This document shows, one piece after another, positions 1-64,000 of a DNA stretch of 64,000 nt. The notes below the pieces were generated by a model. That model was not told the DNA's origin and made no database searches. It was given only the letters and a program-made list of their open reading frames with translations. Position numbers and translations under genes: made by a program. Source of the DNA: Balanoglossus misakiensis (lineage: Eukaryota; Animalia; Hemichordata); assembly GCA_040954595.2 (NCBI GenBank), contig CM082577.2, positions 18,698,303-18,762,302 on the forward strand, written 5' to 3'. How positions within the stretch are numbered: position 1 is the first letter of the stretch; every line of letters starts with the position of its first letter.

Positions 1-131
1 ATTTGGGGTGACCTCAGGTGACCTTTGACCTACTTTCCAATATCTTGTTATCCACAGCAGATACAGCCGTGGCATTTGCTGGTCACCATGGGAACCGCTT
101 GTGCCCCGCCAACGCTGCTTGCAGCTTTAAT
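1..131 (+). mobile_element. 3' end of a Helentron-family element (subfamily P), continuing upstream of the window
   Basis: GCTTGTGCCCC subterminal IR + GCTGCTTGCAGC palindrome + TTTAAT, same as the end at 17496-17530. Confidence 0.85.
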
Positions 132-164
132 TAGGGGCACAAGCCTATCGGGCTTGTGCCCCTA
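132..164 (+). repeat. 5' terminal hairpin / asymmetric TIR of the autonomous element
   Basis: 14-bp perfect stem, 5-nt loop. Confidence 0.92.
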
Positions 165-3100
165 TTGGTATTGTTGGAATTTTTCTTTATTATTATTATT
201 ATTATTATTATTCTTCTTCTTCCGAGAAATTCGGCCAGGTAGATCTGGAAAACCGCAGCACCTAGGGGGCTGAAACTTGGTAGGGTGGTAGGGGCCAATG
301 AGTAGACGTGCAGTGGCTCGTGAATATTTAATAAGTCACGTGACCTGGCGGCCATATTGGATTTCCTGAAAATCGTTAAATGAGTCCTTCTCTAAAACCA
401 CTGGGCCGATCGAGTTCAAATTTGGTGTGCAGGTAGCCTACCTTATGTCCATCATTTTACCCCATTAAAATCATGACGTCATACATAACGTTTTTTTGCT
501 ACAATTGTTTTTCTGAAAAACTACTTAAAACTTTAAAAATCTTCTTCTCCAGAACCAGCGGTTACCGAGTCTCGGGATTTGGGATATGTGGTCACCTAAC
601 CTATGTCTATCAAGTTTGCAAAGCGCACTGTGATTGGTCGATCATTATGGCGGCCATGTTGGATGTTCGGAAAACCATTGAAAAGTGATAATTCCGTTTT
701 GTAGCCAAAATGTTGACAGCATGGAAATTCTTTTTTTGGATATGAGTCATCATATGACCGGAAGTTGTCACAATTTTTCGGGGCAATTTTTACATGACCT
801 TTGACCCAGTTTTAAAACAACTAATTATATATGCATATTCCCCATACCTCCTCTTGTAAAAGCACCACAGTCATGAATTTTGTGGACATGGGTAACAATG
901 CTGCCAGGACATGACACAAATATTTTGGTAATTTTGGCAATGACCCTTGACCTACTTCTGAAACATCATTTTTCTGCATATCTAATTCCAGGCTAACCAA
1001 TAGGGCTAGAGCTCTGGTTTTAGTTGGACATGGCCCACTCTGGGGTCAAAATTTTATGCCCAAATTTTGGGTGACCTTGGATGACCTTTGATCTACTTTC
1101 CCATATCTCAGCATCCACGGCAGTTAGAGTCCTGGCTTTTGGGGGGCGATGGAGCACATATGGAGTCTTACACAAGACCTCATTAATTATGCACATACCT
1201 AATTCTAGGTGAACCAATACAGCTAGGGGTCTGGTTTTTGTTGGGCCTATTTCCGATACATCATTTTACTGCATATCTAATTCCAAGCTAACCAATCGGG
1301 TTGGAGGTTTAGTTTTTGTTGGACATAGACCATTCTGGGGTAAAAAATTTAAGCCCAAATTTTGGCTGACCTCATGTGATGTTTGACCTACTTTCCCATA
1401 TCTCGGTATCCACAGCAGATACAGCCTTGGTATTCGCTGGTTACCTCAGGAGACTTTTGACCTTCTTTCCCATATCACAGCATCCAGAGCACATACAGCC
1501 TTGGCATTTGGGAGGGATTGAACACATAATGGAGTCTTACACCTGACCTCATTAATTAGCACATATCTAACTAAATAGTAGGTAGAGGTACGTTTTTTGC
1601 TGGACATGGACCAGTAAAATTTCGGGTGACCTTTGCTGACCTTTGACTTACTTTCACATATCTTGGCATCCACAGCAGATACAGCCTCGGCAATTGGAGG
1701 CATTGAACACCTAATGAAGTCTTACACTTTGACTCAAAAAATAAATCAGTTATTTTTTATTTTTCCTTTTCAGATTGTTTGGGTTGATTTGAATCAGGCT
1801 CCAGGCCCACAGAAAAATATATATAAATACATGACACCAATACACACAAAGCTTACAAGTACAATAATTACCGTAGTATAAAATATTCCTCCAGTGTCTA
1901 CACAGTAGACACTCTATATATGTACAGGCATAGATATTCTTAATATAGAGATTCTCAGAGGTGCATAGGACTAGGTGGATGCGCGAATGTGATGAATACA
2001 ACAGGTTGGTAGGTCTACACAGATTGCAATGTTGCTGAAGTGGCATCCCCTGTATAATGGATTTGCTGAAGAGTGAACTGTTCCTAGTTTTGCTGAACTG
2101 GTCGTGTAGTAGTGAATAGATTGGAGTGACACAGAAAACAAGTAGAGTTCAGTCTTGTAGGCACTCCCAGTGAGTTGTGAATGTCAACTGACAATTTCCA
2201 CATAAAGGTAGCCAGAACTGATTGACCTGCTTGAACTGTGTATTAAAATTTCTATTGTTTGCACTTAAGTTCATCAGACACCATCATCAACTTCACCTAA
2301 GTAGTAAATACCAGGTGTGAACATATCAATATGCAAATGGGAAGAACCCAGTCATTCAAACTTCCATGAAATCTTATGAAATCATTTTGCTGGTGTCAGT
2401 GCACTACAATGGTCCTTCTGGAAACTGTTCAACTTATCAAATCATCGCCTGACACTAGAAAAGTAAATCATGGTTTGGTGATAACAGGTGACATCTTCTG
2501 GAAAACAATTCTTTATCTGATTGGAGTGTGGCTATCATTAACGTAGCCCATTGTTAGCTCTCTAACAAACAAGACCACTAAGATCTGTATACTTACTAGG
2601 GATAGTGTTACATGAATGTTAAAGCCATAATTATTGAACACACCTGTCTCCCAATACATTTGGTATTCTAAGTATATGTATGGGTCAGTGCAGGTCACGT
2701 GAACATATAAATCACCTATTGACAATAATAGCATATGGAAATAAACATAAACCAATGACAATAATTTAAACATCAAGGTATGAATACAGTTACATAAGTT
2801 CTTCCAATAAGTGCTGTGACTATTTTTAAAATAATTCAGATATTTATACTGTAGTACTAATAGGAACACATTTTATGAAAGTTGATGTCCTTGTCTACTA
2901 CGTTTGGTATTTCTCTAACAAATCAAATATGACATAAAAAGTAAATAATTAATGACACGCCCGTAATGCAAAACTGATAGTGTCAGTGTTGGTGGGTTAC
3001 TTTGGATCTGTCAATAACCAAGCTCATACTAAATGTTTGCGATTAAAGCGATAGTGAGATATTTCAGTGTACAGTGTTTGATTTATTCACACTGGTTCAG

Positions 3101-4959
3101 TTATTGCTACTGCAGTTAAAGCATGTTGTTAGTACATATATAGCAATGATGATTCACAGAATACAAGTCTGAATACCAGATATCAAGGATAATTTTGGGA
3201 TTGCCATTCATAGGATGTTTTTCTTGGTGCGTGTACCCCTAAAAATTAAGTCTCAGATGGGCAATTTGTATTGTTTTCTGAAAGCAAACATCATATGGGG
3301 ACATTGGTTTTTGTTTTATTCTATAAAACACCATACGGTACTATACTTCAGACAGGTTATTAAAATCGCTTCACAAATGTCTCTATAATGATTTTAACTT
3401 CAGTGTATTAAGCCATTCATGACAGCCTCAGAGACACAAAAGTAGACAGTGGTAATATGTAGTCATTCTGTAGATAACATAGTGAAAATAGATAAAAATA
3501 TATTTCAAACATTTACAAAATGGAATTGAACATTGATAAACCTAGGCTACCCTGGTGCTAATGTTTTTCCAATTATAAATCAATGTTTTACACATTTCCC
3601 CCAATGGTACTTTACATACAGTGTAATAAAACATCAATTAGAAATATTAAGTTGTGTAATCATACTTAAATTAACCTTCTTCCTAGAGAATTTTCAATGC
3701 ACCATTTACCAACTTCCATTTCATTGTCAACAGAATGAAAATGCTTTGGTACATGATTGAAATCTTTCATTCAAGCTTTACTATATTTTTTGCAATTTTG
3801 GCAAATTTCTCATTATTAACTTGACACGTACAATGGTTTCTTTAAATAAACCTTACTGATGGGTATTTACATAAAACATAGTGTGAACCTCTGATTCAGG
3901 CTGCATAATAAATATGACTAACTTGAATCATTAACAGATGCTACATCCATCTATTCTGCAGTCCCGCATTGTATAAGTACACACTCATTCTAGTATGCAC
4001 ATGGATATTGGAATCTGCACATATTCCAAATGTTGTTGTCTGTATACATATAGGATCAGATGATGGGTGAAATATGCCAGCACAGTGTTCTCCAAAGAAC
4101 AATTAAAGCATGGTGGCTACCACTCTTATTCTTAAATTTTGAGAAAGCAATATCACTAACATAATGATTACAATGTTATGGATATTATCCACCTAACTTT
4201 CCCAAAATCCTGTGGAGAACACTGTGTAAGCAGTAATGCAAACAAGGCTATTGGGACTGTTATTACTCACACTTTTGATATCATATATTGTCTGTTAATT
4301 ACAGTAACACAGTGTCAGGTTGGAATTATGACATACATTCATGTAGGACTAAAACTGTGAGTTTTGATGAAATCAGGTGAAATACATATCTCAATTGACA
4401 GTACTGGAATAAATAAAATCATCAAGAAATGACAGTCGGGTGCATTTAATGGATAACATCACAACAACATGGTCACACCCATAACATTTTGGGTATAGTC
4501 AAATAAAAGTCATGTCATGCATCAGAAATCATAAACGGCCACCACTGACTTCTTTTTTTGTAGCACGTTATAAATTGGTGTGCTTTAATATACATCAATA
4601 AGCAGGTATGTGTGCACAATGACCTACAACATGATAATATCATGTCACTATAATGATGATCCATGTAAATGATTGCATTTGAACATGTCATTTCAATGAA
4701 ATCATTGCAGCCATGTCAAACAAATGGCTCTGAAATGATAGACAATCAAATATTAGTCTCCCATCACACAAAAACAGTGACAGCTTGATATCAAATGTGA
4801 CAATTAGCACCAGGGTAACCTAAGAGTAACATATTAATTAGTTTACAACCCCCCCCCCCCCCCCACCCCAACAATTCCCAAATGGGGACCCGTAAGTCTC
4901 AAACCCCATTATCCCTCCCACCAGTTGTATGTAACACGGGTTTTAAATACTATATGCAT

Positions 4960-5340
4960 AATGCCTTAATGATGTTAATGCTGACAGAAGTACTTTGGCA
5001 GTATTTCAACTCCAATATTTTCTGTTCCTTTCACATACACATGGTCAATCAATGTACAAGCTTCTGTAGTTAGATTGCTCAAATGTTGCTTGAAACCAAG
5101 GTCTTGCATTACATTGACAAGAGATGATTTAAATATTTTCATTGATGTCACCCATGATCACTGAAGCACCTGGATACATTTACATTTCCTTTCATCAACA
5201 GAAGTAAGTTTTTCCTGAACACCTCTGCTTTATATGATGGTGGTCTTAAATTACTGCTACCACCGTATTGGTGATTGAATTTCAATCCATTCACTGGTAC
5301 CTCACTTGTATTAAATTTGCTTCTCAGATCACCATGTTTG
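4960..5340 (-). pseudogene. Degenerate duplicate of the 3' (endonuclease) part of the RepHel ORF
   Basis: CCTTTCACATACACATGGTCAATCAATGTAC and TTACTGCTACCACCGTATTG occur here and again at ~5447-5480 and ~5677-5696; this copy has indels. Confidence 0.8.
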
Positions 5341-5371
5341 GTTAAACATTGTAGATATTACAATGAGTCTT

Positions 5372-8300
5372 TCAATAGATCTTAATGCTGATGGCTTCAT
5401 GAAAACTGAAGTACTTTGGCACAATGCCAACTTCCACCTTTCCTGCTCCTTTCACATACACATGGTCAATCAATGTACCAGCTTCTGTGGTTGGTTTGCT
5501 CACGTGTTGTTTGAAACCATGGTCTTGCATGAGTTTCACAAGAGATGATGAGGTTAAAATATTTTCATTGAAATCACCCATGATCACTGTAGCACCTGAA
5601 TACTTTGACATTTCCTTCACCAACAGAAGAAGGTTTTTCCTGAATGCGACTGCTTTATAGGATGATGGTCTGTAAATTACTGCTACCACCGTATTGATGT
5701 CTTTGACATAAAATGTAAGATATTCCAAGTTACTAACAGGCAAATCCAAAATTTCAACAGATTGACTTCCTTTGACGTAGAGGCCAACACCACCATGATG
5801 TTGCAACTGCAACTGTGAAGAATTCATATCAAAGTTGTTATACGATTTTGACCGAGGCTTGTGACTGAATTCAAATCCATTCACTATCACATCACATTTT
5901 GTCTGGTTCTCAGTTAGCCATGTTTCCGTCAAACAAATAAAGTCTGACTCCAAGTATTCCTTGCCACTACGAATATCTTCCATGTGGTTCAGAAGACCTT
6001 CAACATTATGAAGTATAAAAGAGCATCTATAGTTTGGCTGTAATTGCTCAAAGCACCCATCAACAAACTTTGGCATCATTTCCAAGGCTGCTTGAACCTT
6101 TTCATTGCAATATATAGAAGATGTCTTAAATTCATCAATTATTAGCCCATCTAATGATGTCACTCGACTCAATGCAACATATGCCTGTCCTGGTGCAAAT
6201 ATCTTCTTTAAACTGACAACAGCTTTTTCAACTGTTAATCCCTGTACCTTATGCACTGTACATGCCCATGCTAGTTTCAGAGGAAATTGTCTCCTAATAC
6301 CACCATTACTTGCAACAGACATTTCCTGAGGTTCTATACGGGTGGTGTTTTCAGGAAGGTCAGATATATTTACACGGTTCTTGTTTCGCAATCCTTGGCC
6401 AACTTTCACATTGTCAAATACAACATAAACAGCAGTTGGAAAGCTTTCATTTGGTTTCACATCAATGTGACATACTGATCCAAATACACCATTCACCAAT
6501 CCATCAGAGACATCAATATTTTGTGTCAGTTGCACTCGTGCACCCTTAGCTAGAGTGAGAGTCTTTGGTAAAGTGGTCCTATAGACCTTGGCATGATGGC
6601 CTTCCTTTCTTTGGAGTTTCCCAGTCTTAGTATTCTTACTAAAATCTTGTGCTTCAATACATACAGGATCAGAGCACAAGGAATGTAGCATTGTGATATT
6701 GCAATTGTTAACTTCTGCATTTGTAGCAAAGATGTGAATTGCCTCAGATGCTTCACCAGTCACACGGTTATTGAACATTTCTAGATCATTTGCACTCAGT
6801 GTGTGCCCTTTCTTGTGAATTCTTACTCTATTTAGTGCTTCTGCAAATGCACAGTCCTTTTGTCTCATTATTTCAGTGAGTTCCACAATTTTGAAATTAT
6901 TCCACATATTGATGGCATCATTTTCCACACACAGTGGACTTGCTTTCACAGGTGGCAGCTGATAAAAGTCACCCACAGCAATAACACACACATTTCCAAA
7001 TGGTGAACCACTTGGTGTTTGTTTGATTTGACGTAATCGTCCATGTACGTAGTGAAATAATTTTCTGTCTACCATAGAAATCTCATCTATTATTAAAATC
7101 TGAAGATTTCCCAATTTGGAACGAAGAGTGTTGAGTTTTTCTTCACGTAGTGGCTCATATGGTAGTTTTGAGTCTACTGCTATTGAAAATGCATGATGGA
7201 GAGTTTCACCTCCTACATTAAATGCTGCAACTCCAGTTGAGGCTGTTACCTGTATTGATTTTTCATCTGGGTTAGCCATTACACGAGATAGAATTCGTTT
7301 GGCTTCATGATATATGGTTTTGATTAAATGGCTTTTCCCTGTGCCAGCACCACCACTGACAAACAAATAAAGAGGTTCTGGGTTCTTGCCATTGCTTTTA
7401 TCCAGACACCACTGTCTGACATTATAAAAGACTTCTGCCTGTTTCCTGTTCAGTGACCTACACATTGCTTGAACATCAGCCCTCCTTACTTCAGAGGTAG
7501 AAATTTCTATGTGGCAATCACCTTTTGGTTTGTGCACCAAATCTGGAATATCCTCCTCATTTACATCATCATCAGGCAATTGTTGACGTTCATCAATGCA
7601 TTCTAATCTGTCTATTTCACTTTCTGGACAGATTTGGGCCCATGCGTCCTCCAGAGGACCACTTCCTTCAAGGAGCTCTTCAGCTAAATCAACGGCATCA
7701 GCCTCTTTCTCAAACATTGCTTTATTTGCATCTACTATGACTTTCACTGTTTGTATAGAAGCAGATCCACACTTCACTGCACCCGCAGAATAGAAATTTT
7801 CATATGTTTCAAACCCATTTGGTTTCAATTGGGAATCAACCCAGTGTGGCAAGAAGAGTTCTAACATAGTGCGGTAATACTTTTCTGGAAATTTGGTCAC
7901 AGAAAATCTTGCATATCTAATGACAGCTGGATCAGTTCGAGATCTTTTTTGCATGTAACCTGCACCATTTTCCAACTTCACTATTGGATTTGCACGTTTC
8001 TCAGTGGTGGTATTTGTCACTTCTGATTTTGACACTATTCGATATTCTGAACAAAATGTCGCAAGACACATGTCGTCAAACTCGTCATCATTTGGTCTGT
8101 TCTTGTATCTGTCTACAATGCTATTGTACCAGATATCATCCTCATTCATATCATCTCCTGTCATTTTGCTACGTATTACACTCAATGGCAAACTCATTTT
8201 GATAGGGGTTTCTCCAGTTGGAATGAACTGGACTTTTCGAGATGATTGCTTCAGTTTCAATCCACACAGTCTATATACAGCCTCTTGAGCACTTACTTCT

Positions 8301-11300
8301 CTGTTGTGCAGATAAACACTGCCTAATTGTTTCAGTGCAGATTTAGCATCCACATTTCCCTCTTTGTTTGCTTCTCTCTGTGCATTTTCCAGCAGTAAAC
8401 CCATTTCTCTCTCTGCCTTAGAGATATATGACACAATGTACACAACACAGGCATAAGCATCCACAACAAACTGAATGTCCATGTTTGCATCCCAGCAACG
8501 GAGAAGGTTGGCATTATATTGGTTCACCCAAACATCATTTGGTTCACGCTTTAATACTACACTTGTTTTCCTTGCCAAAATTGCATGTGCTTTCTCAAAC
8601 ATCTCCTGAGAAATGCTGACCTCATTAAACAGTGCATCAACCGAATCAATCTGTTTCTCTTTGTCATGCAGGCATGTCCACACTTTTTCCAAAATATTCC
8701 TAGCAGCCATCTGGCTCATCACATTCTCAATTAACTGAGTTGTGTCACTTTGACATTTCTCTTCAAGTGTTGCGTTATCGTCATCAAGGTTTGACTTCTC
8801 ACCTTCACCTGTCATTTCTATATCTATATCAGGACGGCATATGAACGTTTTCTTTGATGGTGGTCGTGGAAAGTTGAATCTGCATCTAGTGCCCTTTTTC
8901 TTGCAAGATTTGGAGTGCCTTGAGCTGTGTTTCTGAACTTTATTCACAATCTCTTGCAATTCCTCATCCTCCTCAACAGAAGGCATTTGACATGTTACAT
9001 ATCTGTCAACAAAATCAACTACATCTTCATCAGTATCTCTATCAACCTTTGGTGCATTTTCAACCCAAAATAGGCAGTGTGTATGTGGTGAGCCTCGTTG
9101 TTGAAACTCGACTCGATAAAAATAATCTTTGATATTTCCAATAGGATTGGCTGGTGACATGATGACTTCTCTCAGAAAACAATGAAATCTGTGATCAAAC
9201 ATTCTGGCTGCTGTTACAGGATTTCGTCTCAAGATAGCACATTTCTCAGACCATTCAAGATCCTCAGCATTACGTACATCTCCTTCTCCACGAAGTATAG
9301 TCTCAATAACTTCTTTCCACCGTAAATCGGCAGCAGAAAATGAGCAAAACCATGTTGGTATACCCAACTGTCTGATCATTGCAAACAGGTCTTTTTGTGT
9401 TGCTTGCCAATAAGGAGGAGTTCCTCTTATAGGTTTTAAAAACTTATAGCCTTCATCAGACTTCAAAATCTGTTTCAAAGATTCACTGTCACTTAAAACA
9501 TCAGATGTCACTTTTTTGCCACAAGCATTAGCAGTTCCTTTCCTCAAAGCAATTGACACATTGGATACAACCTGGTTAATTTCAGACAGATATTGCGCAT
9601 AAAAGATATAGTCTGTGCTTTTTGAAAATCTGTTACTTGCATTCATTACACGACCTTGCAGGTATCGTCCTATTGTTATCCTAACCTCTCGGTCATCGTG
9701 AAATGTGGGTGACCCAGTTGGGAATAGCACAGGAAAGCACTTAGCTTCATTCAACTTTTCCATCAACAGACAAACAGGTTTATTACCCTCTGCTGGAGCA
9801 ACACAAGATATATCCTCAAAGTGATAATCAAGAATATCCTGACCTATGTCAATTGGTTGGAGGCATGTGTCCATCAATATTCCATTAGTATCTTTGTTGG
9901 ACACATTGTTATCTTCTGTGTCTGATGACACATCATTACTTTCAGTATCTGAAACATTTCCTTTGGTCTTTTCATTGTTTTCATCATTGCTTTTGGTGTT
10001 AGACTTTTCTGATTTGCTTTCAGCATCTGAAATAACTTCTTCAGTCTTTTCAAGAGTATTTTTCCAATTCATATTGAATGTTATATCACTGTAATACTGA
10101 TTATTTGTCTGTAGGTATTCCAAAGCATTCTGAATGTGTCGTTTGTTTACAAACTGATATTCATAGTAACCTTTATAACTCAGTTTTCGCTTCAATTTCA
10201 CCCTTATCATCTGATCATCAAACTCATTCCGTGGCAAAATATTTGTAGCCTTCTTTATATCAGAAGGGACACACACTACAGGTCCATGAACTCCATTCTG
10301 ACCACCCTTAGGTAATGCCAACATTTTCATGAATGGAATATTTAATGCAATTAAATGTTGCTCAAGTGAGTTGAGGCATTTCAATTCAGGAGGGACTGAT
10401 GTGACATGAAGGTTGTTTGCAACAGCTTGAACTGGCATCTCTCCACGTAAAAGTTTTCTATGGCATGTGAAACAAATCCACAATTTACTGGCTGCATTAT
10501 TCTTGAGAGGGCAGTCAGCCATACATGTCGAGGCACATTTGTGAACATATTCTTCTGATATACATTTCACAGCAATATCAGATGTAATTCTGTTACTGTA
10601 ATATTTATCCTTGTTGCAAACAATTACTTGTTTCCTGAAAAGTCGACGATGACAAACTGAACATACACAATTTGGACCTTCTGAGGCAGTATTTCTAAAA
10701 TTAGCAATAACATGTTGAACATTTTGCTTGTCAATGTCATTCTGTATCATCTGACACCTGCTTCTCTTCAATGCATTATCTTTGTAATGAGGGTCATTCT
10801 CATATCGTTGAATACTCTGTGTCTTCTTTGATTCACGAAAGTTTACGTCTTGGTGATATTTTTGGGATACTTGTTGGGACATTTGTGCTTTATGTGCTTC
10901 CCGAAAGTCAGTATTTTGTTCATATTTTACTCTTACGCATGCCTTCTGTGCTTCCCGAAAATCAGGATTTTGTTCATAATTTACTCTTATGCGTGCCTTC
11001 TGTGCTTCCCGAAAATCAGGATTTTGTTCATAATTTACTCTTATGCGTGCCTTCTGTGCTTCCCGAAAATCAGGATTTTGTTCATAATTTACTCTTATGC
11101 GTGCCTTCTGTGCTTCCCGAAAATCAGGATTTTGTTCGTAATTTACTCTTATGCGTGCCTTCTGTGCTTCCCGAAAATCAGGATTTTGTTCGTAATTTAC
11201 TCTTATGCGTGCCTTCTGTGCTTCCCGAAAATCAGGATTTTGTTCGTAATTTACTCTTATGCGTGCCTTCTGTGCTTCCCGAAAATCAGGATTTTGTTCG

Positions 11301-12817
11301 TAATTTACTCTTATGCGTGCCTTCTTTGCTTCCCGCAAATCAGGATTTTGTTCATATTTAACCCTGGACTGTGTCTTTTTGGCGTCCCGATAGTCGGCAT
11401 TTTGTTCATATAAATCTTTCATTTTTTGTTTCTTACTTTCTCGGATCTGATGATAATGCTGTCTACTTTTTAACTTCTTTGTCTCTCTATATTGAGAATT
11501 ACTGTGGTACAATTCTGATTCAGATATTGCCCTGCAGCTCTTTGCAGTGGTCTCATTACATTCATATTTTTGTTTTCTGATTTTCTTTCGTAATCGTTCA
11601 CTCATTGCTGGTCTCTTACCTCTTCCTTTTGTAACACTTTCAGTTTCATCACTTACGTGGAAATTTCCTTTCTTGTCCAATGGACTCTTTAGTGGAACAC
11701 AACTGCCACTATCTGCCTCATTGTGGAATTCATTAGTCATACCTTCACTTGAGACAAGTTCATCACATTCAATGTGTGTAGAGTCAGATGTTACCATCTC
11801 ACGTGTCTTTACACTCTTGACAATTTCAAAATGATCTCTGTTGCGATGGTTCAGGTATATACCTACACCTTTATCAACATTACTTTTATTAATTGCATTA
11901 CAATAATGTATTAGCCATGTTCCAGAACTATACACATAGATGTTAGTTTGTAAGAGATCGGCAGCGGCCAAGATCTCATTTTCGGAACCCCAGATTGTTA
12001 GGCAATTCATTCTAGACTTTGCAATATAATCAGCAACTGATGTATATCCTTGGTCTTGGTCCAGCCAACCAAAATATGCACTGTCATTTGCAATCATGTG
12101 GTTTACAATGGCCTTTCGCATTACAGCATGGTTACGTTCACTGCCACTAATGGCATACGACAAAGCTCTAAACAAACAATTACCATCACCGATAATAGAC
12201 TTCATATTGCATGGTTCACCAATTTCAACACTACGAATTTCATCGAGCATTTCAACTTTATTTCCATATTTTATGTGAAGCTTACAGCATAACTCTTGGC
12301 ATATGGTGGTGGTTACAGGAGAGAAAACAAATTCATTCGGGGTAACATTCTGAATAATACATTCATTGTCATTTCTCTTGTGTGCAATATCAACTGCTTT
12401 CTCAATCTGTAAATTTCCATTAACACAAGTGACAATGTCACCATTTGCAGGTACCCTAGAATCATTGGTTCCCCGAAGGGAAGTTTCAAAGTTTTCACCC
12501 TTCGAACACCGAAGGTTTGAACCCCGAAGGGAAGTTTCACAGTTTTGATCCTTCGAACACCGAAGGCTGGCACCCCGAAGGGTATTGTCGCTGAGATTAT
12601 AGAGGGCAGCATCCTCTTTGATTACGTCGCTGTTTTTTGAGAGGGCAGCATCCTCTGTCATATCGAAGCTGTTTTTTGAGAGGGCAGCATCCTCTGTTAT
12701 ATCGAAGCTGTTTTTTGAGAGGGCAGCATCCTCTGTCATATCGAAGCTGTTTTTTGAGAGGGCAGCATCCTCTTTCATCTGACTCCTCTTCTTCCTCCAG
12801 TTCCTAGAGCGTGGCAT
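5372..12817 (-). CDS. Helentron RepHel transposase: OTU cysteine protease, Cys/His Zn-binding region, HUH Y2 Rep, PIF1-family SF1B helicase, C-terminal AP endonuclease (EEP)
   Basis: 2481-aa uninterrupted ORF. OTU: GDGNCLFRALS...WG...DHF. Rep: PTWFCSFSAAD, VEFQQRGSPHTH, YIVSYISK. Helicase: GGAGTGKS, IIDEISMV, GDFYQLPPV, EIMRQ, QFPLKLAWACTVHKVQG, GQAYVALSRV. EN: HNVEGL, LTETWL, IYRP, GDFN, IDHVY. Confidence 0.96.
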   Translation of the reverse strand: MPRSRNWRKKRSQMKEDAALSKNSFDMTEDAALSKNSFDITEDAALSKNSFDMTEDAALSKNSDVIKEDAALYNLSDNTLRGASLRCSKDQNCETSLRGSNLRCSKGENFETSLRGTNDSRVPANGDIVTCVNGNLQIEKAVDIAHKRNDNECIIQNVTPNEFVFSPVTTTICQELCCKLHIKYGNKVEMLDEIRSVEIGEPCNMKSIIGDGNCLFRALSYAISGSERNHAVMRKAIVNHMIANDSAYFGWLDQDQGYTSVADYIAKSRMNCLTIWGSENEILAAADLLQTNIYVYSSGTWLIHYCNAINKSNVDKGVGIYLNHRNRDHFEIVKSVKTREMVTSDSTHIECDELVSSEGMTNEFHNEADSGSCVPLKSPLDKKGNFHVSDETESVTKGRGKRPAMSERLRKKIRKQKYECNETTAKSCRAISESELYHSNSQYRETKKLKSRQHYHQIRESKKQKMKDLYEQNADYRDAKKTQSRVKYEQNPDLREAKKARIRVNYEQNPDFREAQKARIRVNYEQNPDFREAQKARIRVNYEQNPDFREAQKARIRVNYEQNPDFREAQKARIRVNYEQNPDFREAQKARIRVNYEQNPDFREAQKARIRVNYEQNPDFREAQKACVRVKYEQNTDFREAHKAQMSQQVSQKYHQDVNFRESKKTQSIQRYENDPHYKDNALKRSRCQMIQNDIDKQNVQHVIANFRNTASEGPNCVCSVCHRRLFRKQVIVCNKDKYYSNRITSDIAVKCISEEYVHKCASTCMADCPLKNNAASKLWICFTCHRKLLRGEMPVQAVANNLHVTSVPPELKCLNSLEQHLIALNIPFMKMLALPKGGQNGVHGPVVCVPSDIKKATNILPRNEFDDQMIRVKLKRKLSYKGYYEYQFVNKRHIQNALEYLQTNNQYYSDITFNMNWKNTLEKTEEVISDAESKSEKSNTKSNDENNEKTKGNVSDTESNDVSSDTEDNNVSNKDTNGILMDTCLQPIDIGQDILDYHFEDISCVAPAEGNKPVCLLMEKLNEAKCFPVLFPTGSPTFHDDREVRITIGRYLQGRVMNASNRFSKSTDYIFYAQYLSEINQVVSNVSIALRKGTANACGKKVTSDVLSDSESLKQILKSDEGYKFLKPIRGTPPYWQATQKDLFAMIRQLGIPTWFCSFSAADLRWKEVIETILRGEGDVRNAEDLEWSEKCAILRRNPVTAARMFDHRFHCFLREVIMSPANPIGNIKDYFYRVEFQQRGSPHTHCLFWVENAPKVDRDTDEDVVDFVDRYVTCQMPSVEEDEELQEIVNKVQKHSSRHSKSCKKKGTRCRFNFPRPPSKKTFICRPDIDIEMTGEGEKSNLDDDNATLEEKCQSDTTQLIENVMSQMAARNILEKVWTCLHDKEKQIDSVDALFNEVSISQEMFEKAHAILARKTSVVLKREPNDVWVNQYNANLLRCWDANMDIQFVVDAYACVVYIVSYISKAEREMGLLLENAQREANKEGNVDAKSALKQLGSVYLHNREVSAQEAVYRLCGLKLKQSSRKVQFIPTGETPIKMSLPLSVIRSKMTGDDMNEDDIWYNSIVDRYKNRPNDDEFDDMCLATFCSEYRIVSKSEVTNTTTEKRANPIVKLENGAGYMQKRSRTDPAVIRYARFSVTKFPEKYYRTMLELFLPHWVDSQLKPNGFETYENFYSAGAVKCGSASIQTVKVIVDANKAMFEKEADAVDLAEELLEGSGPLEDAWAQICPESEIDRLECIDERQQLPDDDVNEEDIPDLVHKPKGDCHIEISTSEVRRADVQAMCRSLNRKQAEVFYNVRQWCLDKSNGKNPEPLYLFVSGGAGTGKSHLIKTIYHEAKRILSRVMANPDEKSIQVTASTGVAAFNVGGETLHHAFSIAVDSKLPYEPLREEKLNTLRSKLGNLQILIIDEISMVDRKLFHYVHGRLRQIKQTPSGSPFGNVCVIAVGDFYQLPPVKASPLCVENDAINMWNNFKIVELTEIMRQKDCAFAEALNRVRIHKKGHTLSANDLEMFNNRVTGEASEAIHIFATNAEVNNCNITMLHSLCSDPVCIEAQDFSKNTKTGKLQRKEGHHAKVYRTTLPKTLTLAKGARVQLTQNIDVSDGLVNGVFGSVCHIDVKPNESFPTAVYVVFDNVKVGQGLRNKNRVNISDLPENTTRIEPQEMSVASNGGIRRQFPLKLAWACTVHKVQGLTVEKAVVSLKKIFAPGQAYVALSRVTSLDGLIIDEFKTSSIYCNEKVQAALEMMPKFVDGCFEQLQPNYRCSFILHNVEGLLNHMEDIRSGKEYLESDFICLTETWLTENQTKCDVIVNGFEFSHKPRSKSYNNFDMNSSQLQLQHHGGVGLYVKGSQSVEILDLPVSNLEYLTFYVKDINTVVAVIYRPSSYKAVAFRKNLLLLVKEMSKYSGATVIMGDFNENILTSSSLVKLMQDHGFKQHVSKPTTEAGTLIDHVYVKGAGKVEVGIVPKYFSFHEAISIKIY
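10890..11410 (-). repeat. In-frame 54-bp tandem repeat (18 aa, YEQNPDFREAQKARIRVN), about 9 copies
   Basis: Unit TGTGCTTCCCGAAAATCAGGATTTTGTTC(A/G)TAATTTACTCTTATGCGTGCCTTC repeated. Confidence 0.95.
12465..12775 (-). repeat. In-frame N-terminal repeats: 39-bp unit (EDAALSKNSFDMT, ~4.5 copies) and 51-bp unit (SLRGSNLRCSKGENFET, ~2.3 copies)
   Basis: Visible in both DNA and translation. Confidence 0.9.
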
Positions 12818-12840
12818 CTGAAATCAATAAATACATAACT
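12818..12840 (-). other. Probable splice acceptor immediately before the RepHel ATG
   Basis: Minus strand reads TATGTATTTATTGATTTCAG|ATGCCACGC. Confidence 0.55.
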
Positions 12841-13754
12841 GTTAACATTTTAATGTCCGGGACTATTGTACAGACCAGAATGCCAGAATAAAATGTGGTG
12901 ATAGCTTCACTGTAGAGGTATAGGCCTATGGGTAGGTCAAGGTCACGGATAAACCTGTTGACATGGTCCACAACCTTCAAATTTGGCATGTGGGATCCTG
13001 ACCATATACCGGTAAATGTAGTGTACAAGGACTGTCAACAGATTTTTTATTCCACATTTTAATATAAATAAGGTCCATATGAAAATTCCAATCAAAGCTG
13101 ACAATTACAGTGAGTAATTAAAAATTCAAGAGTGTTATGCATGAAATTACATAGGCCCACATAATTGTGCCAAGTTTGAGATTCATAGATTCAGCCGATC
13201 ACACTTTCTTCTCATTTACCTTTTTGAAATATTTGTTTGCAATCTGGGTAAGACAAGTAGACATTTCTGTAGAAACTATTCCAACATATGTTGACTTCAT
13301 GCACATAGAATAAAGTCAAAGTTGTAAGACAGCATGTGCCATTGTCAAACAAAACTATAGACATTTTTTTCACACAGGACGTGATTAAAGAAATTTAGCT
13401 CAGCAAAAATTTCCCACTCAAATTATGGCATTTGTTGTATTTACACATAGTGACTGTACATTTCAAGGCAATTGGACACTTGGATACTAAGAGGGTTTAA
13501 TTATATACCCAAATTTCACAATTTCCAAAAACTATACTAAGGCCAAACATGCATATAAAATTTAAACACATTTGCACTAGTTATTTAACAGAACACTTGT
13601 GTTGACACATGACAGACAACCTATGAACAATTGTCTTATCTGATAAGCTCTGTGTCAGAGCAGAGTTATGACAAGTAACCTGCAATGAATCACATGCAGA
13701 ACTGTACTGCAGTGCATTATGCTGAAGGTCTCTTCACATGGCAGACACACTTAC

Positions 13755-13784
13755 CTCAAGTGGGATATCTTTGGTTATACAAAA
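13755..13784 (-). other. Candidate 30-nt upstream exon of the RepHel transcript
   Basis: Minus strand: GCTTTCTTGCAG| exon ending GAG |GTAAGT. Confidence 0.4.
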
Positions 13785-14079
13785 CTGCAAGAAAGCAAAT
13801 AATATAAATTATCATTACTGGTTATAGGTGTACATGTTTGCCACTGAATCCAACAGAATACATGCATATTATTTCTGCATAAAATCCAGTTCATCTATTT
13901 CCATCAGGCATTTCCTCTTTATCTTCACTAAACATAACAGACTACAGTATATGCGCCAATACAATCAAAGCAAACACATACAACCACATACAAAAAGATA
14001 AAAGACAGTGCCAGATATAACATCATAAAGGAGTCATTGAAATTACCACCCTTATAACATGAGAATCTTTACAGTATAA

Positions 14080-14805
14080 GGGACCGTTCAGTTTTTACGG
14101 CCAGGGGGGGGGGGCAAGTTTGTGTCATCGATTTTCAAAATCAGGCCGACCCCCCCTTCACCAAGGACCAAAAAATGATGACCCCCCCTTTGACAGACCC
14201 AAAAATATGATGACCCCCCCCCCCCCATGCCGAAAACATGAACCTATGTACACTGTATGCAATAAATGGAATGAGGCTCCTCTCGCCTCAATTAGACATT
14301 AAATTAAATGAACAAACTAAAATGACAATCCAATACAATAGTTGGTAGAATTGGTAAAAAAAGAAAAGTGGCGGGGGTGTCCCCCTCCCACATAAGAAAA
14401 TTTGGTAAAATACAGTGCTCAAAGTTGCATTTTAATGAACTCAAAAGCAAATTAACTTAATGTTAGGGAGGACAAATTTTAATTTTGCCACTCCACTCAA
14501 AAGAAGCATCGGGGTAGGGTGGGAAGAAGTCTGCCCTGTACACTAGACAAACCAGCGAATAAATGCAATGTGGGGGAGAATGGAGGGGGTTGGTGTCCCC
14601 CTCCCACATTAGAAAATTTTGTAAAATAAAGGGCGTGAAACTGTAATTTTGTGTACTCAAAAGCAAAAGTTCGGTGGCAAAAGTATGTGACCCCCCTAAA
14701 CATTTAAAAAAACAGATGACCCCCCCCCCCTCTTGGACTTAAGTCACCCCCCTGGATTTTGATCCCCCCCCCCCCACCCCCCGGCCGTAAAAACTGAACG
14801 GTCCC
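14080..14805. mobile_element. Non-autonomous TIR element with TAA TSD (Zator- or PIF/Harbinger-like) nested in the Helentron
   Basis: TIR GGGACCGTTCAGTTTTTACGGCC...GGCCGTAAAAACTGAACGGTCCC; TAA at 14077-14079 and 14806-14808. Confidence 0.85.
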
Positions 14806-15684
14806 TAAGTGATCCCATTCCCCATCGTCACACTTTACATTCAAACACCTTTACAAAGACTGAATACTGCATATCAAAATACATGTAAGTACATTGTTTT
14901 CTGCATACACAATAGAACCATGCATAGTGACACAAAAATCATTCAGTGTACATATACAACACAGCCAATCCAGAACGGCTGACAGTGCACACCCAGACAT
15001 AAACAAAGGGTACATGTAGTACTAATACCTAGCCACACACACCCACTTTGATAAACTTGCACACAGACAGGAGTTCCAGACATACATGAATCAACAAAGA
15101 CATGCAGACAAAGATTCAGAAAAAGATGCAAACACATGATACATAGACATACCTACACACACGCATCCACACTCTGATGAACTAGCACACAGACGGACAG
15201 GCATCAAAGAGGTGCAAAGGTCCAAACACACGCAATCACATGGTGCAATTATATACACTGTGCACAGGCTGTATATACCAACATTCACATATGTGCCACA
15301 CACTCAACTAAACTGGCACACGAACAGACATGAAACCAAGCAAAAATTAATCCTCACGTAACAGTTGCTTCTTTTGATATAGCAAAAATTTCATGTCATG
15401 CCAATGACCTGTTTTACAATATGTCATGAACACTTCACCCTGGTGACTTTGTTGTGGTTCATTCTACTTGTGCAGCATTGTAGTCTAAATGCAACATAAG
15501 AATACCCAGCAATACTATTTGCAATCTATGCATATACCTCTAATAGACTATAGAAATGAATTATTCAATTCACAGCTAAAACTACAATTCGTTGCTTCTT
15601 GAACATATTCCCAAGGTTTAATATAACTGCAATTTCTTCCTCAATGACACTAATATGAAATGTACAAAACTGAGAATGTGTTTA

Positions 15685-15779
15685 TTAGCTGCAATGATTG
15701 TAGCGGGTGCTGCTAGGTTGACTGGTGTGTTCGCAGCATCAGTCAACCTAGCAGCACCCGCTACAATCATTGCAGCTAA
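15685..15779. repeat. Perfect 40-bp inverted repeat with 15-nt loop (fold-back MITE-like)
   Basis: TTAGCTGCAATGATTGTAGCGGGTGCTGCTAGGTTGACTG and its exact reverse complement at 15740-15779. Confidence 0.92.
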
Positions 15780-15889
15780 GGATTTCCCTTCGATTACATA
15801 GCGAACCATTTGCACAGATACTTACAGTTTTGCTGGGTTCTGTAATGTATTATTTCATCCAAAAAGCTGCACGTTTCAAGAAAGAACCA

Positions 15890-16300
15890 AAACAAACTCA
15901 CCTGCAGACCGCATGTGGTGGTCGCGATTCTATTTTTACCCTAAGTCCCTAACCCTACTTTTTAGGCAGCTGTGTCAGCGATCGAAAAGAATCGTCAATA
16001 ATTTCACACAATCGAATTAAACTTCGATGATGGCCATCAAGTACTCATAACCCAACATCTTCCCGCACAGTGTCATATATCTTTCGTGCCTTGAAACATC
16101 GGGATCGCTTATCTAAAACTAATTTTCGAAAGACGGGCTTTACAAAATAATACTCACCAGTAGTTCAGTATAGAGTGTGGCTGTAATTGGTATAGCGCCC
16201 CCAAACATTGGTATTCTGCCTTTCTTTTGTACGTCACTTCCGCCCAAGACGTTCAAATAAACGAGTTCGTTGTTACACTTGCGATGACTGTTATGTTTCA
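15890..16300 (-). promoter_or_regulatory. Candidate promoter / first-exon region of RepHel
   Basis: Locally CpG-richer; GTACGTCACTTCCGCCC (CRE/ETS/GC-box-like); minus-strand splice donors GTGAGT at ~16152-16157 and ~15896-15901. Confidence 0.35.
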
Positions 16301-17495
16301 ATCAACATATAATTAATTTCCCCATCGTTATCATTGCTCATTTATTATATTTTGGTGCAAACATCTAATGATAAGATCAACGTGAATGAAAATCTCTTCT
16401 CTCCATTCTTCCGTTGGTGGCGCTGAGCGGTATAGGAGCCTATATATACAGTGGGTGGGCAAATTGGCAGTTCATGGACTTTGCACTATGTATGTGGCAC
16501 TGAAACTTATTTTGGATGAACCTGACCTTATTGAATTCCAATTATTATGATCATCCCTTATTTTATGATTAAGCTACCAAAAAGGTCTGCTTTTATGATG
16601 TTCATTTCATTTATTTGAATCAGGTAAGGTTATAGAAAAATATACATGACACAGATACATGTATGCACCGTCCAAAAGGTTTTCAATACAGAAATGAGTT
16701 TAAAATATTTCTCCAGTGTATGCACTGTAGTGAATTTATATATGTACAGGCATAAACATTCAGCCTTCTGAAACAATTGTTATTGGGCACGGAAATTGTT
16801 GTTAGTACCTGTAAAGATAGACCACAGCTGGAAGCAGTATAAATTTCTGCAAAATGACTGAAATAGTCTCGTATTCACCTGGGTAGAACAGTGAACAACT
16901 ATTCTTGAAAGAAAGTTGTCACAAATACATATTTAACGCATTTGTCACTTAATGTCATCATCATCAACAAAAGAGCTAATAATAAAAACACCAAAATAGT
17001 TGTACGAGTGAACGAGCGAAAGTTCATACCACTAATGGATGTCAAGCATATTTAAACGTTTATGAACACATGCAGGCACAATTTAATTTGGTATTTGAAT
17101 AGCCTGAATAGGTATAGAAGCAAACTTTGCACTCCAATTTTCACATTGTTTCAGCGCTTTTTTAATTATATGCACATGTCTAATATACTACACCAACAAA
17201 TGCAGGTATATGTTTGATTATTGTGGACATGGGTACCAGAACAGATAAAGCCCTGGCATTTGGGGAATTTGAGCACATAATGGAGTCTTACACAATACCT
17301 CATTAATTATGCACATATTTCATTCCAAGCTAACCACAAGCTAGAGGTTGGGTTTTTGGTGGACATGGACCTGTACAGTGTCAAACTGTTTTCCCCAAAT
17401 TTGGGGTGACCTCAGGTGACCTTTGACCTACTTTCCCCATATCTTGGCATCCACAGCAGATACAGCCTTGGCATTTGCTGGTTACCATGGGAACC

Positions 17496-17530
17496 GCTTG
17501 TGCCCCGCCAACGCTGCTTGCAGCTTTAAT
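17496..17530 (+). repeat. 3' terminus: subterminal IR + GCTGCTTGCAGC palindrome + TTTAAT
   Basis: Complementary to the 5' hairpin arm GGGGCACAAGC; the palindrome is shared by all elements in the window. Confidence 0.9.
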
Positions 17531-19948
17531 TATTATTATTCTTCTTCTTCCGAGAAATTCGGCCAGGTAGATCTGGAAAACCGCAGCACCTAGGGGGCTG
17601 AAACTTGGTAGGGTGATAGGGGCCAATGAGTAGACGTGCAGTGGCTCGTGAATATTTAATTAGTCACGTGACCTGGCGGCCATATTGGATTTCCTGAAAA
17701 TCGTTAAACGAGTCCTTCTCAAAAACTACTGGGCCGATCGAGTTCAAATTTGGTGTGCAGGTAGCCTACCTTCTGTCCATCATTTTACCCCATTGAAATC
17801 GTGACGTCACACATAAAGTTTTTTTGCTACAATTGTTTTTCTGAAAAAGTACTTAAAACTTTAAAAATCTTCTTCTCCAGAACCAGCGATTGCCGAGTCA
17901 CGGGATTTGGGGCATGTGGTCACCTAACCTATGTCTATCAAGTTTGCGAAGCGCACTGTGATTGGTCGATCATTATGGCGGCCATGTTGGATTTTCGGAA
18001 AACCATTGAAAAATATAAATTCCTTTTTGTAGCCAAAATATTGACAGCACGGAAATTCTTTTTTTGGATATGAGTCATCATATGACCGGAAGTTGTCACA
18101 ATTTTTCGGGGCAATTTTCACATGACCTTTGACCCAGTTTTAAAACAACTAATTATATATGCATATTCCCCATACCTCCTCTTGTAAAAGCACCACAGTC
18201 ATGAATTTTGTGGACATGGGTACCAATGCTGCCAGGACATGACACAAATATTTTGGTAATTTTGGCAATGACCTTTGACCTATTTCTGAAACATCATTTT
18301 TCTGCATATCTAATTCCATGCTACCCAATAGGGCTAGAGGTCTGGTATTGGTTGGACATGGCCCAGTCTGGGGTCAAAATTTTATGCCCTAATTTTGGGT
18401 GACCTTGGGTGACCTTTGATCTACTTTCCCATATCTCAGCCTCCAGAGCAGTTAGAGCCCTGGCTTTTATGGGTATTGAGCACATAATGGAGTCTTACAC
18501 AAGACCTCATTAATTATGTGCATACCTAATTGCAGGCGAACCAATAGGGCTAGGGGTCTGGTTTTTTGTTGGATCTAGACTAGTATGGGGTCCAATTTTT
18601 TTGCCCAAATTTGGGGTGACCTCAGGTGACCTTTGACCTACTTTCCCATATCTTGGTATCCCCAGCAGATACAGCCGTGGCATTTGCTGGTCACCATGGG
18701 AACCGCTTGTGCCCCGCCAACGCTGCTTGCAGCTTTAATTATTATTATTCTTCTTCTTCCGAGAAATTCGGCCAGGTAGATCTGGAAAACCGCAGCACCT
18801 AGGGGGCTGAAACTTTGTAGGGTGATAGGGGCCAATGAGTAGACGTGCAGTGGCCCGTGAATATTTAATTAGTCATGTGACCTGGCGGCCATATTGGATT
18901 TCCTGAAAACCGTTAAATGAGTGTTTCTCAAAAACTACAGGGCCGATCGAGTTCAAATTTGGTGTGCAGGTAGCCTACCTTCTTTCCATCATTTTACCCC
19001 ATTGAAATCATGACGTCATACATAAAGTTTTTTTGCTACAATTGTTTTTCTGAAAAACTACTTAAAACTTTAAAAATCTTCTTCTCCAGAACCAGCGGTT
19101 ACCGAGTCTCGGGATTTGGGATATGTGGTCACCTTACCTATGTCTATCAAGTTTGCGAAGCGCACTGTGATTGGTCGATCATTATGGCGGCCATGTTGGA
19201 TTTTCGGAAAACCATTGAAAAATGAAAATACTGTTTTGTAGCCAAAATTTTGACAGCACGGAAATTCTTTTTTTGGATATGAGTCATCATATGACCGGAA
19301 GTTGTCACAATTTTTCGGGGCAATTTTCACATGACCTTTGACCCAGTTTTAAAACAACTAATTATATATGCATATTTCCCATACCTCCTCTTGTAAAAGC
19401 ACCACAGTCATGAATTTTGTGGACATGGGTACCAATGCTGCCAGGACATAACACAAATATTTTGGTAATTTTGGCAATGACCTTTGACCTATTTCTGAAA
19501 CATCATTTTTCTGCATATCTAATTCCATGCTACCCAATAGGGCTAGAGGTCTGGTATTGGTTGGACATGGCCCAGTCTGGGGTCAAAATTTTATGCCCTA
19601 ATTTTGGGTGACCTTGGGTGACCATTGATCTACTTTCCCATATCTCAGCATCCAGAGCAGTTAGAGCCCTGGCTTTTATGGGTATTGAGCACATAATGGA
19701 GTCTTACACAAGACCTCATTAATTATGTGCATACCTAATTGCAGGCGAACCAATAGGGCTAGGGGTCTGGTTTTTTGTTGGATCTAGACTAGTATGGGGT
19801 CCAATTTTTTTGCCCAAATTTGGGGTGACCTCAGGTGACCTTTGACCTACTTTCCCATATCTTGGTATCCCCAGCAGATACAGCCGTGGCATTTGCTGGT
19901 CACCATGGGAACTGCTTGTGCCCCCCCAACGCTGCTTGCAGCTTTAAT
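17531..19948 (+). mobile_element. Two headless ~1.21-kb subfamily P bodies (internal-deletion relatives of the autonomous element)
   Basis: Near-identical to ~200-1250 joined to ~17390-17530; end with GCTTGTGCCCC. Confidence 0.88.
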
Positions 19949-20817
19949 TTATACCTTTACTTATACCTCCATAGTTAAGCTATGTCCACGTCTTATTGTG
20001 GAATTCTGGTCTGTGCAATAGTCCTGTACAGTGACTGTCTATTGGTCAGTGAGTACAATGGCACCAAAATAAAAGGCAACATTTTTGGTTCACCTGTAAC
20101 ACCTGCTTAACTCATTAATTATGTGCATACCTAATTCTGGGTTAACTAAGAGGGCTATAGGTTTTGTTCTTGTGGGACATGGACCAGTATAGGGTCAAAA
20201 TTTCTTGCCCAAATTTTGGGTGACCTCAGGTGACCTTTGACCTACTTTCCTATATTTCGGCATCTAGAGCAGGTACAGACTTGGCGTTTGGAGGTTTGGG
20301 ACTAAAATTGAAAAGCCAAAATGGGGGTCACCTGTGACACCTGCATATCTCATTAATTATGTGCATACCTAATTCCAAGCTAACCAATAGGGCTATAGGT
20401 TTTGTTTTTGTTGAACATGGACCAGTATAGGGTCAAAATTTCTAGCCCAAATTTTGGGTGACCTCAGGTGACCTTTGACCTATTTTCCTATATTTCGGCA
20501 TCTAGAGCAGGTACAGACTTGGCGTTTGGAGGGTTGGGACTAAAATTGAAAAGCCAAAATTGGGGGTCACCTGTGACACCTGCCTACCTCATTAATTATG
20601 TGCATACCTAATTCCAAGCTAACCAATAGGGCTATAGGTTTGGTTTTTGTTGAACATGGACCAGTACAGGGTCAAAATTTCTAGCCCAAATTTTGCATGA
20701 CCTCAGGTGACCTTTGACCTACTTTACCGTATCTTGGCATCCAGAGAAGATATGCTTATTGCTATTTTGCTATGTGCTATGTTGGCTTGGGCCCGCTATT
20801 GCTGCTTGCAGCTATAT
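19949..20817 (+). mobile_element. 3' half of a subfamily R element interrupted internally
   Basis: Starts TTATACCTTTACTTATACC, which is internal in intact R copies (~59860, ~61250); ends GGCTTGGGCCCGCTATTGCTGCTTGCAGC. Confidence 0.85.
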
Positions 20818-20818
20818 T

Positions 20819-23800
20819 TAGGGCCCAAGCGCATACCAGCGCTTGGGCCCTATTGGTTTCGTTGGGGTTTTTCTGTCTTTCTTTCTTTCTTTTTTCTTGT
20901 GTCATTTCTTTGTTGCTCTAGATCTCAGACACCGCTGCAGGTACACTTCTCAAACTTGTTACAGTGGTCAAGGTCAATGGGTAGTCGTGCATTGAACTCT
21001 TGAATTTTTAATTAGTCACGTGACATAGTGGCCATATTGGATTTTCTGAAAAAATGCAAATCTCAGATCTCAGAAACTACAAGTCAGATTCACTTCAGAT
21101 TTGGTGTGCTGGCAGTGTACCTTCTGCCCATCATTTTTGTAATTGGATATTTTGCTGTCAATGTTGCAGTTTTTTTGCTACAGTTGTTTTTCTGAAATCT
21201 GGTCAAAATTTCAAAAATCTTCTCTAGAACCGGCGATAACCGAGTCACGTGGTTTGTGGTATGTGGTCACCAAACTGAGGTCTATCAAGTTTGCGAATCA
21301 TTGTGATTGGTCGAAGATTATGGCGGCCATATTGGATTTTCGAAAAACCCTAGTAAAATTTCAAAAATCTTCTTCTCGAGAACCGGCGATAACTGAGTCA
21401 CAAGATTTGGTGTGTGTGGTCATTAAACAGATGTCTATCAAGTTTGCGAAGATGAATGTGATTGGTCGAAGATTATGGCGGCCTTATTGGATTTTGTGAA
21501 AAACGATTAAAAAGTAAAAATTCCCTTTCTAGCCTAAAAATTGATAGCACAGAAATTCTTTTTATGGATATGAATCATCATATGCCAAGAATAAGCTATA
21601 AATATTTTGGTAATTTTGGCAATGACCTTTGACCTACTTTTGACGCATCATTTTTCTGCATATCTAATTCCAGGCTAACCAATAGGGCTATAAGTTTGGT
21701 TTTTGATGTATGTGGATTTGTATGCGATCAAAAAATTTCGCTACTTTTCATGACCCCTTTGACCTCTGCTGACCTCATTAAATATGCGCATACCTAATTA
21801 CAGATGAACCAATAGACCTAGAGGTTTGGTTTTTGTTGGACATGAACCAGTATTGGGTCAAATTTTTTGCCCAAATGTTGGGTGACCTCGGATGACCTTT
21901 GACCTACTTTTGCATATCTCGACATCCACAGCAGATACAGCCTTGGCTTTTGGAGGTATGGGGCCATAATGAAAAGCCAAAGTTTTGGGTCACCTGTGAC
22001 ACCTGCTTAACTCATTATTTATGTGCATACCTAATTCCGGGCTAACCAAAAGGGATAGAGGTCTGGTTTTTGTTGGACATGGACCACTATGGGTCAAAAT
22101 TTTCTGCCCAAATTGTGGGTGACCTCTGGGTGACCTTTGACCTACTTAACACTATATCAACACCAAACATAGATATAACCTTGATATTTCATGGGATAAA
22201 ACACAGCATTATGTTTCTACTCATTAATTATGTGCATATCTAATAATCTGATCAGATAATACAGCTTGGGCCCGGACAATGCTGCTTGCAGCTTTAATTA
22301 GGGCCCAAGCGCATACCAGCGCTTGGGCCCTATTGGTTTCGTTGGGGTTTTTCTTTCTTTCTTTATTCTTCTGTCATTTCTTTGTCGCTCTAGATCTCAG
22401 ACACCACTGCAGGTACAGTTCTCAAACTTGCTACAGTGGTCAAGGTCAATGAGTAGTCGTGCATTGAACCCATGAATTTTTAATTAGTCACATGACCTGG
22501 CGGCCATCTTGGATTTTCTGACAAAATGCAAATCTCAGATCTCAGAAACTACAAGTCAGATCGACTTCAAATTTGGCGTGCTGGTAGACTACCTTCTGTC
22601 AAACATTTTTGTAATTGGAAATTATGCTGTCAATGTTGCAGTTTTTTTGCTACAATTTTTTTTCTGAAATCTGGCTTAAATTTCACAAATCTTCTTCTCC
22701 AGAACCGGTGATAACCGAGACACGGGGTTTGGGGTATGTGGTCACCTAACTGATGTCTATCAAGTTTGCGAAGATCACTGTGATTGGTCGAAGATTATGG
22801 CGGCCATATTGGATTTTGGAAAAACCCTAGTAAAATTTCAAAAATCTTCTTCTCGAGAACCGGCGATAACCGAATCACAAGATTTTGTGTGTGTGGTCAT
22901 TTAACAGATGTCTATCAAGTTTGCGAAGAGGAATGTGATTGGTCGAAGATTATGGCGGCCATATTGGATTTTGTGAAAAACGATTAAAAAGTAAAAATTC
23001 CCTTTCTAGCCTAAAAATTGATAGCACAGAAATTCTTTTCATGGATATGAATCATCATATAACAAGAATAAGCTATAAATATTTTGGTAATTTTGGCAAT
23101 GACCTTTGACCTACTTTTGACGCATAAATTTTTTGCATATCTAATTCCAGGCTAACCAATAGGGCTATAAGTTTGGTTTTTGATGTATGTGGATTTGTAT
23201 GTGATCACAAAATTTTGCTACTTTTCATGACCCCTTTGACCTCTGCTGACCTCATTAAATATGCGCATACCTAATTAATGATGAACCAATAGACCTAGAG
23301 GTTTTGTTTTTGTTATACATGGACCAGTATGGGGTCAAAATATTTTGCCCAAATGTTGGGTGACCTTGGGTGACCTTTGACCTACTTTTGCATATCTCGA
23401 CATCCACAGCAGATACAACCTTGGCGTTTGGAGGTATGGGGCCATAATGAAAAGCCAAAGTTTTGGGTCACCTTTGACACCTGCTTAACTCATTATTTAT
23501 GTGCATACCTAATTCCGGGCTAACCAAAAGGGCTAGAGGTCTGGTTTTTGTTGGACATGGACCACTATGGGTCAAAATTTTCTGCCCAAATTGTGGGTGA
23601 CCTCTGGTTGACCTTTGACCTACTTAACACTATATCAACACCAAACATAGATATAACCTTGATATTTCATGGGATAAAACACAGCATTATGTTTCTACTC
23701 ATTAATTATGTGCATATCTAATAATCTGATCAGATAATAGAGCTTGGGCCCGGACAATGCTGCTTGCAGCTTTAATTAGGGCCCAAGCCAAGCCAGGCTT

Positions 23801-26800
23801 GGGCCCTATTGGTTTCGTTGGAATTTTTCAGTCTTTCTTTCTTTATTCTTATGTCAATTCTTTGTCGCTCTAGATCTCAGACACTGCTGCAGGTACACTT
23901 CTCAAACTTGCTACAGTGGTCAAGGTCAATGAGTAGTCGTGCATTGAACCCTTGAATTTTTAATTAGTCACGTGACCTGGCGGCCATCTTGGATTTTCTG
24001 AAAAAATGCAAATCTCAGATCTCAGAAACTACAAGTCAGATCGACTTCAAATTTGGCGTGCAGGTAGACTATCTTCTGCCCATCATTTTTGTAATTGGAA
24101 ATTATGCTGTCAATGTTGCAGTTTTTTTGCTACAGTTGTTTTTCTGAAATCTGGTCAAAATTTCAAAAATCTTCTTCTCCAGAACCGGCGATAACCGAGT
24201 CACGCGGTTTGGGGTATGTGGTCACCAAACTGAGGTCTATCAAGTTTGCGAAGATCATTGTGATTGGTCGAAGATTATGGCGGCCATATTGGATTTTCGA
24301 AAAACCTAGTAAAATTTCAAAAATCTTCTTCTCAAGAACCGGCGATAACTGAGTCACAAGATTTGGTGTGTGTGGTCATTAAACAGATGTCTATCAAGTT
24401 TGCGAAGAGGAATGTGATTGGTCGAAGATTATGGCGGCCATATTGGATTTTGTGAAAAACAATTAAAAAGTAAAAATTCCCTTTCTAGCCTAAAAATTGA
24501 TAGCACAGAAATTCTTTTTATGGATATGAATCATCATATGCCAAGAATAAGCTATAAATATTTTGGTAATTTTGGCAATGACCTTTGACCTACTTTTGAC
24601 GCATCATTTTTCTGCATATCTAATTTCAGGCTAACCTTTAAGGCTATCATTTTGGTTTTTGATGTATGTGGATTTGTATGTGATCAAAAATTTTTGCTAC
24701 TTTTCATGACCCCTTTGACCTCTGCTGACCTCATTAAATATGCACATACCTAATTACAGATGAACCAATAGACCTAGAGGTTTTGTTTTTGTTATACATG
24801 GACCAGTATCGGGTCAAAATATTTTGCCCAAATGTTGGGTGACCTCGGGTGACCTTTGACCTACTTAACACTATATCAGCATCAGATCAGATAATAGAGC
24901 TTGGGCCCGGACAATGCTGCTTGCAGCTTTAATTATTAGGGCCCAAGCGCATACCAGCGCTTGGGCCCTATTGGTTTCGTTGGGGTTTTTTACGGGCCCA
25001 AGCCAAGCCAGGCTTGGGCCCGTATTGGTTTCGTTGGAATTTTTCTTTCTTTCTTTCTTTATTCTTGTGTCAATTCTTTGACCCACGAGATCTCAGACAC
25101 CGCTGCAGGTACACTTCTGAAACTTGCTACAGTGTTCAAGGTCAATGAGTAGTCGTGCATTGAACCCTTGAATTTTTAATTAGTCACATGACCTGGCGGC
25201 CATCTTGGATTTTCTGAAAAAATGCAAATCAAGATCTCAGAAACTACAAGTCAGATCGACTTCAAATTTGGCATGCCGGTAGACTACCTTCTGGCAATCA
25301 TTTTTGTTATTGGAAATTATACTGACAAAGTTGCAATTTTTTGCTACAATTTTTTTTCTGAAATCTGGCTTAAATTTCAAAAATCTTCTTCTCCAGAACC
25401 GGTGATAACCGAGTCATGCGGTTTGGGGTATGTGGTCACCTAACTGATGTCTATCAAGTTTGCGAAGATCATTGTGATTGGTTGAAGATTATGGCGGCCA
25501 TATTGGATTTTCGAAAAACCATAGTAAAATTTCAAAAATCTTCTTCTCAAGAACCGGCGATAACTGAGTCACAAGATTTGGTGTGTGTGGTCATTAAACA
25601 GATGTCTATCAAGTTTGCGAAGAGGAATGTGATTGGTCGAAGATTATGGCGGCCATATTGGATTTTGTGAAAAATGATTAAAAAGTAAAAATTCCCTTTC
25701 TAGCCTAAAAATTGATAGCACAGAAATTCTTTTTACGGATATGAATCATCATATGCCAAGAATAAGCTATAAATATTTTGGTAATTTTGGCAATGACCTT
25801 TGACCTACTTTTGACACATGATTTTTCTGCATATCTAATTCCAGGCTAACCAATAGGGCTATAAGTTTGGTTTTTGATGTATGTGGATTTCTATGTGATC
25901 CAAAAATTTTGCTATTTTTCATGACCCCATTGACCTCTGGTGACCTCATTAAATATGCACATACCTAATTACAGATGAACCCATAGACCTAGAAGTTTTG
26001 TTTTTGTTATACATGGACCAGTATGGGGTCAAAATATTTTGCCCAAATGTTGGGTGACCTCGGGTGACCTTTGACCTACTTTTGCATATCTTGACATCCA
26101 CAGCAGATACAGCCTTGGCGTTTGGAGGTATGGGGCCATAATGAAAAGCCAAAGTTTTGGGTCACCTGTGACACCTGCTTAACTCATTAATTATGTGCAT
26201 ACCTAATTCTAGGCTAACCAAAAGGGCTAGAGGTCTGTTTTTTGTTGGACATGGACCACTATGGGTCAAAATTTTCTGCCCAAATTTTGGATGACCTCAG
26301 ATGACCTTTGACGTACTTTTGCATACCTCGGCATCCAAAGCAGGTACAGCCTTGGCATTTGGAGGTATGGGGCCATAATGAAAAGCCAAAGTTTTGGGTC
26401 ACCTGTGACACCTGCTTTACGCATTATTTATGTGCATACCTAATTCCAGGCTAACAATAAGGGCTAGAGGTCTGGTTTTTGTTGGACATGGACCACTATG
26501 GGTCAAAATTTTCTGCCCAAATGTTGGGTGACCTCTGGGTGACCTTTGACCTACTTAACACTTTAACAGCACCAAACATACATATAACCTTGATATTTCA
26601 TGGGATAAAACAGCATTATGTTTCTACTCATTAATTATGTGCATATCTAATATCAGATCAGATAATAGAGCTTGGGCCCGGACAATGCTGCTTGCAGCTT
26701 TAATCTTTCTTTCTTTCTTTCTTTCTTTATTCTTGTGTCAATTCTTTGTCGCTCTAGATCTCAGACACCGCTGCAGGTACACTTCTCAAACTTTCTACAG

Positions 26801-28138
26801 TGGTCAAGGTCAATGAGTAGTCGTGCATTGAACCCTTGAATTTTTAATTAGTCACGTGACCTGGCGGCCATATTGGATTTTCTGAAAAAATGCAAATCTC
26901 AGATCTCAGAAACTACAAGTCAGATCGACTTCAAATTTGGTGTGCAGGTACATTACATTCTGCCCATCATTTTTGTAATTGGAAATTATGCTGTCAATGT
27001 TGCAGTTTTTTTGCTACAATTTTTTTTCTGAAATCCGGCTTAAATTTCAAAAATCTTCTTCTCCAGAACCGGTGACAACCGAGACACGGGGTTTGGGGTA
27101 TGTGGTCACCTATCTGATGTCTATCAAGTTTGCGAAAATCATTGTGATTGGTCGAAGATTATGGCGGCCATATTGGATTTTTGAAAAACCATAGTAAAAC
27201 TTCAAAAATCTTCTACTCAAGAACGGGCGATAATTGAGTCACAAGATTTGGGCAGTATGGTCACTATACTGATGTCTATCAAGTTTGCAAAGAGCATTGT
27301 GATTGGTCGAAGATTATGGCGGCCATATTGGTTTTGCGAAAAACGATTAAAAAGTAAAAATTCCCTTTCTAGCCTAAAAATTGATAGCACAGAAAGTCTT
27401 TTTATGGATATGAATCATCATATGACTACAATGTGCTATAAATATTTTGGTAATTTTGGCAATGACCTTTGACCTACTTTTGACGCATCATTTTTCTGCA
27501 TATCTTATTCCAGGCTAACCAATAGGGCTATAAGTTTGGTTTTTGATGTATGTGGATTAGTGTGTGATCAAAATATTTTGCTACTTTTCACGACCCCTTT
27601 GACCCCTGCTGACCTCATTAATTATGTGCATAGCTAATTACAGGCGAACCAATAGACCTAGAGGTTTTGTTTTTGTTGGACAGGACCAGTATGGGGTCAA
27701 ATGTTTTTACCCAAATGTTGGGTGACCTCTGGTGACCTTTGACCTACTTTCGCAAATCTCAGCATCCACAGCAGATACAGCCTTGGCGTTTGGAGGTATG
27801 GGGCCATAATGAAAAGCCAAAGTTTTGGGTCACCTGTGACACCTGCTTAACTCATTATTTATGTGCATACCTAATTCCGGGCTAACCAAAAGGGCTAGAG
27901 GTCTGGTTTTTGTTGGACATGGACCACTATGGGTCAAAATTTTCTGCCCAAATTGTGGGTGACCTCTGGGTGACCTTTGACCTACTTAACACTATATCAG
28001 CACTAAACATAGATATAATCTTGATATTTCATGGGATAAAACACAACATTATGTTTCTACTCATTAATTATGTGCATATCTAATAATCAGATCAGATAAT
28101 AGAGCTTGGGCCCGGACAATGCTGCTTGCAGCTTTAAT
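20819..28138 (+). mobile_element. Five GGGCCCAAGC-type elements: three side by side, then a two-deep nest (heads 24937, 24991)
   Basis: Heads at 20819, 22299, 23777, 24937, 24991; five AGCTTGGGCCCGGAC ends. Confidence 0.85.
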
Positions 28139-29350
28139 TATTATTCTTCTTCTTCTTCTTCTTCCGAGAAATTAGGCCAGGTAGATCTGGAAAACCGCAG
28201 CACCTAGGGAGCTGAAACTTGGTAGGGTGGTAGGGGCCAATGAGTAGACGTGCAGTGGCCCGTGAATATTTAATTAGTCATGTGACCTGGCGGCCATATT
28301 GGATTTCCTGAAAACCGTTAACTGAGTCCTTCTCAAAAACTACATGGCCGATCGAGTTCAAATTTGGTGTGCAGGTAGCCTACCTTCTGTCCATCATTTT
28401 ACCCCATTGAAATCATGACGTCATACATAAAGTTTTTTTGCTACAATTGTTTTTCTGAAAAACTACTTAAAACTTTAAAAATCTTCTTCTCCAGAACCAG
28501 CGGTTACCGAGTCTCGGGATTTGGGATATGTGGTCACCTAACCTATGTCTATCAAGTTTGCGAAGCGCACTGTGATTGGTCGATCATTATGGCGGCCATG
28601 TTGGATTTTCGGAAAACCATTGAAAAGTGATAATTCCGTTTTGTAGCCAAAATGTTGACAGCATGGAAATTCTTTTTTTGGATATGAGTCATCGGAAGTT
28701 GTCACAATTTTTCAGGGCAATTTTCACATGACCTTTGACCCAGTTTTAAAACAACTAATTATATATGCATATTCCCCATACCTCCTCTTGTCAAAGCACC
28801 ACAGTCATGAATTTTATGGACATGGGTACCAATGCTGCCAGGACATGGCACAAATATTTTAGTAATTTTGGCAATGACCCTTGACCTATTTCTGAAACAT
28901 CATTTTTCTGCATATCTAATTCCAGGCTAACCAATAGGGCTAGAGGTCTGGTTTTAGTTGGACATGGCCCAGTCTGGGGTCAAAATTTTATGCCCTAATT
29001 TTGGGTGACCTTGGGTGACCTTTGATCTACTTTCCCATATCTCAGCATCCAGAGCAGTTAGAGCCCTGGCTTTTATGGGTATTGAGCACATAATGGAGTC
29101 TTACACAAGACCTCATAAATTATGTGCATACTTAATTGCAGGTGAACCAATAGGGCTAGGGGTCTGGTTTTTTGTTGGATCTAGACTAGTATGGGGTCCG
29201 ATTTTTTTGCCCAAATTTGGGGTGACCTCAGGTGACCTTTGACCTACTTTCCCATATATTGGTATCTCCAGCAGATATAGCCGTGGCATTTGCTGGTCAC
29301 CATGGGAACCGCTTGTGCCCCCCCCCCCCAACGCTGCTTGCAGCTTTAAT
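28139..29350 (+). mobile_element. Headless subfamily P body
   Basis: Near-identical to 17531-18739. Confidence 0.85.
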
Positions 29351-32300
29351 TAAGCTATTAGGCTATGTCCACGTCTGTGCAATGGTCCTGTTCAGTGACT
29401 CTCTATTGGCCCGTGAGCAGAACAGGACCACAATAAAAGGCAAATTATATTATATCATGCTACCGTCCGCGATTCTGATTGGACGAGAGCTATGGTAAAA
29501 TACTGTTTTACCACTGCTGATATAATATAATAGCAATAACCCCCGCCACAGTCGGGTATACACTCGATTTTGGTACAATTAGCTGCACATAGCACTCGCC
29601 TAACGGCTCGTGCTAAATGTCTCGAATTGTACCAAAATCTCGTGTATACCCGCCTGCGGCGCCTGCGGCGGGGGTTATTGCTTAAATATTGGGCTCACCT
29701 GTAACACCTGCTTAACTCATTAATTATGTGCATACCTAATTCCAGGCTAACTAATACGGCTAGAGGTTTTGTTCTTGTGGGACATGGACCAGTATGGGAT
29801 CAAAAATTTTTGCCCAAATTTTGGGTGACCTCAGGTGACCTTTGACCTACTCTCCTATATCTCGGCATCCACAGCAGGTACAGACTTGGCGTTTGGAGGG
29901 TTGTGACTAAAATTGAAAAGACAAAATTGGGGGTCACCTGTGACACCTGCTTATCTCATTAATTATGTGCATACCTAATTCCAGGCTAGCCAATAGGGCT
30001 AGAGGTTTGATTTTTGTTGAACATGGACCAGTATGGGGTTAAAATTTCTTGCCCAAATTTTGGGTGACCACCTATGACCTTTGACCTTCGGCTTAAGCTT
30101 GTGCCCGTCATCGCTGCTTGCAGCTATATTTAGGGCACAAGCCAAGCAGGCTTGTGCCCTATTGGTATTACTGGGGTTTTTCATCCTCTTCTTTTTCTTG
30201 TGTAGTTTTTTTGCCCAATAGGATCTTGAAAACGGCTGAACCTACAAATCTCAAACTTGGCACAGTGATGCAGGCCTATGAGAGCTGGTGCAGTACCCTC
30301 GTGAATGTTTAATAAGTCATGTGACCTGATGACCATATATGGGCAAAGTTTTCAAATGGGCCTAATTTGCATATGAATGGAGATATCGAAATTCTTTTAG
30401 CAACTTTTGTGGACCATGTGATCAGTGTCCCACATGCCAAATATCAAGGCCGTGGGCCAAGTCTATTTTGAGAAGAAGACTTGTAAGTATTAGTAATTTT
30501 TCATATTTTTGGACCTAGCCATGGGCCTATACTTTCTATAGTTAAGCTATGACGCCATGTACACGTCTGTGCAATGGTCCTGTACAGTGACTGCCTACTG
30601 GCCCCTGAGCAGAATGGGACCACATTAAAAGGCAAAATTTCAGGCTCACGTGTAACACCTGCTAAACTTATTAATTATGTGCATACCTAATTCCGGGCTA
30701 ACTAATAGGGCTAGAGGTTTCGTTCTTTTTGGTCATGGACCAGTATGGGGTTAAAAAAATTTGCCCAAATTCTGGGTGACCTCAGGTGACCTTTGACCTA
30801 CTTTCCTATATCTCCGCATCCAGAGCAGTTACAGACTTGGCGTTTGGAGGGTTGGGACTAAAATTGAAAAGCCAAAATTGGGGGTCACCTGTGACACCTG
30901 CTTATCTCATTAATTATGTGCATACCTAATTCCAGGCTAACCAATAGGGCTAGAGGTTTTGTTCATGTGGGACATGGACCAGTATGAGGTTAAAAAAATT
31001 TGCCCAAATTTTGGGTGACCTCAGGTGACCTTTGACCTACTGTCCAATATCTCCGCATCAATAGCAGGTACAGACTTGGCGTTTGGAGGGTTGGGACTAT
31101 AATTGGAAAGCCAAAATTGGGGGTCACCTGTGACACCTGCTTATCTCATTAATTATGTGCATACCTAATTCCAGGCTAACCAATAGGGTTAGAGGTTTGA
31201 TTTTTGTTGAACATGGACCAGTATAGGCTCAAAAATTTTTGCCCAAATTTTGCATGACCTCAGGTGACCTTTGACCTAATTTTCCATATCTTGGCAACCA
31301 GAGCAGGCAAAGACTTGGCGTTTGGAGGGTTGGGACTAAAATTGAAAAGCCAAAATTTGGGGGTCACCTGTGACACCTGCATATCTCATTAATTATGTGC
31401 ATACCTAATTCCAGACAAACCAATAGGGCTAGAGGTCAGGTTTCTGTTGGACCTGGACTAGTATGGGGGTCAAAACTTTTTGCCCAAATTTTGGGTGACC
31501 ACATATGACCTTTGACCTTCGGCTTAAGCTTGTGCCCGTCATCGCTGCTTGCAGCTATATTTCATCTTTTTCTTCTTGTGTAATTTTTTTGCTCAACAGG
31601 ATCTTGAAAACGGCTGAACCTACAAATCTCAAACTTGGCACAGTGGTGCAGGCCTATGAGAGCTGGTGCTGTACCCTCGTGAATGTTTAATAAGTCATGT
31701 GACCTGATGACTATATATGGGCAAAGTTTTCAAATGGGCCTAATTTGCATATGAATGGAGATATCAAAATTCTTTTAGCGATTTTTGCGGACCATGTGGT
31801 CAGTGTCCTACATGCCAAATGTCAAGGCCGTGGGCCAAGTCTATTTTGAGAAGAAGATTTTTTTATTTTTCATATTTTTTGACCCAGCCATAGGCCTATA
31901 CTTTCTATAGTTAAGCTATCATGCTATGTCCACGTTGGCTGTGCAATGGTCCTGTACAGTGACTCTCTATTGGCCCGTGAGCAGAATGAGACCACAATAA
32001 AAGGCAAAATTTTGGGCTCACCTGTAACACCTGCTTAACTCGTTAATTATGTGCATACCTAATTCCAGGCTAACTAATAGGGCTAGAGGTCTTGTTCTTG
32101 TGGGACATGGACCAGTATGGGATCATAAATTTTTACCCAAATTTTGGGTGACCTCAAGTGACCTTTGACCTACTTTTCTATATCTCGGCATCCACAGCAG
32201 GTACAGACTAGGCATTTGGAGGGTTGTGACTAAAATTGAAAAGACAAAATTGGGGGTCACCTGTGACACCTGCTTATCTCATTAATTAATGCATACGTAA

Positions 32301-32882
32301 TTCCAGGCTAGCCAATAGGGCTAGAGGTTTGATTTTTGTTGAACATGGACCAGTATGGGGTTAAAATTTCTTGCCCAATTTTGGGTGACCTCAGGTGACC
32401 TTTGACCTACTTTACCATATCTCGGCAACCAGCGCAGATACAGCCTTGGCATTTGGAGGCATGGAACTCCTAATGGAGCCTTATACTTTACCTCATTAAT
32501 TATGTGCATATCTAATTCTAGGCGAACCAATAGGGCTAGAGGTCTGGTTTTTGTTGGCCCTGGACTAGTATGGGGTCAACATTTTTTGCCCAACTTTCGG
32601 GTGGCCTCAGGTGACCTTTGACCTACTTTCCTATATCTCGGCATCCAGAACAGGTACAGCATTTGTGTTTTGATGGATTGAACTATTAATGGAGTCTTAC
32701 ACTTTACATCATTAATTATGTGCATATCTAATTTCAGACAAACCAATAGGGCTAGAGGTCAGGTTTCTGTTGGACCTGGACTAGTATGGGGTCAAAAAAT
32801 TTTGCCCAAATTTTGGGTGACCACATATGACCATTGACCTACGGCTTAAGCTTGTGCCCGTCATCGCTGCTTGCAGCTATAT
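29351..32882 (+). mobile_element. Subfamily Q (GGGCACAAGC) elements: interrupted 3' half, one complete copy (30131-31560), one headless body
   Basis: Ends GCTTAAGCTTGTGCCCGTCATCGCTGCTTGCAGCTATAT; head TAGGGCACAAGCCAAGCAGGCTTGTGCCCTA. Confidence 0.85.
29445..29687. mobile_element. ~240-bp insertion with a long subterminal hairpin, resembling non-autonomous CryptonV-type elements
   Basis: Absent from sister Q copies; AGCAATAACCCCCGCC...CACTCGCCTAACGGCTCGTG...GGCGGGGGTTATTGCT hairpin; no TIR; TTATAT/TTAAAT at the ends. Confidence 0.6.
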
Positions 32883-34534
32883 TTCTTTCCGTCTTTATTC
32901 TTATGTCAATTCTTTGCTCTCCTAGATCTCTGAAACGGCTACAGGTCACTTCTCAAACTTGCTACAGTGGTCAAGGTCAATGAGTAGATGTGCAGTGGCT
33001 TGTGAATACTTAATTAGTCACGTGACCTGGCGGCCATATTGGATTTTCTGAAAATCTTTAAATGGCTTCTTCTCAAAAACCACAGGGCCAATCAAGTTCA
33101 AATTTGGTGTATGGTACACAGGTCCTCTGCCCTTCAAAGTTTGACAATAAAATCCTGAGCGGTCACGTGACTTTGGCCGCCATATTTGATTTTCGAAAAA
33201 GTACAGTAAAATCTTCAAAAATCTTCTTTTCCAGAACCGGAAATAACTGAGTCATGGGATTTAGGGTATGACATCACCTAACTGATGTCTATCAAATTTG
33301 CGTAGACCGTTGTGATTGGTCGAAGGTTATGGCGGCCATATTGGATTTTGTAAAAACCAGTGAAAATTAAGAAATCATTTTTCTAGTCTAAAAATAGATA
33401 GCATACAAATTCTTTTTGTGGATATGAGTCGTCATATGACTAGAATATGTTGTAAATATTTTGGCAATTTTCACATGACCTTTGACCTACTTTTTTAAGA
33501 ACCGGCATATATGCATATAACTCATACTACCTGTTGTAAATGTACCAGAGTTCTGATTTTTGTGCACATTGGTATCACCCCTGCCAGGACCTACCCCAAA
33601 TATTTTGGTAATTTTGGCAATGACCTTTGACCTACTTTTGACACATCGTTTTTTTCTTCATATCTAATTCCAGGTTAACCTATAGGGCTATCATTTTGGT
33701 TTTTGATGTATGTGGATTTGTATGTGATCAAAACATTTCGCTACTTTTCATGACCCCTTTGACCTCTGCTGACCTCATTAAATATGCGCAAACTTAATTA
33801 CAGATGAACCAATAGACCTAGAGGTTTGGTTTTTGTTGGACATGGACCAGTATTGGGTCAAAATTTTTTGCCCAAATGTTGGGTGACCGCGGGTGACCTT
33901 TGACCTACTTTTGCATATCTCGACATCCACAGCAGATACAGCCTTGGCGTTTGGAGATATGGGCCATAATGAAAAGCCAAAGTTTTGGGTCACCAGTGAC
34001 ACCTGCTTAACTCATTATTTATGTGCATACCTAATTCCGGGCTAATCAAAAGGGCTAGAGGTCTCGTTTTTGTTGGACATGGACCACTATGGGTCAAAAT
34101 TTTCTGCCCAAATTTTGGGTGACCTCAGATGACTTTTGACCTACTTTTGCATATCTTGGCATCCAAAGCAGGTACAGCCTTGGCATTTGGAGATATGGGG
34201 CCATAATGAAAAGCCAAAGTTTTGGGTCACCTGTGACACCTGCTTAACTCATTATTTATGCGCATACCTAATTACGGGCTAACCAATAGGGCTAGAGATC
34301 TGGGTTTTGTTGGACATGGACCAGTATGGGTTAAAATTTTCTGCCCAAATTATTGGTGACCTCTGGGTGACCTTTGACCTACTTAACACTATATCAGCAC
34401 CAAACATAGATATAACCTTGATATTTCAAGGGATAAAACACAGCATTATGTTTCTACTCATTAATTATGCACATATCTAATACCAAATCAGATAATACAG
34501 CATGGGCCCCGACAATGCTGCTTGCAGCTTTAAT

Positions 34535-34800
34535 TAGGGCACAAGCCAAGCAGGCTTGTGCCATACTGGTATTACTGGGTTTTTTAGGGCACAAGCCAAG
34601 AAGGCTTGTGCCCTATTGGTATTACTGGGGTTTTTCATCTTTAGGGCACAAGCCAAGCAGGCTTGTGCCCTATTGGTATTACTGGGGTTTTTTAGGGCAC
34701 AAGCCAAGCAGGCTTGTGCCCTATTGGTATAACTGGGGTTTTTCATTAGGGCCCAAGCGCACGGAAGCGCTTGGGCCCTATTGGTTTCGTTGGAATTTTT
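34535..34800 (+). repeat. Stack of five 5' hairpin heads (4 GGGCACAAGC + 1 GGGCCCAAGCGC)
   Basis: Heads at 34535, 34585, 34642, 34693, 34747. Confidence 0.92.
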
Positions 34801-37328
34801 CTTTCTTTCCGGCTTTCTTTCTTTCTTTATTCTTGTGTCAATTCTTTGGGCAACGAGATCTCAGACACCGCTGCAGGTACACTTCTCAAACTTGCTACAG
34901 TGGTCAAGGTCAATGAGTAGATGTGCAGTGACTTGTGAATACTTAATTAGTCACGTGACCTGGCGGCCATATTGGATTTTCTGAAAAAAATCAAATCTCA
35001 GATCTCAGAAACTACAAGTCAGATCGACTTCAAATTTGGCATGCAGGTAGACTACCTTCTACCCATCATTTTTGTAATTGGAAATTTTGCTGTCAATGTT
35101 GCAGTTTTTTTGCTACAATTTTTTTTCTGAAATCTAGCTTAAATTTCAAAAATCTTCTTCTCCAGAACCGGTGATAAGCGAGACACAAGGTTTGGGGTAT
35201 GTGGTCACCTAACTGATGTCTATCAAGTTTGCGAAGATCATTGTGATTGGTCGGAGATTATGGCGGCCATATTGGATTTTCGAAAAACCATAGTTAAACT
35301 CCAAAAATCTTCTTCTCCAGAACGGGCGATGACTGAGTCGCAAGATTCGGGGAGTATGGTCACTACACTGATGTCTATCAAGTTTGCAAAGAGCATTGTG
35401 ATTGGTCGAAGATTATGGCGGCCATATTGGATTTTGTAAAAAGCAGTGAAAAATTAAAATTCCTTTTTCTAGTATAAAAATTGATAGCATACAAATTATT
35501 TTAATGGATATCATTCGTCATATGACTACAATATGTTATAAATTTTTGGCGATTTTTCACATGACCTTTGACCTACTTTTCACACATTATTATTTCTGCA
35601 TATCTAATTCCAGGCTAACCTATAGGGCTAGACGTTTGGTTTTTGATGCATGTGGATTAGTGTGTGATCAAAATATTTTGCTACTTTTCATGACCCCTTT
35701 GACCTCTGCCGACCTCATTAATTATGTGCATAGCTAATTACAGGCGAACCAATACAGCTAGAGGTTTGGTTTTTGTTGAACATGGACCAGTATGGGGTCA
35801 AAATTTTTTGCCCAAATGTTGGGTGACCTCTGGTGACCTTTGACCTACTTTCGCATATCTCAACGTCCAGAGCAGATACAGCCTTGGCATTTGGCAGGAT
35901 GGGACCTAAATGTAAAGCCAAATTTTTGGATCACCTGTGACACCTGCTGACCTCATTAAATATGCACATACCTAATTACACGCGAACCAATAGAGCTAGA
36001 GTTTTGGCTTTTGTTGGACATGGCCCAGCATGGGTCAAAAATTTTTGCCCAAATGTTGGTGATCTCAGGTGACCTTTGACCTACTTTACCCTATTTCAGC
36101 CGCAAAAATACACACGTCCTTGTTATGTCATGAAATAATACACCCGATAGAAAATTCTGTTTCTTCTCATTCATACTGCGCATATATAATTCAAGATCAG
36201 CGCTTGGGCCCGACAATGCTGCTTGCAGCTTTAATCCTTTTTTTTTTCTTGTGTAGTTTTTTTGCTCAGGTAGATCTTGAAAACGGCTGAAACTACAAAT
36301 CTCAAACTTGGCACAGTGGTGCAGGCCTATGGGAGCTGGTGCAGTACCTTTGTGAATGTTTAATAAGTCATGTGACCTGATGACTATATATGGGCAAAGT
36401 TTTCAAATGGGCCTAATTTGCATATGAATGGAGATATCAAAATTCTTTTAGCAACTTTTGTGGACCATGTGATCAGTGTCCTACATGCCAAATATCAAGG
36501 TCATTGACCAGTATGGGGTTAAAAAAATTTGCCCAAATTCTGGGTGACCTCAGGTGACCTTTGACCTACTTTCCTATATCTCCGCATCCAGAGCAGTTAC
36601 AGACTTGGCGTTTAGAGGGTTGGGACTAAAATTGAAAAGCCAAAATTGGGGGTCACCTGTGACACCTGCTTATCTCATTAATTATGTGCATACCTAATTC
36701 CAGGCTAACCAATAGGGCTAGAGGTTTTGTTCTTGTGGGACATGGACCAGTATGAGGTTAAAAAAATTTGCCCAAATTTTGGGTGACCTCAGGTGACCTT
36801 TGACCTACTGTCCTATATCTCCGCATCAATAGCAGGTACAGACTTGGCGTTCGGAGGGTTGGGACTATAATTGAAAAGCCAAAATTGGGGGTCACCTGTG
36901 ACACCTGCTTATCTCATTAATTATGTGCATACCTAATTCCAGGCTAACCAATAGGGTTAGAGGTTTGATTTTTGTTGAACATGGACCAGTATAGGCTCAA
37001 AATTTCTTGCCCAAATTTTGCATGACCTCAGGTGACCTTTGACCTAATTTTCCATATCTTGGCAACCAGAGCAGGCAAAGACTTGGCGTTTGGAGGGTTG
37101 GGACTAAAATTGAAAAGCCAAAATTTGGGGTCACCAGTGACACCTGCATATCTCATTAATTATGTGCATACCTAATTCCAGGCTAACCAATAGGGCTAGA
37201 GGTCTGGTTTCTGTTGGACCTGCACTAGTATTGGGATCAAAACGTTTTGCCCAAATTTTGGGTGAACACATATGACCTTTGACCTTCGGCTTAAGCTTGT
37301 GCCTGTCATCGCTGCTTGCAGCTATATT

Positions 37329-37644
37329 TAGGGCACAAGCCAAGCAGGCTTGTGCCCTATTGGTATTACTGGTTTTTTTTACGGGCCCAAGCCAAGCCAG
37401 GCTTGGGCCCGTATTGGTTTCGTTGGGTTTTTACGGGCCCAAGCCAAGCCAGGCTTGGGCCCGTATTGGTTTCGTTGGAGTTTTTACGGGCCCAAGCCAA
37501 GCCAGGCTTGGGCCCGTATTGGTTTCGTTGGAATTTTTAGGGCCCAAGCGCACAGCAGCGCTTGGGCCCTATTGGTTTCGTTGGGGTTTTTAGGGCCCAA
37601 GCGCATACCAGCGCTTGGGCCCTATTGGTTTCGTTGGGGTTTTT
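37329..37644 (+). repeat. Stack of six 5' hairpin heads, ~52-bp period
   Basis: Heads at 37329 (GCAC), 37380/37432/37485 (CGGGCCC), 37538/37591 (GCGC). Confidence 0.93.
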
Positions 37645-40600
37645 CTGTCTTTCTTTCTTTCTTTCTTTATTCTTGTGTCATTTCTTTGTCGCTCTAGATC
37701 TCAGACACCGCTGCAGGTACACTTCTCAAACTTGCTACAGTGGTCAAGGTCAATGGGTAGTCGTGCATTCAACTCTTGAATTTTTAATTAGTCACGTGAC
37801 ATGGCGGCCATATTGGATTTTCTGAAAAAATGCAAATCTCAGATCTCAGAAACTACAAGTCAGATCGACTTCAAATTAGGTGTGCAGGTAGTCTACCTTC
37901 TACCCATCATTTTTGTAATTGGATATTTTGCTGTAAATGTTGCAGTTTTTTTGCTACAATTTTTTTTCTGAAATCTGGCTTAAATTTCAAAAATCTTCTT
38001 CTCCAGAACCGGTGATAACCGAGTGACGCGGTTTGGGGTATGTGGTCACCTAACTGATGTCTATCAAGTTTGATAAGAAGCATTGTGATTGGTCGAAGAT
38101 TATGGCGGCCATATTGGATTTTCGAAAAACCATAGTAAAACTGCAAAAATCTTCTTCTCCAGAACGGGCGATAACTGAGTCGCAAGATTCGGGGAGTATG
38201 GTCACAACACTGATGTCTATCAAGTTTGCAAAGAGCATTGTGATTGGTTGAAGATTATGGCGGCCATATTGGATTTTGTAAAAAGCAGTGAAAAATTGAA
38301 ATTCCTTTTCCTAGTCTAAAAATTGACAGCATACAAATTCTTTTCATGGATATCAATCATCATATGACTAAAATATGTTACAAATTTTTGGCGATTTTTC
38401 ACATGACCTTTGACCTACTTATCACGCGTTATTATTTCTGCATATCTAATTCCAGGCTAACCTATAGGGCTAGACTTTTGGTTTTTGATGCATGTGGATT
38501 AGTGTGTGATCAAAATATTTTGCTACTTTTCATGACCCCTTTGACCTCTGCTGACCTCATTAATTATGTACATAGCTAATTACAGGCGAACCAATAGAGC
38601 TAGAGGTTTGGTTTTTGTTGGACATGGACCAGTATGGGATCAAAATTTTTTGCCCAAATGTTGGGTGACCTCTGGTGACCTTTGACCTACTTTCGCATAT
38701 CTCAGCATCTAGAGCAGATACAGCCATGGCATTTTGTAGGATGGGACCAGAATGTAAAGCCACATTTTTGGGTCACCTGTGACACCTGCTGACCTCATTA
38801 AATATGCACATACCTGATTACATCCGAACCAAAAGAGCTAGAGTTTTGGTTTTTGTTGGACATGGACCAGTATGGGTAAAAAAAAATTGCCCAAATGTTG
38901 GGTGACCTTAGGTGACCTTTGACCTACTTCACTCTATTTCAGCAGCAAAAATACACACATCCTTGTTATGTCATGAGATAATACATCCGATAGAAAATTC
39001 TGTTTCTTCTCATTCATACTGTGCATATATAATTCAAGATCAGCGCTTGGGCCCGACAATGCTGCTCGCAGCTTTAATTCTTTCTTTCTTTCTTTATTCT
39101 TGGTTCACTTCTTTGTCGCTCTAGATCTCAGACACCACTGCAGGTACAGTTTTCAAACTTGCTACAGTGGTCAAGGTCAATGAGTAGTCATGCATTGAAC
39201 CCTTGAATTTTTAATTAGTCACGTGACCTGGCGGCCATATTGGAATTTCTGAAAAAATGCAAATCTCAGATCTCAGAAACTACAAGTCAGATCGACTTCA
39301 AATTTGGTGTGCAGGTAGTCTACCTTCTACCCATCATTTTTGTAATTGGATATTTTGCTGTAAATGTTGCAGTTTTTTTGCTACAATTTTTTTTCTGAAA
39401 TCTGGCTTAAATTTCAAAAATCTTCTTCTCCAGAACCGGTGATAACCGAGTGACGCGGTTTGGGGTATGTGGTCACCTAACTGATGTCTATCAAGTTTGA
39501 TAAGAAGCATTGTGATTGGTCGAAGATTATGGCGGCCATATTGGATTTTCGAAAAACGATAGTAAAACTGCAAAAATCTTCTTCTCCAGAACGGGCGATA
39601 ACTGAGTCGCAAGATTCGGGGAGTATGGTCACAACAATGATGTCTATCAAGTTTGCAAAGAGCATTGTGATTGGTCGAAGATTATGGCGGCCAAAATGGA
39701 TTTTGTAAAAAGCAGTGAAAAATTGAAATTCCTTTTCCTAGTCTAAAAATTGACAGCATACAAATTCTTTTCATGGATATCAATCGCCATATGACTAAAA
39801 CATGTTACAAATTTTTGGCGATTTTTCACATGACCTTTGACCTACTTATCACGCGTTATTATTTCTGCATATCTAATTCCAGGCTAACCTATAGGGCTAG
39901 ACTTTTAGTTTTTGATGCATGTGGATTAGTGTGTGATCAAAATATTTTGCTACTTTTCATGACCCCTTTGACCTCTGCTGACCTCATTAATTATGTGCAT
40001 AGCTAATTACAGGCGAACCAATAGAGCTAGAGGTTTGGTTTTTGTTGGACATGTACCAGTATGGGATCAAAATTTTTTTCCCAAATTTTGGGTGACCTCG
40101 GGTGACCTTTGACCTACTTTCGCATATCTCAGCATCCAGAGCAGATACAGCCATGGCATTTGGCAGGATGGGACCAAAATGTAAAGCCTCATTTTTGGGT
40201 CACCTGTGACACCTGCTGACCTCATTAAATATGCACATACCTAATTACAGCCGAACCAATAGAGCTAGAGTTTTGGTTTTTTGTTGGACATGGACCAGTA
40301 TGGGTCAAAAAAATTTGCCCAAATGTTAGGTGACCTCAGGTGACCTTTGACCTACTTCACCCTATTTCAGCAGCAAAAATACACACGTCCTTGTTATGTC
40401 ATGAGATAATACACCCGATAGAAAATTCTGTTTCTTCTCATTCATACTGTGCATATATAATTCGAGATCAGCGCTTGGGCCCGACAATGCTGCTCGCAGC
40501 TTTAATTCTTTCTTTCTTTCTTTCTTTATTCTTGTGTCAATTCTTTGACCCACGAGATCTCAGACACCGCTGCAGGTACACTTCTGAAACTTGCTACAGT

Positions 40601-41938
40601 GGTCAAGGTCAATGAGTAGTCGTGCATTGAACCCTTGAATTTTTAATTAGTCACGTGACCTGGCGGCCATCTTGGATTTTCTGAAAAAATGCAAATCTCA
40701 GATCTCAGAAACTACAAGTCAGATCGACTTCAAATTTGGCATGCTGGTAGACTACCTACTGCCCATCATTTTTGTAATTGGAAATTATGCTGACAAAGTT
40801 GCAGTTTTTTGCTACAATTTTTTTTCTGAAATCTGGCTTAAATTTCAAAAATCTTCTTCTCCAGAACCGGTGATAACCGAGACACAGGGTTTGGTGTATG
40901 TGGTCAGCTAATTGATGTCTATCAAGTTTGCGAAGATCATTGTGATTGGTCAAAGATTTTGGCGGCCATATTGGATTTTCGAAAAACCCTAGTAAAATTT
41001 CAAAAATCTTCTTCTCAAGAACCGGCGATAACCGAGTCACAAGATTTGGTGTGTGTGGTCATTAAACAGATGTCTATCATGTTTGCTAAGAAGAATGTGA
41101 TTGGTCGAAGATTATGGCGGCCATATTGGATTTTGTGAAAAACGATTATAAAGTAAAAATTCCCTTTCTAGCCTAAAAATTGATAGCACAGAAATTCTTT
41201 TTATGGATATGAATCATCATATGACAAGAATAAGCTATAAATATTTTGGTAATTTTGGCAATGACCTTTGACCTACTTTTGACGCATCATTTTTCTGCAT
41301 ATCTAATTCCAGGCTAACCAATAGGGCTATAAGTTTGGTTTTTGATGTATGTGGATTTGTATGTGATTAAAAAATTTTGCTACTTTTCATGACCCCTTTG
41401 ACCTCTGCTGACCTCATTAAATATGCACATACCTAATTACAGATGAACCAATAGACCTAGAGGTTTTGTTTTTGTTATACATGGACCAGTATGGGGTCAA
41501 AATATTTTGCCCAAATGTTGGGTGACCTTGGGTGACCTATGACCTACTTTTGCATATCTTGACATCCACAGCAGATACAGCCTTGGCGTTTGGAGGTATG
41601 GGGCCATAATGAAAAGCCAAAGTTTTAGGTCACCTATGACACCTGCTTAACTCATTATTTATGTGCATACCTAATTCCGGGCTAACCAAAAGGGCTAGAG
41701 GTCTGGTTTTTGTTGGACATGGACCACTATTGGTCAACATTTTCTGCCCAAATTGTGGGTGACCCCTGGGTGACCTTTGACCTACTTAATACTATTTCAG
41801 CACCAAACATAGATATAACCTTGATATTTCATGGGATAAAGCACAGCATTATGTTTCTACTCATTAATTATGTGCATATCTAATAATCAACTCAGATAAT
41901 AGAGCTTGGGCCCGGACAATGCTGCTTGCAGCTTTAAT

Positions 41939-42045
41939 TAGGGCCCAAGCGCTTGCTTGCGCTTGGGCCCTATTGGTTTCGTTGGGGTTTTTAGGGCCCA
42001 AGCGCAAGCAAGCGCTTGGGCCCTATTGGTTTCGTTGGAATTTTT
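41939..42045 (+). repeat. Stack of two GCGC-type hairpin heads with mutually inverted loops
   Basis: GGGCCCAAGCGC-TTGCTT-GCGCTTGGGCCC and GGGCCCAAGCGC-AAGCAA-GCGCTTGGGCCC. Confidence 0.92.
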
Positions 42046-45000
42046 CTTTCTTTCTTTCTTTATTCTCCTGTCAATTCTTCGGCCAACGAGATCTCTGAAA
42101 CTACTGCAGGTACACTGCTCAAACTTGCTACAGTGGTCAAGGTCATTGAGTAGATGTGCAGTGACTTGTGAATACTTAATTAGTCACGTGACCTGGCGGC
42201 CATATTGGATTTTCTGAAAAAATGCAAATCTCAGATCTCAGAAACTACAAGTCAGATCAACTTCAAATTTGGCATGCAGGTAGACTACCTTCTGCCCATC
42301 ATTTTTGTAATCGGAAATTATGCTGTAAAAGTTGCAGTTTTTTTGCTACAATTTTTTTCCTGAAATCTGGCTTAAATTTCAAAAATCTTCTTCTCCAGAA
42401 CCAGTGATAACCGAGTCACGGGGTTTGTGGTATGTGGTCACCTAACTGATGTCTATCAAGTTTGCGAAGATCATTGTGATTGGTCGAAGATTATGGCGGC
42501 CATATTGGATTTTCGAAAAACCATAGTTAAACTCCAAAAATCTTCTTCTCAAGAACGGACGATGACTAAGTCGCAAGATTCGGGGAGTATGGTCACTACA
42601 CTGATGTCTATCAAGTTTACAAAGAGCATTGTGATTGGTCGAAGATTATGGCGGCCATATTGGATTTTGTAAAAAGCAGTGAAAAATTGAAATTCCTTTT
42701 TCTAGTCCAAAAATTGATAGCATACAAATTCTTTTTATGGATATCAATCGTCATGTGACTAAAATATGTTACAATTTTTTGGCGATTTTTCACATGACCT
42801 TTGACCTACTTATCATGCGTTATTATTTCTGCATATCTAATTCCAGGCTAACCTATAGGGCTAGACGTTTGGTTTTTGATGAATGTGGATTAGTGTGTGA
42901 TCAAAATATTTTGCTACTTTTCATGACCCCTTCGACCTCTGCTGACCTCATTAATTATGTGCATAGCTAATTACAGGCGAACCAATAGAGCTAGGGGTTT
43001 GGTTTTTGTTGGACATGGACCAGTATGGGATCAAAATTTTTTGCCCAAATGTTGGGTGACCTCTGGTGACCTTTGACCTACTTTCGCATATCTCAGCATC
43101 CAGAGCAGATACAGCCATAGCATTTGGTAGGATGGGACCAAAATGTAAGGCCACATTTTTGGGTCACCTGTGACACCTGCTGACCTCATTAAATATGCAC
43201 ATACCTAATTACAGGCGAACCAATAGAGCTAGAGTTTTGGTTTTTGTTGGACATGGACCAGTATGGGTCAAAAAAATTGCCCAAATGTCGGGTGACTTCA
43301 GGTGACCTTTGACTTACTTCACCCTATTTCAGCGCAAAAATACACACATCCTTGTTATGTCATGAGATAATACATCCGATAGAAAATTCTGTTTCTTCTC
43401 ATTCATACTGTGCATATATAATTCAAGATCAGCGCTTGGGCCCGACAATGCTGCTCGCAGCTTTAATTCTTTCTTTCTTTCTTTCTTTTTTCTTGTGTCA
43501 ATTCTTCGGCCAACTAAATCTCTGAAACTACTGCAGGTACACTTCTCAAACTTGCTACAGTGGTCAAGGTCAATGAGTAGATGTGCAGTGGCTTGTGAAT
43601 ATTTAATTAGTCACGTGACATGGCGGCCATATTGGATTTTCTGAAAAAATGCAAATCTCAGATCTCAGAAACTACAAGTCAGATCGACTTCAGATTTGGC
43701 GTGCAGGTAGTGTACCTTCAGCCCATCATTTTTGTATTTGGATATTTTGCTGTCAATGTTGCAGTTTTTTTGCTACAGTTGTTTTTCTGAAATCTGGTCA
43801 AAATTTCAAAAATCTTCTTCTCCAGAACCGGCGATAACCAAGTCACGCGGTTTGGGGTATGTGGTCACCTAACTGATGTCTATCAAGTTTGCGAAGATCA
43901 TTGTGATTGGTCGAGGATTATGGCGGCCATATTGGATTTTCGAAAAACCATAGTTAAACTCCAAAAATCTTCTACTCCAGAACGGGCGATGACTGAGTCT
44001 CAAGATTCGGGGAGTATGGTCACTACACTGATGTCTATCAAGTTTGCAAACAGCATTGTGATTGGTCGAAGATTATGGCGGCCATATTGGATTTTGTAAA
44101 AAGCAGTGAAAAATTGAAATTCCTTTTCCTAGTCTAAAAATTGATAGCATACAAATTCTTTTCATGGATCTCAATCGTCATATGACTAAAATATGTTACA
44201 AATTTTTGGCGATTTTTCACATGACCTTTGACCTACTTATCACGCGTTATTATTTCTGCATATCTAATTCCTGGCTAACCTATAGGGCTAGACGTTTGGT
44301 TTTTGATGAATGTGGATTAGTGTGTGATCGAAATATTTTGCTACTTTTCATGACCCCTTTGACCTCTGCTGACCTCATTAATTATGTGCATAGCTAATTA
44401 CAGGCGAACCAATACAGCTAGAGGTTTGGTTTTTGTTGGACAAGGACCAGTATGGGGTCAATTTTTTTTGCCCAAATGTTGGATGACCTCTGGTGACCTT
44501 TGACCTACTTTCGCATATCTCAGCATCCAGAACAGATACAGCCATGGCAGTTGGCAGGATGGGACCAAAATGTAAAGCCACATTTTGGGGTCACCTGTGA
44601 CACCTGCTGACCTCATTAAATATGCACATACCTAATTACAGGCGAACCAATAGAGCTAGAGTTTTGGTTTTTGTTGGACATGGACGAATATGGGTCAAAA
44701 AAAATTTCCCAAAATTTGGGTGACCTCAGGTGACCTTTTACCTACTTTACTCTATTTCTGCAGCAAAAATACAAACGTCCTTGTTATGTCATGAGATAAA
44801 AAACCTGATAGAGCATTCTGTTTCTTCTCATTCATACTGTGCATATATAATTCCGGATCAGCGCTTGGGCCCGACAATGCTGCTTGCAGCTTTAATTCTT
44901 TCTTTATTCTTATGTCAATCTTTGCTCTCCTAGATCTCTGAAACGGCTACAGGTACACTTCTCAAACTTGCTACAGTGGTCAAGGTCAATGAGTAGATGT

Positions 45001-48000
45001 GCAGTGGCTTGTGAATATTTAATTAGTCACGTGACCTGGTGGCCATATTGGATTTTCTGAAAATCTTTAAATGGCTTCTTCTCAAAAACCACAGGGCCAA
45101 TCAAGTTCAAATTTGGTGTATGGTACACATGTCCTCTGCCCTTCAAAGTTTGACAATAAAATCCTGAGCGATCACGTGACTTTGGCCGCCATATTGGATT
45201 TTCAAAAAAGTACAGTAAAATCTTCAAAAATCTTCTTCTCCAGAACCGGCAATAACCGAGTCATGGGATTTAGGGTATGACATCACCTAACTGATGTCTA
45301 TCAAGTTTGCGAAGAGCGTTGTGATTGGTCGAAGATTATGGCGGCCATATTGGATTTTGTAAAAACCAGCGAAAATTAAGAAATCATTTTTCTAGTCTAA
45401 AAATAGATAGCATACAAATTCTTTTTATGGATATGAGTCGTGATATGACTAGAATATGTTGCAAATTTTTTGGCAATTTTCACATGACCTTTGACCTACT
45501 TTTTTAAGAACCTGCATATATGCATATATAGCTCATACTACCTGTTCTAAATGTACCAGAGTTCTGATTTTTGTGCACATTGGTATCACCCCTGCCAGGA
45601 CCTACCCCAAATATTTTGGTAATTTTTGCAATGACCTTTGACCTACTTTTGACACATCGTTTTTTCTGCATATCTAATTCCAGGCTAACCTATAGGGCTA
45701 TCATTTTGGTTTTTGATGTATGTGGATTTGTATGTGATCAAAAAATTTCGCTACTTTTCATGACCCCTTTGACCTCTGCTGACCTCATTAAATATGTGCA
45801 TACCTAATTACAGATGAACCAATAGACCTAGAGGTTTGGTTTCTGTTGGACATGGACCAGTATTGGGTCAAAAATTTTTGCCCAAATGTTGGGTGACCTC
45901 GGGTGACCTTTGACCTACTTTTGCATATCTCGACATCCACCGCAGATACAGCCTTGGCGTTTGGAGGTATGGGGCCATAATGAAAAGCCAAAGTTTTGGG
46001 TCACCTGTGACACCTGCTTAACTCATTATTTATGTGCATACCTAATTCCGGGCTAACAAAAAGGGCTAGAGGTCTGGTTTTTGTTGGACATGGACCACTA
46101 TGGGTCAAAATTTTCTGCCCAAATTTTGGGTGACCTCAGATGACCTTTGACCTACTTAACACTATATCAGCACCAAACATAGATATAACCTTGATATTTC
46201 ATGGGATGAAACACAGCATTATGTTTCTACTCATTAATTATGTGCATATCTAATAATCTGATCAGATAATAGAGCTTGGGCCCGGACAATGCTGCTTGCA
46301 GCTTTAATTTCTTTCTTTCTTTATTCTTATGTCAATTCTTTGCTCTCCTAGATCTCTGAAACGGCTACAGGTACACTTCTCAAACTTGTTACAGTGGTCA
46401 AGGTCAATGAGTAGATGTGCAGTGGCTTGTGAATATTTAATTAGTCACGTGACCTGGCGGCCATATTGGATTTTCTGAAAATCTTTAAATGGCTTCTTCT
46501 CAAAAACCACAGGGCCAATCAAGTTCAAATTTGGTGTATGGTACACATGTCCTCTGGCCTTCAAAGTTTGACAATAAAATCCTGAGCGGTCACGTGACTT
46601 TGGCCGCCATATTGGATTTTCGAAAAAGTACAGTAAAATCTTCAAAAATCTTCTTCTCCAGAACCGGCAATAACCGAGTCATGGGATTTAGGGTATGACA
46701 TCACCTAACTGATGTCTATCAAGTTTGCGAAGAGCATTGTGATTGGTCGAAGATTATGGCGGCCATATTGGATTTTGTTAAAACCAGTGAAAATTAAGAA
46801 ATCATTTTTCTAGTCTAAAAATAGATAGCATACAAATTCTTTTTATGGATATGAGTCGTCATATGACTAAAATATGTTGCAAATATTTTGGCAATTTTCA
46901 CATGACCTTTGACCTACTTTTTTAAGAACCTGCATATATGCATATATAGCTCATACTACGTGTTCTAAATGTACCAGAGTTCTGATTTTTGTGCACATTG
47001 GTATCACCCCTGCCAGGACCTACCCCAAATATTTTGGTAATTTTGGCAATGACCTTTGACCTACTTTTGACACATCATTTTTTCTGCATATCTAATTCCA
47101 GGCTAACCTATAGGGCTATCATTTTGGTTTTTGATGTATGTGGATTTGTATGTGATCAAAAAATTTCGCTACTTTTCATGACCCCTTTGACCTCTGCTGA
47201 CCTCATTAAATATGCGCATACCTAATTACAGATGAACCAATAGACCTAGAGGTTTGGTTTTTGTTGGACATGGACCAGTATTGGGTCAAAATTTTCTGCC
47301 CAAATTTTGGGCGACCTGCTTAACTCATTATTTATGTGCATACCTAATTCCGGGCTAACCAAAAGGGCTAGAGGTCTTGTTTTTGTTGAACATGGACCAC
47401 TATGGGTCAAAATTTTCTGCCCAAATTTTAGGTGACCTCAGATGACCTTTGACCTAATTTTGCATATCTCTGCATCCAAAGCAGGTACAGCCTTGGCATT
47501 TGGAATATGGGGCCATAATGAAAAGCCAAAGTTTTGGGTCACCAGTGACACCTGCTTAACTCATTATTTATGTGCATACCTAATTCCGGGCTAACCAAAA
47601 GGGCTAGAGGTCTGGTTTTTGTTGGACATGGACCACTATGGGTAAAATTTTCTGCCCAAATTGTGGGTGACCTCTGGGAGACCTTTGACCTACTTAACAC
47701 TATATCAGCACCAAACATAGATATAACCTTGATATGTCATGGGATAAAACACAGCATTATGTTTCTACTCATTAATTATGTGCAGATCAGATAATAGAGC
47801 TTGGGCCCGGACAATGCTGCTTGCAGCTTTAATCTTTTTTTTTTTTCTTGTGTCGTTTTTTTGCCCAACAGGATCTTGAAAACGGCTGAACCTACAAATC
47901 TCAAACGTGGCACAGTGGTGCAGGCCTATGAGAGCTGGTGCTGTACCCTCGTGAATGTTTAATAAGTCATGTGACCTGATGACCATATATGGGCAAAGTT

Positions 48001-49666
48001 TTCAAATGGGCCTAATTTGCATATGAATGGAGATATCAAAATTCTTTTAGCGATTTTTGCAGACCATGTGGTCAGTGTCCTACATGCCAAATGTCAAGGC
48101 CGTGGGCCAAGTCTATTTTGAGAAGAAGATTTTTTTATTTTTCATATTTTTGGACCCAGCCATAGGCCTATACTCTCTATAGTTAAGCTATCACGCTATG
48201 TCCACGTTGGCTGTGCAATGGTCCTGTACAGTGACTCTCTATTGGCCCGTCAGCAGAATGGGACCACAATAAAAGGCAACATTTTGGGCTCACCTGTAAC
48301 ACCTGCTTAACTCATTAATTATGTGCATACCTAATTCCAGGCTAACTAATAGGGCTAGAGGTTTTGTTCTTGTGGGGCATGGACCAGTATGGGATCAAAC
48401 ATTTTTGCCCAAATTTTGGGTGACCTCAGGTGACCTTTGACCTACTTTCCTATATCTCGGCATCCACAGCAGGTACAGACTTGGCGTTTGGAGGGTTGTG
48501 ACTAAAATTGAAAAGACAAAATACAAGGTCACCTGTGACACCTGCTTATCTCATTAATTATGTGCATACCTAATTCCACGCTAACCAATGGGGTTAGAGG
48601 TTTGATTTTTGTTGAACATGGACCAGTATAGGGTCAAAATTTCTTGCCCAAATTTTGCATGACCTCAGGTGACCTTTGACCTAATTTACCATATCTTGGC
48701 AACCAGAGCAGGCACAGACTTGGCGTTTGGAGGGTTGGGACTAAAATTGAAAAGCCAAAATTGGGGGTCACCTGTGACACCTGCATATCTCATTAATTAT
48801 GTGCATACCTAATTCCAGGCTAACCAATAGGGCTAGAGGTTTTGTTCTTGTGGGACATGGATCAGTATGGGGTCAAAAATTTTGCCCAAATTTTGGGTGA
48901 CCTCAGGTGACATTTGACCTACTTTGCCATATCTCGGCATCCAGAACAGGTACAGCATTTGTGTTTTGATGGATTGAACTATTAATGGAGTCTTACACTT
49001 TACATCATTAATTATGTGCATATCTAATTTCAGACAAACCAATAGGGCTAGAGGTCAGGTTTCTGTTGGACCTGGACTAGTATGGGGTCAAAAAATTTTG
49101 CCCAAATTTTGGGTGACCACATATGACCATTGACCTACGGCTTAAGCTTGTGCCCGTCATCGCTGCTTGCAGCTATATTTCTTTCCGTCTTTATTCTTAT
49201 GTCAATTCTTTGCTCTCCTAGATCTCTGAAACGGCTACAGGTCACTTCTCAAACTTGCTACAGTGGTCAAGGTCAATGAGTAGATGTGCAGTGGCTTGTG
49301 AATACTTAATTAGTCACGTGACCTGGCGGCCATATTGGATTTTCTGAAAATCTTTAAATGGCTTCTTCTCAAAAACCACAGGGCCAATCAAGTTCAAATT
49401 TGGTGTATGGTACACATGTCCTCTGCCCTTCAAAGTTTGACAATAAAATCCTGAGCGGTCACGTGACTTTGGCCGCCATATTTGATTTTCGAAAAAGTAC
49501 AGTAAAATCTTCAAAAATCTTCTTTTCCAGAACCGGAAATAACCGAGTCATGGGATTTAGGGTATGACATCACCTAACTGATGTCTATCAAGTTTGCGAA
49601 GACCGTTGTGATTGGTCGAAGGTTATGGCGGCCATATTGGATTTTGTAAAAACCAGTGAAAATTAA

Positions 49667-50269
49667 AGCCACAGTATTTCTCGTAGGGGCAAAATTTTGT
49701 TTGAAACGGCATCTATAATTTCTAAAAGTAGATGATAATTGATACTGAATCGAACAGTCATCATCCCCAGCTCTGCTGATAAACTCATACAATTTACAAT
49801 ATAACGAGTGAAGAATGACTTTCTGTCCGGACAGAAAGTCACGTGAGTCAGGCTAATGTTGACACACGTGACTAGTGCGCATGCGCACTCCAATGTGAAT
49901 CTATGCGGAAGAGGTTTGGTCGCCCCAAATCAAGCGACTCAGCGAAGAAATGCGCACTAATTCGGCGAAATTTTGGGAAGATAACTTTATGGGAGAAATC
50001 AGTCGATGGAACCAGATCAAATCCGAAAATGGTCTGACCATCAAAATGTCAAAGTGGCACGTTTGCTGATCGACATGTACAACATTTCCGTTGTAAACAA
50101 ACCCGCGCATCATTTCAAGTGTTACGGGCGATATTTTCGGCTTGCATGTAGCTACAATTGCCCAAACCTTTCTTACATCTTCATTATATAGTATTCCATG
50201 ATGGATGTACTGGAAAAACGGGCTTTTTTCGATGATGAAAAATGGATGCACACGAGAAATACTGGGGCT
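49667..50269. mobile_element. Non-autonomous Kolobok-like DNA transposon
   Basis: TTAA TSD (49663-49666, 50270-50273); TIR AGCCACAGTATTTCTCGT / ACGAGAAATACTGGGGCT; empty site GAAAATTAAGAAATC at ~33362. Confidence 0.85.
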
Positions 50270-51674
50270 TTAAGAAATCATTTTTCTAGTCTAAAAATAG
50301 ATAGCATACAAATTCTTTTTGTGGATATGAGTCGTCATATGACTAGAATATGTTGTAAATATTTTGGCAATTTTCACATGACCTTTGACCTACTTTTTTA
50401 AGAACCGGCATATATGCATATAGCTCATACTACCTGTTGTAAATGTACCAGAGTTCTGATTTTTGTGCACATTGGTATCACCCCTGCCAGGACCTACCCC
50501 AAATATTTTGGTAATTTTGGCAATGACCTTTGACCTACTTTTGACACATCGTTTTTTTCTTCATATCTAATTCCAGGTTAACCTGTAGGGCTATCATTTT
50601 GGTTTTTGATGTATGTGGATTTGTATGTGATCAAAAAATTTCGCTACTTTTCATGACCCCTTTGACCTCTGCTGACCTCATTAAATATGCGCACACTTAA
50701 TTACAGATGAACCAATAGACCTAGAGGTTTGGTTTTTGTTGGACATGGGCCAGTATTGGGTCAAAATTTTTTGCCCAAATGTTGGGTGACCTCGGGTGAC
50801 CTTTGACCTACTTTTGCATATCTCGACATCCACAGCAGATACAGCCTTGGCGTTTGGAGATATGGGCCATAATGAAAAGCCAAAGTTTTGGGTCACCAGT
50901 GACACCTGCTTAACTCATTATTTATGTGCATACCTAATTCCGGGCTAATCAAAAGGGCTAGAGGTCTCGTTTTTGTTGGACATGGACCACTATGGGTCAA
51001 AATTTTCTGCCCAAATTTTGGGTGACCTCAGATGACTTTTGACCTACTTTTGCATATCTTGGCATCCAAAGCAGGTACAGCCTTGGCATTTGGAGATATG
51101 GGGCCATAATGAAAAGCCAAAGTTTTGGGTCACCTGTGACACCTGCTTAACTCATTATTTATGTGCATACCTAATTCCGGGCTAACCAATAGGGCTAGAG
51201 GTCTGGTTTTTGTTGGACATGGACCACTATGGGTCAAAATTTTCTGCCCAAATTTTGGGTGACCTCAGATGACCTTTGACCTACTTTCGCAAATCTCGAC
51301 ATCCACAGCAGATACAGCCTTGGCGTTCGGAGGTATGGGGCCATAATGAAAAGCCAAAGTTTTGGGTCACCTGTGACACCTGCTTAACTCATTATTTATG
51401 TGCATACCTAATTACGGGCTAACCAAAAGGGTTAGAGATCTGGGTTTTGTTGGACATGGACCACTATGGGTTAAAATGTTCTGCCCAAATTATTGGTGAC
51501 CTCTGGGTGACCTTTGACCTACTTAACACTATATCAGCACCAAACATAGATATAACCTTGATATTTCAAGGGATAAAACACAGCATTATGTTTCTACTCA
51601 TTAATTATGCGCATATCTAATACCAAATCAGATAATACAGCATGGGCCCCGACAATGCTGCTTGCAGCTTTAAT

Positions 51675-51807
51675 TAGGGCACAAGCCAAGCAGGCTTGTG
51701 CCCTACTGGTATTACTGGGTTTTTTAGGGCACAAGCCAAGAAGGCTTGTGCCCTATTGGTATTACTGGGGTTTTTCATCTTTAGGGCACAAGCCAAGCAG
51801 GCTTGTG
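51675..51807 (+). repeat. Stack of Q-type heads; third head interrupted and resumes at 54922; fourth at 54953
   Basis: Matches 34535-34746, including the AAGAAGG loop variant in head 2. Confidence 0.9.
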
Positions 51808-51844
51808 TATGGAAAGCCACAGCTGTCTTAAGTCCATTGTTACC

Positions 51845-52250
51845 ATTATATGCTCTGCATACATCATTATACCCTGCTCGTACATCATTATACGACACTC
51901 GTACATCATAATACAATGTGCATACATCATTATACAATGTGCATATATCATTATACAATGTGCATACATCATTATACGATATGCATACATCATTATACAA
52001 TGTGCATACATCATTATACGACGCTCATACATCTTTATACAATGTGTATACATCATTATACAATGTGCATATATCATTATACGATGTGCATACATCATTA
52101 TACGCTGCTTGTGCATCATTATACGCTGTGGATACATCATTATACGCTGCCCATACAGAATTATACGACGCTTATGCATCATTATATGACGCTTATACAT
52201 CATTATACGCTGCTTGTGCATCATTATACGCTGTGCATACATCATTATGC
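51845..52250 (+). repeat. 21-bp minisatellite (TACATCATTATACAATGTGCA-like) in left TIR arm
   Basis: Tandem degenerate 21-mers. Confidence 0.9.
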
Positions 52251-52680
52251 GTCGCTCATTCACCATGATACTATGCCCATTCAACATACGGTGCGCGTTT
52301 GGCTTTATACTATGCCGACATGTCATTATGATATGCTATTCCTAACCCCAATTCCGTCAAAGAGGGCGCACTTATACACATGACGGTACTGAAGTAAGAC
52401 TTGGATTCGACCATCGCGGTTTGGCATCTGCAGTACGAGTATGAAAATAAGTTTTTATAACTCTGTAAAAATATGAATATATTTGATCAAACTCTTTCGA
52501 CATGTTATGTATGATATTTTTGGCACCAAATCACAGTTTTTGCACATCAGAAATTGTTTAATACATATTTTATCATCGAGAAACATACTTCGATGATAAA
52601 AAGATATAATTTTGAAATTTTCGGCTTGAATAAACATTTTTTGGGTGAGAAAAATGTCATACATAACAAGTACAGATTAA

Positions 52681-54310
52681 ATTAAAGCTGCAAGCAGCGT
52701 TGGCGGGGCACAAGCGGTTCCCATGGTAACCAGCAAATGCCAAGGCTGTATCTGCTGTGGATACCAAGATATGGGAAAGTCATCGTCGCAAACCACGGCC
52801 CTTTTACGGCAGCGCTCTGCTCCCCCAAAAAGGACGTGGTATAATACGGCCATGTATTCAGTATTTGGTCTAGGCGCTTTCATAGTACACCCAACAACCA
52901 ATCAGATTGCTTGTTACATCCCATTCACGCATCTCATTACATCTCATTCTAAACAACATGGCGGCTTCCAGTGTGGAAGTGCTATTGTCCCAGCTCTCCT
53001 CGAGAGACGGGCTTTGATTGGCCAGATTATAATGATGTCATCTCATGAATATGCATTACCAATATGTTCAAATACCAGCGCGGTACTCCATTTTAACCAG
53101 AGTACGTGATTTCGATAGTGAAACGAAAGAAATCCGTAGTCTGGTGGGGCGAGAATGGGGAAAGTAAGTCAAAAGTCACCTGAGGTCACCCCATATTTGC
53201 ACAAAAATATTGGACCTCATACTAGTCTGCGTCCAACAAAAACCAGACCCGTAGCCCTATTGGTTCGCCTAGAATTAGGTATGCACATAATTAATGAAGT
53301 CTTGTGTAAGACTCCATTGTGCTCAATCCCCCCAAAAGCCAGGGCTCTAACTGCTGCGGCTGCTGAGATATGGGAAATTAGATCAAAGGTCACCCAAGGT
53401 CACCCAAAATTTGGGCATAAAATGTTGACCCCATAGTGGACCATGTCCAACAAACACACGACCTCTAGCCCTATTGGTTAGCCTGGAATAAGATATGCAG
53501 AAAAATGATGTTTCAGAAATAGGTCAAAGGTCATTGCTAAAATTCCCAAAATATTTGTGTCATGTCCTGGTAGCAGTGGTACCCATGTCCACAAATTTCA
53601 TGACTGTGGTGCTGTTGCAAGAGGAGGTACAAGGCATATGCATATATAATTAGTTGTTTTAAAACTGGGTCAAAGGTCATGGGAAAATTGGACCCCCCCC
53701 CAAAAAAAAAAAAAAAAAAAATAATAATAATAATAATTGTGACAAGTTCCGGTCATATGATGACTCATATCCACAAAAAGATTTTCCATGCTGTCATCAT
53801 TTTGGCTACAAAACGGAATTTTCATTTTTCAATGGTTTTCCGAAAATCCAATATGGCCGCCATAACGATAGACCAATCACAGTGCGCTTCGCATACTATA
53901 TAGACATAGGTTAGGTGACCACATACCCCGAATCCCGTGACTCGGCAATCGCTGGTTCTGGAGGAGAAGATTTTTTAAAGTTTTAAGTAGTTTTTCAGAA
54001 AAACAATTGTAGCAAAAAACCTGCAACTTTGACAGCATAATTTCCAATTACAAAAATGATGGACAGAAGGTAGTCTACCTGCACGCCAAATTTAAAGGTG
54101 ATCAGACTTGTAGTTTCTGAGATCTGAGATTTGCATTTTTCACGAAATCCAATAAGGCCGCCAGGTCACGTGACTAATTAAATATTCACAAGCCACTGCA
54201 CATCTACTCATTGACCTTGACCACTGTTGCAAGTTTGAGAAGTGTACCTGCAGTAGTTTCAGAGATCTAGTTGGCCGAAGATTGACAGGAGAATAAAGAA
54301 AGAAAAACCC
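52681..54310 (-). mobile_element. Inverted, chimeric, headless non-autonomous Helentron inside the long-TIR element
   Basis: ATTAAAGCTGCAAGCAGCGTTGGCGGGGCACAAGC is the reverse complement of the P 3' end; switches to GCCC-family 5' body sequence near 54020. Confidence 0.85.
52781..53157. mobile_element. 377-bp insertion with 8-bp TSD and imperfect TIRs (Zisupton- or hAT-like)
   Basis: GGGAAAGT at 52773-52780 and 53158-53165; ends CATCGTCGC...GCGAGAATG. Confidence 0.7.
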
Positions 54311-54429
54311 GAAAAGTGCGCCCTCTTTGACGGAATTGCGGTTAGGCATAGCATATCATAATGACATGTCTGCATAGTATAAAGCCAAACGCGCACCGTA
54401 TGTTGAACGGGCATAGTATCATGGTGAAT

Positions 54430-54885
54430 GAGCGACGTATAATGATGTAGGCACAGCGTATAATGATGAAGGCACAGCGTATAATGATGTATGCACAGCG
54501 TATAATGCTGTATACACATTGTATAAAGATGTATGGGCAGCGTATAATGATGTATGGGCAATGTATAATGATGTATTCACAGCGTATAACGATGCACAAG
54601 CAGCGTATAATGATGTATGCACATTGTATAAAGATGTATGAGCGTCGTATAATGATGTATGGGCAATGTATAATGGTGTATTCACAGCGTATAACGATGC
54701 ACAAGCAGCGTATAATGATGTATGCACATTGTATAAAGATGTATGAGCGTCGTATAATGATGTATGGGCAATGTATAATGATGTATTCACATCGTATAAC
54801 GTTGCACAAGCAGCGCATAATGATGTATACACATTGTATAAAGATGTATGAGCGTCGTATAATGATGTATGGGCATCATATAATG
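54430..54885 (-). repeat. 21-bp minisatellite in right TIR arm (inverted)
   Basis: GTATAATGATGTATGCACATT-like units. Confidence 0.9.
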
Positions 54886-57800
54886 GTAACAATGGACTTA
54901 AGACAGCTGTGGCTCTCCATACTTGTGCCCTATTGGTATTACTGGGGTTTTTTAGGGCACAAGCCAAGCAGGCTTGTGCCCTATTGGTATAACTGGGGTT
55001 TTTCATCCTTTTTTTTTTCTTGTGTAGTTTTTTTGCTCAGGTAGATCTTGAAAACGGCTGAAACTACAAATCTCAAACTTGGCACAGTGGTGCAGGCCTA
55101 TGGGAGCTGGTGCAGTACCTTTGTGAATGTTTAATAAGTCATGTGACCTGATGACTATATATGGGCAAAGTTTTCAAATGGGCCTAATTTGCATATGAAT
55201 GGAGATATCAAAATTCTTTTAGCAACTTTTGTGGACCATGTGATCAGTGTCCTACATGCCAAATCTCAAGGCCGTAGGCCAAGTCTATTTTGAGAAGAAG
55301 ACTTGTAAATATTAGTAGTTTTTCATATTTTTGGACCCAGCCATGGGCCTATACTTTCTATAGTTAAGCTATGACGCCATGTACACGTCTGTGCAATGGT
55401 CCTGTACAGTGACTGCCTACTGGCCTGTGAGCAGAATGGGACATTAAAAGGCAAAATTTCGGGCTCACCTGTAACACCTGCTAAACTCATTAATTATGTG
55501 CATACCTAATTCCGGGCTAACTAATAGGGCTAGAGGTTTCGTTCTTTTTGGTCATTGACCAGTATGGGGTTAAAAAAATTTGCCCAAATTCTGGGTGACC
55601 TCAGGTGACCTTTGACCTACTTTCCTATATCTCCGCATCCAGAGCAGTTACAGACTTGGCGTTTAGAGGGTTGGGACTAAAATTGAAAAGCCAAAATTGG
55701 GGGTCACCTGTGACACCTGCTTATCTCATTAATTATGTGCATACCTAATTCCAGGCTAACCAATAGGGCTAGAGGTTTTGTTCTTGTGGGACATGGACCA
55801 GTATGAGGTTAAAAAAATTTGCCCAAATTTTGGGTGACCTCAGGTGACCTTTGACCTACTGTCCTATATCTCCGCATCAATAGCAGGTACAGACTTGGCG
55901 TTCGGAGGGTTGGGACTATAATTGAAAAGCCAAAATTGGGGGTCACCTGTGACACCTGCTTATCTCATTAATTATGTGCATGCCTAATTCCAGGCTAACC
56001 AATAGAGCTATAGGTTTGATTTTTGTTGAACATGGACCAGTATAGGGTCAAAATTTCTTGCCCAAATTTTGCATGACCTCAGGTGACCTTTGACCTAATT
56101 TACCATATCTTGGCAACCAGAGCAGGCAAAGACTTGGCGTTTGGAGGGTTGGGACTAAAATTGAAAAGCCAAAATTTGGGGTCACCAGTGACACCTGCAT
56201 ATCTCATTAATTATGTGCATACCTAATTCCAGGCTAACCAATAGGGCTAGAGGTTTTGTTCTTGTGGGACATGGATCAGTATGGGGTCAAAAATTTTGCC
56301 CAAATTTTGAGGGACCTCAGGTGACCTTTGACCTACTTTGCTATATCTTGGCATCCAGAACAGGTACAGCATTTGTGTTTGGATGGATCGAACTATTAAT
56401 GGAGTCTTACACTTTACATCATTAATTATGTGCATATCTAATTTCAGACTAACAAATAGGGCTAGAGGTTAGGTTTCTGTTGGACCTGGACTAGTATGGG
56501 GGTCAAAACTTTGTGCCCAAATTTTGGGTGACCACATATGACCTTTGACCTTCGGCTTAAGCTTGTGCCCGTCATCGCTGCTTGCAGCTATATTTCATCC
56601 TCTTCTTTTTCTGGTGTAGTTTTTTTGCCCAATAGGATCTTGAAAACGGCTGAACCTACAAATCTCAAACTTGGCACAGTGATGCAGACCTATGAGAGCT
56701 GGTGCAGCACCCTCGTGAATGTTTAATAAGTCATGTGACCTGATGACCATATATGGGCAAAGTTTTCAAATGGGCCTAATTTGCATATGAATGGAGATAT
56801 CAAAATTCTTTTAGCAATTTTTGCGGACAATGTGGTCAGTGTCCTACATGCCAAATGTCAAAGCCGTGGGCCAAGTCTATTTTGAGAAGAAGATTATTAA
56901 TCATTATTTGTCATATTTGTGGACCCAGCCATAGGCCTATACTTTCTATAGTTAAGCTATGACGCTATGTCCACGTCTGTGCAATTGTCCTGTACAGTGA
57001 CAGTCTAGTGGCCCGTGAGCTGAATGGGACCAAAATAAAAGACAAAATTTTGGGCTCACCTGTAACACCTGCTTAACTCATTAATTATGTGCATGCCTAA
57101 TTCCGGGCTAACTATTAGGGCTAGAGGTTTTGTTCTTGTGGGACATGGACCAGTATGGGATCAAAAATTTTTGCCTAAGTTTTGGGTGACCTCAGGTGAC
57201 CTTTGACCTACTTTCCTATATCTCGGCATCCACAGCAGGTACAGACTTGGCGTTTGGAGGGTTGTGACTAAAATTGAAAAGACAAAATTGGGGGTCACCT
57301 GTGACACCTGCTTATCTCATTAATTATGTGCATACCTAATTCCAGGCTAACCAATAGGGCTAGAGGTTTGATTTTTGTTGAACATGGACCAGTATGGGGT
57401 TAAAATTTCTTGCCCAATTTTCGGTGACCTCAGGTGACCTTTGACCTACTTTACCGTATCTCGGCAACCCATGCAGATACAGCCTTGGCTTTTGGAGGCA
57501 TGGAACTCCTAATGGAGCCTTATACTTTACCTCATTAATTATGTGCATATATAATTCTAGGCGAACCAATAGGGCTAGATGTCTGGTTTTTGTTGGACCT
57601 GGACTAGTATGGGGTCAAAATTTTTTGCCCAAATTTTGGGTGACCACATATGACCTTTGACCTTCGGCTTAAGCTTGTGCCCGTCATCGCTGCTTGCAGC
57701 TATATTTAGGGCACAAGCCAGGCAGGCTTGTGCCCTATTGGTATTACTGGGGTTTTTCATCCTCTTCTTTTTCTTGTGTAGTTTTTTTGCACAATAGGAT

Positions 57801-59107
57801 CTTGAAAACGGCTGATTCTACAAATCTCAAACTTGGCACAGTGATGCTGGCCTATGAGAGCTGGTGCAATATCCCTGTGAATGTTTAATTAGTCATGTGA
57901 CCTGATGACCATATATGGGCAAAATTTTCAAATGGGCCTAATTTGCATATGAATGGAGATATCGAAATTCTTTTAGCAACTTTTGTGGACCATGTCATCA
58001 GTGTCCTACATGCCAAATATCAAGGTCGTGGGCCAAGTCTATTTTGAGAAGAAGACTTGTAAATATTAGTAGTTTTTCATATTTTTGGACCCAGCCATGG
58101 GCCTATACTTTCTATAGTTAAGCTATGACGCCATGTACACGTCTGTGCAATGGTCCTGTACAGTGACTGCCTACTGGCCCATGAGCAGAATGGGACCACA
58201 ATAAAAGGCAAAATTTCGGGCTCACCTGTAACACCTGCTTATCTCATTAATTATGTGCATACCTAATTCCAGGCTAACCAATAGGGCTAGAGGTTTTGTT
58301 CTTGTGGGACATGGACCAGTATGAGGTTAATTTTTTTTTACCCAAATTTCAGGTGACCTCAGGTGACCTTTGACCGACTGTCCTATATCTCCGCATCAAT
58401 AGCAGGTACAGACTTGGCGTTTGGAGGGTTGGTAATTGAAAAGCCAAAATTGGGGGTCACCTGTGACACCTGCTTATCTCATTAATTATGTGCATACCTA
58501 ATTCCAGGCTAACCAATAGGGTTAGAGGTTTGATTTTTGTTGAAGATGGACCAGTATAGGGTCAAAATTTCTTACCCAAATTTTGCATGACCTCAGGTGA
58601 CCTTTGACCTAATTTACCATATCTTGGCAACCAGAGCAGGCACAGACTTAGCGTTTGGAGGGTTGGGACTAAAATTGAAAACCAAAATTGGGGGTCACCA
58701 GTGACACCTGCATATCTCATTAATTATGTGCATACCTAATTCCAGGCTAACCAATAGGGCTAGAGGTTTTGTTCTTGTGGGACATGGATAAGTATGGGGT
58801 CAAAAATTTTGCCCAAATTTTGGGTGACCTCAGGTGACCTTTGACCTACTTTGCTATATCTTGGCATCCAGAACAGGTACAGGATTTGTGTTTGGATGGA
58901 TCAAACTATTAATGGAGTCTTACACTTTACATCATTAATTATGTGCATATCTAATTTCAGACAAACCAATAGGGCTAGAGGTCAGGTTTCTGTTGGACCT
59001 GGACTAGTATGAGGGTCAAAACTTTTTGCCCAAATTTTGGGTGACCACATATGACCTTTGACCTTCGGCTTAAGCTTGTGCCCGTCATCGCTGCTTGCAG
59101 CTATATT

Positions 59108-59316
59108 TACGGGCCCAAGCCAAGCCAGGCTTGGGCCCGTATTGGTTTCGTTGGGGTTTTTAGGGCCCAAGCGCAAGCAAGCGCTTGGGCCCTATTGGTT
59201 TCGTTGGGGTTTTTTAGGGCCCAAGCCCAGCAGGCTTGGGCCCTATTGGTATTACTGGGGTTTTTTAGGGCCCAAGCCCAGCAGGCTTGGGCCCTATTGG
59301 TATTACTGGGGTTTTT
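59108..59316 (+). repeat. Stack of four hairpin heads (CGGGCCC, GCGC, R, R)
   Basis: Heads at 59108, 59161, 59215, 59266. Confidence 0.92.
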
Positions 59317-62300
59317 CTTCTACTTCTTCTTCTTTTTCTTCTTCTGTCGTTTTCTTTGGCGAGGTAGATCTGGAAAACTGCTAAACCTACCAATTTCAAA
59401 CTTGGCACAATGGTGCAGGCCAATGAGAGCTAGTGCAGTACCCTTGTGAATGTTTAATTAGTCACGTGACTTGATGACCATATATGGGCAGAATTTTCAA
59501 ATCAGCCTTATTTGCATATGAATGGAGATATCAAAATTCTTTTAGCAACTTTTGCGGACCATGTGGTCAGTGTCCTACATGCCAAATGTCAAGGCCATTG
59601 GCCATGCCAATTTTCAGAAGAAGATTTTTAAGTATTATTTTTGATATTTTTTGACCAAGCCATGTGCCTATACTTTCCATAGTAAAGCTATGACCACATA
59701 TTATTTTGGATAAATATGCATACATATCTCAAAATCTGTTAGACCAATCATCTCCAACTTTGGTGTGCAGCTAGCCTAGCATTGGTCAATAATTTTAAGC
59801 AGAAAAAAATAATATGAAAAATCGACCGATTTTTTTATATTAATTTTTTTATTAAATTTATACCTTTACTTATACCTCTATGGTTAAGCTATGTCCATGT
59901 CTTATTGTGGAATTCTGGTCTGTGCAATAGTCCTGTCAGTGAGCACAATGGCACCAAAATAAAAGGCACACTTTTAGGCTCACCTGTAACACCTGCTTAA
60001 CTCATTAATTATGTGCATACCTAATTGTGGGCTAACTAAGAGGGCTAGAGGTTTCTTTCTTGTGGGACATGGACCAGTATTGGGTCAAAATTTCTTGCCC
60101 AAATTTTGCATGACCTCAGGTGACCTTTGACCTACTTTACCATATCTTGGCACCCAGGTCAGGTACAGACTTGGCGTTTGGAGGGTTGGGACTAAAATTG
60201 AAAAGCCAAAATTGGGGGTCACCTGTGACACCTGCATATCTCATTAATTATGTGCATACCTAATTCCAGGCTAACCAATAGGGCTATAGGTTTGGTTGTT
60301 GTTGAACATGGACCAGTATAGGGTCAAAATTTCTTGCCCAAATTTTGCATGACCTCAGGTGACCTTTGACCTACTTTACCAGATCTTGGCATCCAGAGCA
60401 GGTACAGACTTGGCGTTTGGAGGGTTGGTACTAAAATTGAAAAGCCAAAATTGGGGGTCACCTGTGACACCTGCCTACCTCGTTAATTATGTGCATACCT
60501 AATTCCAGGCTAACAAATAAGGCTTTAGGTTTGGTTTTTGTTGAACATGGACCAGTATAGGGTCAAAATTTCTTGCCCAAATGTTGCATGACCTAAGTGA
60601 CCTTTGACCTACTTTTCCATATCTTGGCATCCAGAGCAGATATGCTTATTGCTATGTTGCTATGTGCTATGTTGGCTTGGGCCCGCTATTGCTGCTTGCA
60701 GCTATATTCTTCTACTTCTTCTTCTTTTTCTTCTTCTGTCATTTTCTTTGGCGAGGTAGATCTGGAAAACTGCTAAACCTACCAATTTCAAACTTGGCAC
60801 AATGGTGCAGGCCAATGAGAGCTAGTGCAGTACCCTTGTGAATGTTTAATTAGTCACGTGACCTGATGACCATATATGGGCAAAATTTTCAAATCCGCCT
60901 TATTTGCATATGAATGGAGATATCACAATTCTTTTAGCAACTTTTGCGGACCATGTGGTCAGTGTCCTACATGCCAAATGTCAAGGCCATTGGCCATGCC
61001 AATTTTGAGAAGAAGATTTTTAAGTATTATTTTCCATATTTTTTGACCAAGCCATGGGCCTATACTTTACATAGTAAAGCTATGACCACATATTATTTTG
61101 GATAAATATGCATACATATCTCAAAATCTGTTAGGCCGATCATCTCCAACTTTGGTGTGCAGCAAGCCTAGCATTTGTCAATAATTTTAAGCAGAAAAAA
61201 ATAATATGAAAAATCGACAGATTTTTTTATATTAATTTGTTTATTAAATTTATACCTTTGCTTATACCTCTATGGTTAAGCTATGTCCATGTCTTATTGT
61301 GGAATTCTGGTCAGTGCGATAGTCCTGTACAGTGAGTGTCTATTGGTCAGTGAGCACAATGGCACCAAAATAAAAGGCAAAATTTTAGGCTCACCTGTAA
61401 CACCTGCTTAACTCATTAATTATGTGCATACCTAATTCTGGGCTAACTAAGAGGGCTAGAGGTTTCGTTCTTGTGGGACATGGACCAGTATAGGGTCAAA
61501 ATTTCTTGCCCAAATTTTGGGTGACCTCAGGTGACCTTTGACCTACTTTCCTATATCTCGGCATCCAGAGCAGGTACAGACTTGGCGTTTGGAGGGTTGG
61601 GACTAAAATTGAAAAGCCAAAATGGGGGTCACCTGTGACACCTGCCTACCTCATTAATTATGTGCATACCTAATTCCAGGCTAACCAATAGGGCTATAGG
61701 TTTGGTTTTTGTTGAACATGGACCAGTATAGGTTCAAAATTTCTTGCCCAAATTTTGCTTGACCTTAGGTGACCTTTGACCTACTTTACCAGATCTTGGC
61801 ATCCAGAGCAGGTACAGACTTGGCGTTTGGAGGGTTGGGACTAAAATTGAAAAGCCAAAATTGGGGATCACCTGTGACACCTGCCTACCTCATTAATTAT
61901 GTGCATACCTAATTCCAGGCTAACCAATAGTGCTATAGGTTTGGTTTTTGTTGAACATGGACCAGTATAGGGTCAAAATTTCTTGCCCAAATTTTGCATG
62001 AACTCAGTTGACCTTTGACCTACTTTACCATATCTTGGCATCCAGAGTAGATATGCTTATTGCTATGTTGCTATGTGCTATGTGCTATGTTGGCTTGGGC
62101 CCGCTATTGCTGCTTGCAGCTATATTCTTTCTTTCTTTCTTTCTTTCTTTTTTCTTGTGTCAATTCTTCGGCCAACTAAATCTCTGAAACTACTGCAGGT
62201 ACACTGCTCAAACTTGCTACAGTGGTCAAGGTCTATGAGTAGATGTGCAGTGACTTGTGAATACTTAATTAGTCATGTGACCTGGCGGCCATCTTGGATT

Positions 62301-64000
62301 TTCTGAAAAAAATCAAATCTCAGATCTCAGAAACTACAAGTCAGATCGACTTCAAATTTGGCATGCAGGTAGACTACCTTCTACCCATCATTTTTGTAAT
62401 TGGAAATTTTGCTGTCAATGTTGCAGTTTTTTTGCTACAATTTTTTTTCTGAAATCTGGCTTAAATTTCAAAAATCTTCTACTCCAGAACCGGTGATAAC
62501 CGAGACACGGGGTTTGGGGTATGTGGTCACCTAACTGATGTCTATCAAGTTTGCGAAGATCATTGTGATTGGTCGAAGATTATGGCGGCCATATTTGATT
62601 TTCGAAAAACCATAGTTAAACTCCAAAAATCTTCTTCTCCAGAGCGGGCGATAACTGAGTTGCAAGATTCGGGGAGTATGGTCACTACACGGATGTCTAT
62701 CAAGTTTGCAAAGAGCATTGTGATTGGTCGAAGATTATGGCGGCCATATTGGATTTTGTAAAAAGCAGTGAAAATTTGAAATTCCTTTTTCTAGTCTAAA
62801 AATTGATAGCATACAAATTCTTTTTATGGATATCAATCGTCATGTGACTAAAATAGGTTACAATTTTTTGGCGATTTTTCACATGACCTTTGACCTACTT
62901 ATCACGCGGTATTATTTCTGCATATCTAATTCCAGGCTAACCTATATGGCTAGACGTTTGGTTTTTGATGAATGTGGATTAGTGTGTGATCAAAATATTT
63001 TGCTACTTTTCATGACCCCTTTGACCTCAGCTGACCTCATTAATTATGTACATAGCTAATTACAGGCGAACCAATAGAGCTAGAGGTTTTGTTTTTGTTG
63101 GACATGGACCAGTATGGGATCAACATTTTTTGCCCAAATTATTGGTGACCTCTGGTGACCTTTGACCTACTTTCGCATATCTCAGCATCCAGAGCAGATA
63201 CAGCCATGGCATTTGGTAGGATGGGACCAAAATGTAAAGCCAAATTTTTGGGTCACCTGTGACACCTGTTGACCTCATTAAATATGCACATACCTAATTA
63301 CAGGTGAACCAATAGAGCTAGAGTTTTGGTTTTTGTTGGACATGGACCAGTATGGGTAAAAAAAAATTGCCCAAATGTTGGGTGACCTCAGGTGACCTTT
63401 GACCTACTTCACCCTATTTAAGCAGCAAAAATACACACATCCTTGTTATGTCAAGATATAATACATCCGATAGAAAATTCTGTTTCTTCTCATTCATACT
63501 GTGCATATATAATTCAAGATCAGCGCTTGGGCCCGACAATGCTGCTCGCAGCTTTAATTCTTTCTTTCTTTCTTTATTCTTGGTTCACTTCTTTCGCGCT
63601 CTAGATCTCAGGCACCGCTGCAGGTACAGTTCTCAAACTTGCTACAGTGGTCAAGGTCAATGAGTAGATGTGCAGTGACTTGTGAATACTTAATTAGTCA
63701 CGTGACATGGCGGCCATATTGGATTTTCTGAAAAAATGCAAATCTCAGATCTCAGAAACTACAAGTCAGATCGAGTTCAGATTTGGCGTGCTGGTAGTAT
63801 ACCCTCTGCCCATCATTTTTGTAATTGGATATTTTGCTGTCAATGTTGCAGTTTTTTTGCTACAGTTGTTTTTCTGAAATCTGGTCAAAATTTCAAAAAT
63901 CTTCTTCTCCAGAACCGGCGATAACCGAGTCACGCCGTTTGGGGTATGTGGTCACCTAACTGATGTCTATCAAGTTTGCGAAGATCATTGTGATTGGTCG

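Follow-up and report, generated by a model that had tools for sequence, protein, structure and literature searches.

The transposons piled up in the 64-kb window, i.e. the whole stretch of DNA analysed here, carry at the 5' end a hairpin and near the 3' end a repeat complementary to it, and both change by family. Judged from comparison of the sequences, the tight pair is formed by the first arm of the hairpin (arm 1) and the 3' repeat, as in the published definition of such ends, subTIRs accompanied by a "partial" inverted repeat (IR); the perfect three-way match of the two arms and the 3' IR seen in the window is, on the same grounds, a special case. An earlier note on this DNA had proposed a three-way code, both arms and the 3' IR changing together next to a nearly invariant 3' palindrome. 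The observation is mostly real, and is a mostly known feature in a new family, since both the change of subTIRs by family with structure kept and the pairing of subTIRs are already in print. To it are added a testable model and two small clues that the earlier note missed, a compensatory base pair outside the palindrome and a tandem G.A motif in which CGAG faces CGAG.

The window is a pile of Helentron-type rolling-circle transposons and HINEs (Helentron non-autonomous elements), one inside another. By motif scan it contains 29 hairpin heads, 32 plus-strand ends, and one minus-strand end at 52687; the terminal motifs listed in the earlier note were all found in place. Intact heads are perfect hairpins of 13-14 bp. 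Heads and ends enclose bodies of 0.8-2.5 kb, which start with TTA or TCTT microsatellites and include tandem units of 155 bp and 237-239 bp. Elements start with TA, end with TTTAAT or TATATT, and are located in T runs: TT precedes all 29 heads, and the base following plus-strand ends is T in 27 cases and C in 5. Nested sites lack target duplications, and the host sequence picks up again past the nested copies. Heads and ends were connected by a LIFO bracket parse, in which heads open and ends close. This yielded 24 head/end pairs and left 8 ends and 5 heads unpaired; 23 of the 24 parsed heads form the hairpin of 13-14 bp, the remaining one being split by an insertion. Each newcomer entered either the T run that follows an older head or the border of an adjacent element. 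Among the structures identified are:

97..164, plus strand: one of 11 exact end-to-head joins, running from 3' IR through stem-loop and terminus into the next head
132..164, plus strand: P-type 5' head, made of arm 1 (5' subTIR), loop and arm 2 (IR), a perfect 14-bp hairpin (motif, fold)
30131..31561, plus strand: Q-type HINE, uninterrupted (bracket parse)
34747..36235, plus strand: G-type HINE, uninterrupted (bracket parse)
37329..49179, plus strand: nest six levels deep, opened by Q,C,C,C,G,G heads (37329-37624), with G,G,C,[G,G],C,C,Q as closing ends (bracket parse)
52680..52780, minus strand: P-type 3' end within a long-TIR insertion
59108..63558, plus strand: nest, heads C,G,R,R, closing ends R,R,G, the C end lying past the window (bracket parse)
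59266..60708, plus strand: R-type HINE, uninterrupted (bracket parse)

Since 5 of the 11 exact end-to-head joins of the window link different types, these joins were rejected as proof of circles. Stacked heads and nests were found also beyond the window's copy, in Logan contigs from three runs of one sample, the length of which does not suffice to tie a head to its own end.

The elements are of the Helentron/HINE (HLE2) type, and their anatomy is that of HINE/DINE-1 elements. HLE2 traits observed are the subTIRs, the IR beside the 5' subTIR, a 3' stem-loop at all 33 ends, microsatellite and tandem repeats, T-rich sites without target duplication, and a partner encoding Rep, helicase and endonuclease. 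Canonical Helitrons (HLE1) were discarded, as their termini are 5'-TC and 3'-CTRR, with AT as target, at variance with the starts, ends and T runs described above; MITEs and cut-and-paste TIR elements were discarded because the 3' repeat is subterminal and nested sites are not duplicated.

The same subTIR, IR, microsatellite, tandem repeats and 3' stem-loop, and the same insertion in T runs without duplication, are described for Helentrons, HINEs and DINE-1 (Thomas et al. 2014, PMC4067079; Yang and Barbash 2008, PMC2374699). There, as here, subTIR sequences vary by family while the structure is kept, and autonomous partners encode Rep, helicase, endonuclease and OTU, one family being ORF-reversed. 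In contrast, the 5' IR of the window is a perfect arm of 13-14 bp whereas theirs is partial, and the 3' stem-loop sequence of the window is common to families with different subTIRs; the window subTIRs are absent from the 15 given in Table S2 of PMC4067079. Cg_HINE elements of the Pacific oyster (PMC7492417) show similar element-specific changes of subTIR, IR and stem-loop and satellite-like internal arrays, but most families have one-mismatch subTIRs, unlike those of the window, and the word "nested" occurs 0 times in the main text. FoHeli (Helitron2) elements of Fusarium (PMC5148889) share asymmetric TIRs, hairpins at both ends and stacked 5' termini resulting from self-insertion, and have been the subject of an ORF reversal model and of the detection of joined ends by PCR. 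They are fungal and have other terminal sequences, and a single nested case is reported there, against nests six or more deep here. Lepidopteran Hel-2 / MITE01 Helitrons (PMC4344730) have canonical 5'-TC and 3'-CTRR termini, unlike the window elements. Pairing of subterminal repeats was proposed in that paper, the passages of which covered here hold no covariation test.

One copy in the window is a candidate autonomous element:

132..17530, plus strand: P-type Helentron, probably autonomous, whose ORF runs antisense to its termini (bracket parse, bridging contigs)
5372..12823, minus strand: open frame, 2483 aa from stop to stop, with OTU, DUF6570, Rep (Helitron_like_N), PIF1 helicase and AP-type endonuclease domains
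12860..13197, minus strand: degraded fragment of a HINE 5' block in inverted orientation, just upstream of the ORF, 68-83% identical to Q and R bodies
17496..17530, plus strand: P-type 3' end, with subTIR, stem-loop (17513-17524) and 6-nt terminus

The frame is the sole long open one in the window, and Pfam matches are above cut-off for all five domains, among which DUF6570 is a marker of HLE2 (PMC11417382). Contigs from sequencing runs bridge the region upstream of the gene to the P 3' body (16226-17309 and 16575-17309). The antisense ORF and the inverted HINE relic would fit the ORF-reversal model of PMC5148889. From the parse and the bridging contigs, autonomous and non-autonomous P copies may have common termini; no autonomous partner for Q, G, C or R was seen in the window.

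Head and end of the same element agree in the window. All 12 uninterrupted copies have the same core, GCAC or GCCC, at both ends (p=0.002). Over the parsed pairs the core match, which the earlier note had held to be strict, is found in 23 of 24 (Fisher p=2.3e-5), the lone exception lying on a segmental duplication, and the full type is concordant in 19 of 24. These p-values show only that the two ends are inherited jointly, and nothing further. The exact subTIR match spans 9-13 nt (typically 10-12) in 23 of the 24 pairs, and the 3' copy begins about 34 nt from the end. Five characters had been claimed to vary three ways. Three do so: the A/C change in the core, an additional G in P and, in G, an extension by GC. 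The outer C of type C is uncompensated, as G occupies that place in the ends of Q, G, R and C alike, and the inner match of R fails, being changed in the end alone. When heads and ends of the five window families are permuted, 5 of 120 arrangements score as high as the true pairing, and the window by itself is thus weak evidence of covariation.

Trees of the 5' and 3' blocks were both drawn from 18 of the 32 bodies. The former speaks for the coupling: it places Q and R together, apart from P and G/C (100/100), with both core states on each side, which implies either two changes of the core state or recombination of heads. The latter counts against it, as most P copies group with Q weakly and GCAC may need only one change (81/84, weak). 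Apart from the core pair, a single base of the loop is all that distinguishes Q heads from R heads. In the Logan contigs, core T/G is the only variant listed in the 3' IR, and none is listed in the palindrome.

The earlier note had cautioned that G-type heads are followed by C-type ends at 20819-28138. G heads do sit there on C-type bodies. The swapped heads and the duplicated segment are:

20819..22298, plus strand: head swap, G head with C-type body and end (bracket parse, body comparison)
22299..23776, plus strand: head swap, G head with C-type body and end (bracket parse, body comparison)
23777..24933, plus strand: C-like head whose two arms are without the outer C-G pair, C end (bracket parse, body comparison)
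24937..28138, plus strand: G head and C end, hosting the C element 24991-26704 (bracket parse, body comparison)
49101..56334, plus strand: duplicate (second copy) of the segment at about 32805-37285, behind the sole core mismatch of the parse

At most diagnostic columns the bodies under the three G heads and the shortened C-like head agree with type C; heads have thus been swapped, and mismatched flanks are tolerated. Leaving aside the duplication pair, flanks are mismatched in 4 of 23 parsed pairs. The segment is duplicated in tandem, in blocks 97-99% identical, and the core mismatch 34643/51657, which spans this duplication, was rejected as a real chimera.

Related families were sought outside the window by a pattern comprising only the 3' stem-loop and terminus, with the 3' repeat excluded. 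At least 121 matches in at least 120 metagenome loci were obtained, and no match was found in the viral contigs scanned; 95 of the 120 loci listed share three similar accession prefixes, meaning that few hosts have been sampled. Among the matches listed, the 3' repeat varies widely. A search of these loci for perfect-stem hairpins gave zero heads, because hairpins are imperfect there. Twelve loci with a readable head, among the matches listed, were scored; 9 are end-to-head joins and 3 are copies with both ends. One short copy (L011) carries in cis the head and the end of the L012 family.

For the permutation analysis 8 of 19 rows (G/C, R'/C, L113, L051, L108, L055, L056, L077) were left out as chimeric, near-duplicate or aged. 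In the remaining 11 families, Watson-Crick pairs between arm 1 and the cognate IR are 119, against 93.5 +/- 3.8 in permuted sets (0/200000), and those between the two arms are 109, against 88.6. The six outside families taken separately score 64 for arm 1 and cognate IR, as found in 1 of 720 permutations. The better partner of arm 1 in the 12 outside loci is the IR in 9, arm 2 in one (L108), with two ties, in a count which is ungapped and penalises bulged hairpins. Aligned real junctions are paired at 94.4% with 9 doubly changed pairs in a set of 5 sequences, and at 87.3% with 5 such pairs in a set of 7; slid controls reach at most 49%, and the shuffles ignore relatedness. The coupling of arm 1 to the 3' IR is hence supported, and the related families contribute more to this than the window does.

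The outer GGG is the same from family to family, as is most of the inner GC, and one core position takes all four bases, each having its Watson-Crick partner in the IR. In 5 of the 12 outside loci CGAG faces CGAG, at a place taken in the window by CAAG and, across from it, CTTG, and the IR is in the GA state in 57 of the 121 outside matches listed. CGAG blocks are known to make sheared G.A pairs in DNA (PMC10085684). The complementary strand would carry pyrimidine mismatches, so that the tandem G.A points to folding of the top strand, and we infer that the motif reflects the fold of this strand. The G.A state may go back to a single event.

The near-invariance attributed to the 3' palindrome is borne out by the plus-strand ends, which include GCTGCTTGCAGC in 28/32 cases and GCTGCTCGCAGC in 4/32, and the palindrome lies behind all 33 ends when the search is seeded by the inverted repeat instead. 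It is part of a longer stem-loop, in which a compensatory A-T/T-A pair is found two bases outside. This flanking pair agrees in all 33 window ends and in 114 of the 121 outside matches listed, compared with 4 of the 8 matches retrieved as chance control from a scan of prokaryote genomes. The compensation may reflect as few as two lineages. The 3' palindrome, which the earlier note proposed as the Rep recognition signal, behaves, as far as its sequence tells, as a folded stem-loop. The outside loci were chosen by a palindrome-bearing pattern, and the invariance applies to the window. DINE-1 stem-loops vary among species (PMC2374699), and the 3' hairpin has been assigned a terminator role (PMC5876387; PMC2374699).

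According to the earlier note, the 3' IR could displace arm 2 and pair the two ends. Folding predictions do not favour this in the window. For five junctions taken from actual end-to-head joins, the predicted stability of the local hairpin exceeds that of the fold of IR and arm 1 by 4.4-7.5 kcal/mol, making displacement of arm 2 uphill here; full window junctions fold as the local hairpin, and in the top strand of 11 junctions the expected pairs between IR and arm 1 are 0-1.9. In outside junctions the balance varies, end pairing being more stable in 4 of 7, and displacement is plausible in those relatives. When junction strands are cut after arm 1, IR and arm 1 form a stem around the stem-loop in 11/11, at -8.6 to -20.5 kcal/mol.

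The reading we lean to, while giving it slightly less than an even chance, is that these are Helentron-type termini in which arm 1 stays complementary to the 3' repeat because the two would pair on one strand at joined ends. Rep would nick the top strand at the 5' T, copying would run to the 3' stem-loop, which would halt it, and the ends would then be joined. Were the join unwound 5'-to-3', the 3' repeat and arm 1 would be exposed ahead of arm 2, and might form a transient stem of 10-12 bp, inside which the join and its small stem-loop would lie. Arm 2 would afterwards recapture arm 1, a step predicted to be downhill in the window families and opposite to the order suggested earlier. Arm 2 would be the looser partner, and sequence outside the core need not be exact. 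The top-strand nick, the terminator hairpin and the joined circles are borrowed by analogy from Helraiser (PMC5876387). Joined ends exist in FoHeli1 (PMC5148889) and in Helraiser; double-stranded circles of the latter are active donors and plus-strand single-stranded circles are inactive (PMC5876387), which counts against a purely single-stranded picture.

A bolder version, which we consider possible but doubtful, is that Helentron ends make up a bipartite rolling-circle origin existing only once joined. Pairing of 3' repeat and arm 1 on the top strand would enclose the terminator hairpin and the cut site, and the shape of the fold, not its sequence, would license the reaction, so that sheared G.A could replace A-T; arm 2 would be a switch tuning the lifetime of the fold. 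At circovirus and geminivirus origins (PMC2690592) an HUH enzyme cuts the A/T-rich loop of a stem-loop which also serves termination. The comparison is one of working only: the window join has no match to the octamer, its predicted stem encloses a second hairpin, and it is known from sequence and predicted folds. A likeness between the join and viral nick-site motifs was judged too weak to support a claim.

Several points weigh against pairing models, the evidence for which is throughout comparative or computed. Besides the local-hairpin fold of full window junctions, the mismatched flanks, the small number of hosts sampled, the possible single origin of G.A and the joins between different types, one-mismatch subTIRs prevail in most oyster HINE families (PMC7492417), and 9 of the 12 outside loci are end-to-head joins, in which head and end belong to different copies. 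A protein that binds both ends as duplex would, moreover, lead just as well to complementary inverted repeats. The last point is the core of the strongest rival, to which we assign a limited likelihood: the transposase would bind the same duplex site at both ends, the hairpin merely presenting or exposing the 5' site, and families would co-evolve with their own Rep. Helentron families are in fact defined by subTIR identity, shared with autonomous partners, the single probable autonomous copy in view has P termini, the GGG and GC positions are fixed, and the active Helraiser donors are double-stranded (PMC5876387). On the other hand, the core position occupied by any of the four bases is always Watson-Crick partnered, Q and R heads are distinguished by little else than the core pair, and in CGAG families the ends differ as duplex sites, yet can pair as G.A on one strand.

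Alternatively, template switching at the join of circles or tandem copies would homogenise the three copies of the repeat, which lie there within about 65 bases, and their match would be a mutational by-product. The 11 exact joins do bring the copies together, template switching at stem-loop origins has been described for circoviruses (PMC2690592), and the C-like head has lost the outer pair from both arms simultaneously. Copying would however make repeats perfect, whereas outside families keep the tandem G.A and a recurrent mismatch in arm 2, and the swapped heads of the window remain uncorrected; this explanation is improbable. Still less probable is the order originally suggested, in which arm 2 is displaced by the 3' repeat and the linear single strand thereby has its ends paired. 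Arm 2 is often imperfect in the outside families, where end pairing can be the stabler fold, but the window hairpin is perfect, longer, and favoured by the above margin even with the ends adjacent, and the IR match rarely outruns the stem, hence there is no consistent toehold. That no constraint acts, and entire subfamilies inherited a few old changes, would suit the mere three three-way characters and the 5/120 permutations of the window, but is very hard to credit and largely refuted by the cross-family counts, given the many doubly changed pairs over 11 families and similar ones reported across Drosophila species (PMC2374699).

The one-strand pairing of arm 1 and 3' repeat at joined ends is thus the reading carried forward. 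The mechanistic literature covered concerns canonical Helitrons (Helraiser), which lack subTIRs, and offers for Helentrons proposals only. In a search by title and start of abstract, with subscription reviews outside its scope, no covariation test, tandem G.A or junction-stem model for Helentron ends was found. The locus offers a candidate transposase in an open frame, termini in five natural variants, heads swapped by nature and a nest that dates itself; with these variants and this candidate, tests of matched, mismatched and compensated ends are easy to design. If pairing, and not reading by a protein, is the rule, it would explain how subTIRs drift between families, and which transposase moves which passenger.

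The P-type element at 132-17530 is probably an autonomous Helentron. Its Rep-helicase-endonuclease (RepHel) frame is uninterrupted and lies antisense to the element termini. Features of its interior, and other insertions in the array, are the following:

5372-12823, minus strand: RepHel open frame, 2483 aa
12860-13197: inverted relic of a non-autonomous Helentron element (HINE), inside the P-type element
14079-14806: MITE-like insertion bounded by TIRs, upstream of the RepHel frame
15685-15779: near-perfect palindrome of 96 nt, upstream of the RepHel frame
49664-50270: insertion of 0.6 kb, with TTAA flanks and short terminal inverted repeats
51808-54920: element of 3.1 kb bounded by long terminal inverted repeats whose inner units are 21 bp

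In-frame tandem repeats (54, 51 and 39 bp) are found within the RepHel frame at 10885-11411 and 12471-12778. Close to each edge of the P-type element's unique interior lies one copy of a direct repeat (1875-1939 and 16697-16761, 83% identical). Summed contig depth is very high for the MITE-like insertion.

The 3.1-kb element interrupts arm 2 in the hairpin of a Q head, is flanked by an apparent 6-bp target duplication, and carries inverted HINE fragments, one P end among them. The 0.6-kb insertion is present in just one of the two copies of the duplicated segment (32805-37285 and 49101-56334).

Some heads (5' hairpins) of related metagenome loci (L001, L012, L048, L072 and L106:322-400) host a second long hairpin in the loop, and hence adopt a branched fold. 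In the L012 family this hairpin is a 16-bp perfect stem, absent in L011. In several families (L012, L113, L051 and L045 heads) arm 2 mismatches arm 1 at one recurrent position, base four of the G-run register, while the 3' repeat does pair there.

HINEs are nested at least six deep at 34535-63558, and nearly every newcomer sits in the T run that follows an older head by about 50 nt. Contigs also contain end-to-body joins and stacked heads beyond the copy in the window, and stacked heads occur at the outside loci L017, L048 and L113. Because newcomers nest so deep, nearly always in this T run, the array keeps a record of its own insertion order.

Follow-up and report, generated by a model that had tools for sequence, protein, structure and literature searches.

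A multi-subtype nest of Helitron2/Helentron copies in Balanoglossus misakiensis, with insertions concentrated at a T-run behind the 5′ hairpin

How an array of small rolling-circle transposons comes to carry its 5′ ends in stacks, followed by bodies that lack them, is the question raised by a stretch of 64,000 nucleotides from the hemichordate Balanoglossus misakiensis (NCBI GenBank assembly GCA_040954595.2, contig CM082577.2, positions 18,698,303 to 18,762,302 of the forward strand), referred to here as the window. A preliminary description had read positions 34535–63558 as a self-targeting Helentron nest that records insertion order as a last-in-first-out stack. This nest was recovered, but the autonomous partner at 132–17530 had been overlooked. 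To our knowledge, target choice by Helitron circles is the least understood step of their transposition.

On the plus strand of the whole window, a motif scan located 29 hairpin heads and 32 ends. All heads and ends reported earlier were found, although three ends were off by 1 nt (Q49179, R60708 and R62126). Small rolling-circle transposons of five subtypes (H, R, Q, C and G) and one full-length copy are nested together here (Table 1), and self-comparison of the window showed the family to cover positions 1–1,900 and 17,200–64,000. In all five types a terminal repeat of 10–12 bp begins at nt 3, within a perfect 5′ hairpin of 13–14 bp (folding energy of –16 to –19 kcal/mol from nt 1), while the inverted copy of the repeat is set back 24 nt from the 3′ end, ahead of a short palindrome; the short 3′ stem folded in all three ends tried. 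The terminal repeats co-vary among the subtypes, and the second arm of the hairpin is, on the plus strand, identical in sequence and direction to the 3′ terminal repeat. One end was seen on the minus strand, at 52698.

In Helitron2 elements the 5′ repeat is located 0–2 nt from the end in a hairpin and the 3′ repeat 20–30 nt from the end (PMC3627910), and the copies in the window likewise have a 5′ hairpin with an asymmetric inverted repeat 0–2 nt from the end, and a 3′ repeat 20–30 nt from the end with a hairpin downstream of it. Helitron2 inserts between TTTT and T or C without duplication (Bao and Jurka 2013, PMC3627910), as did the copies in 11 of 12 pairs of head and body; the twelfth pair, at TCAT followed by CC, is the filled/empty pair described below, which has no duplication and a 2-nt boundary ambiguity. 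As in HINEs, the non-autonomous copies lack coding capacity (there is no long frame outside the repeats), and the H ends are shared with the autonomous partner. The elements are Helitron2/Helentron (HINE) copies, and the Helentron identity proposed previously was borne out by the terminus layout, the TTTT-T/C target and the RepHel domain set. Helitron1 (5′-TC, CTRR-3′, insertion between A and T) was excluded, the ends here being TA... and ...AT or ...TT and the targets lying between T and T or between T and C. The reversed gene of the autonomous copy had also led us to consider the hairpin as the 3′ end, a reading that was dropped because published conventions give the standard orientation with the hairpin 5′ (PMC4067079, PMC3627910).

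An H end at 131 immediately precedes the autonomous Helentron and a headless H body comes after it, which makes it a member of the nest; with this copy included, the nest takes up the whole window. Over its first 1 kb the autonomous copy matches a non-autonomous H body at 94.9% identity. In its 2483-aa frame, PF14214, PF05970 and PF20209 scored above their cut-offs, as in a RepHel with the DUF6570 marker, and the endonuclease PF03372 that distinguishes Helentrons was found at residues 2273–2462 (29.4 bits against a cut-off of 24.5). HUH, YxxxY, Walker A/B and endonuclease motifs are present, and the catalytic motifs look intact. The most similar proteins were those of abalone, acorn worm, hagfish and fishes; the best matches were in Haliotis and Saccoglossus (64–69% over the Rep region), and the nearest hits have the same domain set. 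A gene that is reversed relative to the termini is known in the Helitron2/Helentron group, for example in Helitron-1_DR (PMC3627910, PMC4067079). Eight loci related by their Rep region, which may stop short of the termini, yielded neither a 3′ palindrome nor a hairpin stack (0/8). Judging from their similar termini, the Q, C, G and R copies may also have been moved by this autonomous copy, with which only the H ends are closely shared.

Table 1. Features located in the 64,000-nt window
Feature	Coordinates	Strand	Remark
Autonomous Helentron, H type	132..17530	+	Hairpin head at 132; 3′ terminal repeat and palindrome end at 17530
Stop-free 2483-aa frame	5372..12823	-	OTU, DUF6570, Rep (Helitron_like_N), PIF1 helicase, endonuclease; reversed relative to termini
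Two headless H bodies, then 3′ part of interior-cut R body	17531..20818	+	Heads left of window
G/C-class elements side by side, and G,C head pair 24937/24991	20819..28138	+	Mosaic copies
Headless H body, interior-cut Q remnant, intact Q (30131-31561), headless Q and C bodies	28139..34534	+	
Four-head stack Q,Q,Q,Q	34535..34746	+	Motif scan
Intact G element within Q head 34693	34747..36235	+	No target duplication
Q body belonging to head 34693	36236..37328	+	Pairing and phase
Six-head stack Q,C,C,C,G,G	37329..37643	+	Motif scan
Eight bodies, ends G,G,C,(G,G),C,C,Q	37644..49179	+	Inner G,G stack at 41939/41992
Duplicate of 32633-37203	48929..56254	+	Breakpoints within Q bodies
Headless Q body closing head 51782, then intact Q	56595..59107	+	Scan and pairing
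Four-head stack C,G,R,R	59108..59315	+	Motif scan
Bodies with ends R60708, R62126, G63558	59316..63558	+	Scan, pairing, phase
Next headless G/C-class body, start only	63559..64000	+	442 nt before window edge

According to the preliminary description, the ends close the open heads in reverse order. Last-in-first-out pairing indeed fitted 16 of the 17 ends in 34535–63558 (10 of 11 once the six trivially intact elements were set aside), whereas first-in-first-out pairing fitted only 4. Not one of 20,000 label shuffles reached the observed score (p ≤ 5e-5, also with the intact elements fixed), and when G and C were merged the p value for the non-trivial pairs was between 4e-4 and 7e-4. Specifically, the stack at 37329 is followed by ends G39078, G40506 and C41938 and, after the two G heads at 41939 and 41992, by ends G43467, G44896, C46308, C47833 and Q49179. 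Taken alone, 37329–49179 fitted in 8 of 8 cases (p = 0.003–0.016), a result that was not significant with G and C merged (p = 0.12–0.17). Over 132–63558, 20 of 24 paired ends fitted (23 if G and C are treated as one class), while seven ends had no head in the window and five heads were left open. Reverse closing nevertheless has its exceptions: at 51674, inside the range described earlier, a C end is met while a Q head is on top, and at 20819–28138 G heads end on C ends in 3/3 cases, window-by-window typing having revealed mosaic bodies there.

Because the subtype labels followed those of the earlier reader and were fixed after the data had been seen, a label-free test of phase was added. Each of the 12 intact elements has 22 nt between the end of the hairpin and the first C after the T-run. 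Adding the head piece to the leading T's of the paired body gave this same 22 for 11 of the 12 pairs (mean of shuffles 4.3; p = 1.6e-4), the sole miss having one additional T, and without the pair at the CAT site the count was 10/11 (p = 0.002). In those 11 pairs, rejoining head and body restores the intact spacing. The best score of a rejoined start was to an intact element of its own class (Q, R or G/C) in 11 of 12 cases and to the exact subtype in 9 of 12; since the twelfth, head C59108 with the body at 63559, scored 286 against G and 285 against C, both of the G/C class, class agreement amounts to 12/12. The 442 nt of this last body belong to the G/C class and fit head C59108 in phase, their nearest 5′ matches being a G-ended body (94.0%) and a C-ended body (93.3%).

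Order and phase support the proposed growth of the array by nested insertion, here into a T-run some 50–57 nt inside the 5′ end, and not as rolling-circle concatemers, and we consider nested insertion very probable. Heads and bodies might instead have been amplified separately, the heads by slippage of 52 bp and the bodies from rolling-circle concatemers or as 5′-truncated copies. Runs of like heads (QQQQ, CCC, GG and RR) would fit such a history, and both 5′-truncated Helitron2 copies and tandem arrays are known (PMC3627910, PMC5876387). However, mixed subtypes close in reverse order, the T-run phase fits pair by pair, and the bodies are 94–98% identical to their nearest relative and not clonal, which makes separate amplification extremely improbable.

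The mismatch at 51674 is accounted for by a duplication, as is the recurrence of a Q,Q,Q,Q stack at 51675–55002. Over 2814 nt compared, regions 32633–37203 and 48929–56254 show 17 differences (99.4% identity), and the similarity runs on through element borders. The body that provides the Q49179 closing has its 3′ part from the duplicated block. The duplication, between Q bodies, came after nested insertion. One duplicate carries the G element 34747–36235 in its fourth Q head (34693), whereas the other has an empty site at 54953; this G element is a local single insertion, and the filled/empty pair is evidence of insertion, be it allelic or paralogous.

Not all of the depth need have been built one insertion at a time. 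Part of it could have arrived as pre-built composites, either nest-carrying or multi-headed, in which case the order of containment would differ from that of local arrival. FoHeli elements with multiple 5′ termini transpose as units (PMC5148889), the ten-kilobase nest 37329–48900 is absent from the 99.4% duplicate, and some end-to-head and end-to-headless-body junctions missing from the window occur at contig depths of 690–1140. The G element present in one duplicate only is nevertheless a local event, and two heads per end would leave heads unpaired, whereas heads and bodies match in number and phase; we therefore regard a contribution of composites as quite unlikely.

The idea of an ordered log of transposition events was not supported in that form. 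What is recorded is a partial containment order, edited by recombination: the order of side-by-side copies is ambiguous (12 of the 29 heads stand directly after an end), and the record of insertion order is only partial because the duplication breaks the nesting. Unequal crossover and template mixing appear to have blurred it afterwards. Moreover, the expectation that inner copies would be less diverged found no signal, as nesting depth was unrelated to similarity to the nearest relative, a crude proxy (Spearman 0.16, p = 0.56, n = 15).

Within the window, 19 of 21 interrupted hosts were cut at the head site and two in the interior. The 19 comprise 14 cuts that were seen, after removal of 3 duplicates, and 5 that were inferred from the starts of headless bodies. 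As the head site holds about 3% of the TTTT sites on the plus strand, the binomial probability is 2e-27 (2e-17 at 10%); the window was chosen as a nest, a choice that leaves the position of the cuts within elements unexplained. A count over all heads (25/27) was dropped as evidence for a motif-guided target in favour of this recount, since end-to-head junctions are ambiguous. Relative to the 10-nt repeat core, 17 head-after-head junctions were located at 21–28 nt and 12 head-after-end junctions at 24–28 nt, but the latter are no proof of targeting to the 3′ end because reuse of a host's head site yields the same junction. Likewise, orientation specificity, previously offered as support, is not separate evidence because the T-run is confined to one strand. 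The fixed T-run behind the hairpin is likely a target site carried by the element itself.

The distance of the cut from the repeat bears on how this site is found. In 11 of 12 pairs the cut falls 20–22 nt past the repeat copy in the hairpin, and the true 3′ end lies 24 nt past its repeat; no repeat copy is present upstream of the two interior H insertions. Insertions also occur across subtypes whose repeats are 1–3 nt apart. The explanation we favour is one nest in which the T-run 20–28 nt behind the 5′ hairpin was hit, probably by RepHel integration guided by the repeat copy in the second arm. The donor would be a circular copy with joined ends, a form shown for the Helitron1 element Helraiser (PMC5876387) and suggested for FoHeli1 (PMC5148889); Helraiser itself follows an AT rule for its target (PMC5876387). 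The head would imitate a true 3′ end, the second arm of the hairpin and the T-run being read as a false one. The enzyme would then nick the nearest T-run and exchange strands with the circle junction, a reaction comparable to that of AAV Rep and TrwC at copies of their own origins. Each newcomer would bring a head site of its own, so that stacks deepen, until later unequal crossover and template mixing blur their order.

AAV Rep78/68 and the relaxase TrwC integrate at targets with their own binding and nick sites (PMC6049929). The likeness is one of working only: these enzymes belong to other protein families, and their integration is experimental where ours is deduced (PMC6049929).

That the transposase reads the repeat in its target is a tentative part of this scheme. 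With the cut usually 2–4 nt short of 24, its position may be set by the TTTT rule, and the match in spacing may have arisen by chance. Nesting would look the same if the site were picked by structure, the hairpin extruding and opening the adjacent TTTT, which any Helitron2 transposase would then prefer. The head hairpins fold with the energies given above, HUH enzymes cut single-stranded DNA (PMC5876387), the Helitron2 rule of TTTT before T or C (PMC3627910) describes 11 of 12 targets, and cross-subtype insertions take place despite the differences between repeats. However, choice by structure gives no account of a cut distance that brackets the 24 nt of the true end. We consider it somewhat unlikely and yet, with the cut short of 24, a close rival; the two would leave the same trace in the sequence.

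More tentative than read-out of the repeat is an extension of it to the clade, in which Helentrons would be self-targeting integrases and every copy would have a built-in attachment site in the form of a false 3′ end within its 5′ hairpin. If this were true, nests of more than 64 kb across subtypes would be expected in many animal genomes, and they would provide both a handle on target choice by circles and a means of ordering subfamilies in time. With an apparently intact transposase beside a narrow, reused target, an assay can separate the contributions of the hairpin, the repeat sequence and the T-run. Nests of this kind also explain orphan termini and "headless" fragments, which would be split wrongly by annotation tools, and a partial chronology of subtypes can be drawn from them.

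The following comparisons refer to the portions of the published texts that were available. Helitron2 shares the termini, the target rule and the reversed RepHel, while a fixed target within the element, and nests, are found only here as far as those portions go (PMC3627910). Helentrons (Thomas et al. 2014, PMC4067079) and the oyster Cg_HINE (PMC7492417) similarly have an endonuclease-bearing RepHel with OTU and T-rich targets, and the HINE/DINE-1 layout of 5′ subTIR and IR, microsatellite, internal repeats and 3′ palindrome is also that of the present copies; both papers, in the parts covered, report dispersed or tandem elements, in contrast to the self-nesting at one site seen here. The frog HLE2 element HelenXT233 from the HELIANO study (Li et al. 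2024, PMC11417382) has two different 5′ termini in tandem, as here, but it is a single pair and the available text gives no target-site reading by its authors.

Closest to our observations is FoHeli, a Helitron2 of Fusarium, in which the first 31, 65, 73 or 85 nt are repeated and for which self-insertion near the 5′ end was proposed (Chellapan et al. 2016, PMC5148889); in Metarhizium, three tandem copies possibly reflect double insertion into the 5′ end (PMC5148889). The claim that nothing of this kind had been described therefore has to be narrowed, as self-insertion with multiple 5′ termini is published. FoHelis mostly have two termini and one 3′ end, belong to one subgroup and spread as chimeras (PMC5148889), whereas the window holds up to six heads in a row, several subtypes, matching bodies, a narrow site and a filled/empty pair. 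What appears new is a deep, multi-subtype nest with a fixed cut 20–28 nt past the repeat copy, against 24 nt at the true 3′ end. Neither such a nest at a fixed site nor the idea of a false end was found in the literature covered, which left aside most subscription papers, the Repbase reports and the Fusarium PDF supplement, and the available parts of PMC13085455 and PMC3630058 hold nothing on self-nesting.

Read-derived contigs of the sample bear on whether the assembled arrangement is real. These contigs come from three runs of one sample, probably the one behind the assembly, and are not independent; their depth was not taken as copy number. The arrangement, or at least the 99.4% duplication, could be an assembly artefact, such as two haplotypes placed in tandem: the 0.6% difference between the duplicates, together with their insertion polymorphisms, is what alleles might show, and no stack-spanning contig was present among the contigs listed. 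However, the window sequence contains no N, contigs of 58–60 nt overlap end-head and head-head junctions, and one of 90 nt crosses a junction of two Q heads, extending 52 letters to one side and 31 to the other. Moreover, phase-correct brackets are not something that an assembler creates, and the filled/empty pair counts as evidence under either reading, so that an artefact is highly improbable.

A further contig, at depth 2170 and with a short side of 20 letters, contains the rejoin predicted for head C37432 and the body at 44897 (joint 37483–44896). The head pattern had no matches in metagenome contigs and none in viral contigs. Among the contigs of the sample, heads and ends were also found in unrelated flanks, and targeting to the head site is therefore not exclusive, a point that also bears on the putative self-made safe harbour of the preliminary description. 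Finally, contigs with an H head before a C head and with a G end before a G head, junction types outside the set in the window, indicate that nesting is not limited to the window.

Comparison of the two duplicated blocks (32633-37203 and 48929-56254) revealed that the 603-bp element and the foldback element each occur in only one of the two duplicates. The former we take to be Kolobok-like, and the latter is suggested to be an IS3EU element because of its 6-bp target duplication and its long terminal inverted repeats, which begin with TATGG. The headless Helentron (one lacking the 5′ hairpin start) that the foldback element contains is the sole reverse-orientation copy of the Helentron family in the window, and is in turn interrupted at about 52780-53140. 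The element with a TAA duplication inside the autonomous, H-type Helentron is presumably PIF/Harbinger-like.

Other insertions and repeats among and within the Helentron copies
Feature	Coordinates	Strand	Location	Characteristics
Element inside autonomous Helentron	14080-14805		autonomous Helentron	inverted ends GGG...CCC; TAA duplication
54-bp tandem repeat	10885-11410		RepHel frame	encodes 18-aa repeat
Unrelated sequence, about 240 bp	29447-29686		interior-cut Q remnant
603-bp element	49667-50269			short inverted ends AG...CT; TTAA duplication
Foldback element	51808-54921		hairpin of Q head 51782	long terminal inverted repeats; 6-bp target duplication
Headless Helentron	52681-54310	-	foldback element	start G/C-like (G and C subtypes together); end H-type

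At the junction between a C end (the 3′ terminus of a C-type copy) and the G head (5′ hairpin start) at 24937, three extra bases (24934-24936) separate the two. They fit the way in which the H body at 28139 begins, so the site used was a second one, 3 nt farther along, within the ATT repeat. In one case, that of the G head at 41939, the hairpin loop reads as the reverse complement of its counterpart in the G heads at 41992 and 59161; this single flip resembles that seen in hairpin replication.

Finally, in the metagenome locus L004, which carries a related RepHel, short stretches at positions 3496-3549 and 3949-3980 match the non-coding bodies of the present Helentron family.

Follow-up and report, generated by a model that had tools for sequence, protein, structure and literature searches.

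A 64,000-nucleotide stretch of Balanoglossus misakiensis DNA (hereafter the window) holds two copies of a repetitive element, Q, that begin alike: at 34693 the head of the element is cut by a complete element of another subfamily, termed GCGC, whereas at 54953 the same head runs on without a break. This arrangement raises the question of whether the second copy preserves the target as it was before insertion, what the insertion did to that target, and why the newcomer landed there. The parts of the two sites are as follows.

34693..34746, + strand: head of the host Q, with its 5' end repeat at 34695-34704, a hairpin whose inner arm starts at 34712, and a T-rich tract ending in CAT at the cut
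34747..36235, + strand: inserted non-autonomous Helentron of the GCGC type, 1489 bp, a complete element; 5' repeat 34749-34760, inner arm 34767-34778 and (TCTT)n tract on the 5' side, then a 155-bp internal repeat, the 3' repeat 36200-36211 and a stem-loop 36218-36229
36236..37328, + strand: remainder of the host Q, comprising a body with 239-bp repeats, the 3' repeat, the stem-loop and the end
54953..56594, + strand: insertion-free duplicate of the host Q, with the empty site between 55006 and 55007 and a 3' end likely from another Q copy

An earlier note, made from the sequence alone, had described this pair, and its coordinates and sequences for both Q sites match the window. Within the whole window, GGTATAACTGGGG is present at 34726 and 54986 only, and GCTCAGGTAGATC at 36264 and 55035 only. 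When the two sites were aligned, as the note proposed, excision of 34747-36235 left 312 consecutive bases identical to the 54953 copy (54 to the left and 258 to the right of the junction), with 31 further identical bases upstream. The empty site reads CAT^CC and the filled site CAT, TAGGG...GCAGCTTTAAT, CC; no base was gained or lost at the junction. The nesting of one subfamily within another is likewise real, the end repeat of the insert being GGGCCCAAGC and that of the host GGGCACAAGC, and the insert is 93-94% identical to copies at 59161, 41992 and 37591. The filled Q is without about 280 bp farther downstream relative to the 54953 copy. We conclude that, barring precise loss, the empty site at 54953 is the true pre-insertion state of the site at 34693. 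Sequenced contigs mapped to the filled site yielded Q-head-to-Q-body joints of other copies and none spanning the 34693 locus.

The two Q copies lie in a larger duplicated block, the halves of which, about 32740-37328 and about 49030-56594, are roughly 99% identical.

32740..37328, + strand: duplicated block, copy 1; left edge approximate, within a Q body
49030..56594, + strand: duplicated block, copy 2; left edge approximate
34535..34746, + strand: stack of four Q heads, copy 1
51675..55006, + strand: four-head stack, copy 2; 211/212 bases identical to copy 1 with an unrelated TIR element set aside
51808..54921, no strand assigned: the unrelated TIR element, its terminal inverted repeats about 560 bp long; breaks the Q hairpin of head 51782, in copy 2 only

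The GCGC insert is private to copy 1 and the TIR element to copy 2. On this evidence the two Q copies are not independent transpositions: they go back to a recent segmental duplication, unless the assembly has joined two alleles. This strengthens the filled/empty comparison but means that the copies count as one event. A left edge inside a Q body is as unequal crossover between Q bodies would give. The far 3' ends of the two copies differ, with 15 mismatches in the last 200 aligned columns as against 5 between the tails at 56594 and 59107, and the copy-2 Q is therefore likely to be chimeric, its 3' end deriving from another Q copy. For the same reason we rejected the sibling at 37329, present in copy 1 only, as proof of tail targeting, since copy 2 may have lost it by recombination. 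The inverted repeats of the TIR element are identical at 494/562 aligned bases and contain 21-bp subrepeats; the element ends in TATGG...CCATA and has an apparent 6-bp duplication, CTTGTG. It carries a passenger at about 52680-54310 on the - strand, a fragment of a Helentron whose A-type tail is 98% identical to the end of the autonomous-type element described below and which has no hairpin head; this is the sole - strand member in the window.

The earlier note held that the filled/empty pair fixes the termini of the insert. In fact, because AT lies on both sides, the excision works equally in three registers (slid 0, -1 or -2 bases), and this junction is among the more ambiguous. Its notation for the element ends, (T)...(T), was nevertheless correct. 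The accompanying statement that there is no duplication stands in so far as the element's own ends could account for any apparent net duplication, but not at the level of the single base, where a 1-bp T is inseparable from none; formally, the 34693 junction permits a duplication of one A or T, or of AT. We therefore turn to the junctions of 10 inserts with both flanks known, a tabulation that the note had also proposed. All are T^T or T^C when the element is read as T...T. Two of the 10 permit an overlap of at most one base, so there is no general duplication of 2 bp or more. Insertion might still duplicate one T, leaving an element that reads TAGGG...CTTTAA. A duplicated single T is compatible with 10/10 junctions, and once its child (window 56595) is excised the host at 51782 carries six T, one more than the five of intact Q copies, the extra T being either insert-borne or due to slippage. 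However, such a duplication is the same in sequence as a terminal T without duplication, and in the available texts single-strand HUH transposons are reported to insert without duplications (PMC5876387) and HINE empty sites to show none, with variable T counts (PMC4067079). We thus consider a 1-bp duplication very improbable.

Q, GCGC and the related small elements are HINE/DINE-1-like non-autonomous Helentrons built on the Helitron2 plan. They have a 5' repeat two bases from the end, folded into a hairpin, followed by a microsatellite and central repeats of 155 and about 238 bp, and on the 3' side a repeat 24-25 nt from the end and then a small stem-loop. The insert begins with TA and then GGGCCCAAGCGC at 34749, paired with 34767-34778, as in the 5'-repeat hairpin of Helitron2, HLE2 and HINE elements. 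Its 3' repeat (36200-36211) is 24 nt from the end, within the 20-30 bp typical of the group, and complementary to the 5' repeat. Over all parsed pairs, the 5' and 3' repeats are complementary over 10-12 bases in 22/24; of the others, one has a single substitution and one sits at the duplication break. The 3' stem-loop of the insert, GCTGC-TT-GCAGC at 36218-36229, has the expected form; it appears in the folds of Q and A tails and is absent from the lowest-energy fold of the GCGC insert tail. No ORF of at least 100 aa lies wholly within the insert, in keeping with a non-coding HINE. A canonical Helitron1 (5' TC, 3' CTRR, no terminal repeats) was considered and rejected, the ends here being TAGGG and GCAGCTTTAAT with asymmetric repeats.

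The window also contains a potential source of transposase.

132..17530, + strand: Helentron of autonomous type, 17.4 kb, whose ends are built like those of the small elements
5372..12817, - strand: intact 2481-aa ORF with OTU, DUF6570, Rep (FYRVEFQQRGSPHTH; YxxxY at 1460), PIF1 helicase and AP endonuclease

The ORF is uninterrupted, runs opposite to the polarity of the element's ends and includes a 54-bp coding repeat at 10885-11360. Its product matches Pfam families PF14214, PF05970, PF03372, PF02338 and PF20209, all over the cut-off, and has both Helentron Rep signatures; in motif 2, FYRVEFQQRGSPHTH fits F/Y-x-R before V/I-E-x-Q with S between G and P, the signature given in the available text of PMC4067079. 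On these sequence features we regard the 17.4-kb element as a candidate active driver. It shares its ends with the A subfamily (about 95% over 1 kb); for the Q and GCGC types the resemblance is confined to the general plan of the ends and the final 17 or so bases.

The nested pair is one instance of a general arrangement. In the whole window we identified 29 heads and 32 tails, all on the + strand, in addition to the - strand tail carried in the TIR element. To their left, 17 of the 29 heads lie within another head at offsets 50-57 (14 independent) and 12 directly follow a tail; no head (0/29) has foreign DNA on its left. Heads 51725, 51782 and 54953 and the tail at 49179 were dropped from counts as duplicates. 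When heads and tails were parsed as opening and closing brackets, 24 head-tail pairs closed within the window. Tail type matched head type in 11/12 interrupted elements, a result equalled by 2/200,000 shuffles in a test that permitted 'Gx' heads two tail types, as intact copies show both; the sole mismatch sits at the duplication break. Two stacks illustrate the order.

37329..49179, + strand: nested stack of eight elements, six deep, whose bodies reappear in reverse order
59108..63558, + strand: four-head stack, in which three elements close within the window in reverse order

It might be argued that such stacks are not insertions at all but arose when heads and bodies were duplicated in tandem and recombined unequally. 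Recombination has indeed occurred here, as the 99%-identical block and the likely chimeric Q 3' end show. Yet what lies at 34747 is an entire element, intact at both ends and from a different subfamily, the reverse pairing of head and tail types fails only at the duplication break, and for 34747-36235 the exact empty duplicate refutes this explanation, barring precise loss. As a general account of the stacks, we regard it as extremely unlikely. Rolling-circle concatemers were also rejected as a source of the tail-head tandems, because neighbouring pairs (n=6) are only 84-94% identical and of mixed types.

The head-insertion habit may not be confined to the window. Sequenced contigs from two runs of one sample, possibly the window's own source, were mapped to a reference that combined a tail-head junction with 470 bases of Q. 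Among the joints listed, 4/4 from the Q tail reach host offsets 49-62 and none reaches 63-470, at depths of 25 to 3180 that are not copy numbers; a head-to-head joint was seen as well. This suggests that the habit extends beyond this window. Twenty metagenome-contig loci found by a scan for the head pattern were rejected as unrelated, because none has a tail motif or a second head.

Where, then, do the newcomers land? Of 19 independent tails after which a host resumes, 17 lie at offsets of about 47-74 behind the host's head and two in mid-body. The head zone makes up 5-34% of candidate T sites under five definitions, giving P of at most 7e-7, a value to be read with the caveat that the window was selected as a nest and that insertion events in one nest may be non-independent. 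The head has a second relevant property: the inner arm of its hairpin (-16.5 kcal/mol by folding in the host Q) equals the 3' repeat in both sequence and orientation. All 14 independent in-head cuts fall 21-28 nt behind this arm, 12 of them at 21-22 nt, the 34693 site at 25 and one at 28. At real 3' ends, the distance from motif to end is 24-25 nt in 30/32 tails. Between 52 and 70% of the T sites in the tract are 29-65 nt from the arm and yet unused (P 3e-5 to 5e-8). Beyond heads and tails, the window holds only one more sense-strand copy of the motif. In all heads the subfamily microsatellites, (TCTT)n, (TTA)n, (TTC)n or poly-T, start at the hot spot (offsets of about 50-95); repeated nicking and repair might have seeded each of them, although this is speculative. 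The two mid-body cases are A-type elements that end, at 19948 and 29350, within W and Q hosts, at T^T sites near one and the same conserved TAGTTAAGCTA segment; this segment may mark a further, weaker hot spot.

What is directly observed is the family of the elements, their nesting and single orientation, the narrowness of the landing zone, and the spacing. To account for these we lean, with modest confidence, towards a model in which a complete HINE entered an older relative's head, leaving the number of target bases unchanged, because the transposase took the inner arm and the following T-run for the 3' end of an element. A RepHel-EN protein like the product of 5372-12817 would mobilise the elements in single-stranded form, through nicking and joining of the HUH kind, so that no staggered-cut duplication would arise. 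The enzyme would locate GCTTG(G/T)GCCC, either by binding or through pairing of the incoming 5' repeat with the motif, and then cut at a T about 21-28 nt downstream. It would thus treat the target as it would its own 3' end, and a look-alike end would attract insertion. A resident copy presents this geometry of motif, spacing and T twice, behind its head and at its tail; newcomers would therefore enter heads, giving nested stacks, or abut tails, giving mixed tandems, and since every newcomer adds fresh sites the array would grow into itself. Several observations sit less well with this model. The spacing is inexact, the 12 cuts at 21-22 nt falling 2-3 nt short of the distance at real ends. The two mid-body T^T insertions, made by the autonomous-type subfamily, have no motif at 21-28 nt (judged from homologous copies). 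The first T-run of the head also fits the Helitron2 target TTTT^T/C given in the available text of PMC5148889. Finally, the 12 heads that follow tails provide no independent support for tail targeting, because the same layout results when a newcomer enters the head site of the host ahead of an insert already present there; no pair of tail-head siblings in the window could be ordered by age.

Might a preference for T-rich DNA (TTTT^Y) be sufficient, with clustering due to local hopping and tolerance of a gene-free region? T-rich or TT targets are described for HINEs and Helitron2 in the available texts of PMC4067079 and PMC5148889, and both mid-body insertions used plain T^T sites. However, 87% of TTTT^Y sites (324/372, intact elements, both strands) lie outside the head zone, where only two of the 19 events occurred, and there are no inverted insertions although A-runs are abundant. 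Moreover, the 34693 site is CAT^C and not TTTT^Y. This already disfavoured explanation strikes us as improbable. A more serious rival is that the adjoining DNA is opened by the hairpin structure, or by transposase that loads at the 5' end as if at an origin, and that the first T-run is then used regardless of the sequence or orientation of the arm. The head folds stably (-16 to -20 kcal/mol), and since the distance from the arm back to the first T-run is 18-22 nt, proximity alone would yield cuts at 21-22 nt; in addition, 3/8 children of Q hosts inserted across subfamilies despite repeat mismatch. In its structure-driven version, in which any hairpin next to a T-run would serve, this rival is a strong competitor to recognition of a mimicked end. 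Nevertheless, it does not predict that the cut distance should equal the element's own 3' geometry, and two cuts go beyond the T-run, to 25 and 28 nt. Children also match the repeat type of their host above chance (15/18, Fisher p = 0.0065), although age order could also cause this concordance. On balance we consider the hairpin explanation rather unlikely.

Recognition of a mimicked 3' end might be the general rule of target choice. A Helentron transposase would then pick its target as any repeat motif followed, after about 22-25 nt, by a T, possibly by pairing with the incoming 5' repeat, much as IS608-type enzymes pair a guide with their target. In this broader form we put the idea forward only tentatively, and think it somewhat doubtful. 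If it were true, the 5' hairpin that every copy requires would hold the decoy, which would make the family a self-homing eukaryotic HUH transposon, and the landing site would be programmable with a 35-nt pad. The wider nest pattern gives a precise and testable landing rule of motif, distance and strand. This rule would explain reported multiple 5' termini, and would show large repeat blocks growing by self-insertion and not from concatemers. The order in which subfamilies were active could then also be read from the nesting: GGGCCC types occur within Q hosts three times, and Q within GGGCCC hosts in 0/10 cases.

The filled/empty pair itself confirms known HINE behaviour, insertion at TT without duplication having been published. 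A fixed self-insertion site, bracket-like stacks and the spacing match were not found in the literature searched, which took in the available texts of the papers cited here, with supplements, most subscription journals and Repbase reports outside its scope; nor was a target-selection mechanism for Helitron2 or Helentrons found in that literature. As far as the available text of Thomas et al. (2014, PMC4067079) goes, HINE/DINE-1 elements resemble those described here in their 5' subterminal repeat with adjacent inverted copy, microsatellite, central tandem repeats, 3' subterminal repeat and stem-loop, and in their T-rich targets, unmodified empty sites and ambiguous terminal Ts; one Helentron in that work also has a reversed ORF, as does our 17.4-kb element. 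Unlike ours, their insertions are dispersed in T-rich DNA, and that text describes no fixed site in the element's own head and no deep stacks. Similarly, the Helitron2 group (Bao and Jurka, 2013, PMC3627910), which is the HLE2 of HELIANO (PMC11417382 and its preprint), is described in the available texts with a hairpin-forming 5' repeat 0-2 bp from the end, a 3' repeat 20-30 bp from the end and before a hairpin, a reversed RepHel as in Helitron-1_DR, and DUF6570, OTU and EN domains. There, pairing of the 5' and 3' repeats is proposed to end replication (PMC3627910), whereas a role for the repeats in target choice is our own suggestion.

Other systems offer partial parallels, here again as described in the available texts. 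Oyster Cg_HINE (PMC7492417) are non-autonomous Helentrons with short arrays of 140-180-bp repeats; in contrast to our window, the word 'nested' is absent from the main text. Work on a bat Helitron has demonstrated single-strand nicking, circles in which the two ends are joined, and cutting at the circle junction (PMC5876387). A Hydractinia preprint and a Xenopus study (PMC12001565) describe tandem arrays and, in those texts, no fixed-site self-insertion. Maize Helitrons with multiple termini (PMC3288121) prefer to insert near or in other Helitrons and provide nested intermediates, but have canonical Helitron1 ends, and that text reports no fixed position. Like our elements, Fusarium FoHeli with multiple 5' termini (Chellapan et al., 2016, PMC5148889) are proposed to self-insert near the 5' end, with a possible double insertion into a 5' end and ambiguity of the boundary T. 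There, however, self-insertion is a hypothesis based on a small number of cases and on extra termini of 31-85 nt, whereas the present window shows complete elements nested in one another, a duplicate of the site that lacks the insert, and a narrow landing site.
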